Positions 1 through 12,735 of a stretch of 12,735 nucleotides of DNA are shown one piece after another. The DNA is taken from sequence record OQ473814.1. The stretch is one strand, 5' to 3'. The notes beneath the pieces are model-generated. The model ran no database searches. It had not been told where the DNA came from and saw only the letters and a list, made by a program, of their open reading frames with translations. How positions within the stretch are numbered: position 1 is the first letter of the stretch; the number at the start of each line of letters is the position of its first letter. The translations under genes and the position numbers were made by a program.

Positions 1-78
1 GCGTCTCGCGGCAGCGTCTCGCGGCAGCGTCTCGCGGCAGCGTCTCGCGGCAGCGTCTCGCGTCGGCGTCTCGCGAGG
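1..78 (+). repeat. Terminal tandem array of the 13-bp unit GCGTCTCGCGGCA
   Basis: Perfect units at 1-13, 14-26, 27-39 and 40-52; variants GCGTCTCGCGTCG (53-65) and GCGTCTCGCGAGG (66-78); CGAGG x3 at 74-88. Confidence 0.97.
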
Positions 79-201
79 CGAGGCGAGGCGTGAGGGTCGC
101 GAAGGGCAGCGCGTGGCATGGCGGACGCCCGCGGTCGCGGAGAGCCACGTGAGCGGAGCGTGGTCGAGGGGCGTAGGAGAGGAGGGCGTAGGAGAGAAGC
201 C
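1..201 (+). repeat. Left inverted terminal repeat (162-bp core 40-201 plus three extra 13-bp units at 1-39)
   Basis: 40-201 is the exact reverse complement of 12574-12735 (checked base by base); identity breaks at 202/12573. Confidence 0.98.
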
Positions 202-211
202 GGAGAGAAGC

Positions 212-271
212 GGACGGGTTAAGGGCGTTAGACCCGCCCCCCGCCTTAGGACGGAGTAGGGCGTTAGACCC
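212..271 (+). repeat. Subterminal direct repeat GGACGG-N3/4-AGGGCGTTAGACCC x2
   Basis: AGGGCGTTAGACCC is exact at 222-235 and 258-271, each preceded by GGACGG (212-217, 249-254). Confidence 0.85.
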
Positions 272-360
272 ATATCCCTAGGGGGGCAACTACCATGTCA
301 GACCCACGCAGACCCCGATCAGAATGAGCGTTGCCCCCCACATAAGGGTCGTGGCGGGGC

Positions 361-450
361 TTAAATAGGTTCGCCCCCGCGGTCGCGGTCTTCGCGGTAT
401 AGAAGGTCAAAGGGGATGCCGTGGTCCTTGAGGAGTTCGGGGAGGTTCAT
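361..450 (-). CDS. Small hypothetical protein, 29 aa (MNLPELLKDHGIPFDLLYREDRDRGGEPI), not in the ORF track
   Basis: ATG (450-448) overlaps the TGA of ORF 447-779 as ATGA; GAGGCG SD-like motif upstream; ends TAA at 363-361. Confidence 0.5.
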   Translation of the reverse strand: MNLPELLKDHGIPFDLLYREDRDRGGEPI

Positions 451-779
451 GTTGTCGCCTCTAGTCTCTTGAGACATTCACTGTACGGCAGAAATTTCGT
501 AGCCTCTTGGCATATGATGGGATAGAGTTCACGCGGTGGCGGTGAATTGTCTAGGTAGTCGGCAGCCGCGTCAATTAACTCTACGCAGAGTTTCTTGATG
601 CGGTCGTTATTGACGGACTTGAGGGTTACGATCGCGGACAGAACTAGGGATCTACCGTTAGCCCGTGATCTCCTACGGATATAGTTCGTTAGGCTAGTGG
701 ACAGGAGGTTCACGTAGACTTGATCCATGCCCTCTACGGGGATAGCCTCTAACTTAATTAGGAGGTCGCGGAGGGTCAT
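447..779 (-). CDS. Hypothetical alpha-helical protein, 110 aa; probable paralog of 12228-12572
   Basis: ATG coupled to the upstream stop (TAATG); VNLLSTSLTNYIR matches VNMLLNSLRLYLR of the right-terminal ORF. Confidence 0.85.
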   Translation of the reverse strand: MTLRDLLIKLEAIPVEGMDQVYVNLLSTSLTNYIRRRSRANGRSLVLSAIVTLKSVNNDRIKKLCVELIDAAADYLDNSPPPRELYPIICQEATKFLPYSECLKRLEATT

Positions 780-1486
780 TATTCATCACCCTTATTCAAT
801 TGGGATAGGTATTCTTGATAGTAGTAATGACCACGGCTTACTATCGTAAGTGCATGCTTACTGAACTTCCTATTGACTAGTTCGCCGGTATCCTCAATCA
901 AGATTAAGGCTTCGTAAGGCGTAACGCTATTGACTATACCGGTCCTTTCTTGATGCCCGTGCCATATCTTTACCGTGTCGCCCATGCATAGGACGTTAAA
1001 CCATACAAATTTGGCACAGTGCGTTGATATCATATCAAAGTACATCGAGGGGTCTCCGCGTTGTCCCGTTATGGGTTGTGGACCTCTAGTGATGTCTCTA
1101 GGCTTAGCCCTAGCCTTCTCAATCTCCGCCTCAAGTCTAGGCTTAACCGCGGGTATCATAATGTCCTCTTCTACGTCTATCTCTTCCTCTTCCTCTTTGC
1201 CCTGTAGGATATTGTAGGCGTACTGGACTAGTTTAGGGTCTACCTCGTACTCCTCAAGTATCCTAGAGAAGTCGGCGTATTCTTTGGCGTGTTCTCCCAT
1301 CATGTCAAAAATCTTAGGGAGAAGAATGTTGAGGTCCTTAACCCCGCTTAACTTAGATAGGTTGCGGGTATATCCCTCAACTTGTTTCTTTGCCTTCGGA
1401 TCACTTATTAACCCGATCAGGTCGTTATATGACTTGATCGGGGTCTTTTTTGGGGGTGAATCCCCCGCGTTTTGTGGGTTGTGCAT
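779..1486 (-). CDS. Hypothetical protein, 235 aa: helical N-domain, acidic linker, C-terminal SH3/KOW-like beta-barrel
   Basis: Long ORF with TTATAA 27-32 nt upstream; C-terminal GDTVKIWHG...TGIVNSV...ALILIEDTG pattern resembles KOW/SH3 barrels. Confidence 0.85.
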   Translation of the reverse strand: MHNPQNAGDSPPKKTPIKSYNDLIGLISDPKAKKQVEGYTRNLSKLSGVKDLNILLPKIFDMMGEHAKEYADFSRILEEYEVDPKLVQYAYNILQGKEEEEEIDVEEDIMIPAVKPRLEAEIEKARAKPRDITRGPQPITGQRGDPSMYFDMISTHCAKFVWFNVLCMGDTVKIWHGHQERTGIVNSVTPYEALILIEDTGELVNRKFSKHALTIVSRGHYYYQEYLSQLNKGDE

Positions 1487-1512
1487 TGTAGCCGATAATT
1501 CTTATTCGCCCC

Positions 1513-1518
1513 TTATAA
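1513..1518 (-). promoter_or_regulatory. TATA box for a probably leaderless leftward transcript (1486 -> 361)
   Basis: TTATAA lies 27-32 nt upstream of the ATG at 1486, the usual crenarchaeal leaderless spacing. Confidence 0.7.
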
Positions 1519-1655
1519 GTTGGCGTCGATAGGTACGATACTCGAACCTTATCTTGGCTAAGTGAATATAACGTGATTATCGGCAACTGAATATTTGGCA
1601 AATGCCGATATTATGAGGGTAAGCGTGAGAGGGTAGGTTAGGAGTTATAGGCAAG

Positions 1656-1665
1656 TATATATAAA
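1656..1665 (+). promoter_or_regulatory. TATA box (TATATATAAA) for the rightward early transcript
   Basis: Strongest AT-only element in the divergent intergenic region, preceded by purine-rich AGGCAAG (BRE-like) and ending 32 nt before ATG 1697. Confidence 0.7.
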
Positions 1666-1696
1666 GGGCGAGTGGGTAGGTAGGGATAGACCCAAA

Positions 1697-2080
1697 ATGT
1701 CAAATCCGAACCAAACCCAAAATCCGGGATTTGACGGGCTGGAGGCTTTTTTGGGGGAGAACGTAAGGACAACTATCTCCCTTTCGCCTAGTCAATCCCT
1801 TCTCGTGGTAGTCTTGAGCTACAAAGGTAAGAGGCAGTATAAGGGGAAGAACGGGGACTACGAGAAACTTGAGTTTGAGGTTAAGGTAGTCTCCGATAAC
1901 CTTAACGTGTACACGGGACTAGAGGGATCCCTTCTACTGAGTACCGCTCTGTACCCGCAAATTAGGAGGGCATTAACCAACAAGGAGACGTGCTGGAAGG
2001 TAACAAGGGGGAGAATAACGGAGTTGAGTAGTTTCCCCGCGGAGTTCTGTGCTAGCAAACTAGGAGGCGGGCAGGCATAA
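1697..2080 (+). CDS. Hypothetical protein, 127 aa; possible OB-fold ssDNA-binding protein
   Basis: First gene after the promoter; beta-rich pattern with a basic/aromatic hairpin (YKGKRQYKGKNGDYEKLEFEVKV), then a helix and WKVTR strand. CDS is secure; the fold call is tentative. Confidence 0.8.
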   Translation: MSNPNQTQNPGFDGLEAFLGENVRTTISLSPSQSLLVVVLSYKGKRQYKGKNGDYEKLEFEVKVVSDNLNVYTGLEGSLLLSTALYPQIRRALTNKETCWKVTRGRITELSSFPAEFCASKLGGGQA

Positions 2081-2091
2081 ACATCAACCAA

Positions 2092-2316
2092 ATGCAATTG
2101 CCCGAACAAGTTAAGGTCCACGCGTTCATGGATGATGACACGGAGATTACCATGGTAGTGGAAAGGTCCGATCTCCTAGAGTACGTGGAAGGGTTACGCG
2201 AGTTCTTAGTGGGGAAGGGATACAAGACTTCCACGTTTAAGGCAATCTCTAGGACCCATACCGTCTATATGACTTGGGACGCGGAGGGGTCTAACAGTGA
2301 GGATAGAGACGCTTAA
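2092..2316 (+). CDS. Hypothetical protein, 74 aa
   Basis: ATG 11 nt after the previous stop; fits the operon tiling. Confidence 0.8.
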   Translation: MQLPEQVKVHAFMDDDTEITMVVERSDLLEYVEGLREFLVGKGYKTSTFKAISRTHTVYMTWDAEGSNSEDRDA

Positions 2317-2479
2317 GGGGATAGTTAAGGAAGGTACCCGCGTTAAGGTAACTACGAACAACCACAGTTACGAGGGTACCATCTCCTACATGGATGACGC
2401 GGTTATCGTGAATACGGCGGACGGCAAAGTAGTCATAGTAGCCTCGGCGGTTAAGGAATTGACGGTATTGGGGGAGTAA
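2297..2479 (+). CDS. Sm/LSm/Hfq-like small beta-barrel protein, 60 aa
   Basis: GTG start with GGAGGGGT SD at 2283-2290; helix then [23 protein letters not shown]...[14 protein letters not shown] follows the Sm1/Sm2 pattern. CDS is likely; the fold is moderately supported. Confidence 0.7.
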   Translation: [60 protein letters not shown]

Positions 2480-2480
2480 C

Positions 2481-2657
2481 ATGACCCTTATCGTAATCAC
2501 GTTTAAGATAGACCGCGATACTCTAGACGTTTTGGACTCAGTGGCGGGGTCCCTCAAAATGAACAGGTCCGAGTTCATTAGGAGGGCGATAAGCCACGAG
2601 ATAGCGAGTTACGTGAATAAGGACGCAAAGGCTAGAGTTGAGAGGGTTAAGCTATGA
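2481..2657 (+). CDS. Ribbon-helix-helix (CopG/Arc/MetJ-like) DNA-binding protein, 58 aa; not in the ORF track
   Basis: MTLIVITFKIDRDTLDVLDSVAGSLKMNRSEFIRRAISHEIASYVNKDAKARVERVKL: ITFKID strand, helix, NRSEFIRRAI helix; GGGGAG SD; fills the gap exactly with an ATGA overlap at 2654-2657. Confidence 0.92.
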   Translation: MTLIVITFKIDRDTLDVLDSVAGSLKMNRSEFIRRAISHEIASYVNKDAKARVERVKL

Positions 2658-3061
2658 TCGACCTACCTATTCTTTCAATCGGACACTTTAAGGACGGCAG
2701 GACGGGGATGGAATTCAAGGGGATCATGATCTACAGTACTCAGACTTTCGTTATCGTAAAGGACCTAGACCATGAGAAATACTACTTGATCGAGCAGGAA
2801 AACGGCGGTGCCATGGATATCACGGAGGAGTGGACAAGTTACGTGAAAGAGCATGAGGACTTTGATAAAGCCGTAGACCTCACTATTTGGTTCATCAAGA
2901 AAAGCGTGCAGGCAGGGACGCCCGTAAATCCCTTAATCCCGCCTATGTTCGTGAACCAGATTGAGCCCGATATCGCGGAGATATTGAGGATCGTGCTAGC
3001 GAAACTTGAGAAAATGGTAGGGGAGGAGGAGGAAAATGCCGACACTCCTAGAGGAAACTGA
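2654..3061 (+). CDS. Hypothetical protein, 135 aa; probable paralog of 3036-3344
   Basis: ATGA-coupled to the RHH gene; YYLIEQENGGAMDITEEW motif resembles one in the next ORF. Confidence 0.85.
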   Translation: MIDLPILSIGHFKDGRTGMEFKGIMIYSTQTFVIVKDLDHEKYYLIEQENGGAMDITEEWTSYVKEHEDFDKAVDLTIWFIKKSVQAGTPVNPLIPPMFVNQIEPDIAEILRIVLAKLEKMVGEEEENADTPRGN

Positions 3062-3344
3062 CGGTAAGATTTATGTGTGGATAGATCCCGAACTCGTTAT
3101 CTACACTACGGACCGCGGGATCTACTTACAAACCGCGGACGGTAGAACCGTGGACGTAACCCACGCGTGGCAAAGGATTATGAGGAGTAACCCCGGCGAT
3201 TCAATCAAGATTTACTTGATCATGAACGCGGTCTACCTACGCAGAAAGTTCTACCATAAACCCGTGGATAGCCTAATTGAGGAATACGCGGAGTTAATCC
3301 GCCCTTACGTAGAACGACTAGTGAGGGAGGCCCTACGAGGATAG
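3036..3344 (+). CDS. Hypothetical protein, 102 aa; probable paralog of 2654-3061
   Basis: GGAGGAGG SD upstream of the ATG; motif IYLQTADGRTVDVTHAW. Confidence 0.85.
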   Translation: MPTLLEETDGKIYVWIDPELVIYTTDRGIYLQTADGRTVDVTHAWQRIMRSNPGDSIKIYLIMNAVYLRRKFYHKPVDSLIEEYAELIRPYVERLVREALRG

Positions 3345-3364
3345 ACCTATCCGATTGCTTTGAT

Positions 3365-3949
3365 ATGCCTAGGCTCACGAGTTTGGGCTTTAGGATAACT
3401 ACGCGGAGATGGACCATAGAGGACCTTAGCAAGATTGAGCAGTGTATGGGTGTGATTGAGAATTCCACGGAATTCCAAAGGTGCCTAGGTAGGAGGAGGA
3501 CGGACGTATTGGCGATCCGCAGGTATATCCTAGCTGTCCGTAACAAGGAAGCCCCGGCTATTCTCGTGGTACCGCCCGTTATTTCGGTGGAAGGGGTTCA
3601 ATCCGAACAGGGGGAGGAGGGGGGAGAAACGTGCAGTTCGATCGATGAGGGTGAACCCCTATGTGTATACGGGTGGTTTAACCCGGATTGCGTAGCGGAG
3701 GCAGTTACGGGTGCGTCTATGGACTACGCTACTGAACAAGCGGGGGATGAGGGTAGGATCAGGGTCAAATACGGGACGGGCGTAGAAGAACGCCCTTGTG
3801 ATAACCCGCAAATAGGTCCTATCGTAGATATCGAGTACCACGGGACTACAGTGTGCAGTGGCGAGGGATCCCTAGAGGAGTTAATGGAAGAGGCGTTACA
3901 ACACATAGATGAATACTTTGCGGAGATGGGGGAGGACTTCAATGAGTAG
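3365..3949 (+). CDS. Hypothetical protein, 194 aa: basic N-terminal Myb/SANT-like HTH candidate and acidic Cys-containing C-domain
   Basis: RRWTIEDLSKI...LGRRRTDVLAIRRYIL resembles the WT.E...LG.R...R Myb-type pattern; overlaps the next gene by 8 nt. Confidence 0.8.
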   Translation: MPRLTSLGFRITTRRWTIEDLSKIEQCMGVIENSTEFQRCLGRRRTDVLAIRRYILAVRNKEAPAILVVPPVISVEGVQSEQGEEGGETCSSIDEGEPLCVYGWFNPDCVAEAVTGASMDYATEQAGDEGRIRVKYGTGVEERPCDNPQIGPIVDIEYHGTTVCSGEGSLEELMEEALQHIDEYFAEMGEDFNE

Positions 3950-4313
3950 TTGGAGGGTACCCATAGACCCGGTTCACCCCTACGTAACGCTAGACTGGGA
4001 CGTGCGTTATGACACGCGACACTCTACCCTTAAGTGGCGGTCCATGGTAGCGTTTTTGACGGGGGCGGGGATTCACGAGGTCATGACAAGGCACAGTGCG
4101 GGCGGAAACACTCACGTGATCATTAAGTGGACCTACGACCTCACGTTTTGGGAGAGGCTAGTTATACGTTCAATTCTACAGGATGATCCCTACCGTATTA
4201 GTGCCGATATTAGACGTTACTACCGCGGTCTACCGGTTGAACGTTTATTCGGGATTAAGGCGACCCCGGGCGTTTTACGTAAAGCCGGACCGTGGACAAG
4301 AGAAACTTTTTAG
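3942..4313 (+). CDS. Minimal archaeo-eukaryotic primase (AEP)-like protein, 123 aa
   Basis: Start moved to ATG 3942 (GGAGGA SD at 3931-3936). Motif I VTLDWD (D18, D20), motif II RHSAGGNTHVII (S52, H58) and a motif III candidate QDDPYR (D81/D82) occur in AEP order. Confidence 0.7.
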   Translation: MSSWRVPIDPVHPYVTLDWDVRYDTRHSTLKWRSMVAFLTGAGIHEVMTRHSAGGNTHVIIKWTYDLTFWERLVIRSILQDDPYRISADIRRYYRGLPVERLFGIKATPGVLRKAGPWTRETF

Positions 4314-4335
4314 CCCGTTTATCGAGTAGCCGTTT

Positions 4336-4773
4336 ATGAGCGAACCAAATTCTCAAGGGCAAACGGAGGGGTCTAACCCCGCGGAAAAGCCTAAATCTAC
4401 CCCGCCTTCTAAGGTGGAATGTAGAATTTGCGGTAAGAAAGTGAACCCCGCGGGTCTACCACGCCACGAGTGGAGTCATATACCCGACATATACGACAAA
4501 ATGAAAGAGTTAGAGAACAAAATCGCGGAGTTAAAGGCAGTTCAAACTCAACCCGCCCCGGCAGTACCCTCAACTAGTACTCAACCTAACCCCGGGGCCG
4601 CCCCGGCGACCGTGAAAGTTAAGGACGTTAAGCCGTTATTGGACACCGTGCTAGAGCATGTAAAGAGTTGTCCGGAGTGCCGTAGGGAGTTAGGGGAGTG
4701 GCTAACTCAGAATACGAAACAATTCGCTGAGTGGTTCGTACCGGAGGACCAAAGAAAGAGGCTTAGGCTATGA
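4336..4773 (+). CDS. Zinc-finger protein, 145 aa: C2H2 finger, coiled coil, Pro-rich linker, HxxxCxxC motif
   Basis: C29-x2-C32-x11-H44-x3-H48; heptad DKMKELENKIAELKA; H108-x3-C112-x2-C115. Confidence 0.88.
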   Translation: MSEPNSQGQTEGSNPAEKPKSTPPSKVECRICGKKVNPAGLPRHEWSHIPDIYDKMKELENKIAELKAVQTQPAPAVPSTSTQPNPGAAPATVKVKDVKPLLDTVLEHVKSCPECRRELGEWLTQNTKQFAEWFVPEDQRKRLRL

Positions 4774-5264
4774 AAATTGAGATTGATCACGATAACGCGG
4801 ACAATAACCCCGCGGAGGGGGAGGAGGTTGAGGTAGTTGAGGAGGTAACTAAGACTGAACCTACGCCCGCGACTCCTCAACCTCAACCCGTAACTCCTCA
4901 ACCCGCCCCCGTGGATCCCCGCGTGGATCAACTTGAGAGTAGGATAGCTCAACTAGAGAATTCCTTTACTCAACTTACGGACGCCCTTAACAAGTACTTT
5001 AATGCTCAAGGGCAGGGGCAGGTACCTCAAGGACAAGGGCAGGGAGGGATGGAATGGTTAGGTCCCGTAGCTCAACTCCTAGGTAGTCTCTTTCAATCCC
5101 GCGGTGGTAGTGATCAACTGACTAGCGTGTTGTTAGGGCTAGCGATCGATAACCTAAAATCTAGTGCAGAATTGAACAGGGCGGTGGCGGGGGCGGTAGT
5201 AAAGAAACTTTTAGGCGAGGCTATCGCTAGTGAACTAGGAGAGGTGGTTGTAAGTCATGAGTAA
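4770..5264 (+). CDS. Acidic/Pro-rich coiled-coil protein with amphipathic C-terminal helices, 164 aa (possible scaffold or assembly factor)
   Basis: ATGA overlap; E/P-rich N-terminus, VDQLESRIAQLENS heptads, QG-rich linker, WLGPVAQLLGSLF helix. Confidence 0.85.
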   Translation: MKIEIDHDNADNNPAEGEEVEVVEEVTKTEPTPATPQPQPVTPQPAPVDPRVDQLESRIAQLENSFTQLTDALNKYFNAQGQGQVPQGQGQGGMEWLGPVAQLLGSLFQSRGGSDQLTSVLLGLAIDNLKSSAELNRAVAGAVVKKLLGEAIASELGEVVVSHE

Positions 5265-5448
5265 CGTAAGTAAGAAAGTGGATGAAATAACGAGAAAGAT
5301 GCAAGTCTACGAGTTCGTTAAGAGCCTCGCCCTAACACTAGGTATCCCCTTCCCGGACGCTATGGTTAAGGCGTACATAATGAGAACCGACATCAACAAG
5401 ATTAATGCGATCATAGAGAAGACTAGGGAGTGGATTAAGCATGTCTGA
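5257..5448 (+). CDS. Small helical hypothetical protein, 63 aa
   Basis: 8-nt overlaps with both neighbours. Confidence 0.8.
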   Translation: MSNVSKKVDEITRKMQVYEFVKSLALTLGIPFPDAMVKAYIMRTDINKINAIIEKTREWIKHV

Positions 5449-5764
5449 CGTAGACGTGAAATACGTTATCGACCACGAACTTGAGGAGGACCTTAAGTTT
5501 CGCGTACTTGTTGAGGAGTACCGCAGAAAGTTCATAGCGGAAATAAGGGAGGAGTGTCCGGACCTTACCCCGCAGTGTTGGGGACCTCAAGTTTGGGCTA
5601 GATTTCACGCTCTAGCCCTCGCAGTACCATGTCCGGCGTGCAGTAGTGAGGCTCAAGCATTCCTTAGTTTCTTCCACGATTACGTGAACAAACACCGCGG
5701 TAAGCCGTTATACGCCCCCGTAAACTACGAGAATGTCAAAAAGGAAATATGCCGTAATGCGTAA
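5441..5764 (+). CDS. Miniature Erv1/Alr-family (FAD-dependent) sulfhydryl oxidase, 107 aa
   Basis: All family hallmarks in order: WGPxxWxxFH (47-56), PCxxC (CPAC 64-67; nt 5630-5641), HDxVN (79-83, the HNxVN motif), GKP (87-89). Confidence 0.85.
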   Translation: MSDVDVKYVIDHELEEDLKFRVLVEEYRRKFIAEIREECPDLTPQCWGPQVWARFHALALAVPCPACSSEAQAFLSFFHDYVNKHRGKPLYAPVNYENVKKEICRNA

Positions 5765-5766
5765 TC

Positions 5767-5772
5767 TTTTTT
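5767..5772 (+). terminator. Oligo-T terminator after the 4336-5764 operon
   Basis: T6 starting 3 nt after TAA. Confidence 0.65.
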
Positions 5773-5804
5773 ACTTTCCCGCGTCAATCTTTACGTGAAC
5801 GACC

Positions 5805-6089
5805 ATGAAAGCAAAAAATCCAATCGCGTCTCAACTCAGTTCAGCCGTAAGGGATGCATGGGAAAGCCCTGAAGGTATGTCAATGAGGGAAAGAATGAGT
5901 GCACAGGCTTACGATTCCAACTTTGCGAATTGTCTAAGATCCGGAGCTAGGAGGAATGAGGCTTTTGCGGACGTGGTAAAGAGGTGCATGGCACAGACCG
6001 GGTACAATATCGACCTCGCTCAAGATTGGGGCTCTCCTAAGGAAAACGCTCCTAGGGTACAGGTACTGTCAGCTAGGGCAAGACTCTAG
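5805..6089 (+). CDS. Helical, mildly basic protein, 94 aa; candidate virion core/nucleoprotein
   Basis: First gene of the 3-gene block ending in the capsid-like gene; Arg/Lys-rich; two Cys. The function is inferred. Confidence 0.8.
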   Translation: MKAKNPIASQLSSAVRDAWESPEGMSMRERMSAQAYDSNFANCLRSGARRNEAFADVVKRCMAQTGYNIDLAQDWGSPKENAPRVQVLSARARL

Positions 6090-6095
6090 AGGTGG
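6089..6095 (+). promoter_or_regulatory. Shine-Dalgarno GAGGTGG for 6101
   Basis: Archaeal consensus SD, 5 nt before the ATG. Confidence 0.8.
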
Positions 6096-6100
6096 ACTAA

Positions 6101-6481
6101 ATGGACATTAAACAAGGACTAGGACCCGCCCTTGTGGGTGCGGGGGGTTACCTAGCGGGCGTAAATACCATCAAGAACTACATACAGCAATTAGGGAGTA
6201 AGATAAATTCCAATAACCCTACGCAGGGCGTTAAGATCATAGGACTTATCACTGTACTCGCGGGTGCAGGTATCAAGATAGCCATGGACTCCGCAATCGG
6301 GGACGGACTAGGGTATTTCTTGGCAGGACTCGGGGCAGGATTCCTTGCGGACCCCGTGCCAACACCGGCTCAGAATACCGCAGTAGCTAACGCAGTGCCA
6401 AAGCAAAACGTTACGGCTCAACCGGTCCCCGTAAAGGTACCGGCGACCGTAATGAATAATAGTACCCCCCAATACATCTAG
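6101..6481 (+). CDS. Virion membrane protein candidate, 126 aa (Gly/Ala-rich hydrophobic helices, Pro-rich tail)
   Basis: Hydrophobic GxxxG-rich segments (IIGLITVLAGAGIKIAM, LGYFLAGLGAGFLA); strong SD; directly upstream of the capsid gene. Confidence 0.85.
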   Translation: MDIKQGLGPALVGAGGYLAGVNTIKNYIQQLGSKINSNNPTQGVKIIGLITVLAGAGIKIAMDSAIGDGLGYFLAGLGAGFLADPVPTPAQNTAVANAVPKQNVTAQPVPVKVPATVMNNSTPQYI

Positions 6482-6487
6482 AGGTGA
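6481..6487 (+). promoter_or_regulatory. Shine-Dalgarno GAGGTGA for the capsid gene
   Basis: Perfect archaeal SD 5 nt before ATG 6493; the track's GTG start at 6484 lies inside this SD. Confidence 0.85.
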
Positions 6488-6492
6488 TTAAG

Positions 6493-6909
6493 ATGCCCAA
6501 AACCTATTACAGGACGTACCAGATTCAATTTAACGTAGGAGCTTCCCTACCCGCGAATTCCATAATCGCCGGGACTTTCGTAAATCTCGCGAACGGTAAG
6601 ACTGAGTCACAACTACAGGCTCCGTCAAACCAGACGTGGGATATCGTGGACATCTATATCAGGTCTACTAGCGACGATCCCCTAGACGCGACCGTAACAT
6701 TCACTAGGGACGACGTGAATAACCTGATAACGACCGATCCACTCAGTGCCCTAGTGGTAAGCAACCCATCAAGACCTAGGTACCCCGCTATCCGTCTCAA
6801 CCCCGGACAAAGACTTAGTGCGACCGCGACAACCCTCGCGACTAACGGGACCTCCGCCGTAACCGACTACGTGTTTGTAAAGGTGCAGGTAACCGACTAC
6901 TCCGCTTAA
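6493..6909 (+). CDS. Probable major capsid protein, single jelly-roll-like, 138 aa
   Basis: Best SD in the genome and T7 terminator just after; all-beta alternating pattern (TYQIQF, WDIVDIYI, ATVTFT, IRLNPGQRLSAT, YVFVKVQV); no TM helix. Confidence 0.7.
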   Translation: MPKTYYRTYQIQFNVGASLPANSIIAGTFVNLANGKTESQLQAPSNQTWDIVDIYIRSTSDDPLDATVTFTRDDVNNLITTDPLSALVVSNPSRPRYPAIRLNPGQRLSATATTLATNGTSAVTDYVFVKVQVTDYSA

Positions 6910-6918
6910 ACCAAACCC

Positions 6919-6925
6919 TTTTTTT
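6919..6925 (+). terminator. Oligo-T terminator after the capsid gene
   Basis: T7 10 nt after TAA within a long pyrimidine tract (6916-6947). Confidence 0.75.
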
Positions 6926-6954
6926 ATCCCCTTCCCCTTTCTATCTTGATAGTC

Positions 6955-7668
6955 ATGTCAAGTACCGGCGTGTTATGTCAAAAGGTAAGTAACATATCCC
7001 TAGGACCGCTATCGCTAGAGAACGCGGAGTTATGCTTTACGCAGACAGGTGAATACACGGGCAATATGAACGTAAAGGTATACTTCCTAGGCTATGACGT
7101 TATTAACGACAATTTCCCCGTAGCCCTCACGGTACCATGGTATCAGGCTAGTTCTCAAACTCAAGTTGCGGTACAGTTTGGTAATCCTATTACGGAGGAC
7201 GTAGTTACTCTCCTACTCAATATAGGGCAGGACATAAACGAGTTAGCTACCGCCCTAGGATACTCCGGTGTTCTTTCAATTACGGACGCCCATATAGACG
7301 CTAACGGCGATCTAGTCTTTACGGTGAACGCGACCTCTCCCCCCGTGATCATAATCCTCGCGATCATATTCGTGATCGCCCTAGCTATCCTAGTTTACAT
7401 AGGCGGACAAAGTGCCAGTGCCGTGATCACGTCAATTAACGGAGTTCAACCATCTCCGCCCAATTGTGCTAACTTAACCCAACAGGAATGTGCCCAACAG
7501 TACCAACTCTACTATCAGGCTTATCAGCAGTACTCTACGAACAAGGGTATCTCTAGCGTAGGCGTCTCCGTGTCCGGGATAGCGATCGCTCTAGGGATAG
7601 GTGCGGTCCTAATAGGCGGTATCGTACTAGCCAATAGGAGATCAAGACAAAGCGGTGTACCCACATGA
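6955..7668 (+). CDS. Virion membrane protein candidate, 237 aa: beta-rich N-domain, two TM helices, two Cys pairs
   Basis: ATG 6955 preferred over TTG 6946; TM1 VIIILAIIFVIALAILVYIGG, TM2 IAIALGIGAVLIGGIVLA followed by RRSR. Confidence 0.85.
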   Translation: MSSTGVLCQKVSNISLGPLSLENAELCFTQTGEYTGNMNVKVYFLGYDVINDNFPVALTVPWYQASSQTQVAVQFGNPITEDVVTLLLNIGQDINELATALGYSGVLSITDAHIDANGDLVFTVNATSPPVIIILAIIFVIALAILVYIGGQSASAVITSINGVQPSPPNCANLTQQECAQQYQLYYQAYQQYSTNKGISSVGVSVSGIAIALGIGAVLIGGIVLANRRSRQSGVPT

Positions 7669-7964
7669 CCGTACAACTCCTAACTAATGCGATCCAAACA
7701 ATTCACCAAAACGTGCAGAATGCCCCTAGGTATGACGTCAATATCAACGGTACCCTACACATAGTAGTAGCTCCGCAAAGTTCTGTGGTACTAACCCTAT
7801 GGTTAAACGGAATACCCGCAGTACTAAATCAAGGCAATAGTTTGTCAGGCGGGGCATGGTATGACTTTGACGGCATAGAGGTCCTACAGGGAGATGAAAT
7901 ACAAATTACGGGTAACGTGGACACGCAGGGATTTTTGCGAATGTATGTGAAAAGCGTATTTTAG
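7665..7964 (+). CDS. Small beta-sandwich (jelly-roll-like) minor structural protein, 99 aa
   Basis: ATGA overlap; all-beta pattern with LNQGNSLSGGAWYDFDGIEVLQGDEIQI. Confidence 0.8.
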   Translation: MTVQLLTNAIQTIHQNVQNAPRYDVNINGTLHIVVAPQSSVVLTLWLNGIPAVLNQGNSLSGGAWYDFDGIEVLQGDEIQITGNVDTQGFLRMYVKSVF

Positions 7965-8006
7965 GGGTGGTCCACTACGGATATAGTTACGGTAAGTGTT
8001 TTGACC

Positions 8007-8234
8007 ATGGAAAACGTGGTTACGTGGGTTTTACTTGCCCGAGTAAATGCGGGACTCGGGAAGGCTATCGAGCAGTGGACCCGTGCCCTAGATCACCTTA
8101 AGCAAAGTAACGAGGCTCTAGAGCGTGCTAGTCAGGAATTAGCTCAAGGTAATCAAGAGCTTAAGGAAGTTAAGGACCAACTAAGCATAATAGCCCAATT
8201 GCTCAAGTCATTAAGCGGAGGGTATCCCACATGA
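8007..8234 (+). CDS. Coiled-coil protein, 75 aa
   Basis: ATG 8007 (TTG 8001 alternative); long heptad run LDHLKQSNEALERASQELAQGNQELKEVKDQL. Confidence 0.8.
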   Translation: MENVVTWVLLARVNAGLGKAIEQWTRALDHLKQSNEALERASQELAQGNQELKEVKDQLSIIAQLLKSLSGGYPT

Positions 8235-8494
8235 GCGTAAATATCTCTGACGGGCTCTATAACTCGGGCGGTAACACCATGACCCCTACGCAATTTCTGA
8301 GTTCTCTAAATCAGGGGGGTAGTTCATGCCCCAATTGTCAATCCACTACGCAGTCTACCACGCAGTCTAGCGGTCAATCCATGCCCTCAACGATTAACGT
8401 ATCCATAAGGGGATATAACTTTGTGGACGTTATCATTATCGGGGCTCTAGTGTCCCTTACGGCGATAGCGAGTTACTACCTAGCCAAAAGTTAG
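8231..8494 (+). CDS. Tail-anchored small membrane protein with CPNC motif, 87 aa
   Basis: ATGA overlap; CPNC, QSTT/QSS repeats, C-terminal TM VDVIIIGALVSLTAIASYYLAK. Confidence 0.82.
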   Translation: MSVNISDGLYNSGGNTMTPTQFLSSLNQGGSSCPNCQSTTQSTTQSSGQSMPSTINVSIRGYNFVDVIIIGALVSLTAIASYYLAKS

Positions 8495-8496
8495 GG

Positions 8497-8502
8497 TTTT
8501 TT
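8497..8502 (+). terminator. Oligo-T terminator (second T6 at 8516-8521)
   Basis: T6 starting 3 nt after TAG 8494. Confidence 0.6.
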
Positions 8503-8533
8503 ATCTCGATTACGCTTTTTTCCATGAGACAGT

Positions 8534-9571
8534 ATGTTACGACCTACGATTGTAAAGGAAAGGGGTGTAATCTCTAGATATATCACGTCAATAGAGCCGG
8601 TTCTAACTACGTGGATGCATGACGCCGGTAGGGATGAACTCCCTAGCCTTATGAGATTAGCGGGTCTAGGTAGAAGACACGGTAAACTGTGGAGAGCTAG
8701 CCTACAGGGTAACGTAGGTCCCTTTACTAGGGACATAGAGATGCTTATCTTCCCGCCATTCTTGTTATCCACGGGACCTAGCGGACCCGTAACCGTGACC
8801 TATCCCCTTAACGGATCCTCGCCTATCTCCGCCACGACTTTCCTCCTAGATATTATCGCGGGCGGTGGTGCCGGTGGCGGGGGCGGTGGCGGTGGATCCT
8901 CCGCCCCCGGACAAGGTGGCGGTGGTGGTGCCGACGGCGGTAGGCTAGTGGTTAAGTTCAGTGGCGGTGCGATCGACACAGGTACAGTAACGGTACCCGG
9001 ACCTAGTGCCGGTGGTGCCGGTGGTTCAGGTGGTGCAGGATCTAACGGACAAAACGGCGGAAACACTACCGTTTCCTTAAACTCCGCGACCGCGACACTA
9101 CAGTCTCAGGGACTCCCCGCGTTTACCATGCCCGCCCCTGTAGGCGGACAATACGCCGGTGGGCAGGGTGGTGCGGGCGGTAACGCCGTACTACAATACG
9201 ATAAGAGCATCTCTCCCTCATTCTTCCTAGAGCTAGGCGGACTTAATCAAGGGGCTTACGCAAATAACTCGCAGATACTTAGCGACTCAGTAGGTACAGG
9301 GGGTTACGGAGTAAACTCGGAGTATCTCAACTTCTCAGGTAGAGGTCTATGGACTAGATCAACCGCGGGTGTAAGCGGTGGTGCAAATACGGGTTCAGGT
9401 ACCGCAGGTTCAGGTGGTGCTAACGCCTACGTAAACGTGCCCTCCGGGTCTATCTACGGTAGAGGTGCCGGTGCGGGCGGTGGCGGTGGCGGTTCAGGTA
9501 GCACGCCCGGGGCAGGTGGTCCCGGTGGACAAGGCGGTCCCGGACTTGTAATAATGCTAGTGGTGGCGTAA
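8534..9571 (+). CDS. Glycine-rich (polyglycine II bundle type) adhesin/spike candidate, 345 aa (alternative start ATG 8741, 276 aa)
   Basis: LLDIIAGGGAGGGG...GGGGADGG...GQNGGNTTV...GAGGPGGQGGPGLVIMLV matches the layout of Gly-rich domains of phage tail adhesins and ALK/LTK. Confidence 0.85.
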   Translation: MLRPTIVKERGVISRYITSIEPVLTTWMHDAGRDELPSLMRLAGLGRRHGKLWRASLQGNVGPFTRDIEMLIFPPFLLSTGPSGPVTVTYPLNGSSPISATTFLLDIIAGGGAGGGGGGGGSSAPGQGGGGGADGGRLVVKFSGGAIDTGTVTVPGPSAGGAGGSGGAGSNGQNGGNTTVSLNSATATLQSQGLPAFTMPAPVGGQYAGGQGGAGGNAVLQYDKSISPSFFLELGGLNQGAYANNSQILSDSVGTGGYGVNSEYLNFSGRGLWTRSTAGVSGGANTGSGTAGSGGANAYVNVPSGSIYGRGAGAGGGGGGSGSTPGAGGPGGQGGPGLVIMLVVA

Positions 9572-9572
9572 C

Positions 9573-11180
9573 ATGATACTAGTAACGTCAGGTGCAGGAG
9601 GTGGTTCAGGACCCACGACATCAACGACTCAGCAATCCGTACAGGTAATCAATAACTCAGATTATTACGTGCAGGTTGCGGTACAGGGACAGAACGCTCA
9701 ACTCAGTAGTTACGTGAATCTAGCCCCTAACGAAAGTAAGTTCATAAACTACGAGGGTACAGCGACCGGGCTCAGTGTAATCTACTTTACGGACTCCTCC
9801 TACTCCGTAAGTATCTATTCAACGACCCTTCCAATAGGTCCCTCCGTTATAGTACCTAACCCGCCCTCTCAGTATACCACGCCAAAGACTACGACCACTA
9901 GCTCTACGTCTAGCTCAAGTTCAGGATCCACTGGGACTAGCTCAACGTCTACGGGGACTAGTTCGGGGAGTTCGGGATCTACAGGGTCTACAGGATCCAC
10001 GGGGTCTAGCGGTTTTCAGCTCTGTTATCCTTCCTATATTACGCAGTATCAGAACTTCCCTACGGACTTCCTACCGGCTAACTGTAACGCCGGACAACTC
10101 AAGGCTTATGGTAATTTCAGTGTTCAATTCTTCTACGAGAACGGTAATCCCTACAACCTAGGAGTGTCTCAAGTTGAGGTTACGGTCTATCAGGGCTCTA
10201 CTATCGTGGACCAAGGTACCCTCCCCGTAACTCAGGGTGGTAGCGTAGTTCAGGGATGGTTCATATTCTTCTACGACCTACCTGACACTAAGGTCCACAT
10301 TAAGGTCCCTGTCCCTCAAGGTTATACAATACAAGGATTTACGCCACAGAACGGTTACGTGGACTACGTACTAGATTACGGTTACGCAGGGAGTGAGGGG
10401 ACTGAGGCTTACCTAGTGCAGATAACCCCTCAACCTACTCAACCACAAGGTACTCCGGTACAGGTTACGCTCATAAACGACCTAGGATGTACAGTTACGG
10501 TTACGTGGTCCGGCGGTTCAGTTACACTACAGGCAGGTCAATCCCAACAAGTTACGGTGCCGAGTTACCCGGACGCAGGGACGGAGTTCAACGTGTACCT
10601 ACCGGGTGCGACTAGCGGGTGCGGATCGAGTTTTGGACCAATTACCGCGAACCAAACTATCTATCTCAGTTACCTAGGGTGTAGTGTATGTCCCTCAACG
10701 ACCCCGCCAACGGGTGGACAAGGTGCTACGACTACCACGGGGACTACGACCACGACCTCTACCACTACCCCGCCAAGTTCAACCGTAACGACCACGCTAG
10801 TGAACCCGTGTAACGTTAAACTAACGGCGACCTATAACGGGCAGACCTACACGCTTAACCCGGGTTATAATCAACTTAATGGACCTCCGGGGACTATCAC
10901 CGTGTCCTATAACGGTCAGACCATAGGAGTCTATAACGCCGGGGGGATTCAGACAGTATCGTGTCCATCTCCTCCCTCAACTACGACCACTACGACCACT
11001 ACGACCACTACCACGACCGGGACCGGGACAGGGACAAGTACAGGGACAGGGACAGGTACTACTACCCCGCCCTCAACCACTCCGCCCTCAACTCCTATGA
11101 TAGACTACGTGATAATAGGCGGTGCCGTGGTAGGGCTAGGTGCCCTACTGTACTACCTTAACAAGAGGGGACGCAGATGA
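9573..11180 (+). CDS. Large modular tail-anchored spike/surface protein, 535 aa: beta domains joined by Ser/Thr/Gly/Pro stalks, C-terminal TM
   Basis: Beta-rich domains, three low-complexity linkers, 8 Cys, TM IDYVIIGGAVVGLGALLYYL followed by NKRGRR. Confidence 0.9.
   Translation: MILVTSGAGGGSGPTTSTTQQSVQVINNSDYYVQVAVQGQNAQLSSYVNLAPNESKFINYEGTATGLSVIYFTDSSYSVSIYSTTLPIGPSVIVPNPPSQYTTPKTTTTSSTSSSSSGSTGTSSTSTGTSSGSSGSTGSTGSTGSSGFQLCYPSYITQYQNFPTDFLPANCNAGQLKAYGNFSVQFFYENGNPYNLGVSQVEVTVYQGSTIVDQGTLPVTQGGSVVQGWFIFFYDLPDTKVHIKVPVPQGYTIQGFTPQNGYVDYVLDYGYAGSEGTEAYLVQITPQPTQPQGTPVQVTLINDLGCTVTVTWSGGSVTLQAGQSQQVTVPSYPDAGTEFNVYLPGATSGCGSSFGPITANQTIYLSYLGCSVCPSTTPPTGGQGATTTTGTTTTTSTTTPPSSTVTTTLVNPCNVKLTATYNGQTYTLNPGYNQLNGPPGTITVSYNGQTIGVYNAGGIQTVSCPSPPSTTTTTTTTTTTTTGTGTGTSTGTGTGTTTPPSTTPPSTPMIDYVIIGGAVVGLGALLYYLNKRGRR
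10980..11054 (+). repeat. Coding tandem repeats (ACTACGACC x3, then GGGACA-type hexamers) encoding the Thr and Thr-Gly stalk
   Basis: ACTACGACC at 10980-11006; GGGACC/GGGACA/AGTACA units at 11019-11054. Confidence 0.85.
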
Positions 11181-11566
11181 GCATCAACATAAATACCCCT
11201 ACGATCACTTTCACGAACAACACCAACTACTACGTGCAGGTAGGCTTTAACATACCCGGAGTAGGGCTATTCTTCCTATCAGGACCCTCCCTAAATCAAG
11301 AACTCCTAGTGAACCCCGGGCAGACCGTAACCGCTCAACTACCCGGGACGCCCGACACTATCCTCCTCTATCTCTTCCAATCTTCCAACATAATGGAAGG
11401 TCCTGTACGTACTATCCAACAAGGCATTAACGGACAAACTAACTTTGTCCTCAACAATAACGGTCTATCCACGGTAGGGGCAAGTTCAGGTCCAGATATA
11501 GGTCTACTCATAGGCATAGGCGTACTCGCCCTACTCCTCATAGCCCTAGCCTACTCAAGGAAGTAA
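11177..11566 (+). CDS. Tail-anchored single beta-domain protein, 129 aa; related to the N-domain of 9573-11180
   Basis: NNTNYYVQV vs NNSDYYVQV; C-terminal TM IGLLIGIGVLALLLIALAY followed by SRK. Confidence 0.87.
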   Translation: MSININTPTITFTNNTNYYVQVGFNIPGVGLFFLSGPSLNQELLVNPGQTVTAQLPGTPDTILLYLFQSSNIMEGPVRTIQQGINGQTNFVLNNNGLSTVGASSGPDIGLLIGIGVLALLLIALAYSRK

Positions 11567-11569
11567 ACC

Positions 11570-11575
11570 TTTTTT
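11570..11575 (+). terminator. Oligo-T terminator
   Basis: T6 starting 4 nt after TAA 11566. Confidence 0.65.
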
Positions 11576-11600
11576 CTTCACGTGTCTATTTGTATACGCC

Positions 11601-11888
11601 ATGAGTCAGCCAAGTGGTGGAAGTAGCTCAACCGACTATAGGGACGGGATTATCCACGGCTTTGTCCTCGCCTTGATCCTAGCGTTAATAGGGTTCTTAC
11701 TAGGCTATGTTGTATACAACTTGAGCGTAATGAACTATATCCTCTTTAACGCGATCAACTCCTCCGTTATCGCGGGGAAGATAGTAACCGGCAATTTGTC
11801 CATGAGTGGCTTTCTACCCTATATGTTCGCCCTTGTGGGGGCGGTCCTAGGTTTCGCCATAGGGTTCATGCGGGAAGTGATAGAGTAG
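11601..11888 (+). CDS. Two-TM membrane protein, 95 aa
   Basis: Two long hydrophobic helices (GIIHGFVLALILALIGFLLGYVVY; FLPYMFALVGAVLGFAIGF); flanked by T-tracts. Confidence 0.85.
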   Translation: MSQPSGGSSSTDYRDGIIHGFVLALILALIGFLLGYVVYNLSVMNYILFNAINSSVIAGKIVTGNLSMSGFLPYMFALVGAVLGFAIGFMREVIE

Positions 11889-11922
11889 TTTCGGTGTCCC
11901 GCCCCAACCTCTTAAGCAATCC

Positions 11923-11928
11923 TTTTTT
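11923..11928 (+). terminator. Oligo-T terminator
   Basis: T6 in the 11889-11940 intergenic gap. Confidence 0.55.
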
Positions 11929-11940
11929 CAGGCGATCCAT

Positions 11941-12231
11941 GTGTCCACGACTCAGGAAATAAGTTACGTGTCCATGACCGCCCGCATAGACCGGGTGGTC
12001 CAAACTCTTCTACCCGTGTTAGATGAACCCCGTAAGGCAGAACTAGAATACGTGAGATCCATGGTATACGGTCTCCGTGAGGCTAGGACTGTCCTCCCTA
12101 CGATCCATATGCTAGAGATGTTCGCCCTTACGTTAAGGGGTTCAGAGGCGGAGAGAGAGGCTTACCACGTGATAAGGTCCATGGTTAAGGACCTCAAACT
12201 CGTGTATAACGGTAACGGGGTGCTAATATGA
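11941..12231 (+). CDS. Helical hypothetical protein, 96 aa (alternative start ATG 11974, 85 aa)
   Basis: GTG 11941 has CTTAAG about 25 nt upstream; in-frame ATG 11974 gives MTARID, echoing MTAKLE of the next gene. Confidence 0.8.
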   Translation: MSTTQEISYVSMTARIDRVVQTLLPVLDEPRKAELEYVRSMVYGLREARTVLPTIHMLEMFALTLRGSEAEREAYHVIRSMVKDLKLVYNGNGVLI

Positions 12232-12572
12232 CCGCGAAACTAGAGGCTTACGTAGACTACCTTGAGGAGATTAAGCCCTACCTCAACGAGAAGGATATAT
12301 CCACGGTTAATATGCTCCTCAACTCCCTCAGGCTCTACCTCCGCTATCCCGACCTAGAGACCGGCATAATGCTACGAACCTCCGCGACCTTAACCTCCGC
12401 TTATGTCCGCATGACTAGGGCTACGGAGATACTCGTGGATATCCGCGACGTATTCTTGAGGGTGCTAGACGAATACGCCCGCGAACTGATCCAAGAGATG
12501 AACGACCGACTCCGGTTAATCCGCCCCTCCCTCTACGTGATCGATCCGCAGACCCTCGCGAAGGTGGAGTGA
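12228..12572 (+). CDS. Helical hypothetical protein, 114 aa; probable paralog of 447-779
   Basis: ATGA overlap; the stop abuts the right ITR; VNMLLNSLRLYLR motif. Confidence 0.85.
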   Translation: MTAKLEAYVDYLEEIKPYLNEKDISTVNMLLNSLRLYLRYPDLETGIMLRTSATLTSAYVRMTRATEILVDIRDVFLRVLDEYARELIQEMNDRLRLIRPSLYVIDPQTLAKVE

Positions 12573-12573
12573 A

Positions 12574-12735
12574 GGCTTCTCTCCTACGCCCTCCTCTCCT
12601 ACGCCCCTCGACCACGCTCCGCTCACGTGGCTCTCCGCGACCGCGGGCGTCCGCCATGCCACGCGCTGCCCTTCGCGACCCTCACGCCTCGCCTCGCCTC
12701 GCGAGACGCCGACGCGAGACGCTGCCGCGAGACGC
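12574..12735 (-). repeat. Right inverted terminal repeat (162 bp)
   Basis: Exact reverse complement of 40-201; carries one perfect 13-bp unit plus the two variant units. Confidence 0.98.

What the first reader, a model, noticed from the sequence alone, without database searches (positions are those of the whole stretch)
1..88. Telomere-like terminal array: variable copy number, same register at both ends, degenerate inner copies
Seen: the left end has four perfect GCGTCTCGCGGCA units and the right end has one. Both ends stop at exactly the same base of the unit (5'-GCGTC...). Inward the units decay (...GTCG, ...GAGG) into CGAGG x3. Perfect-outer, degenerate-inner arrays are what telomere turnover produces. 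Inference: ends may gain or lose whole 13-bp units by slippage/realignment or repeat-templated priming, giving length-heterogeneous termini. Unit 6 also holds an imperfect palindrome (CGTCTCGCGAGGCG, 67-80), so the 3' end (12726-12734) can fold back on 12695-12703 with 8/9 pairs.
Basis: partly seen in the sequence, partly recalled or inferred. Interest (0 to 1): 0.85.

Follow-up and report, generated by a model that had tools for sequence, protein, structure and literature searches.

The report
Repeat-tipped terminal repeat of archaeal virus MTIV3
The 13-base repeats are real and form the outer tip of the inverted terminal repeat of a known linear archaeal virus genome (MTIV3), but the "four copies left, one copy right" difference comes from an unverified short-read assembly, so the telomere-like behaviour is a reasonable idea that has not been shown.

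Summary
[quoted passage not shown] It was assembled from 150-nt Illumina reads with SPAdes, and the ends were never mapped.

**What holds.** The array is there as described:
- four perfect GCGTCTCGCGGCA units at 1-52;
- two decayed units at 53-78;
- CGAGG x3;
- one perfect plus the same two decayed units at the right end.

It is the outer part of a 162-nt, 100 % identical inverted terminal repeat (ITR) that is about 75 % G+C.

**What does not hold.** The 4-versus-1 asymmetry cannot be trusted. At least 113 nt of ITR separate the array from unique DNA, so neither a k-mer nor a single read can assign a copy number to one arm. The proposed fold-back is no more stable than shuffled sequence.

**Relatives.** None carries this 13-mer, but all end in short reiterations: C11/C12 and CCTCCTC8 in MTIV-like genomes, (GA)5GGATG11 in MTIV4, and CA(CT)8G5-6 in sphaerolipoviruses, which have terminal proteins.

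**Genes.** MTIV3 encodes no recognisable polymerase, terminal protein, Rep, resolvase or reverse transcriptase. One conserved 110-aa protein (ORF14) has primase-polymerase-like motifs and is shared with other polymerase-less linear archaeal viruses. This is a lead, not a demonstration.

**Best reading.** A reiterated replication-origin terminus that is maintained by slip-back or realignment priming. Reads are needed to test it.

The parts
1..52 (+). Four perfect 13-nt units GCGTCTCGCGGCA. Units 1-3 (1-39) have no counterpart at the right end.
53..78 (+). Two decayed units, GCGTCTCGCGTCG and GCGTCTCGCGAGG. The second holds the palindrome core CTCGCGAG (70-77).
73..90 (+). 5-nt repeat GCGAG/CGAGG, 3.6 copies, at the inner edge of the array.
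40..201 (+). Left arm of the inverted terminal repeat: 162 nt shared with the right end, 201 nt with the three extra units. Positions 1-201 are 74.6 % G+C against 50.4 % for the genome body.
12574..12735 (-). Right arm of the inverted terminal repeat, 100 % complementary to 40-201. It holds one perfect unit (12723-12735), two decayed units (12697-12722) and the 5-nt repeat (12685-12702).
128..140 (+). CCCGCGGTCGCGG box inside the ITR. It is mirrored at 12635-12647 and repeated exactly at 376-388 in the left arm. It is a candidate protein-binding site. The homologous place in the closest relative, L090, carries this motif as a tandem array.
169..211 (+). Inner ITR direct repeats, GGGCGTAGGAGAG x2 (169-198) and GGAGAGAAGC x2 (191-211). 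They span the inner ITR boundary at 201.
3909..4313 (+). ORF14, a core gene of all MTIV-like viruses. It is a small RRM-like protein with invariant DxD, S..GN.H, DD and R motifs, and is a candidate end-replication enzyme (primase-polymerase-like). This is inference.
3365..3949 (+). ORF13, a core gene next to ORF14. Its N-terminal three-helix region may bind DNA. The structure model has low confidence.
4336..4773 (+). ORF15, a core gene with a weak C2HC zinc-finger match that lies below the Pfam cut-off.
2481..2657 (+). ORF10, a ribbon-helix-helix DNA-binding protein. It is the only Pfam match in the genome that passes its curated cut-off.

Best explanation
The 88-bp array is the outermost, very G+C-rich part of the inverted terminal repeat of the linear dsDNA genome of the archaeal virus MTIV3. 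It most likely belongs to the terminal replication origin.

On this reading, the reiterated end lets DNA synthesis start at an internal copy of the repeat. The short nascent product, primed by a protein or by a primase, then slips back or realigns on an outer copy, so no terminal information is lost. A mechanism of this kind keeps the outer copies identical, leaves the inner copies free to decay, and can add or drop whole units.

Shown: the array, its position in the ITR, and the perfect identity of the two ITR arms.

Inferred: the priming mechanism, the identity of the enzyme (a host polymerase, plus possibly the conserved ORF14 protein), and any real heterogeneity in length. The deposited 4-versus-1 copy numbers, and possibly the exact terminal base, are properties of the assembly rather than measured properties of the molecule.
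For: **Identity**
- The window is 100 % identical to OQ473814.1, MTIV3, a linear record.
- MTIV genomes are described as linear with 109-353-bp ITRs.

**ITR and array**
- The two ITR arms are 162 nt and 100 % identical, and the array is at their outer end.
- The array is far beyond chance.

**Reiterated termini recur in relatives**
- MTIV1 ends in C12. MTIV2 has C11 at one end and C12 at the other. Metagenomic genome L005 ends in C6 and L008 in CCTCCTC8.
- MTIV4 ends in (GA)5GGATG11, curated from read mapping.
- SH1 and HHIV-2 end in CA(CT)8G5-6, and HCIV-1 in TCA(TC)8. These sphaerolipoviruses have 5'-terminal proteins and no polymerase gene.

**Mechanism precedent**
- Terminal reiterations are what sliding-back and jumping-back use in phi29, PRD1, Bam35 and adenovirus.

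**Shared gene**
- ORF14 is a core MTIV gene.
- Related proteins occur in HCIV-1 (hhalign probability 93 %, E 3e-7), HHIV-2, AFV1 and AFV2 (Foldseek E from 6e-5 to 1e-3).
- Another ITR-bearing 12.4-kb contig, L097, also carries one.
Against: - There are no read-level or biochemical data. The ends were not mapped, and GenBank calls the record partial.
- No relative carries this 13-mer, so nothing shows that the unit is conserved or that its number varies.
- Known slip-back units are 1-3 nt. A 13-nt unit would be unprecedented.
- No terminal protein or protein-priming polymerase is recognisable.
- The primase-polymerase reading of ORF14 is not statistically supported. The best PDB fold hits have E 0.09-0.5 and TM 0.33-0.40. 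There is no Pfam or PDB sequence hit, and hhalign against the pRN1 primase-polymerase is not significant.
- If the true termini extend beyond the record, for example into a C/G run as in relatives, the array would be subterminal. It would then more likely be a binding-site array.
Confidence: 0.55

Rival explanations
1. Assembly-limited ends. The array is real viral sequence, but its copy number, the left/right asymmetry and the shared terminal base are products of short-read de Bruijn assembly across an ITR and a tandem repeat. The real termini have equal copy numbers, or more units, or further sequence such as a C/G homopolymer.
For: - The data are Illumina PE150 reads assembled with SPAdes 3.13. 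Gaps were closed by PCR and no end determination is reported.
- GenBank calls the record a 'partial genome'.
- The array's inner edge (88) is 113 nt, and the last perfect unit (52) is 149 nt, from the ITR boundary (201). No k-mer and essentially no single 150-nt read can tie a unit count to one arm (sequence arithmetic).
- Both ITR arms share the same graph edge, so an identical register at both ends is expected from assembly alone.
- The first MTIV4 assembly had truncated ITRs that needed manual extension from reads.
- Independent Logan assemblies of near-identical MTIV3 stop 30 nt inside the ITR at both ends, covering window 172-12603.
- An unrelated bacterial contig (L050) also ends inside a 13-nt tandem array.
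- All relatives with curated ends carry C/G runs that MTIV3 lacks.
Against: - A symmetric graph path (ITR, unique region, ITR') should give symmetric ends. An exact three-unit difference is not an obvious assembler outcome, and could itself reflect a mixture of end lengths in the reads.
- The perfect stretches of 62 nt and 23 nt do not correspond to SPAdes default k values (21, 33, 55, 77).
Confidence: 0.5
2. The repeats are an iteron-type binding-site array. On this reading they bind a viral DNA-binding protein (ribbon-helix-helix ORF10, ORF13 or zinc-finger ORF15) or a host one. That protein would serve origin recognition, end protection or packaging, and the repeats would play no part in templated slippage.
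For: - The 13-mers lie head to tail, at roughly 1.2 helical turns each, and each contains CGCG.
- Further repeated boxes lie just inside: CGAGG x3, GGGCGTAGGAGAG x2, and CCCGCGGTCGCGG, which occurs in both ITR arms and at 376-388.
- The closest relative, L090, has a 13-nt-period array of the GGTCGCG box at the position homologous to 376-395.
- The genome encodes small DNA-binding proteins.
Against: - No protein-DNA data exist.
- The 13-mer is not conserved in any relative.
- This reading does not by itself explain the perfect-outer, decayed-inner gradient.
- It is compatible with, rather than exclusive of, the slip-back model.
Confidence: 0.3
3. Hairpin or self-priming ends. The terminal strand folds back, as in rudiviruses, poxviruses, protelomerase replicons or parvoviruses, and the palindrome at 67-80 nucleates the fold.
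For: - There is an imperfect 14-nt palindrome at 67-80.
- Pairing of 12726-12734 with 12695-12703 gives 8/9 pairs (and sequence).
Against: - The terminal 60-150 nt of either strand fold no better than shuffles: z is +0.39, +0.74, +1.22, -0.97, +1.69 and +0.16.
- The palindrome is internal, not terminal.
- No protelomerase, Holliday-junction resolvase or HUH Rep is found.
- The ORF14 family lacks a conserved catalytic tyrosine.
- The assembly does not run through a head-to-head junction.
Confidence: 0.04
4. Telomerase-like or other untemplated or RNA-templated addition of 13-nt units.
For: The only support is the formal resemblance: perfect outer units and decayed inner units.
Against: - No reverse transcriptase is found in any ORF, and there is no Rfam match.
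- The unit has no G/C strand bias: A1 C5 G5 T2 per unit.
- Archaeal hosts are not known to have telomerase (established knowledge).
Confidence: 0.02

Closest known systems
ITRs of the other Metallosphaera turreted icosahedral viruses (MTIV1, MTIV2, MTIV4) and metagenomic MTIV-like genomes
   Same: - Linear 9.6-14-kb genomes with 109-373-bp ITRs.
- Shared core genes (ORF13-16, 18-23 and 26).
- Ends made of a reiterated short sequence. The length of that sequence can differ between the two ends of one record: C11 versus C12 in MTIV2.
   Different: - Their reiterations are homopolymers or 2-3-nt units (C6-C12, CCTCCTC8, (GA)5..G11). MTIV3 has a 13-nt unit and no C/G run.
- There is no sequence similarity between the MTIV3 ITR and theirs.
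- Their ITRs contain A/T-rich TTTAAA boxes, whereas the MTIV3 ITR is 75 % G+C.
Alphasphaerolipoviruses SH1, PH1, HHIV-2 and HCIV-1 (haloarchaeal icosahedral membrane-containing viruses)
   Same: - Linear dsDNA with ITRs and no polymerase gene.
- Termini begin with a reiteration, CA(CT)8 followed by G5-6. This resembles the MTIV4 motif (GA)5GGATG11.
- They encode a protein related to MTIV3 ORF14.
   Different: - 5'-terminal proteins are shown experimentally for them and not for any MTIV.
- The genomes are 28-31 kb, with different capsid proteins.
- The repeat unit is 2 nt rather than 13 nt.
Protein-primed replication origins of phi29, PRD1, Bam35 and adenovirus (sliding-back / jumping-back)
   Same: The linear genome has ITRs and a terminal reiteration. 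Initiation at an internal template position is followed by backward translocation to recover the end.
   Different: - Those systems encode a family-B protein-priming polymerase and a terminal protein. Neither is detectable in MTIV3.
- Their units are 1-3 nt.
Streptomyces linear plasmid and chromosome telomeres (terminal-protein end patching with host polymerases)
   Same: - Linear replicon with ITRs and G+C-rich ends.
- No dedicated replicative polymerase.
- This model was proposed in the literature for the polymerase-less sphaerolipoviruses.
   Different: - Streptomyces telomeres are defined by several strong palindromes in the 3' overhang. The MTIV3 ends show no significant folding.
- No Tpg- or Tap-like protein is detected.
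Eukaryotic telomeres and the 'telomere-like' TTGTT repeats reported at the ends of lipothrixvirus AFV1
   Same: Short direct repeats are clustered at the ends of a linear genome. AFV1 also encodes a fold relative of ORF14. The description of the AFV1 ends is from my own knowledge and was not checked here.
   Different: MTIV3 has no strand-biased unit, no reverse transcriptase and a 13-nt unit.

Membership tests
Inverted terminal repeat of a linear MTIV-group virus genome | The sequence belongs to an MTIV-group virus. | tested here: met
   - The window is 100 % identical over 12735 nt to OQ473814.1.
- The major capsid protein is 48-58 % identical to those of MTIV1, MTIV2 and SPV3.
- Eleven syntenic core genes are shared.
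Inverted terminal repeat of a linear MTIV-group virus genome | The two ends of the record are reverse complements of each other. | tested here: met
   40-201 and 12574-12735 are 162 nt and 100 % complementary.
Inverted terminal repeat of a linear MTIV-group virus genome | The record's ends are the physical ends of the molecule. | not testable with these tools
   - No reads are available, the ends are unmapped, and the record is flagged partial.
- Independent Logan contigs stop inside the ITR.
Protein-primed origins with terminal reiteration (phi29, PRD1, adenovirus, SH1 type) | A short sequence is reiterated at the very end of the template. | tested here: met
   There are four perfect 13-mers at the left end and one at the right end of the record. 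This holds only if the record's ends are the true ends.
Protein-primed origins with terminal reiteration (phi29, PRD1, adenovirus, SH1 type) | [quoted passage not shown] | not testable with these tools
   This needs exonuclease and proteinase K assays on virion DNA. It has been shown for PH1 and SH1, and suggested for HCIV-1.
Protein-primed origins with terminal reiteration (phi29, PRD1, adenovirus, SH1 type) | The genome encodes a family-B protein-priming DNA polymerase. | tested here: not met
   - Pfam searches of 28 ORFs and PHROGs searches of 10 ORFs give no polymerase.
- The largest non-structural ORF is 235 aa.
Hairpin telomeres (rudivirus, poxvirus, protelomerase replicons) | There is a terminal palindrome or a stable fold-back of the end. 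| tested here: not met
   - Folding z-scores run from -0.97 to +1.69.
- The only palindrome is internal and imperfect, at 67-80.
Hairpin telomeres (rudivirus, poxvirus, protelomerase replicons) | The genome encodes a resolvase, a protelomerase or an HUH Rep. | tested here: not met
   - There are no such Pfam or PHROGs matches.
- The ORF14 family has no conserved tyrosine.
Telomerase-type telomeres | The unit is short and strand-biased (G-rich 3' strand), and a reverse transcriptase with a template is present. | tested here: not met
   - The unit composition is A1 C5 G5 T2.
- No RT is found and there is no Rfam hit.
Streptomyces-type telomeres | Several strong palindromes lie in the terminal 150 nt or so, and Tpg/Tap proteins are encoded. 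| tested here: not met
   There is no significant folding of 100-150-nt terminal strands and no matching protein family.
Archaeo-eukaryotic primase / primase-polymerase superfamily (for ORF14, 3909-4313) | Motifs I (hhhDhD/E), II (sxH) and III (hD/E), plus Rh in some families, occur in this order. The motif definitions are from PMC5862659. | tested here: met
   - In the window sequence the motifs are V26-T27-L28-D29-W30-D31; G66-N67-T68-H69; D92-D93; and R112-L113. Relatives have I at 26 and H at 30.
- Across 119 diverse members D29, S63, D93 and R96 are invariant, and D31, H69 and D92 are at least 90 % conserved.
- The same motifs occur in HCIV-1 ORF36.
- A pattern match alone is weak evidence.
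Archaeo-eukaryotic primase / primase-polymerase superfamily (for ORF14, 3909-4313) | There is significant sequence or profile similarity to known members. | tested here: not met
   - Pfam gives none.
- Profile searches of the PDB give none.
- hhalign against the pRN1 ORF904 primase-polymerase domain has probability 0.1 %. It aligns only 9 residues, at residues 140-148 of the pRN1 protein, where my recollection places its motif II.
Archaeo-eukaryotic primase / primase-polymerase superfamily (for ORF14, 3909-4313) | The protein has the fold of the catalytic core. | tested here: inconclusive
   - The model has pLDDT 82 and pTM 0.74.
- Members of this superfamily lead the PDB hits: Prim-PolC, the LigD polymerase domain, CAPP and PriS. 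However, E is 0.09-0.9 and TM 0.24-0.40.
- Other RRM-like proteins score similarly.

The most novel reading that the evidence does not exclude
MTIV-like viruses, sphaerolipoviruses and some lipothrixviruses may share a previously unrecognised way of replicating the ends of a linear genome. None of them has a known polymerase.

In this reading, a miniature nucleotidyl-transferase of about 110 aa with primase-polymerase-like motifs (the ORF14 family) primes or extends at reiterated termini, alone or on a terminal protein. The product then realigns on the repeats. MTIV3 would be the extreme case, with a 13-nt realignment unit whose number truly varies between molecules.
Probability: 0.15. Interest if true: 0.85.

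Novelty: new variant of a known kind. Interest (0 to 1): 0.45.

Why it matters
How crenarchaeal and haloarchaeal viruses with linear genomes and no polymerase gene copy their ends is an open question. The literature read here says so explicitly for MTIV and for SH1, PH1 and HCIV-1.

- **A convenient read-out.** If the 13-mer array really is the physical terminus and varies in unit number, MTIV3 would make end maintenance easy to follow, because whole 13-nt steps are easy to count in reads.
- **A candidate enzyme.** The conserved ORF14 family could be tested biochemically.
- **The alternative outcome.** If reads show that the ends are simply truncated, the finding reduces to an ordinary ITR with internal repeats.

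Tried and rejected
- **The 13-mer elsewhere.**
  - The exact double unit has 0 hits in IMG/VR.
  - The relaxed pattern GCGTCTCGCGNNNGCGTCTCGCG has 1 unrelated hit in IMG/VR.
  - It has 41 hits in GTDB genomes. By their titles nearly all are high-G+C bacteria, none is a Sulfolobales genome, and most have 2 copies.
  - I treat these hits as chance or independent microsatellites.
  - No MTIV-like locus contains GCGTCTCGCG.
- **An independent assembly of the MTIV3 ends.**
  - Exact-protein look-ups for the end-proximal genes and for the ORFs lying in the ITR returned only the GenBank record.
  - A similarity search with the ITR-encoded peptide found only itself.
  - The Logan contig of a near-identical virus stops 30 nt inside the ITR.
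- **Fold-back or hairpin.** Rejected on the folding statistics.
- **RNA elements.** No Rfam hit. The bacterial-type promoter and terminator scan of 1-800 gave nothing meaningful.
- **Replication proteins.** Pfam and PHROGs gave no polymerase, terminal protein, Rep, integrase or resolvase.
- **ORF13 structure model.** Too poor to search with, at pLDDT 49.
- **ORF14 against known primase-polymerases by sequence.** Negative.
- **C14 at the start of L090.** I considered it as proof that the MTIV3 ends are truncated. Alignment shows that L090 1-160 corresponds to window 300-400 or so, with a different and shorter left arm. The C14 may be a terminus or an internal break, so it is not decisive.
- **Wagner et al. 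2017 (MTIV1 and MTIV2).** The paper could not be read here, so how the C12 ends were determined is unknown to me. C-rich ends in independent metagenome contigs and the G11 run in MTIV4 argue that they are real.

Full report
[quoted passage not shown] The host is Metallosphaera prunae D4-4 and the source is a Tengchong hot spring. The record's own title says "partial genome". The describing paper (PMC10101205) reports Illumina 2x150 reads, SPAdes 3.13.0 and PCR closure of gaps. It calls the genome complete and never mentions terminal repeats or end mapping. A 2026 preprint on MTIV4 states that MTIV genomes are linear. It gives the other MTIVs terminal repeats of 160-353 bp and MTIV4 109-bp repeats with the terminal motif (GA)5GGAT(G)11. 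It also says the first MTIV4 assembly had truncated terminal repeats, which had to be extended by hand from reads.

**Check of the observation.**
  - Positions 1-52 are four perfect GCGTCTCGCGGCA units.
  - Positions 53-65 and 66-78 are decayed units (…TCG, …AGG).
  - CGAGG repeats follow.
- The right end, read as its reverse complement, has one perfect unit followed by the same decayed units.
- Positions 40-201 and 12574-12735 form a 162-nt, 100 % identical inverted repeat. The ends therefore differ by exactly 39 nt, three units, and stop at the same base of the unit.
- The array is far beyond chance: 7 matches against 0.17 expected, and 0 of 200 shuffles reach 7.
- Positions 1-88 are 77 % G+C and the ITR is 75 %, against 50 % for the rest of the genome. 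The unit has no strand bias (A1 C5 G5 T2).

**Is the 4-versus-1 difference a property of the molecule?** It cannot be read that way.
- The array is separated from unique sequence by 113 nt (88 to 201), or 149 nt counted from the last perfect unit. That is longer than any SPAdes k-mer and about the length of a read. Neither k-mers nor single reads can attach a unit count to the left or the right arm; only read pairs could.
- Both ITR arms are one and the same path in the assembly graph, so the same register at both ends is expected from assembly alone.
- The left end does show that reads with at least four perfect units exist.
- I could not find an independent assembly of the ends.
  - A Logan contig from run SRR29654726 is 99.89 % identical to the window but spans only 172-12603. 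It breaks 30 nt inside each ITR arm.
  - Look-ups through ITR-encoded peptides returned only the GenBank record.

**Relatives.**
- A search with a capsid-protein profile found MTIV1, MTIV2, four IMG/VR contigs and 32 metagenome contigs.
- None contains the 13-mer, and it occurs nowhere else except as chance hits in high-G+C bacteria.
- Every relative with an ITR that reaches the end does start with a reiterated short sequence.
  - MTIV1 starts with C12.
  - MTIV2 has C11 at one end and C12 at the other.
  - L005 starts with C6 and L008/L028 with CCTCCTC8.
  - MTIV4 has (GA)5GGATG11.
- The closest relative of MTIV3 is L090 (69 % nucleotide identity, Logan run SRR1297186). Its contig begins with C14. 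It carries a 13-nt-period array (CGGTCGCGGGTCG x2.7) at the place homologous to window 376-395. In MTIV3 the box CCCGCGGTCGCGG sits there, and the same box occurs in both ITR arms.
- Whether that C14 is a terminus or an internal break cannot be told.

**Hairpin idea.** The 8/9 pairing is arithmetically right. However, the terminal 60, 100 and 150 nt of either strand fold no better than dinucleotide shuffles (z from -0.97 to +1.69). The only palindrome (67-80) is internal and imperfect. No resolvase, protelomerase or HUH Rep is encoded.

**Gene content.**
- Of 28 ORFs scanned against Pfam, only a ribbon-helix-helix protein (ORF10) passes its curated cut-off.
- Weaker, below-cut-off matches are a C2HC zinc finger (ORF15), a glycine-rich domain (ORF26) and the SPV1 capsid protein (ORF21).
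- No polymerase, terminal protein, Rep, integrase or reverse transcriptase is found. Rfam finds nothing.
- The ORFs annotated inside the ITR (1-273, 12421-12657) have no relatives and are probably not genes.

**A lead on the enzyme: ORF14.**
- Conservation:
  - ORF14 (3909-4313) is a core gene of all MTIV-like genomes.
  - A full HMM search found 199 small relatives.
  - Across 119 of them D29, S63, D93 and R96 are invariant, and D31, R61, H69, R87, D92, D100, R103 and K117 are at least 90 % conserved.
- Motifs: the order DxD … S..GN.H … DD … R-h matches motifs I-IV of archaeo-eukaryotic primases and primase-polymerases as defined in PMC5862659.
- Fold:
  - A confident model (pLDDT 82) has an RRM-like fold.
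  - Its best PDB matches are led by that superfamily: Prim-PolC, the LigD polymerase domain, CAPP and PriS.
  - The scores are not significant, with E 0.09-0.9 and TM 0.24-0.40.
- Sequence tests against Pfam, the PDB and the pRN1 primase-polymerase are negative. Membership is therefore unproven.
- Distribution, which is clearer: fold or profile relatives occur in several other linear archaeal viruses.
  - HHIV-2 (E 5.6e-5).
  - HCIV-1 ORF36 (hhalign probability 93 %, E 3e-7, with the same three motifs).
  - AFV1 and AFV2, and a betalipothrixvirus.
  - Another 12.4-kb contig with a 127-bp ITR.
- For the sphaerolipoviruses among them, the papers read here report no polymerase gene. For the lipothrixviruses, a linear genome without a recognised polymerase is my recollection.
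- The sphaerolipoviruses have terminal proteins, and their ends begin CA(CT)8G5-6. That is a reiteration followed by a G run, much like MTIV4.

**Most likely mechanism.**
- Shown: a reiterated, G+C-rich tip on a perfectly homogenised ITR of a linear virus genome.
- Inferred by analogy:
  - The tip is the template for initiation of end replication.
  - Synthesis starts on an inner copy and the short product slips back onto an outer copy.
  - This is the documented principle for phi29 (1 nt), PRD1 (stepwise) and adenovirus (3 nt).
- Such a process keeps the outer copies identical, lets the inner ones decay, and can change the unit number.
- Unknown: who primes (a terminal protein, an ORF14-type enzyme or a host enzyme).
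- A 13-nt step would be without precedent, which is a reason for caution.
- Equally live is the possibility that the record is short of the real termini and the array is a subterminal binding-site array.

**Comparison and novelty.** This is an ITR of a known virus group, and the kind of feature is known: a reiterated terminus of a linear, probably protein- or primase-primed replicon. The 13-nt unit has not been described in the papers I could read and differs from all relatives. I therefore rate it a new variant of a known kind.
- It fails the tests for hairpin, telomerase-type and Streptomyces-type telomeres.
- It lacks the polymerase that defines classical protein-primed systems.

**Verdict.** Interest is moderate (0.45). 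The array itself is a solid but small feature, and its most exciting property, variable length, is untested and confounded by assembly. The test is cheap, because public read sets exist. The wider pattern is worth following up: reiterated ends together with a conserved mini-enzyme across linear archaeal viruses that have no recognised polymerase.

Noticed in passing
window 3909-4313 (ORF14); L092 1282-1842 (HCIV-1 ORF36); L097 3188-3532: A family of small proteins of about 110 aa has invariant DxD / S..GN.H / DD / R motifs and an RRM-like fold. It is shared by MTIV-like viruses, sphaerolipoviruses (HHIV-2, HCIV-1), lipothrixviruses (AFV1, AFV2) and other ITR-bearing contigs. It has 199 relatives in the 1.84-billion-protein library, no Pfam family and no name.
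   Followed up: partly
L094, L095, L096 positions 1-25 (SH1, HCIV-1, HHIV-2); MTIV4 preprint: The sphaerolipovirus termini CA(CT)8G5-6 and the MTIV4 terminal motif (GA)5GGATG11 have the same build: a dinucleotide repeat followed by a G run. The viruses come from different archaeal phyla and different virus families.
   Followed up: partly
L090 1-120 (Logan SRR1297186 contig, 5645 nt): The closest relative of MTIV3 (69 % nucleotide identity; ORF14 79 % amino-acid identity) starts with C14. It has a perfect 13-nt-period array CGGTCGCGGGTCG x2.7 at 85-119, and it lacks an ORF3 homologue. The virus is undescribed, and it is unclear whether the C14 is its terminus.
   Followed up: partly
window 128-140, 376-388, 12635-12647: The exact 13-nt box CCCGCGGTCGCGG occurs in both ITR arms and once more in the left arm (4 matches with at most 1 mismatch against 0.09 expected). 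It is a likely protein-binding site.
   Followed up: partly
L004 (OQ473816.1, 'Sulfolobus polyhedral virus 3' / STIV3), 2371-2778 and 13705-14118: The 18-kb record carries two diverged copies of the whole MTIV-like structural and core module (capsid protein, ORF14, 15, 18, 19, 20, 22 and 23 homologues twice). It has no ITR at its ends. It may be a chimeric assembly of two related viruses or a real duplication.
   Followed up: no
L085-L089 (SRR29654726, SRR35357517, SRR25278307, DRR807706, ERZ27233560): Virus that is 99.9 % identical to MTIV3 (96 % in one ENA assembly) is present in several unrelated public sequencing runs. Those runs could be used to map the ends.
   Followed up: partly
window 1-273 (-) and 12421-12657 (-): The GenBank ORF1 and ORF33 lie in the G+C-rich ITR. 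They are arginine-rich, have no relatives and are probably not genes. All six frames are open across the array.
   Followed up: partly
window 8534-11180 (ORF26, ORF27): ORF26 has long Gly-rich runs and a weak Pfam Gly_rich_2 match; it is homologous to the MTIV structural protein a339. ORF27 (535 aa) has long Thr/Ser tracts and a C-terminal membrane anchor and is probably the turret or spike protein. Their DNA repeats dominate the repeat finder's output.
   Followed up: no
L097 (JGI 3300033990, Ga0373184_0007613, 12417 nt): This is an apparently complete linear genome with a 127-bp ITR and 47 % G+C. It carries an ORF14-family gene but is otherwise unlike the MTIVs. It is an undescribed element.
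   Followed up: no
L002 versus L003 ends (MTIV1, MTIV2): The two ends of MTIV2 differ by one C (C11 / C12). The ITR arms of MTIV1 differ at 2 positions. The MTIV3 ITR arms are identical over all 162 nt.
   Followed up: no

What the first reader, a model, noticed from the sequence alone, without database searches (positions are those of the whole stretch)
1..12735. Self-contained 12.7-kb linear archaeal virus genome with no recognisable polymerase, helicase, Rep or packaging ATPase
Seen: ITRs at both ends and about 30 tiled genes; the only proteins over 240 aa are the two structural ones; no valid Walker A, PolB or HUH motif in any ORF. Known: linear viral genomes solve end replication with protein-primed PolB (Ampullaviridae, tectiviruses, adenoviruses), hairpin ends with Rep/resolvase (rudiviruses) or protelomerase. 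Inference: this genome uses another route. From memory and unverified, it resembles small ITR-bearing Sulfolobales viruses such as Metallosphaera turreted icosahedral virus and Sulfolobales Beppu virus 1, so it may be a relative rather than wholly new.
Basis: partly seen in the sequence, partly recalled or inferred. Interest (0 to 1): 0.75.

Follow-up and report, generated by a model that had tools for sequence, protein, structure and literature searches.

The report
Published MTIV3 archaeal virus genome
The window is the already published genome of Metallosphaera turreted icosahedral virus 3; it really does lack any recognisable polymerase or packaging motor, and one small conserved gene (ORF14) is a testable candidate for how such viruses start copying their DNA.

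Summary
A perfect 162-nt inverted terminal repeat sits at both ends, there are about 29 tiled genes, and no Walker A, PolB or HUH motif appears in any real ORF. Pfam, PHROGs and NCBIfam find no replicase or ATPase. The window is not new: it is 100% identical over all 12,735 nt to GenBank OQ473814.1 (MTIV3, host Metallosphaera prunae D4-4, published 2023). The missing replicase has been an open point for MTIVs since 2017-18.

New here:
- **ORF14.** This core gene (MTIV1 c109) belongs to an unannotated family of at least 198 clusters. Its predicted fold is RRM-like, and its near-invariant motifs resemble primase-polymerase (AEP) motifs I and II. Homologues occur in AFV1 and HCIV-1. Statistical support for AEP homology is weak.
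- **Capsid protein.** It is homologous to SPV1 VP4 (E 1.3e-7), which suggests an explanation for the missing packaging ATPase.
- **Termini.** Relatives end in 5' poly-C, which this record lacks, so its ends are probably truncated.

Best reading: the host replisome copies the genome, with a virus-encoded initiator acting at the repeats.

The parts
1..201 (.). Left inverted terminal repeat. Positions 40-201 are the perfect 162-nt arm. Positions 1-75 hold a 13-nt tandem array (GCGTCTCGCGGCA x5.8), followed by GCGAG x3.6 and 15-nt and 11-nt repeats that look like iterons.
   Evidence: No unusual single-strand fold (z = +0.94).
12574..12735 (.). Right inverted terminal repeat, with only 2.8 copies of the 13-nt unit at the tip.
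447..779 (-). ORF3 (110 aa), leftward gene with no relatives found.
779..1486 (-). ORF4 (235 aa), leftward and the largest non-structural protein, with an acidic linker. Conserved only in the nearest relative L041 (38% identity). No family or PDB match.
1697..2316 (+). ORF7 (1697-2080) and ORF8 (2092-2316), early rightward genes conserved only in L041.
2297..2479 (+). Unannotated + strand ORF of 60 aa. It is the likely real gene here, rather than GenBank ORF9 on the - strand.
   Evidence: 57% identity to a called gene in L041. Also called in L053 and L056.
2481..2657 (+). ORF10, a ribbon-helix-helix (CopG-type) transcription regulator.
   Evidence: Pfam RHH_1 4e-8; PHROG 876 4e-10.
2654..3344 (+). 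ORF11 (2654-3061) and ORF12 (3036-3344), unknown function, conserved only in L041.
3365..3949 (+). ORF13 (194 aa; MTIV1 a188), a core gene. It has an N-terminal three-helix (HTH-like) region and a conserved Cys/Trp/Pro-rich C-terminal part. Proposed ITR-binding partner of ORF14.
   Evidence: Alignment A2. AF2 model poor overall (pLDDT 49), with helices 18-59 at 72-85. Homologues found only in the MTIV/SPV3 group.
3942..4313 (+). ORF14 (123 aa; MTIV1 c109), a core gene. It has an RRM-like fold with near-invariant D18/D20, R50, S52, H58, R76, D81/D82, R85, D89, R92, K106 and W118. Candidate AEP/Rep-like replication initiator.
4336..4773 (+). ORF15 (145 aa; MTIV1 c125), a core gene with an N-terminal C2HC-type zinc finger and a C-terminal CxxC.
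   Evidence: Pfam zf-C2HC_2 6e-5, below cutoff. Homologues.
4770..5448 (+). ORF16 (4770-5264; MTIV1 c153, core, Pro/Gln-rich with a coiled coil) and ORF17 (5257-5448).
5441..5764 (+). ORF18 (MTIV1 virion protein c105). Possibly an Erv/ALR-like sulfhydryl oxidase.
   Evidence: PHROG 32547 5e-17. All 8 listed PDB profile hits are Erv/ALR oxidases, the best at E 0.06.
5805..6481 (+). ORF19 (5805-6089; MTIV1 b88) and ORF20 (6101-6481; a109), small virion proteins.
   Evidence: MTIV1 annotation
6493..6909 (+). ORF21, the major capsid protein (MTIV1 c137), homologous to SPV1 VP4.
   Evidence: 48% identity to c137 and 58% to the SPV3 homologue. Profile A6 against PDB 6oj0 VP4 gives E 1.3e-7. Pfam SPV1_VP4 0.0068.
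6946..7964 (+). ORF22 (6946-7668; c225, with two membrane spans) and ORF23 (7665-7964; b94), core genes of the structural module.
8001..8494 (+). ORF24 (coiled coil) and ORF25 (C-terminal membrane span).
8534..9571 (+). ORF26 (345 aa; MTIV1 virion protein a339), glycine-rich, probably a vertex or turret protein.
   Evidence: PHROG 30830 3e-33; Pfam Gly_rich_2 4e-5.
9573..11566 (+). ORF27 (9573-11180; 535 aa, Thr/Ser-rich linkers between beta-rich modules, C-terminal anchor) and ORF28 (11177-11566, a weak paralogue). Putative surface or receptor-binding proteins.
   Evidence: No relatives found.
11601..12572 (+). ORF29 (membrane protein), ORF31 (11941-12231) and ORF32 (12228-12572), right-end genes of unknown function.

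Best explanation
Shown: the window is the genome of MTIV3, a linear dsDNA virus of Metallosphaera with an internal membrane. It carries a 162-201-nt ITR and the 11-gene MTIV core. It encodes no polymerase, helicase, HUH Rep, recombinase or packaging ATPase that profile methods can recognise. Inferred mechanism, step 1: DNA elongation is done by the host replisome. Step 2: initiation and end maintenance are directed by the virus's conserved non-structural core block, ORF13-ORF14-ORF15, acting on the repeat-rich ITR. In that block, ORF13 (HTH-like) and ORF15 (zinc finger) would supply DNA recognition. ORF14 is the likely catalytic or initiator subunit. It is a single RRM-like module whose near-invariant hhhDhD, S-x2-G-x2-H and (in most relatives) hD-x-K motifs mimic motifs I-III of AEP primase-polymerases. 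It would prime, or extend by terminal-transferase-like activity, at the simple-repeat termini. Step 3: no packaging motor is needed. The capsid protein is homologous to SPV1 VP4, so the shell may assemble around condensed DNA, as I recall being described for SPV1.
For: Identity: (100% over 12,735 nt); PMC10101205. Absence of enzymes. The same absence is reported for MTIV4 (five predicted functions only; bioRxiv 10.64898/2026.06.04.730037). ORF14: alignments A3 and A4 give D18 116/116, D20 115, S52 116, H58 114, D82 116, R85 116 and K106 112. The AF2 model has pLDDT 87 and a beta-alpha-beta-beta-alpha-beta topology. Nine of the ten best Foldseek PDB hits are AEP Prim-Pols (Prim-PolC, LigD PolDom, NHEJ polymerase), followed by HUH Rep and origin-binding domains. 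Those domains are the fold's known nearest relatives (PMC4538821). Both hhalign runs align H58 onto the pRN1 motif II histidine. Family spread: 198 clusters. Members include AFV1 ORF144 and HCIV-1 ORF36. HCIV-1 is reported to have no canonical DNA polymerase motifs (PMC4958249). All sampled contigs are small, show no Pfam hits, and place the gene 1-4 kb from an end. Ends: iteron-like repeats in the ITR. Relatives have homopolymer or short-repeat termini, sometimes with unequal copy number at the two ends. Capsid: profile A6 against SPV1 VP4 gives E 1.3e-7.
Against: No statistically significant link between ORF14 and AEPs. The best Foldseek PDB hit is E 0.056 with TM 0.41-0.53. hhalign aligns only 8-14 columns (probability 0.2-1.5%). 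HMM searches against PDB and Pfam find nothing. [quoted passage not shown] The motif III-like Asp (position 104) is Gly in MTIV3 itself and Leu in its nearest relative. The invariant DD(81/82) sits in a helix-helix loop of the model, not on a strand. ORF13 and ORF15 roles are guesses; the ORF13 model is poor, and distant ORF14-bearing contigs have different neighbours. The association with terminal repeats is a correlation drawn from a handful of genomes. Nothing was tested biochemically.
Confidence: 0.4

Rival explanations
1. Protein-primed replication without a viral polymerase. A virus-encoded terminal protein, covalently attached to the 5' ends, primes synthesis by a host polymerase. The terminal repeats would allow slide-back. 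ORF14, with its invariant Ser52, or another small protein, would be the primer protein rather than an enzyme.
For: ITRs with repeated terminal nucleotides are the hallmark of protein-primed genomes. Relatives end in C6-C14. An ORF14 homologue is present in HCIV-1. HCIV-1 probably has terminal proteins, and no canonical polymerase motifs were found in it (PMC4958249). The review PMC5867849 lists protein priming as one of two open options for MTIV.
Against: No known protein-primed system uses a cellular polymerase; all characterised ones encode their own pPolB. No terminal protein has been reported for MTIV in the papers I could read. Fourteen invariant or near-invariant polar residues in ORF14 look more like an active site than a primer protein.
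Confidence: 0.2
2. Recombination- or strand-invasion-driven replication using host enzymes only, as proposed for AFV1 (from my memory of Pina et al. 2014). The ITRs and terminal tandem repeats would invade sister molecules, or form concatemers, to regenerate the ends. ORF14 would be only a sequence-specific ITR-binding protein of the Rep/OBD fold.
For: The OBD/Rep fold is among the Foldseek hits (PCV2 Rep, AAV OBD, RepB). AFV1 carries a family member. Repeat copy number is unequal at the two ends of MTIV3, MTIV2 and L051, as unequal recombination would give. MTIV3 lacks the motif III-like Asp.
Against: The unequal copy numbers may be short-read assembly artefacts. Paired invariant acidic residues plus His, Ser and Lys are unusual for a pure DNA binder. 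No viral recombinase or nuclease was detected.
Confidence: 0.2
3. Covalently closed hairpin ends with self-priming and nick resolution, as in rudiviruses, poxviruses or parvoviruses.
For: The genome is linear with ITRs. PMC5867849 mentions self-priming as the other option for MTIV.
Against: The terminal 201 nt fold no better than shuffled sequence (z +0.94, with 167 of 200 shuffles folding at least as well). The 13-nt unit is not palindromic. No HUH Rep, Holliday-junction resolvase or protelomerase was found. The recorded tips may be incomplete, so this is not excluded.
Confidence: 0.05
4. The replicase is simply missing, because the contig is incomplete or part of a larger or segmented genome.
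For: GenBank labels the record 'partial genome'. The tips lack the poly-C seen in relatives.
Against: ITRs bound both ends. MTIV1, MTIV2 and MTIV4 are 9.8-13.9 kb and also lack a replicase (the bioRxiv preprint). The longest of ten independent contigs carrying the identical ORF14 ends inside the ITRs. What is missing is probably about 100 nt of repeat per end, not genes.
Confidence: 0.03

Closest known systems
Metallosphaera turreted icosahedral viruses MTIV1/MTIV2 (MF443783, MF443784) and MTIV4 (preprint)
   Same: Linear dsDNA with ITRs. The same 11 core genes in the same order (ORF13-16, 18-23, 26). Capsid protein 48% identical. No polymerase or ATPase. Metallosphaera hosts.
   Different: MTIV3 is larger than MTIV1/2 (12.7 against 9.8-9.9 kb). 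It has a leftward gene pair (ORF3, ORF4) and different early and late accessory genes. Its recorded ends are 13-nt tandem repeats instead of C11-C12. Nucleotide similarity is absent.
Sulfolobus polyhedral virus 3 / 'STIV3' (OQ473816)
   Same: By core-gene identity it is closer to MTIV3 than MTIV1/2 are (33-58% across all 11 core genes).
   Different: 18 kb, with no ITR in the record, a Sulfolobus host, and two diverged copies of part of the core module. The source paper reported only one shared gene.
Sulfolobus polyhedral virus 1 (Portogloboviridae; PDB 6oj0)
   Same: Homologous major capsid protein (VP4, E 1.3e-7). From my memory of the SPV1 literature: an icosahedral particle with an internal membrane and no packaging ATPase.
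   Different: The SPV1 genome is circular (from my own knowledge). No other MTIV3 protein matched a solved structure of SPV1.
Alphasphaerolipoviruses (SH1, HHIV-2, HCIV-1)
   Same: Linear dsDNA, ITRs with simple-repeat tips, an internal membrane and no canonical DNA polymerase (PMC4958249). HCIV-1 ORF36 and an HHIV-2 protein belong to, or resemble, the ORF14 family.
   Different: About 31 kb. Unrelated capsid proteins. They encode a packaging ATPase. Haloarchaeal hosts.
Acidianus filamentous virus 1 (Ungulaviridae)
   Same: Linear dsDNA with repeat-rich, telomere-like ends (CG7, then T/G-rich pentamers). ORF144 is a member of the ORF14 family.
   Different: Filamentous enveloped virion. Unrelated structural genes. 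20.9 kb.
AEP primase-polymerases (LigD PolDom, Prim-PolC, pRN1 ORF904, PriS)
   Same: RRM-like catalytic module. ORF14 has hhhDhD on the first strand, a small-x-His motif at the beta hairpin, and an invariant Ser six residues before the His. From memory, that Ser matches the SGxxGxH motif of PriS and LigD. Most relatives also have hD.
   Different: [quoted passage not shown] No significant sequence or profile similarity. The third acidic motif is absent in MTIV3.

Membership tests
MTIV group (unclassified Metallosphaera turreted icosahedral viruses) | Sequence identity to a described member | tested here: met
   100% over 12,735 nt to OQ473814.1 MTIV3.
MTIV group (unclassified Metallosphaera turreted icosahedral viruses) | Shared core gene set (11 single-copy proteins, per the MTIV4 preprint), including capsid protein c137 | tested here: met
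   ORF13-16, 18-23 and 26 have homologues in MTIV1/2 or related contigs.
MTIV group (unclassified Metallosphaera turreted icosahedral viruses) | Linear genome with ITRs of 109-353 bp | tested here: met
   162-nt perfect ITR, or 201 nt counting the extra repeat copies.
MTIV group (unclassified Metallosphaera turreted icosahedral viruses) | Homopolymer C (5') / G (3') at the extreme termini | tested here: not met
   Present in MTIV1, MTIV2, L005, L008/L028, L031 and L041 but absent from this record. The likely reason is truncated ends (the record is labelled 'partial genome').
Portogloboviridae (SPV1-like) | VP4-type major capsid protein | tested here: met
   Profile A6 against 6oj0 VP4 gives E 1.3e-7 over 101 positions.
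Portogloboviridae (SPV1-like) | Circular dsDNA genome | tested here: not met
   Linear with ITRs at both ends. An independent assembly stops inside the ITRs.
Portogloboviridae (SPV1-like) | Other SPV1 virion proteins | tested here: inconclusive
   Profiles of ORF22 and ORF23 gave no significant PDB match. The SPV1 genome was not available for a direct comparison.
AEP (archaeo-eukaryotic primase / Prim-Pol) superfamily, for ORF14 | C-terminal RRM-like catalytic unit | tested here: met
   AF2 model with pLDDT 87 and beta-alpha-beta-beta-alpha-beta topology. AEPs dominate the top Foldseek PDB hits.
AEP (archaeo-eukaryotic primase / Prim-Pol) superfamily, for ORF14 | [quoted passage not shown] | tested here: not met
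   The protein and its 198-cluster family are mostly 105-150 aa, with the first motif at residues 15-20.
AEP (archaeo-eukaryotic primase / Prim-Pol) superfamily, for ORF14 | Motif I, hhhDhD/E | tested here: met
   V-T-L-D-W-D. D18 is present in 116/116 members and D20 in 115/116, on the first strand.
AEP (archaeo-eukaryotic primase / Prim-Pol) superfamily, for ORF14 | Motif II, sxH | tested here: met
   S52-x2-G55-N-x-H58. H58 is present in 114/116 members, at the hairpin between strands 46-51 and 56-67. hhalign places it on pRN1 H145.
AEP (archaeo-eukaryotic primase / Prim-Pol) superfamily, for ORF14 | Motif III, hD/E | tested here: inconclusive
   R-L-(F/W)-D-x-K carries D or E in 96/116 members, but Gly in MTIV3. 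The invariant D81/D82 pair is an alternative but lies in a loop.
AEP (archaeo-eukaryotic primase / Prim-Pol) superfamily, for ORF14 | Statistically supported homology to a known AEP | tested here: not met
   Foldseek best E 0.056. hhalign probability 0.2-1.5%. No Pfam or PDB HMM hit.
Protein-primed pPolB replicons (Tectiviridae, Ampullaviridae, Halspiviridae, adenoviruses) | Family B protein-primed DNA polymerase gene | tested here: not met
   No PolB motif or profile hit in any frame.
Protein-primed pPolB replicons (Tectiviridae, Ampullaviridae, Halspiviridae, adenoviruses) | Covalently bound terminal protein | not testable with these tools
   This needs virion DNA biochemistry.
Hairpin-ended Rep/resolvase replicons (Rudiviridae-like) | HUH Rep and Holliday-junction resolvase | tested here: not met
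   No HUH motif and no profile hit.
Hairpin-ended Rep/resolvase replicons (Rudiviridae-like) | Covalently closed or palindromic termini | tested here: inconclusive
   The recorded 201 nt fold no better than shuffles, but the tips are probably missing.

The most novel reading that the evidence does not exclude
ORF14 and its relatives (at least 198 clusters) would be a previously unrecognised minimal, single-module offshoot of the AEP/Rep RRM fold. It would act as a primase, terminal transferase or nucleotidylated initiator at simple-repeat telomeres. It would form a shared replication module of polymerase-less linear dsDNA archaeal viruses with unrelated capsids: MTIV/SPV3, AFV1-type filamentous viruses and alphasphaerolipoviruses.
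Probability: 0.25. Interest if true: 0.8.

Novelty: already known. Interest (0 to 1): 0.35.

Why it matters
How small linear archaeal viruses with no polymerase copy their ends has been open since MTIV (2017) and SH1 (2008). This window adds no new virus. The analysis does point to one small, highly conserved and easily expressed protein, ORF14, with enzyme-like conservation. Its relatives occur in three structurally unrelated groups of linear archaeal viruses, which makes the question directly testable at the bench. The capsid link to SPV1 also suggests why no packaging motor is present. It ties the unclassified MTIV group to an established family by its capsid but not by its replication mode.

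Tried and rejected
- **Hidden pPolB, ATPase, Rep or recombinase.** Searched with Pfam, PHROGs and NCBIfam on all ORFs, plus six-frame motif scans of the window and 39 relatives. Nothing found.
- **Replicase in the larger relative SPV3.** Ten of its biggest ORFs gave only the glycine-rich structural domain.
- **ORF14 against PDB and Pfam by sequence profile.** No hit.
- **hhalign of the family against pRN1 ORF904**, alone and as a 74-sequence profile. Only motif II aligned, and not significantly.
- **ORF13 structure.** The model was too poor to search with. A PDB profile search found nothing.
- **ORF4.** No PDB or family hit.
- **ORF22 and ORF23 profiles against PDB**, looking for further SPV1 links. 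Nothing significant.
- **Proviruses in reference genomes.** None found. Broader alignments were too diverse for that tool.
- **The 13-nt terminal repeat in IMG/VR.** No match.
- **A single-protein search of IMG/VR.** Nothing until an alignment was used.
- **Hairpin or self-priming ends.** No excess folding.
- **A conserved ORF13-like or zinc-finger neighbour beside distant ORF14 homologues.** Not found.
- **Wagner et al. 2017.** Not held in the library.

Full report
**Identity.**
A megablast of the whole window against the phage/archaeal-virus collection returned one full-length match. [quoted passage not shown] The host is Metallosphaera prunae D4-4, from hot-spring sediment in China. The record carries 33 CDS, all 'hypothetical protein', and is titled 'partial genome'. 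The virus is described in PMC10101205: 12,735 bp, 33 ORFs, 51.1% GC, spherical 50-55 nm particles with vertex complexes and host-derived lipids. Six ORFs had BLASTp homologues in the MTIVs. A 2026 preprint on MTIV4 (10.64898/2026.06.04.730037) treats MTIV1-4 as one group with 11 core proteins and ITRs of 109-353 bp. It assigns a function to only five MTIV4 genes: one repressor and four virion proteins. An independent public assembly (Logan SRR29654726) reproduces window 172-12,603 at 99.9% and stops inside both ITRs.

**Check of the observation.**
- *ITR.* Window 40-201 and 12,574-12,735 are perfectly complementary over 162 nt. The left end has three more copies of the 13-nt unit GCGTCTCGCGGCA, giving 5.8 copies against 2.8. 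Inside the ITR there are further short arrays: GCGAG x3.6, a 15-mer x2 and an 11-mer x1.9.
- *Proteins over 240 aa.* Only ORF26 (345 aa) and ORF27 (535 aa).
- *Motifs.* A six-frame scan found no strict Walker A, PolB motif A or C, or HUH in any open frame of 60 aa or more. The same scan over 39 related loci gave only scattered hits, mostly in antisense frames.
- *Profiles.* Pfam, PHROGs and NCBIfam gave no replication, recombination or packaging enzyme. The only confident functional domain is the ribbon-helix-helix fold of ORF10.

So the description is correct. What is wrong is the implication that the sequence is unknown.

**Relatives and core.**
An alignment of capsid proteins recovered 4 IMG/VR and 32 metagenome loci of the MTIV type. 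tblastn of every window protein against them shows homologues for ORF13, 14, 15, 16, 18, 19, 20, 21, 22, 23 and 26, and for nothing else. These match MTIV1 a188, c109, c125, c153, c105, b88, a109, c137, c225, b94 and a339 in the same order. 'Sulfolobus polyhedral virus 3' (the STIV3 of the paper, OQ473816) shares all eleven at 33-58% identity, which is higher than MTIV1/2 do. The paper states that only one gene is shared. A 5.6-kb Logan contig (L041) is nearer still, at 38-89% amino-acid identity. It also conserves ORF4, 7, 8, 10, 11 and 12, and a + strand 60-aa ORF at 2297-2479. That ORF should replace GenBank's - strand ORF9.

**Capsid and the missing packaging motor.**
A 28-sequence profile of ORF21/c137 matches the major capsid protein VP4 of Sulfolobus polyhedral virus 1 (PDB 6oj0) at E 1.3e-7 over about 100 positions. 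The single sequence gave a sub-threshold Pfam SPV1_VP4 hit. From my memory of the SPV1 structural work, that virus also lacks a packaging ATPase and builds its shell around a condensed nucleoprotein. If so, the homology offers a ready explanation for the absent ATPase in MTIV3. This step is inference. No other structural protein matched a solved structure.

**A candidate replication protein: sequence and fold.**
Among the four conserved non-structural core genes, the ORF14 alignment stood out. It shows I-T-L-D-x-D near the N-terminus, then R-x-S-x-x-G-N-x-H-h-x-h, then L-x-D-D-x-x-R-I-x-x-D-x-x-R and R-L-(F/W)-D-x-K.
- *Family size.* A profile search of 1.84 billion representative proteins found 198 clusters at E of 1e-3 or better. 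All listed members are 77-237 aa, and the 116 aligned members have no Pfam family.
- *Conservation over 116 members.* D18 116, D20 115, R50 115, S52 116, H58 114, R76 115, D81 113, D82 116, R85 116, D89 115, R92 112, K106 112 and W118 115. That density of invariant polar residues suggests an active site.
- *Structure.* AlphaFold2 gives a confident model (pLDDT 87, pTM 0.78) with beta(12-22)-alpha-alpha-beta(46-51)-beta(56-67)-alpha-alpha-beta topology, which is an RRM/ferredoxin-like unit. The DxD lies on the first strand and the His at the hairpin.
- *PDB fold search.* Foldseek found nothing at E of 1e-3 or better. Nine of the ten best hits are AEP primase-polymerases: Prim-PolC (E 0.056), LigD PolDom (probability up to 0.85, TM up to 0.53) and an archaeal NHEJ polymerase. 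HUH Rep and origin-binding domains follow. PMC4538821 names these as the nearest structural relatives of the AEP fold, and gives the defining AEP motifs as hhhDhD/E, sxH and hD/E (also PMC5862659).
- *Viral fold search.* Against predicted viral structures the significant hits are MTIV1 c109, an unnamed 116-aa protein, AFV1 ORF144 (4e-4), a betalipothrixvirus protein (8e-4) and an HHIV-2 protein (4e-3).
- *Local profile search.* A local hmmsearch confirms AFV1 ORF144 (34 bits) and HCIV-1 ORF36 (36 bits), with the same motifs. HCIV-1 reads S-S-S-G-G-G-L-H.

**A candidate replication protein: limits.**
The AEP link is not statistically established.
- hhalign against pRN1 ORF904, alone and as a 74-sequence profile, aligns only 8-14 columns around motif II. 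It does place H58 on the catalytic H145, but with probability 0.2-1.5%.
- The motif III-like Asp is Gly in MTIV3 and Leu in L041.

I therefore do not file ORF14 as an AEP. I describe it as an AEP/Rep-like RRM-fold protein with enzyme-like conservation. ORF13 upstream has an HTH-like three-helix region, but its model is poor. ORF15 downstream has a C2HC-type zinc finger. Neither neighbour is conserved beside distant family members.

**Ends.**
Complete or end-reaching relatives begin with pyrimidine homopolymers:
- MTIV1: C12 at both ends.
- MTIV2: C11 and C12.
- L005: C6 at both ends.
- L008/L028/L031: CCTCCTC8.
- L041: C14.

The preprint gives (GA)5GGAT(G)11 for MTIV4. In L041, a 13-nt-period array sits 85 nt inside the C14 tip. 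By analogy, the MTIV3 record starts inside its 13-nt array, has unequal copy numbers at the two ends and is labelled partial. It probably lacks roughly 80-100 nt, plus a homopolymer, at each end. This is inference.

Other genomes that carry the ORF14 family also have simple-repeat tips:
- AFV1: CG7 followed by T/G-rich pentamers.
- HCIV-1: CA(TC)8T (PMC4958249).
- A 9.9-kb ENA contig (L051): an ITR of about 87 nt tipped by CACAG/CACAT repeats, with unequal copy number.

The recorded ITR does not fold better than shuffled sequence (z +0.94). This gives no support to hairpin self-priming.

**Mechanism.**
The most likely picture (confidence about 0.4):
- Host polymerases elongate.
- The ORF13-15 block recognises the repeat-rich ITR.
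- ORF14 provides priming or end-extension chemistry.
- Assembly needs no ATPase.

The rivals are:
- Protein priming by a viral terminal protein with a host polymerase (0.2).
- Recombination-driven end maintenance, with ORF14 as a mere DNA binder (0.2).
- Hairpin ends (0.05).
- A missing genome part (0.03).

HCIV-1 shares this gene and has no identifiable polymerase (PMC4958249), and AFV1 shares the gene too. This is the main reason to think ORF14 is tied to replication rather than to virion structure.

**Novelty and score.**
The window itself is already known, being identical to a published isolate. The absence of a replicase in MTIVs is already on record as an open question (PMC5867849). The added value is a concrete, testable candidate, a capsid link to SPV1, and corrections to the public annotation. 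Interest 0.35. If the ORF14 family proves to be a minimal primase-like initiator shared by several polymerase-less linear archaeal viruses (probability about 0.25), it would merit about 0.8.

Noticed in passing
L003 (OQ473816.1, SPV3/'STIV3') 2368-5569 and 13702-16796: The record shares all 11 MTIV core genes with MTIV3, although the source paper says only one gene is shared. It also holds two diverged copies of part of the core module: ORF14 homologues at 4455-4874 and 15920-16411, ORF13-like at 4835-5569 and 16299-16796, and capsid at 2368-2781 and 13702-13896. It has no ITR. It may be a chimeric assembly of two related viruses, or a real duplication.
   Followed up: partly
window 5441-5764 (ORF18): The virion protein c105 family has an invariant C-x6-C-W-G-P..W ... 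P-C-P-x-C ... F-x-H-D-x-V-N...G pattern. All 8 listed hits of its profile against the PDB are Erv/ALR FAD-linked sulfhydryl oxidases (best E 0.06, sub-threshold). It is possibly a virion-borne thiol oxidase like those of large eukaryotic DNA viruses.
   Followed up: partly
window 2291-2578 (-) versus 2297-2479 (+): GenBank ORF9 on the minus strand is probably a miscall. The plus-strand 60-aa ORF is conserved (57% identity) and is called as a gene in L041, L053 and L056.
   Followed up: yes
window 1-273 (-), 113-259 (+), 12421-12657 (-), 12516-12662 (-): ORFs that lie inside the ITR (GenBank ORF1 and ORF33, and mirror-image 48-aa ORFs with the same N-terminal peptide) are by-products of the GC-rich repeat. 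They have no homologues.
   Followed up: partly
window 9573-11566 (ORF27, ORF28): ORF28 looks like a single-module paralogue of ORF27. They share NN(S/T)xYYVQV near the N-terminus, a second similar stretch (pairwise E 6e-4), and a C-terminal membrane anchor. ORF27 has poly-Thr/Ser/Gly linkers between its modules.
   Followed up: partly
L051 (ENA ERZ27237313 k141_457005) 1-110 and its right end: A 9,861-nt contig with no Pfam hits has an ITR of about 87 nt tipped by CACAG/CACAT pentamer repeats, with about 24 nt more on one end. It carries an ORF14-family gene at 1611-2018. It appears to be another small linear virus of unknown type.
   Followed up: partly
L043 (Logan ERR13950625) 1-24: The contig starts with an Illumina adapter remnant (TGTGCTCTTCCGATCT) directly followed by C8. 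This is either a true poly-C genome terminus or a library-tailing artefact. The contig carries an ORF14-family gene at 1652-2026.
   Followed up: no
L048 (HCIV-1 KT809302) 4339-5370, ORF35: The gene just downstream of the HCIV-1 ORF14-family member contains VVVLYFGDFNPSGYH. From memory this resembles a Toprim-type motif. It was not tested.
   Followed up: no
L042, L043, L051: genes immediately upstream of the ORF14-family gene: The upstream proteins (137-180 aa) share a YEVS(V/I)YG-like motif and a basic N-terminus with one another, but are not detectably related to ORF13. They may be a different conserved partner.
   Followed up: no
L049 (AFV1 NC_005830) 1-10 and its right end: Both ends of the AFV1 record begin CGGGGGGGA before the known T/G-rich pentanucleotide clusters. 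This is a homopolymer tip reminiscent of the MTIV poly-C.
   Followed up: no

Follow-up and report, generated by a model that had tools for sequence, protein, structure and literature searches.

A small protein family of linear archaeal viruses with a conserved, catalytic-looking residue set resembling the active site of primase-polymerases

Introduction

In the superfamily of archaeo-eukaryotic primases (AEPs), which includes the Prim-Pol enzymes, an RRM-like module is preceded by an N-terminal alpha/beta module (PMC10345425). Several groups of archaeal viruses, i.e. the lipothrixviruses, the MTIV-like viruses and the alphasphaerolipoviruses, have linear genomes in which neither a polymerase nor a primase has been recognised. 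For HCIV-1, inverted terminal repeats (ITRs) and probable terminal proteins have been described, and the authors found no ORF for a DNA polymerase (PMC4958249). Similarly, none of the 11 core proteins listed in the preprint on MTIV4 is assigned a replication function, the only functions given being those of a repressor and of virion proteins. One small 'hypothetical' gene, which is common to all three groups as well as to hundreds of uncultivated archaeal viruses, could be of particular interest.

Here, we analyse this gene in the full record OQ473814 (12,735 bp, referred to below as the window), which represents MTIV3 (Metallosphaera turreted icosahedral virus 3), an archaeal hot-spring virus. 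The gene product, MTIV3_ORF14 (ORF14 for short), carries the GenBank annotation 'hypothetical' and had been proposed, in an original prediction made from the letters of the window, to be an ultra-small, palm-only AEP acting at the genome ends.

Results

The ORF14 gene and its neighbours

The coding sequence at 3942..4313 is a genuine ORF, translates into the 123-aa protein quoted in the original prediction and matches database cluster P0001 (the coordinates of all genes and protein motifs given here refer to the plus strand). In GenBank, an alternative ATG at 3909, 33 nt further upstream, serves as the start, giving a protein of 134 aa. The beginning of the conserved domain is at about residue 12 (nt 3975). 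Comparison with a Logan metagenomic relative (L005, 79% identical) gave a dN/dS of 0.12. The protein is assigned to phrog_31183, a PHROG of unknown function, with an E-value of 4e-14, and its gene is located in an early block, with a repressor gene of the RHH type and the gene for a zinc-finger protein as neighbours.

As had been noted before, the upstream gene ORF13 (3365..3949) ends inside ORF14, with which it shares 8 nt. ORF13 belongs to phrog_31086, again of unknown function, and its description as 'Myb-like' was not borne out, with no Pfam family matching at E <= 1. BLASTP detected homologues in MTIV1 (a188), MTIV2 (b181), SPV3 (ORF14) and L005. Since ORF13 is kept beside the ORF14 homologue in the MTIV/SPV3 group only, a role as a partner of ORF14 is possible but unproven, and the idea of a universal ORF13/a188 partner was rejected, with L064, L065 and AFV1 having unrelated genes upstream. 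Also rejected was a programmed frameshift that would yield a full-size AEP from ORF13 plus ORF14, because the frame relation of the two genes differs among MTIV1, MTIV2 and MTIV3, and because in L005 a gap of 22 nt separates them. Directly downstream, ORF15 (4336..4773) encodes a zinc-finger protein with a match to PF13913 (zf-C2HC_2; E 6e-5, which is under the gathering score) and to phrog_29202 (E 1e-5); it could possibly be an accessory partner that binds DNA or nucleotides.

Pfam or PHROG scans revealed no further replication protein among the window ORFs that they covered, which agrees with the view of ORF14 as the sole replication-type candidate. In particular, no polymerase family, including protein-primed family B DNA polymerases, was detected among these ORFs or on related contigs. 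Nor did any of the scanned window ORFs match a single-stranded DNA-binding protein family, and the suggestion of a possible SSB is thus not supported.

Inverted terminal repeats

The terminal array of a 13-bp unit that had been reported is indeed present, with 5.8 copies of GCGTCTCGCGGCA at 1-75 and 2.8 copies at 12700-12735. These arrays sit within a perfect inverted terminal repeat (40-201 versus 12574-12735). The left ITR (1..201) is the presumed replication origin or end of the MTIV3 genome; the right one extends over 12574..12735. As the right end is three 13-bp units shorter than the left, the true termini are probably not reached in the record, which is labelled 'partial genome' in GenBank. 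ITRs of MTIV-like genomes measure 189-366 bp.

A virus-specific protein family

ORF14 turned out to belong to a large and strongly constrained family, which comprises 273 or more sequence clusters (E <= 1e-3) and consists almost entirely of stand-alone proteins with a length of some 110 aa. Named members are c109 of MTIV1/2, to which ORF14 is 35-38% identical (E ~1e-9), ORF13 and ORF40 of SPV3, ORF144 of AFV1 and ORF36 of HCIV-1. In betalipothrixviruses, the core protein SIFV0030/AFV3 ORF267a contributes a further member with its C-terminal half. More than 270 metagenomic clusters are hereby newly placed in one and the same family, together with AFV1 ORF144, HCIV-1 ORF36 and SIFV0030/AFV3 ORF267a. 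As this family has had no name, we propose to call it c109-like after the MTIV1 protein. ORF14 is a c109-like protein (PHROG 31183) by its full-length profile match together with D18, D20, S52, H58, D81, D82, R85, R92 and K106. While phrog_31183 and phrog_25650 are known entries that carry no functional annotation, we propose here that the family has a residue set of catalytic type.

The family gene is conserved in MTIV1-3 and present in every betalipothrixvirus searched (15 records), and it is a syntenic core gene of MTIV-like and betalipothrixvirus genomes rather than a variable terminal accessory gene. Metagenomic members are found on ORFan-only viral contigs on which Pfam families of polymerases, primases and helicases were not recorded; betalipothrixviruses have annotated helicases. 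No family copies in cellular genomes or proviruses came up in two scans by pattern that covered 185,579 species genomes. All c109-like proteins found belong to archaeal viruses with linear dsDNA genomes, a distribution that fits a role in replication.

The 150 best family matches include no fusion to a helicase, a PriCT or a PriL-like domain; extensions among them are HTH-like (P0097) or Zn-ribbon-like (P0148) at the N-terminus, in addition to a single self-duplication. The latter, P0009, is a natural tandem duplicate with a degenerate second copy that has lost all conserved residues and has retained the fold signal. This pattern points to a functional unit composed of two modules.

Conserved residues

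Conservation was counted in a MAFFT alignment of 151 representatives, each from a different 50%-identity cluster. All motifs highlighted in the original prediction (VTLDWD, HSAGGNTHVII, the DD segment, RRYYRG and RLFGIK) are located where they had been placed, and the residues picked out there are the ones that are invariant in the family. The VTLDWD motif (3984..4001), on the first strand of the AlphaFold2 (AF2) model (residues 12-22), resembles AEP motif I, with V-T-L-D18-W-D20 corresponding to the pattern hhhDhD/E; D18 is conserved in 147 and D20 in 145 of the 151 representatives. A motif II-like hairpin, RHSAGGNTHVII (4089..4124), joins the predicted strands 2 and 3 (residues 46-51 and 56-67 in the AF2 model). 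It contains R50 (150/151), S52 (150/151), G55 (123/151) and H58 (149/151), with S52 and H58 being part of HSAGGNTHVII (nt 4092-4124), and N56-T57-H58, which follows the S52-x-x-G55 turn of the hairpin, corresponds to the sxH of AEP motif II. The equivalent stretch in HCIV-1 ORF36 reads SSSGGGLHLV, which we take to be a typical Prim-Pol spelling of motif II.

Further downstream, a charged helix-loop-helix, RSILQDDPYRISADIRR (4167..4217; predicted helices at residues 69-78 and 83-94), includes the DD segment ILQDDPYRISADIRR (nt 4173-4217) with D81, D82 and D89. Here, D82 is present in all 151 representatives, R76, R85 and D89 each in 150, R92 in 147 and D81 in 146. The homologues from betalipothrixviruses, HCIV-1 and AFV1 likewise retain the DD pair, R85 and R92, but in most of them D89 is replaced, by N in betalipothrixviruses and AFV1 and by E in HCIV-1. 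This element is a candidate for holding the third acidic residue(s) of an active site, and in the AF2 model D81, D82 and D89 are found in helices or loop and not on a strand. The RLFGIK strand (4242..4259) contributes K106 (145/151), and a C-terminal beta-hairpin carries an AGPW signature (4284..4295) with A115 (121/151), G116 (134/151) and W118 (149/151). Position 104, located on a strand after F103, is D or E in 121 of the representatives but non-acidic in the other 30 and Gly in ORF14 itself, which, along with the family-wide conservation of D81 and D82, favours the latter two as the putative essential acids. For the same reason a PD-(D/E)xK nuclease built on 'D104-x-K106' was discarded. 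Judged by the alternation of conserved hydrophobic residues, the model suggests that D18, D20, R50, H58 and K106 would share one face of the sheet. Taken together, conservation of this kind is typical of an enzyme, and at the sequence level the residue set looks catalytic and resembles a primase-polymerase active site.

Predicted fold and relation to AEPs

AF2 models of ORF14 (pLDDT 91.2) and of the distant member P0006 (pLDDT 94.3) share the topology beta-alpha-beta-beta-alpha-alpha-beta-hairpin. In line with the palm-like fold expected originally, this corresponds to a predicted RRM/ferredoxin-like arrangement in which, as in AEPs, strand 1 bears the DxD and the hairpin of strands 2 and 3 the SxxGxxH. 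Because this hairpin lacks an acidic residue, it matches the AEP type and not that of classical palms, and GGDEF, cyclase or classical polymerase palms could be set aside. A serine-recombinase-like reading ('R-x-S ... D-x-x-R') was rejected as well because of the topology: R50-x-S52 belongs to a beta-hairpin, and the sheet around it is antiparallel and RRM-like.

In a Foldseek search of the PDB with the ORF14 model, ranks 1-11 were all occupied by AEPs, with LigD PolDom of Mycobacterium tuberculosis (2r9l/2iru) reaching the highest probabilities (0.90-0.92), and the CAPP Prim-Pol and Prim-PolC were likewise near the top by E-value. For the P0006 model, LigD PolDom again reached the highest probability (0.82), followed by the NHEJ polymerase of Methanocella (0.69). 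In both runs, however, E-values against AEPs were >= 0.12, i.e. not significant, with TM scores normalised to the query of 0.40-0.46, and both generic ferredoxin-like folds, as in ribosomal S6 and AcrB subdomains, and HUH Rep or origin-binding domains scored similarly.

Sequence comparisons gave a similar picture. No matches to AEPs were found in Pfam, NCBIfam or PDB sequences, even when 150 members or the family consensus were used. Aligned by hhalign with a profile of 73 pRN1 Prim-Pol sequences, the family scored 18.5 (P = 0.02, probability 2%); as pRN1-seeded searches had provided close pRN-type relatives only, this profile is narrow and the profile-profile test a weak one. The score nevertheless exceeded those of all 40 column-shuffled controls (maximum 17.8) and of segments from elsewhere in these proteins (14.1 at most), and the alignment pairs H58 with H145 of pRN1 and, when extended, TLD with the ILD of motif I. 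The order of the motifs is also that of Prim-Pol enzymes, and their spacings are comparable, with 38 residues from DxD to H58 and 24 more to D82 in the ORF14 family, versus 32 residues from D111xE113 to H145 and 26 to D171 in pRN1 (residue roles partly from PMC2965215).

The DxD strand begins at residue 12 in ORF14 and at residue 2 in MTIV1 c109, and most of the 151 representatives have no domain upstream of it. Since the N-terminal module of AEPs is thus missing, 'palm-only' is an accurate description. The N-terminal half of the betalipothrixvirus protein ORF267a was considered as the missing module and rejected, because hhalign against pRN1 gave no signal and searches of Pfam and PDB sequences came up empty. 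Overall, motifs I and II, the predicted palm-like fold and the LigD-type structural neighbours favour an AEP-like assignment of ORF14, but both sequence and structure scores (hhalign P = 0.02, Foldseek E >= 0.12) fall short of significance.

Discussion

An important question is what a protein with these features does for the virus. Its best reading, though one that we hold tentatively and with an AEP link that is not statistically secured, is that of an AEP-like starter of replication. Other explanations have to be weighed against it. The fold of ORF14 is of a class that is common to HUH rolling-circle endonucleases and the DNA-binding domains of SV40/JCV large T antigen, papillomavirus E1 and AAV Rep. 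ORF14 could therefore be similar to a Rep or origin-binding domain that recognises the ITRs, perhaps nicks or melts them in a metal-dependent manner and recruits the host replisome, yet makes no primer. Foldseek indeed lists pMV158 RepB, the JCV large-T origin-binding domain, the Reps of wheat dwarf virus, PCV2 and a smacovirus, the AAV2 origin-binding domain and the E1 DNA-binding domain at E-values like those of AEPs, CRESS-virus Reps come next after the family members in a viral library, and both the location of the gene in the early block and the HTH-like or Zn-ribbon-like extensions of some members would suit such a function. Their Foldseek probabilities (0.13-0.44), however, are below those of LigD PolDom (0.8-0.9), and four invariant acidic residues plus an SxxGxxH hairpin are foreign to known origin-binding domains. 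Moreover, there is no HUH motif (two His with a hydrophobic residue between them, on strand 3), as the single conserved His, H58, is followed by Val-Ile in ORF14 and by Lys or Arg in most members (K, R, L or I being found at position 60), and Tyr is conserved nowhere in the family: no column exceeds 66/151, and downstream of the hairpin positions 93, 94 and 84 are the most frequent with about 40/151 each. This excludes covalent nicking by HUH chemistry and hence an HUH nickase, and we regard a Rep-like function in general as unlikely.

Two further explanations fare no better. ORF14 might be a small metal-dependent nuclease or phosphodiesterase which, as a Cas2- or VapD-like dimer, processes or resolves genome ends or acts in anti-defence, e.g. 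by degrading a signalling nucleotide of the host. Cas2 has its Asp towards the C-terminal end of strand 1 of a ferredoxin-like domain, and ORF14 has conserved Asp residues near the same point in a ferredoxin-like domain of about 110 aa; one member weakly matches Cas3_I-F_Cas2 (E 0.054), the P0009 duplication suggests dimerisation, and the family is spread over unrelated archaeal virus families, as is the viral ring nuclease AcrIII-1. On the other hand, neither Cas2 nor VapD appears among the top 50 Foldseek matches of either model, Pfam gives no match to Cas2, VapD or DUF1874, the SxxGxxH hairpin together with R50 and K106 resembles a site for a nucleotide triphosphate, and a syntenic core gene is not what a variable accessory function would predict, all of which makes a nuclease quite improbable. 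Very unlikely, finally, is a non-catalytic adaptor, whose Arg/Asp network would act structurally, as a lattice of salt bridges, and offer a surface on which a host replication or transcription factor could dock. Salt-bridge networks are common in proteins of thermophiles, the alternating invariant Arg and Asp residues on the two helices (R76, D81, D82, R85, D89, R92) could form one intramolecularly, and ORF14 is a very small protein for which no enzymatic homologue was detected. The same residues, however, are invariant in halophilic (HCIV-1) and thermophilic members, and DxD, His and Lys on one face of the modelled sheet would make a catalytic-looking constellation. Furthermore, it is exactly these residues that the second copy in P0009 has lost while keeping the fold signal, which is the pattern of an active site and not of a fold-stabilising network.

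Returning to the AEP-like starter of replication, the conserved residues would form a site for two-metal nucleotidyl transfer of the AEP (Prim-Pol) type, minus the N-terminal template-binding module. ORF14 may act as a dimer or with virus-specific partners and would generate a short primer at or near the ITRs, which the host replisome would then extend. Priming of this kind would explain how replication starts in MTIV-like viruses and alphasphaerolipoviruses with no recognised polymerase or primase, and it could play the same role in lipothrixviruses. A more far-reaching, and in our view doubtful, version is that c109-like proteins represent a new, half-size branch of primase-polymerases, palm-only enzymes that, as homodimers or tandem pseudo-dimers, prime de novo at the ITRs of archaeal viruses with linear genomes. 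They might use dNTPs or, in sphaerolipoviruses, start on a terminal protein. No RNA primer would then have to be removed, and several virus families, most of them with no recognised polymerase or primase, would have a common way of starting and, via the host polymerase, completing the replication of their linear DNA. A 'telomere-like, protein-only end-replication system' built on ORF14, as envisaged originally, is pure conjecture.

If the activity is as proposed, ORF14 would be the smallest known primase-type enzyme, an RRM palm alone would be able to carry the chemistry, and replication initiation across several archaeal virus families would have a single testable handle. Should the protein turn out to be a nuclease or an origin binder instead, it would still stand for a new and widespread family of viral enzymes that deserves a name.

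How, then, does ORF14 compare with known systems? With AEP/Prim-Pol enzymes such as pRN1 ORF904, LigD and CAPP it shares a predicted RRM-like palm, an hhhDxD strand followed some 35 residues on by a small-x-His beta-hairpin, acidic and basic residues further downstream at similar spacings, and the fact of being encoded by a mobile element without a replicative polymerase of its own. Unlike these enzymes, it is devoid of the AEP-defining N-terminal alpha/beta module that carries the template-binding motifs as well as of any helicase, PriCT, PriL or Zn-stem partner domain, and to our knowledge its domain is about half as large as any Prim-Pol domain known to be active. Moreover, AEP motif III is located on a strand, whereas the invariant candidate third acids of ORF14, D81 and D82, are in a helix-loop and the topological counterpart, position 104, is Gly. 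HUH Reps and origin-binding domains belong to the same alpha/beta fold class, have conserved residues on strands 1 and 3 and initiate replication in small mobile elements, which is similar to the role proposed for ORF14; in contrast to HUH Reps, however, ORF14 features an invariant DxD and DD and has neither the HUH His pair nor a catalytic Tyr. Finally, Cas2 and VapD are of similar size, have a ferredoxin-like fold with one or more acidic residues on strand 1 and share a unit that is probably dimeric, whereas the SxxGxxH hairpin and the DD..R..R helices of ORF14 are without counterpart there.

ORF14 and the c109-like family

The host of MTIV3 is Metallosphaera prunae D4-4, of Tengchong hot spring origin, and all 33 annotated ORFs of the virus, whose GenBank record is labelled 'partial genome', carry the name 'hypothetical protein'. 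The description paper gives a replication function to no ORF (PMC10101205), and in a 2026 preprint on MTIV4 the functions predicted in this virus group are a repressor and virion proteins only. The 123-aa protein of the original prediction is the product of ORF14 (3942..4313, +), for which GenBank chooses an earlier ATG at 3909, longer by 33 nt (134 aa); the protein database carries the 123-aa form, which overlaps the ORF13 stop by 8 nt. The motifs attributed to this protein are indeed present in the order VTLDWD (D18, D20), HSAGGNTHVII (S52, H58), ILQDDPYRISADIRR (D81, D82, D89), RRYYRG and RLFGIK, and a dN/dS of 0.12, measured against a Logan-contig relative with 79% identity, shows purifying selection on the gene.

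Searches of Pfam, NCBIfam and PDB sequences with ORF14 gave no match, and PHROGs returned phrog_31183 (function unknown, E 4e-14). By tblastn, c109 of MTIV1/2 and SPV3 ORF13 were found, pattern scans added three IMG/VR and 55 metagenome loci, MTIV-like almost throughout, and when 1.84 billion cluster representatives were searched with a profile, 273 clusters scored E <= 1e-3 and 116 of them E <= 1e-10; stand-alone proteins of 100–150 aa make up almost the whole set. Further members are AFV1 ORF144 (hhalign P 1.3e-4; hmmsearch 5e-9), HCIV-1 ORF36 (hhalign probability 93.5%, P 2e-7; motif II reads SSSGGGLHLV), a second SPV3 paralogue, ORF40 (tblastn and hmmsearch), and the C-terminal half of a betalipothrixvirus core protein (AFV3 ORF267a, SIFV0030, AFV9 ORF252; hhalign probability 98.2%, E 6e-14), which occurs in 15 of 15 betalipothrixvirus-type records. 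No copy in a cellular genome turned up in two pattern scans that covered 185,579 prokaryotic species with one genome each. We found no functional discussion of the family, SIFV0030, ORF267a, AFV1 ORF144 or c109 in the literature, and a single family with a defined residue signature, uniting MTIV, SPV3, AFV1, betalipothrixvirus and alphasphaerolipovirus proteins with more than 270 metagenomic clusters, appears to be new.

HCIV-1 ORF36 (186 aa; 3782-4342 of L076) comes from a haloarchaeal sphaerolipovirus whose genome has probable terminal proteins. The betalipothrixvirus core protein (AFV3, L077 15319-16122; SIFV, L078 301-1098) opens with about 60 conserved residues (YIDxKV...IGEEKYGT) that have no detectable relatives; a variable Gly/Arg-rich linker then leads into the c109-like domain, and the core protein itself is always preceded by a small 'putative regulatory protein' (ORF96). 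The 18-kb SPV3/'STIV3' record (L003, OQ473816.1) repeats its first 77 nt inverted in mid-record (1-77 vs 9100-9176), and each half has its own c109-like gene (ORF13; ORF40) and its own structural-protein genes; the record may be an assembly that joins two related genomes, each about 9 kb long, or contain a large duplication.

Conserved residues and predicted fold

Near-invariant in an alignment of 151 family representatives are D18, D20, R50, S52, G55, H58, R76, D81, D82 (151 of 151), R85, D89, R92, K106, A115, G116 and W118. In the outliers (AFV1, HCIV-1, SPV3 ORF40, betalipothrixvirus), D18, D20, S52, G55, H58, D81, D82, R85, R92 and K106 survive; the betalipothrixvirus and HCIV-1 proteins differ at R50, R76 and D89, and the AFV1 protein at D89. 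Position 104, on the strand adjoining strand 1, carries an acidic residue in no more than 121 of 151 members and a Gly in ORF14, whereas the DD pair is kept in the outliers, so the family data favour D81/D82 as third catalytic acid, if one exists, in line with the earlier assignment.

AlphaFold2 models of ORF14 (pLDDT 91.2, pTM 0.81) and of the 33%-identical member P0006 (105-sequence alignment; pLDDT 94.3, pTM 0.86) share one topology: strand 1 with DxD, two helices, a strand 2-3 hairpin with S-x-x-G in the turn and His opening strand 3, then helix, DD loop, helix, a short K106 strand and a final AG-W hairpin. The alternating pattern of conserved hydrophobic residues suggests that D18, D20, R50, H58 and K106 lie on the same sheet face. 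In the tandemly duplicated member P0009, the second copy retains the fold signal (i-E 1e-7) but none of the invariant polar residues, which suggests a functional unit of two modules, reminiscent of the two-module AEP core. As natural pseudo-dimers, P0009 (L072 163-828), P0067 and P0028 are all tandem duplicates with DxD, SxxGxxH and DD gone from the second copy.

Genome context

Among the window ORFs scanned, only an RHH repressor (ORF10), a zinc-finger protein (ORF15), virion proteins (ORF18, ORF19, ORF21) and a glycine-rich protein (ORF26) are recognisable; the scan detected no family of polymerases, helicases, primases, nucleases or SSBs. Contigs with other family members are virus-like and ORFan-only; one of 21.8 kb has confident Pfam matches only to an archaeal pilin N-terminal domain and HTH. 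Conservation of ORF13 beside the c109-like gene is confined to the MTIV/SPV3 group. ORF15 (4336-4773, +; phrog_29202), which MTIV genomes keep downstream of their c109-like gene, has a C2H2/C2HC-type zinc finger near the N-terminus (CRICGKK...HEWSH) and, towards the C-terminus, a second CxxC pair.

Complete MTIV-like genomes have ITRs of 189-366 bp; that of MTIV3 is perfect over at least 162 bp and capped by a 13-bp array, with three more copies of the unit at the left end than at the right (1-39 vs 12700-12735) and a variant unit, CGCGAGACGCCGA, within the right array. ORF1, ORF2 and ORF33 (1-410, 12421-12662) lie in or beside the 65%-GC repeat, both copies of which (113-259 +, 12516-12662 -) read the same 31-residue N-terminal stretch MAWRTPAVAESHVSGAWSRGVGEEGVGEKP..., and are likely not genes. 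MTIV3_ORF9 (2291-2578, -) is probably spurious, since an unannotated 60-aa ORF with a GTG start on the opposite strand (2297-2479, +) is identical at 32 of 60 residues to a called gene of the Logan contig L005 (1803-1985).

ORF21 (6493-6909, +), homologous to the MTIV structural protein c137, weakly matches the VP4 major capsid protein family of SPV1 (PF25646, E 0.004, below the gathering score), which may point to a relationship of MTIV-like viruses with Portogloboviridae through their capsid proteins. In the region 8534-11180 (+), ORF26 matches PF21722 (E 4e-5) and ORF27 (535 aa) ends in a hydrophobic anchor and has long Thr/Ser/Gly tracts encoded by 6-18-nt units repeated in tandem; the two could plausibly serve in the turret or in host recognition.

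Discussion

The pattern of conservation speaks for an enzyme that binds metal and nucleotide at a site on an RRM-like sheet, and no available layout matches it better than the AEP-like one. The distribution of the family argues for a role in genome replication, because its gene is a core gene of several groups of linear-genome archaeal viruses, most of which are without a recognised replication enzyme; for HCIV-1, its authors report ITRs and probable terminal proteins, and no ORF for a polymerase (PMC4958249). Our tentatively preferred reading is that ORF14 is a palm-only primase-type nucleotidyl transferase, which would start DNA synthesis for the host replisome. Action on the 13-bp array, extension of the terminal repeats and cooperation with a Myb-like protein and an SSB, as in the original prediction, are conjectural additions to this reading.

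Foldseek against the PDB gave no match at E <= 1e-3 for either model. For ORF14, AEPs fill ranks 1-11 (Mtb LigD polymerase domain, probability 0.90-0.92, query TM 0.42-0.46; CAPP Prim-Pol; Prim-PolC), with HUH Rep and origin-binding domains below them; for P0006, LigD PolDom (0.82) and the Methanocella NHEJ polymerase (0.69) have the top probabilities, with ribosomal protein S6, AcrB subdomains and AAV or RepB origin-binding domains scattered among the AEPs. In the viral library, family proteins come first (c109, AFV1 ORF144, an HHIV-2 protein, AFV3 ORF267a, AFV2 ORF116), followed with weak scores by CRESS Reps and phage primase-helicases. The alignment of 151 representatives has no conserved tyrosine. 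As a rival to the preferred reading, a Tyr-less Rep or origin-binding-like protein that binds the ITR is unlikely; somewhat less probable still is a Cas2-like small nuclease or anti-defence enzyme, and a non-catalytic adaptor is the least probable. If its activity is confirmed, the primase-type enzyme would make the ORF14 family a new minimal variant of the primase-polymerase kind, and in HCIV-1, with its probable terminal proteins, protein-primed initiation by an enzyme outside family B would become a possibility.

Against a Prim-Pol profile (pRN1 ORF904 residues 40-255 and 73 relatives), the best local hhalign alignment places the family hairpin on pRN1 motif II (H58 = H145) and continues to D89 = D171, and greedy extension adds TLD of the family on ILD of pRN1 motif I. 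The score of 18.5 (P 0.02, probability 2%) exceeds all controls: 40 column-shuffled profiles reached at most 17.8, the profile in reverse 12.1, and four segments from elsewhere in the same proteins at most 14.1; the alignment is collinear and consistent, but as evidence of homology not significant. AEPs have their DNA-binding motifs in the N-terminal region, and no primase-proficient enzyme among those studied to date lacks ancillary domains or subunits (PMC10345425). ORF14 has counterparts of AEP motifs I and II, and its models make an RRM-like fold plausible, whereas for motif III position 104 is Gly and the invariant D81/D82 lie in a loop between helices. Because the N-terminal module of AEPs is absent, motif III is ambiguous and statistical similarity is lacking, we do not file ORF14 as a member of the AEPs and describe it instead as AEP-like in active-site layout.

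Follow-up and report, generated by a model that had tools for sequence, protein, structure and literature searches.

Sulfhydryl oxidases of the Erv/ALR family fold as an up-down helical bundle in which helices 1 and 4 carry the Trp, His and Asn residues and helices 2 and 3 carry a CxxC motif at their turn; the FAD contacts are a Trp and a His on helix 1, a His and two Asn on helix 4, and a KxxF/Y motif (PMC3616962, excerpt). In yeast Erv1 the FAD contacts are Trp95, Tyr128, His162, Lys171 and Phe174, and the cellular enzymes are dimers of complete bundles in which each chain has its own FAD (PMC4721541, excerpt). The psi-Erv/Erv pseudo-dimers of QSOX and baculovirus Ac92 illustrate how the module evolves by duplication and fusion (excerpts of PMC3616962 and PMC11654684, the latter describing no half-size Erv). 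Stand-alone viral Ervs include ASFV pB119L (PDB 3gwl), the Erv1/Alr proteins of the Nucleocytoviricota (PF04777) and poxvirus E10 (PF04805). Whereas QSOX and Ac92 double a whole domain, the protein described here, named half-Erv, is half a domain.

The window analysed is the complete linear genome of MTIV3 (Metallosphaera turreted icosahedral virus 3), an archaeal hot-spring virus (12,735 bp; PMC10101205, excerpt), and ends in 162-nt terminal inverted repeats, within which a 13-nt tandem repeat lies at 1-75 and 12700-12735. The encoded half-Erv is 100% identical to the protein of OP999013 (tblastn). Its ORF starts within the end of a 63-aa ORF, the overlap making translational coupling of the two likely, and is the first gene of the virion block c105 - b88 - a109 - c137 (Table 1). 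The order c153 - a40 - c105 - b88 - a109 - c137 is common to MTIV1, MTIV3 and both SPV3/STIV3 modules. By profile match (PHROG 32547) and gene order the MTIV3 protein is the direct orthologue of MTIV1 c105, with which it shares 43% identity over 69 residues. MTIV1 c105 and the SPV3 ORF36 and ORF9 homologues carry a structural annotation, the virion association of c105 being a GenBank label. In the SPV3/STIV3 record (OQ473816) a complete MTIV-like structural module is present twice, both times with a half-Erv (L002:3011-4339 and L002:14383-15673); the record may join two viruses.

Table 1 Features of the half-Erv locus in the MTIV3 genome.
Feature	Position	Strand	Basis
63-aa helical ORF overlapping the half-Erv ORF; judged not required to complete the site	5257..5448	+	Lacks Cys; 8 of 76 loci have a homologue upstream
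Shine-Dalgarno-like GGGAGTGG, 7 nt 5' of the half-Erv ATG	5426..5433	+	Sequence; putative function
Half-Erv ORF, 107 aa, ATG start	5441..5764	+	ORF9 in OP999013 (MTIV3); homologous to structural protein c105 of MTIV1; PHROG 32547, E=5.4e-17
N-terminal helix 12-38, clade-specific, outside the conserved core	5474..5554	+	AlphaFold; at most 25 residues before G48 in 68 of 140 members (best 150 of 281)
C39-x6-C46 pair, MTIV clade only	5555..5578	+	Conservation; putative placement beside partner C64 in the predicted dimer, from 47-62/63 coupling
Helix A (44-61) with G48, W52 and H56; Erv helix 1, in the predicted partner chain helix 2	5570..5623	+	AlphaFold, conservation, profile match
C64-P-A-C67 at the hairpin turn, predicted redox-active disulfide	5630..5641	+	CxxC-x11-H in 142 of 150 (best 150 of 281); aligned to Erv CxxC
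Helix B (65-85) with H79, D80 and N83; Erv helix 4, in the predicted partner chain helix 3	5633..5695	+	AlphaFold, conservation, profile match
K88-x-x-Y91, Erv KxxF/Y phosphate/adenine motif	5702..5713	+	Conservation; motif defined in PMC3616962 (excerpt)
Helix C (93-106), packed against helix B; corresponds to the fifth helix of Ervs	5717..5758	+	AlphaFold; couplings 77-103, 73-99 and 77-95
Virion protein of the next gene, 94 aa, homologous to b88; contains C43 and C61; candidate substrate	5805..6089	+	Both Cys in 6 of 6 aligned copies; PHROG 28831; putative substrate role

Downstream, positions 6484-6909 are likely to encode the major capsid protein, with a weak match to Pfam SPV1_VP4 (E=0.0068) that falls below the cut-off. 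The 11 ORFs between 5805 and 11888 contain 2, 0, 0, 4, 0, 0, 2, 0, 8, 0 and 0 Cys residues; all counts are even, four out of four Cys-bearing ORFs being too few to serve as evidence. The segment 5257-6481 is present at a share of 0.94-1.00 in 17 sequencing runs from about 8-9 unrelated studies, which suggests carry-over or a sequencing spike and not wide occurrence; these matches are to contigs only and give no evidence on expression or habitat.

The first-pass annotation read this ORF as a miniaturised Erv1/Alr sulfhydryl oxidase, and its homology to Erv/ALR is now practically certain. All nine matches of the MTIV3 protein alone to the PDB at E≤10 were Erv/ALR proteins (best E=0.057), as were the top 15 of 22 matches of a 111-sequence family profile (best E=2.5e-4), which aligned in three collinear blocks. 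HHalign of the half-Erv profile with 113 full-length viral Ervs gave P=99.0 and E=5.9e-18 with two long gaps, corresponding to 23 and 17-24 residues missing from the half-Erv; the 113 distinct sequences, from 120 loci, had been selected by the pattern WGPxxWxxxH, which leaves the PDB searches as the independent result. The MTIV3 protein itself matched no Pfam family at E≤1, and thus reached the cut-off of neither Erv1/Alr (PF04777) nor poxvirus E10 (PF04805). Among its 111 relatives, Evr1_Alr (36 sequences, best E=0.00097) and Pox_E10 (27 sequences) were the two commonest families at the same threshold, all matches being weak; in the MTIV-like members Pox_E10 was matched weakly by 13 of 27 (best E=0.0046). 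Searches with the single MTIV3 sequence returned a near-identical protein only, two further loci from these searches (L005 and L009) being spurious, and the ESM Atlas gave no usable match for it. PF04777 was also searched for in one genome together with 14 controls; it had no match in any of them, which makes the search uninformative.

The residues on which the first reading was built are in place (W47 G48 P49, W52, H56, C64-P-A-C67, H79 D80 Y81 V82 N83, G87 K88 P89, Y91, and C39, C46 and C104), and a degenerate form of the motif matched once in the window and in none of 200 shuffles. The short spacers were also correctly noted: H56 and C64 are 8 residues apart, compared with 31 in 112 of the 120 full-length viral Ervs, and C67 and H79 are 12 apart, compared with 29-36 in 120 of 120. 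The protein is, however, not an isolated miniaturised copy. A 5-sequence alignment led to 27 proteins, and a profile of 27 sequences (26 of these plus the window protein), searched against 1.84 billion representatives at E≤0.001 with clustering at 50% identity, matched 281 clusters, so that it is one of at least 281 with the same architecture.

Conservation was counted in the best 150 of these 281 clusters, to which every count out of 150 or 140 given here refers, the 140 being the sequences anchored on W52, C64 and C67. W-x11-CxxC occurs in 140 of the 150, with a 3-4 residue insertion in 9, and CxxC-x11-H in 142. Among the 140 anchored sequences G48 is kept in 139, H79 in 133, D80 in 139, N83 in 133, K88 in 119 and Tyr, Phe or His at position 91 in 94. 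The motif is HDxxN and not HNxxN, with Asp in 139 of the 140. Position 56 is His in 89, Glu in 32 and Asp in 8 of the 140; MTIV1 c105, which is annotated only as structural, differs from the MTIV3 protein in having Asp there. All 10 Erv FAD/catalytic positions are kept in 74 of the 140 and at least nine in 124, if Glu or Asp at 56, Asp at 80 and Arg at 88 are allowed. The conserved positions are those of the published FAD contacts, with counterparts of yeast Erv1 Trp95, His162, Lys171, Phe174 and Cys130/Cys133 and with local spacings as in that enzyme (His162-Lys171-Phe174 and Tyr128-Cys130).

The same Cys, His and Asp/Glu residues could instead bind a metal, as a zinc or iron centre across the dimer, in place of FAD. 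We consider this quite unlikely, although position 56 alternates between His, Glu and Asp, the motif is HD, 11 of 27 MTIV members have weak Anti-TRAP matches and a hydrogenase small chain was matched at E 0.25. Within a single helix of the structural model, 12-16 residues separate C64/C67 from H79/D80, and G48, W52, N83, K88 and the aromatic residue at 91 correspond to Erv FAD contacts at yeast Erv1 spacings (PMC4721541, excerpt), not to metal ligands. The His on helix 1 pairs with the His on helix 4 in Ervs (PMC3616962, excerpt), a role that Asp or Glu could take.

With a deep alignment, AlphaFold modelled the monomer at a pLDDT of 94.7 with helices at 12-38, 44-61, 65-85 and 93-106; the conserved part is one helical hairpin, which together with the two long gaps bears out the reduced fold that had been proposed. 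Folding of the single sequence reached a pLDDT of 62, and a Foldseek search with that model returned nothing. In the Foldseek search of the PDB, ASFV pB119L, Erv2 and ALR ranked first, with pB119L as the top match, but weakly (best E=0.12, rmsd about 10-11 Å). In BFVD the first match was the MTIV c105-like A0A221ZTP7, and most of those after it, at E≥0.07, were viral sulfhydryl oxidases; a wide VIA structure search had no Erv among the top 50 matches listed, all of them generic helices. Rigid re-alignment to 2hj3 covered 55 of 100 residues (rmsd 2.5 Å, 26% identity, Z 3.5), distributed from one end of the Erv chain to the other, and about 55 residues superpose on the cellular Erv1, Erv2 and ALR structures (1jr8, 1oqc, 2hj3 and 3w4y) at 2.5-3.2 Å. 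The Z of 3.1-3.5 of these superpositions lies within the common background; a modelled match of this size fits half a bundle but is not significant alone.

In the model the CxxC is at the hairpin turn and W52, H79 and N83 are at the open end, at least 12 residues of helix away, so that a monomer would be unable to place its disulfide on the flavin. It is hardly credible that the long N-terminal helix 12-38 of the MTIV3 protein replaces the lost helices in a monomeric mini-fold, since no more than 15 residues precede G48 in 21 and no more than 25 in 68 of the 140 members, and an extra helix would not shift the CxxC to the Trp/His end. Given the layout of the Erv bundle, two hairpins packed antiparallel reproduce it. 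In ALR, both helix 1 and helix 2 end in His-x6-Pro, and from this, before the coupling analysis, a two-fold axis was predicted to lie close to residue 55, at an index sum of 110.

Mean-field couplings were computed from 269 sequences with invariant columns dropped, leaving 1349 pairs. The pairs W47-V62 and W47-P63 (sums 109 and 110) hold ranks 4 and 7 among the 1349, or 2 and 4, with median ranks of 4 and 2.5 in 30 subsamples. Their ranks are 2 and 3 at 60% dereplication (130 sequences), 1 and 2 at 50% (80 sequences, a set in which two intra-hairpin control pairs fall to ranks 122 and 333), and 2 and 4 without the Trp62 clade (228 sequences). Residues 47 and 62/63 are 15-16 apart at opposite ends of one helix, about 22 Å on an ideal helix, and their coupling therefore points to an antiparallel homodimer in which a four-helix bundle would be rebuilt with two symmetric sites; the index sum of 109-110 is the helix 1-helix 2 register expected from ALR. 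The intra-hairpin couplings 59-71, 55-75 and 62-68 (sum 130) rank alongside the W47 pairs, and helix B-C pairs were also recovered. Column-shuffled nulls, which ignore relatedness, reach z 3.2-4.3; two of the ten surpassed the z of 4.2 that W47-P63 has in the full set. Coupling between helix B and its symmetry mate is not clear (71-78 at rank 19-46; 68-82 and 71-82 at about rank 700).

In the half-Erv numbering, the strongest couplings of full-length Ervs (107 sequences, Neff 84) are those of helices 1-4 and 2-3 at sums of 126-134 and of helices 3-4 at 149, while helix 1-2 couplings are weaker, at sums of 108-116. When the half-Erv profile was slid along the full-length Erv over 70 offsets, helix A matched helix 1 best (22.5 bits) and helix 2 second (10.3 bits), the third match scoring 2.4, and residues 68-74 matched helix 3 and then helix 4 at the predicted offsets. 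Without the Trp and the xP cap the match of helix A to helix 2 drops to rank 3 of 82, so it rests partly on the xP cap.

The first-pass annotation had offered two ways of completing the FAD site, oligomerisation and the product of the overlapping 63-aa ORF. The former is favoured by the 47-62/63 couplings, the superposition on half of an Erv and the half-fold homology, and the half-Erv is very probably an antiparallel homodimer, as predicted from sequence; a CxxC beside the flavin site, impossible in the monomer model, would be restored in such a dimer. An accessory protein has a parallel in poxviruses, where A2.5 assists E10, and the two MTIV3 genes overlap and are probably coupled, a related small ORF lying upstream in all MTIV-like genomes examined. 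We nevertheless give completion by the 63-aa protein very little credence, because it contains no Cys and hence no CxxC to bring to the flavin end, and a homologue is detectable upstream in only 8 of 76 family loci.

In the predicted homodimer, chain A would supply helices A and B in the roles of Erv helices 1 and 4, with the Trp, His, Asp/Asn, Lys and aromatic residue, and chain B the same two helices, inverted, as helices 2 and 3, bringing its CxxC to the flavin of chain A; by symmetry there would be two such sites. Electrons would pass from substrate thiols, possibly via C39/C46, to C64/C67, then to FAD and to O2 or another acceptor. Candidate thiols are C43 and C61 of the next gene product, whose invariance in 6 of 6 copies makes it a plausible substrate. 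C39 and C46 would sit at the mouth of the partner CxxC and could form a shuttle or a structural disulfide. They had been proposed as a distal shuttle pair, but this does not generalise: they are at least 90% conserved in the 27 MTIV-like proteins, yet absent from SPV3 ORF9, and Cys46 is found in 9 of the 140 wider members; C104, which had been listed with them, is not conserved in the 27. Two Cys occur in the 12 residues before G48 in 15 of the 140, and 64 have none either there or in the 46 residues after K88, which indicates that a shuttle is optional.

Taken overall, it is probable that the half-Erv is an FAD-dependent oxidase, an antiparallel homodimer with FAD at both ends that would form disulfides in virion proteins. 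The protein would likely be packaged in the virion, like c105, and is likely a virion-associated thiol oxidase. A mainly structural role, in which an Erv-derived dimer serves as an inner virion protein and cargo-loading tag and flavin chemistry is dispensable, seems unlikely. It would fit the structural annotation of the MTIV1 and SPV3 homologues, the start of the domain within the first 61 residues in 27 of 28 members longer than 200 aa, and P0165, in which SxxS replaces CxxC. Moreover, 11 of these 28 carry ArdC-N/MPTase, ddrB-ParB, JAB or SNF2 domains, which are known from polyvalent proteins; these, in phages, are taken to be virion-packaged (PMC5512222, an excerpt of which makes no mention of Erv). 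On such long proteins the half-Erv domain may double as a packaging tag, as its N-terminal position suggests. However, the retention of CxxC-x11-H in 142 of 150 members and, in most, of all the cofactor contacts (best 150 of 281) would be difficult to account for if no cofactor were bound, and catalysis need not conflict with packaging. Poxvirus E10 combines the two.

Virus-like contigs and Thermoplasmata chromosomes both encode half-Ervs, and the domain also forms the N-terminus of polyvalent proteins. When JGI metagenomes (25 of 64 parts) were scanned with the motif, at least 118 loci came up, 116 of them with a true member. One clade accounts for 49 of the 116 and has stable chromosomal neighbourhoods, with neighbours labelled Thermoplasmata archaeon at the two loci checked. 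Its members (among them L058:9857-10330, L031, L053 on a 378-kb contig, and L092) have a Trp before Pro-CxxC, a second CxxC downstream and an ambiguous start codon, and are possibly a domesticated copy. Many of the remaining loci are on contigs of unannotated genes (21 mapped), several with an MTIV-like order: L041, L071 and L074 have a c153-like gene upstream (E 0.001-0.008) and L094 has a homologue of the c137 capsid protein downstream (E=2e-7), profile comparison of the MTIV neighbours with distant loci being otherwise mostly negative. Genes of 275-294 aa follow the half-Erv on some unannotated contigs (L041:3785-4666, L046, L052:2385-3263, L074:2449-3273 and L083:2077-2928). The 294-aa neighbour in L041 gave an Atlas lead to a cluster in which 23% of members have a PM2 P2 double jelly-roll domain, which Pfam, PHROGs and a PDB profile search did not confirm; it is possible that these contigs represent unrecognised virus groups absent from IMG/VR. 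The IMG/VR motif scan gave no match with GK included and 11 without it, of which 4 are real, all MTIV-like, and 7 are chance matches; tblastn against GenBank phages found only the MTIV1, MTIV3 and SPV3/STIV3 records.

The long proteins with an N-terminal half-Erv and one of the four domain types named above are P0143, P0169, P0111, P0172, P0171 (labelled as a Dehalococcoidia MAG), P0170, P0165, P0114, P0142, P0168 and P0159. P0130 and P0186 come from diplonemid transcriptomes (EukProt) and resemble the L023/L032 clade; a co-cultured virus or contamination is possible. In L076:2676-3056 and L084:2558-2935 the half-Erv lies beside a gene with a PatG domain and not in a virion module.

The half-Erv shares with the stand-alone viral Ervs the elements WGPxxW, hydrophobic-PCxxC, HxxVN-x3-GK/KP and KxxF/Y in the same order, but is shorter by the two missing segments, forms one hairpin instead of a four-helix bundle, has HD for HN and would share its active site between two chains. 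Unlike the cellular enzymes, it lacks the CX16C structural disulfide and the C-terminal Arg-Trp. Of the features that define Erv1/Alr proteins, the MTIV3 protein has the Trp and His of helix 1 (W52, H56), a CxxC at the start of a helix (C64/C67, helix 65-85) and KxxF/Y after helix 4 (K88, Y91); of the helix-4 His and two Asn it keeps H79 and N83, the first Asn being Asp. E70 and A71 stand where the His and Phe follow the CxxC on helix 3. At these positions the family has His in 30 and Gly/Ala in 124 of the 140, and the 113 full-length viral Ervs have His in 90, Phe/Tyr in 81 and Ala in 28, so that a small residue at CxxC+4 is also found in 28 of the 113. The model has two core helices plus helix C, and not a four-helix bundle plus fifth helix in one chain. 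The half-Erv falls outside strict Erv1/Alr membership (single-chain fold, HN, Pfam cut-off), yet would most likely function like an Erv.

A half-size variant of the Erv module is apparently new to the literature. We found no Erv in archaeal viruses and no hairpin-sized Erv there, although the original MTIV paper and the MTIV3/MTIV4 supplements could hold such an annotation; the main texts of the MTIV3 paper (PMC10101205) and the MTIV4 preprint mention neither Erv1, sulfhydryl, disulfide nor oxidase. In a tree of 56 shared columns, unrooted, without cellular Ervs and with a pattern-selected full-length set, 98 half-Ervs and 42 full viral Ervs form two clades with support 1.0. Either a full Erv suffered two deletions and became a domain-swapped dimer, which radiated afterwards, or the ancestral form is the symmetric dimer. 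The second is mildly favoured by the pseudo-symmetry, because a derived hairpin must meet both roles at once. We put forward tentatively, as a scenario with less than an even chance, that the half-Erv is what survives of a symmetric form ancestral to the Erv/ALR fold, namely a homodimeric flavin thiol oxidase with two sites, belonging to prokaryotic jelly-roll viruses. The single-chain Erv would then have arisen by nesting a hairpin in a hairpin, Erv would have passed to giant viruses from prokaryotic viral ancestors and perhaps from viruses to eukaryotes, and the domain would double as a virion-loading tag for anti-defence cargo.

The half-Erv provides a predicted function for an unannotated virion protein of the cultured viruses MTIV1 and MTIV3, and since these encode it the claim is directly testable. 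It is also a marker gene for virus-like contigs largely missing from IMG/VR, and its core of roughly 60 residues, originating from an enrichment at 75 °C and pH 3, would make a thermostable disulfide catalyst of very small size. It exposes a two-fold pseudo-symmetry in Erv, and at least 281 half-fold clusters on prokaryotic virus-like contigs and archaeal chromosomes reopen the question of the origin of Erv. If it is an oxidase, viruses of prokaryotes would have their own disulfide catalyst, a possible ancestor of the eukaryotic enzyme.

Follow-up and report, generated by a model that had tools for sequence, protein, structure and literature searches.

A three-gene virion module probably shared with the portogloboviruses in the linear genome of Metallosphaera turreted icosahedral virus 3

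The locus described here raises the question of how a membrane-containing icosahedral virus with a linear genome might enclose its DNA when three adjacent genes look like a core, membrane and capsid cassette and no packaging ATPase is recognisable anywhere in the genome. The window, i.e., the whole stretch of DNA analysed (12,735 nucleotides), is the complete genome published for MTIV3 (Metallosphaera turreted icosahedral virus 3; 100% match to OQ473814). This genome is linear, comprises 12,735 bp and 33 ORFs, and carries inverted terminal repeats (162 nt) as well as 13-nt repeats at its termini, in agreement with the sequence-only reading, which had described a linear, repeat-capped molecule. 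Every MTIV3 protein is labelled "hypothetical" in GenBank, and detectable function was absent for most of the ORFs in Pfam scans. Only four ORFs are at least 200 aa long, among them ORF22 with two transmembrane regions, the Gly-rich ORF26 and ORF27, a repeat-rich gene with a hydrophobic segment at the C-terminus of its product.

Purified MTIV3 virions are spherical and have vertex complexes and host-like tetraether lipids (PMC10101205). In the literature searched, MTIV is presented as founding a new family with a "new virion architecture", and its capsid fold is left unstated. A link between MTIV and the portogloboviruses was not found in the full-text literature searched.

The relatives used for comparison were MTIV1, the genomes L004 and L006-L011 (L004 and L006 metagenomic), and Sulfolobus polyhedral virus 1 (SPV1). 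The SPV1 genome (KY780159) was reached using a short degenerate DNA pattern built from residues of its capsid protein VP4; tblastn with the MTIV-type capsid proteins did not reach it, and a scan of IMG/VR with the capsid alignment returned zero relatives. The features of the cassette and its surroundings are as follows.

5441-5764, plus strand: ORF18, 107 aa with 5 Cys and a CxxC motif, located just before the cassette in every relative
5765-5804, plus strand: intergenic region 5' of ORF19, with a T6 tract at 5767-5772, 33-38 nt ahead of the ATG
5805-6089, plus strand: ORF19, 94 aa (GenBank MTIV3_ORF19)
6089-6095, plus strand: Shine-Dalgarno site GAGGTGG, 5 nt ahead of the ORF20 ATG
6101-6481, plus strand: ORF20, 126 aa (GenBank MTIV3_ORF20)
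6481-6487, plus strand: Shine-Dalgarno site GAGGTGA, 5 nt ahead of the ORF21 ATG
6493-6909, plus strand: ORF21, 138 aa from the ATG at 6493 (GenBank MTIV3_ORF21)
6910-6954, plus strand: intergenic region 3' of ORF21, with a T7 tract at 6919-6925
6955-7964, plus strand: ORF22 and ORF23, both conserved just after the capsid gene in every MTIV-like genome (synteny)

The three-gene unit between T-tracts that had been read from the letters is thus present, and its ORFs coincide with those annotated in GenBank. For ORF21 the ATG at 6493 was used as the start, and a GTG at 6484 falls within its Shine-Dalgarno site. The two sites of the cassette had been called the best of the genome; they are indeed the longest matches among plus-strand genes, a rank that they share with a GAGGTGG at 5257 before ORF17. 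Counterpart sites precede the ORF20-equivalent gene in MTIV1, L004, L006 and SPV1, and before the capsid gene an identical GAGGTGA occurs in L004 and SPV1 and a GGGGTGA in MTIV1. No T run in the MTIV3 genome is longer than the T7 tract at 6919-6925, and a T6-T7 tract lies 2-22 nt past the stop codon of the capsid gene in MTIV3, MTIV1, L004, L006 and SPV1. Because the T7 tract and the Shine-Dalgarno sites recur in MTIV1, two metagenomic relatives and SPV1, the layout is conserved and not a product of chance. The region 6910-6954 is likely to terminate the cassette and/or to provide ORF22, the next unit, with a TATA-like promoter. At the other end, the VP1-like genes of MTIV1, L004, L006 and SPV1 are preceded by A/T-rich boxes at a comparable distance, and 5765-5804 probably serves as a TATA-like promoter from which a transcript with a short leader would start, and/or as the T-rich terminator of the preceding unit. 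In L004 the 40-nt module that follows the capsid gene is repeated at three intergenic sites. RNA runs containing MTIV3 sequence yielded low-depth contigs, possibly representing DNA carry-over, from which neither transcript ends, starts nor expression levels emerged.

The evidence is clearest for ORF21, which had been read as an all-beta, jelly-roll protein. Its AlphaFold2 model is all-beta (pLDDT 87), and a Foldseek search with this model against solved structures recovered VP4 of SPV1 (E 2.2e-8, TM 0.78) as the sole significant match, the next matches having E-values of ~1e-2; the comparison of 6493-6909 with VP4 that the sequence-only reading had proposed accordingly returned a single jelly roll. 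Sequence searches led to the same protein: phmmer with ORF21 against all PDB sequences gave 6OJ0 VP4 (SPV1) as the only match, and a profile of 6 ORF21-family sequences matched only 6OJ0 VP4 in the PDB (E 1.5e-7) and reached the SPV1 genome with an E-value of 2.4e-10. In BFVD the model was superposed on the 137-aa A0A221ZTR8 (48% identical, presumably MTIV c137; TM 0.96) and on SPV1 VP4 (TM 0.73), and the fold search of the ESM Atlas returned generic jelly-roll domains only. The Pfam family of SPV1 VP4-type capsid proteins (PF25646) was matched by 6/6 members of the ORF21 family (best E 5.2e-7), although MTIV3 ORF21 alone scores 17.3 bits, under the Pfam cut-off of 27; for membership of this family both sequence similarity and a VP4-superposable jelly roll were found. 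The MTIV1 orthologue c137 (48% identity to ORF21) is annotated as a structural protein. Profile searches and the predicted structure together identify ORF21 as a single-jelly-roll major capsid protein, homologous to SPV1 VP4 and MTIV1 c137, and ORF21 would then be the dominant virion protein of MTIV3. In the MTIV shell hexameric units sit on icosahedral 2-fold axes (PMC7826561), a geometry that would fit 6-fold homo-hexamers of a single-jelly-roll protein and not trimeric double-jelly-roll capsomers.

For ORF19 the expectation of a basic helical protein held (pI 9.5, five predicted helices), with 14 K+R vs 10 D+E residues and hence a net charge of only ~+4. It matches the MTIV1 virion protein b88 (tblastn E 6e-5, 33% identity) and phrog_28831, "virion structural protein" (E 5e-9). 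The ORF19-family profile (A2) also matched the sole 78-aa ORF of SPV1 (E 1.7e-8), and in hhalign the family was aligned with SPV1 VP1 at P 1.5e-7 and a probability of 94%; BFVD holds a 78-aa "Nucleocapsid VP1" entry for SPV1. Invariant positions in the ORF19/VP1 alignment are W19, C43-L44, C61 and W75-G76 (motif W..CL..C..WG). The pI is 9.3-9.8 across the MTIV-type proteins and SPV1 VP1, and the MTIV-family proteins carry a basic C-terminal tail that the 78-aa SPV1 VP1 does not have. The AlphaFold2 model of ORF19 was poor (pLDDT 59), and since fold confidence was low the Foldseek result obtained with it, in which SPV1 VP1 appeared only at rank 18 with a non-significant E-value of 3.9, carries no meaning. 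SPV1 VP1 is without an atomic model in the PDB. By sequence ORF19 is a homologue of VP1, which the ICTV profile (PMC8459092) names as the SPV1 nucleocapsid protein and describes as coating A-form DNA to give a nucleoprotein core, and we propose that ORF19 may likewise be a DNA-coating core protein.

ORF20, between these two genes, has the Gly-rich hydrophobic character attributed to it beforehand (13.5% Gly, one strong hydrophobic window at residues 42-67), together with Gly-zipper-like segments and a Pro-rich C-terminal tail. It matches phrog_29020, "virion structural protein" (E 1.3e-6), and the family alignment shows it as a homologue of the MTIV1 virion protein a109 with family-level identity. 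Its positional equivalent in SPV1 is the 119-aa Gly-rich ORF between VP1 and VP4. HMMER gave no match between ORF20 and this protein and hhalign P-values were non-significant (0.064 and 0.059), so that the correspondence of the middle genes rests on position and composition and homology is not claimed. An ESM Atlas feature search with ORF20 gave scores <0.9. We propose that ORF20 is an internal-membrane or sub-capsomer protein, a location suggested by its hydrophobic window.

The order VP1-like gene, Gly-rich gene, capsid gene is common to MTIV3, MTIV1, L004, L006-L011 and SPV1, the SPV1 series being VP1 (78 aa), the 119-aa Gly-rich ORF, VP4 (181 aa) and then a 304-aa membrane protein. Since the VP1 and VP4 homologies are significant and the gene order is the same, the resemblance is one of homology and not only of analogy; that the VP4 likeness of ORF21 is convergence on the jelly-roll fold and the matching gene order a coincidence is already disfavoured and scarcely credible. 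SPV1 also resembles MTIV3 in the GAGGTGA before the capsid gene, the T7 tract after it, the internal lipid layer, the lack of a P-loop ATPase and the Sulfolobales host. It differs in its circular 20.2-kb genome and T=43 shell, MTIV3 being linear with 12.7 kb and 162-nt inverted terminal repeats, and its VP4 is extended at both termini and carries inserted loops relative to the 138-aa capsid protein of MTIV3. Detectable homology between the two viruses is limited to three genes. The proposal of a portoglobovirus-like module is supported in that VP4 and VP1 homologues, the shared gene order and the missing Walker A motif occur together. Compared with the ICTV definition of the Portogloboviridae, MTIV3 has a linear genome of 12,735 bp instead of circular dsDNA of ~20 kbp; of the two capsid proteins it has a homologue of VP4 (hexamers), while sequence and profile searches found no homologue of the penton protein VP10 (pentamers), for which the beta-sandwich of ORF23 is a candidate counterpart; and like the members of that family it combines an internal lipid layer (PMC10101205) with the lack of a packaging ATPase.

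Among the other virus groups considered, the unclassified MTIV1 and MTIV2 are closest: their structural proteins b88, a109 and c137 are direct orthologues of ORF19-21 in the same order, encoded in linear genomes with inverted terminal repeats, which at 9.8-9.9 kb and 21 ORFs are smaller than that of MTIV3 (12.7 kb, 33 ORFs, extra terminal genes). Members of the Helvetiavirae (P23-77, SH1, HCIV-1, HHIV-2) have two single-jelly-roll capsid proteins and an FtsK/HerA ATPase, and the paralogous capsid-gene pair and packaging ATPase by which the Sphaerolipoviridae and their relatives are recognised were not found in MTIV3. Sulfolobus turreted icosahedral virus (STIV, Turriviridae) shares with MTIV3 the name, the turreted icosahedral appearance, an internal membrane and a Sulfolobales host. 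It has an established double-jelly-roll capsid protein and A32-like packaging ATPase (PMC8812541), whereas MTIV3 has neither; the top hits of ORF21 include no double-jelly-roll chain, and the FtsK/HerA-type ATPase of double-jelly-roll viruses is likewise missing.

The genes flanking the cassette were searched for further virion components. ORF18 is a homologue of an MTIV1 virion structural protein and matches phrog_32547, "virion structural protein" (E 5.4e-17), with no Pfam match. ORF22, which probably starts at the ATG at 6955, is predicted to be membrane-anchored by its two transmembrane regions, and ORF23 encodes a 99-aa beta-sandwich (ESM Atlas model pTM 0.86, neighbours including BclA_C) with no detected similarity to ORF21. 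The ORF22 and ORF23 families had no match in the PDB, and the penton search against SPV1 gave none except for the weak pairing of the ORF22 family with the 304-aa gene directly downstream of VP4 (hhalign P 0.0026, suggestive only). ORF22 and ORF23 are considered candidates for vertex, penton or turret components.

Taken together, we hold it probable, with reasonable confidence, that the cassette is a core virion-building module inherited from an ancestor shared with SPV1 (Portogloboviridae) and that it serves co-assembly without a packaging motor. Most likely the three genes would form one transcription unit running from an A/T-rich promoter near 5767 to the T7 tract at 6919-6925, with ORF20 and ORF21 presumably translated from their strong Shine-Dalgarno sites. 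ORF21, like VP4, would build the outer icosahedral shell from true hexameric capsomers; ORF20 would be a Gly-zipper-type protein in the internal tetraether lipid layer, whose Pro-rich tail may reach the capsomers; and ORF19 would cover the linear dsDNA, giving a nucleoprotein filament that is condensed into the core. Nucleoprotein, membrane and shell would then co-assemble, no preformed procapsid being filled.

This reading was weighed against motor-driven packaging as in turriviruses and sphaerolipoviruses, by an NTPase that is either too divergent to recognise or borrowed from the host. A missing motif is negative evidence, and with function undetectable for most MTIV3 ORFs there is room for such a protein. 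On the other hand, the Walker A pattern [AG]xxxxGK[ST] was not found in any of the six frames of MTIV3 and Pfam scans of 30 of its ORFs identified no P-loop family, as had been anticipated from the letters. The only GK[ST] tripeptide in MTIV3 ORFs of at least 60 aa is the NGKTE inside the capsid protein. The few ORFs of at least 200 aa are also poor candidates, including as they do the two-transmembrane ORF22, the Gly-rich ORF26 and the repeat-rich ORF27 with its hydrophobic C-terminal segment. In the relatives, Pfam scans likewise identified no P-loop family, and Walker A was absent from SPV1, while 367 ORFs of the relatives contained a single match to it, a chance one that is not conserved. 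The related SPV1 is described as having no packaging ATPase (PMC8812541). Since no P-loop NTPase was found in MTIV3, its relatives or SPV1, the genome is probably enclosed by co-assembly and not by pumping into a procapsid, and we regard a hidden or borrowed motor as highly improbable.

A different role for ORF19 deserves somewhat more weight, yet is also unlikely in our judgement. ORF19, and perhaps SPV1 VP1 too, could be a matrix, scaffold or membrane-proximal protein and not a genome condenser, with the shell and membrane genes acting as described; the linear genome would then be taken in either bare or bound by chromatin proteins of the host, perhaps aided by terminal proteins or a host ATPase. 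Such a role would suit the low-confidence fold, the modest net positive charge and the lack of a recognised DNA-binding domain in Pfam and PDB sequence searches, and by rough arithmetic a thick filament of protein-coated DNA is difficult to reconcile with the small particle sizes reported for MTIV3 and MTIV4. A negative-stain diameter of 50-55 nm and an assumed shell thickness leave a core radius of ~13.5-16 nm, whereas naked 12.7-kb DNA needs ~18.7 nm; this mismatch means that either the reported size or the shell assumptions are off, and it permits no judgement on core packing. The case for a genome-coating ORF19 lies in its significant homology to a protein named as nucleocapsid protein by the ICTV, whose charge is equally modest (SPV1 VP1 pI 9.3), in the basic C-terminal tail of the MTIV family, and in the position of its gene, which adjoins the capsid gene and is apparently co-expressed with it in every relative.

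Krupovic et al. placed an ATPase-less single-jelly-roll lineage near the root of the Helvetiavirae (PMC8812541). The module assigned here to co-assembly widens this lineage, the only one known among single-jelly-roll dsDNA viruses to lack a packaging ATPase, ties together two orphan groups of Sulfolobales viruses, with a bearing on their taxonomy, and gives putative functions to the three genes that look best expressed across the whole MTIV group. Whether MTIV-like viruses and portogloboviruses make up a single old lineage of icosahedral dsDNA viruses that contain a membrane, with a single jelly-roll capsid gene, a VP1-type DNA coater and no motor, and with circular as well as linear genomes and more than one lattice (T=43, T=28), is in our view evenly balanced. 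If they do, the MTIV-like viruses (9-14-kb genomes, 137-138-aa capsid protein) would be the smallest known "pre-ATPase" state, proposed to be ancestral to the Helvetiavirae, and would provide a second example of an icosahedral shell enclosing DNA that is wrapped in protein and possibly in the A-form. Because the same virion design would serve circular and linear repeat-capped genomes, enclosure could not depend on genome topology. MTIV3 and MTIV4 would offer a culturable system for motor-less genome encapsidation, and ORF21, with its 138 aa, a hyperthermostable capsid building block of very small size.

The positions of the cassette, of its signals and of the neighbouring MTIV3 genes considered here are as follows:

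2481-2657, ORF10: ribbon-helix-helix protein (PF01402, E 4e-8)
5257-5448, ORF17: small basic protein (63 aa, pI 9.6) with its own GAGGTGG Shine-Dalgarno site
5441-5764, ORF18: 107 aa, five Cys including a PCPAC motif
5767-5772: T6 tract preceding the cassette
5805-6089, + strand, ORF19: 94 aa
6101-6481, + strand, ORF20: 126 aa, Shine-Dalgarno site GAGGTGG 5 nt before the ATG
6493-6909, + strand, ORF21: 138 aa, Shine-Dalgarno site GAGGTGA 5 nt before the ATG
6919-6925: T7 tract after the cassette, longest T run of the genome
6946-7668 (as annotated), ORF22: N-terminal part rich in beta structure; two transmembrane regions
7665-7964, ORF23: 99 aa, beside ORF22 in all relatives
8534-9571, ORF26: Gly-rich homologue of a virion structural protein (phrog_30830, E 3e-33)

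All 33 MTIV3 products are hypothetical in GenBank, and in the isolation paper BLASTp matches were obtained for only 7 of the 33 ORFs, six of these to MTIV1/2, with ORF21 linked to "structural protein c137" (PMC10101205). In the PHROGs database MTIV c137 is kept as a separate family of unknown function. When ORF21 alone was compared with all PDB sequences, the single match was structural protein VP4 of Sulfolobus polyhedral virus 1 (SPV1; 6OJ0, E 5e-3), which was again the sole match of a profile built from six ORF21 homologues (E 1.5e-7). The Pfam model of this protein (PF25646, SPV1_VP4) was touched by all six family members (best E 5.2e-7), MTIV3 ORF21 itself scoring 17.3 bits, under the 27-bit cut-off. 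The AlphaFold2 model of ORF21 is a jelly roll of eight to ten strands (pLDDT 87), and the Foldseek comparison with SPV1 VP4 that the sequence-only reading had called for placed 6oj0_A first (E 2.2e-8, TM 0.78), all other matches lying near E 1e-2. The sequence core common to both proteins is TT(D)P..S....SNP.R (ORF21 residues 80-94); VP4 (181 aa) has an N-terminal arm, a C-terminal tail and extra loop length that ORF21 lacks. The true start of ORF21 is ATG 6493, since the upstream GTG falls within the Shine-Dalgarno site and all homologues share the same first residue.

For ORF19 the comparison was made with the SPV1 genome sequence in IMG/VR, located there by a short degenerate pattern (published genome: 20,222 bp; PMC8459092). 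The ORF19 family profile gave one match on this genome (E 1.7e-8), the only 78-aa ORF, and "Nucleocapsid VP1" of SPV1 is 78 aa long in BFVD. Aligned by hhalign, the two gave P 1.5e-7, with W19, C43-L44, C61 and W75-G76 invariant and a pI of about 9.3-9.8 on both sides; the MTIV proteins differ from SPV1 VP1 by an additional basic C-terminal tail. ORF19 is 33% identical to MTIV1 b88, an annotated virion structural protein. ORF19 is thus a homologue of SPV1 VP1, a link drawn from sequence, as the PDB holds no VP1 chain and the AlphaFold2 model of ORF19 is poor. According to the ICTV profile the SPV1 core is a nucleoprotein filament of VP1 and DNA, the latter in A-form (PMC8459092).

The three-gene unit between T-tracts described in the sequence-only reading was recovered in every part, including both Shine-Dalgarno sites, the basic helical 94-aa protein (ORF19; pI 9.5, five predicted helices), the Gly-rich middle protein (ORF20; 13.5% Gly, Gly-zipper-like hydrophobic segments, Pro-rich tail) and the 138-aa protein, which is all-beta in its model. 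The SPV1 genes run, along the minus strand, from VP1 through a Gly-rich hydrophobic ORF of 119 aa and VP4 to a 304-aa protein with transmembrane segments. In MTIV3, MTIV1 and eight metagenomic/MAG contigs the common order is VP1-like, Gly-rich membrane, capsid, a 205-240-aa membrane protein and a protein of about 100 aa. The similarity of ORF20 to the 119-aa ORF was not significant, and that of ORF22 to the 304-aa gene, each of which follows the capsid gene, was weak (hhalign P 0.0026) and no more than suggestive. The annotated TTG start of ORF22 at 6946 is doubtful; ATG 6955, about 30 nt past the T7/TATA-like tract, fits a leaderless start.

Among the compared relatives GAGGTGA or a one-base variant is kept ahead of the capsid gene, as are a Shine-Dalgarno site ahead of the membrane gene and an A/T-rich box 25-40 nt 5' of the VP1-like ATG. 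A T6-T7 tract lies 3' of the capsid stop codon in MTIV3, MTIV1, SPV1 and two MTIV-like relatives (L004 and L006). In L004 three intergenic sites (1868-1907, 4062-4101 and 6998-7037), one of them immediately 3' of the capsid gene, carry the same 40-nt module, made up of a T7-8 tract, TTTTTAC and ATGAG in this order. This recurrence fits an element that both terminates and starts transcription, and the module probably delimits transcription units in this way. The cassette is probably one transcription unit.

The sequence-only reading had also stated that no P-loop protein is encoded anywhere, and this held: no Walker A motif was found in any of the six frames of MTIV3, Pfam scans of 30 MTIV3 ORFs gave no P-loop family, and GK[ST] among ORFs of at least 60 aa occurred only within ORF21. 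Among the relatives one of 367 ORFs had a Walker A motif, non-conserved and right at the C-terminal end of a protein of MTIV1, and the precomputed Pfam hits for their genes included no ATPase. SPV1 likewise gave no Walker A motif. It is described as having no ATPase for genome packaging and as similar to the state ancestral to Helvetiavirae (PMC8812541).

Outside the cassette, a third significant homology between MTIV3 and SPV1 joins ORF17 to the SPV1 ORF at 1300-1497 (phmmer E 1.7e-6; hhalign P 1.2e-7), which sits elsewhere in the SPV1 genome than the VP1-VP4 genes. ORF18 is homologous to a virion structural protein of MTIV1 (phrog_32547, E 5e-17) and had no Pfam match, so that sequence profiles lend no support to an Erv1/Alr-like identity. 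ORF26 reached 24.1 bits on Pfam Gly_rich_2, just below the 24.3 cut-off. In the ESM Atlas ORF23 has a confident beta-sandwich model (pTM 0.86), with BclA_C/TNF-like beta-sandwich domains as its neighbours. The protein is a candidate for a penton, turret or cement role; no similarity to the SPV1 penton protein VP10 was found.

MTIV3 particles are spherical (50-55 nm in diameter) with vertex complexes, and host-like tetraether lipids were found in purified virions (PMC10101205). By rough packing arithmetic, 12.7 kb of naked DNA would fill a core about 18.7 nm in radius; once shell and membrane are subtracted, a particle of 50-55 nm offers, under rough assumptions, a core radius of no more than about 13.5-16 nm, and MTIV4 (37.6 nm) far less. 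The core space is too small for the genome under ordinary assumptions; the published negative-stain sizes of MTIV3 and MTIV4 are probably shrunken and give no information on the state of the core.

Near-identical MTIV3 sequence (93-98% of sampled words; query positions 5441-7000) occurred in 17 runs from about eight sequencing studies (P1-P8). Among these runs are some labelled soil metagenome and a polyA RNA-seq library, labelled seawater metagenome, with a contig of 7.7 kb. Either carry-over in the laboratory or during sequencing, or occurrence far beyond hot springs, is suggested by this. Record L003 (OQ473816.1, "Sulfolobus polyhedral virus 3"/STIV3; 18,040 bp) looks like two different MTIV-like genomes of about 9 kb joined together, each half with its own VP1-like/membrane/capsid cassette: 1-8864 matches L006 (91-97% identity, permuted) and 9011-17971 matches L004 (88-98% identity). 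The Metallosphaera MAG contigs L006 (8,837 bp; 112-nt inverted terminal repeats) and L007 (8,794 bp; 55-nt inverted repeat, 1-55/8597-8651) appear to be MTIV-like linear genomes, complete or nearly so, that were binned with their host.

In the proposed assembly ORF21 would form VP4-like homo-hexamers making the outer shell, ORF20 would lie in the tetraether layer, and ORF19, a putative DNA-binding protein, would coat the linear DNA, so that core, membrane and shell co-assemble without ATP-driven translocation. In MTIV1 hexameric units are located on the icosahedral 2-fold axes (PMC7826561), a position that would be open to a true 6-fold capsomer and closed to a trimeric double-jelly-roll one. 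At triangulation number T the hexamers would take 60(T-1) copies of the capsid protein; that this and the DNA-coating protein are both needed in many copies fits the placing of their genes in one unit that has the strongest ribosome-binding sites.

Despite its name MTIV3 is not a turrivirus, having neither a double-jelly-roll capsid protein nor an ATPase. By the ICTV definition, under which the genome is circular with a length of about 20 kb and VP10 is present (type species shell T=43), MTIV3 falls outside Portogloboviridae; its genome is bounded by a perfect inverted repeat of 162 nt (40-201/12574-12735) with tips of 13-nt tandem repeats. A literature search did not find the MTIV-SPV1 link, several key papers being beyond its reach, so that it may have been noticed earlier. 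MTIV3 is a separate, smaller relative with a linear genome and has the portoglobovirus virion module in common with that family.
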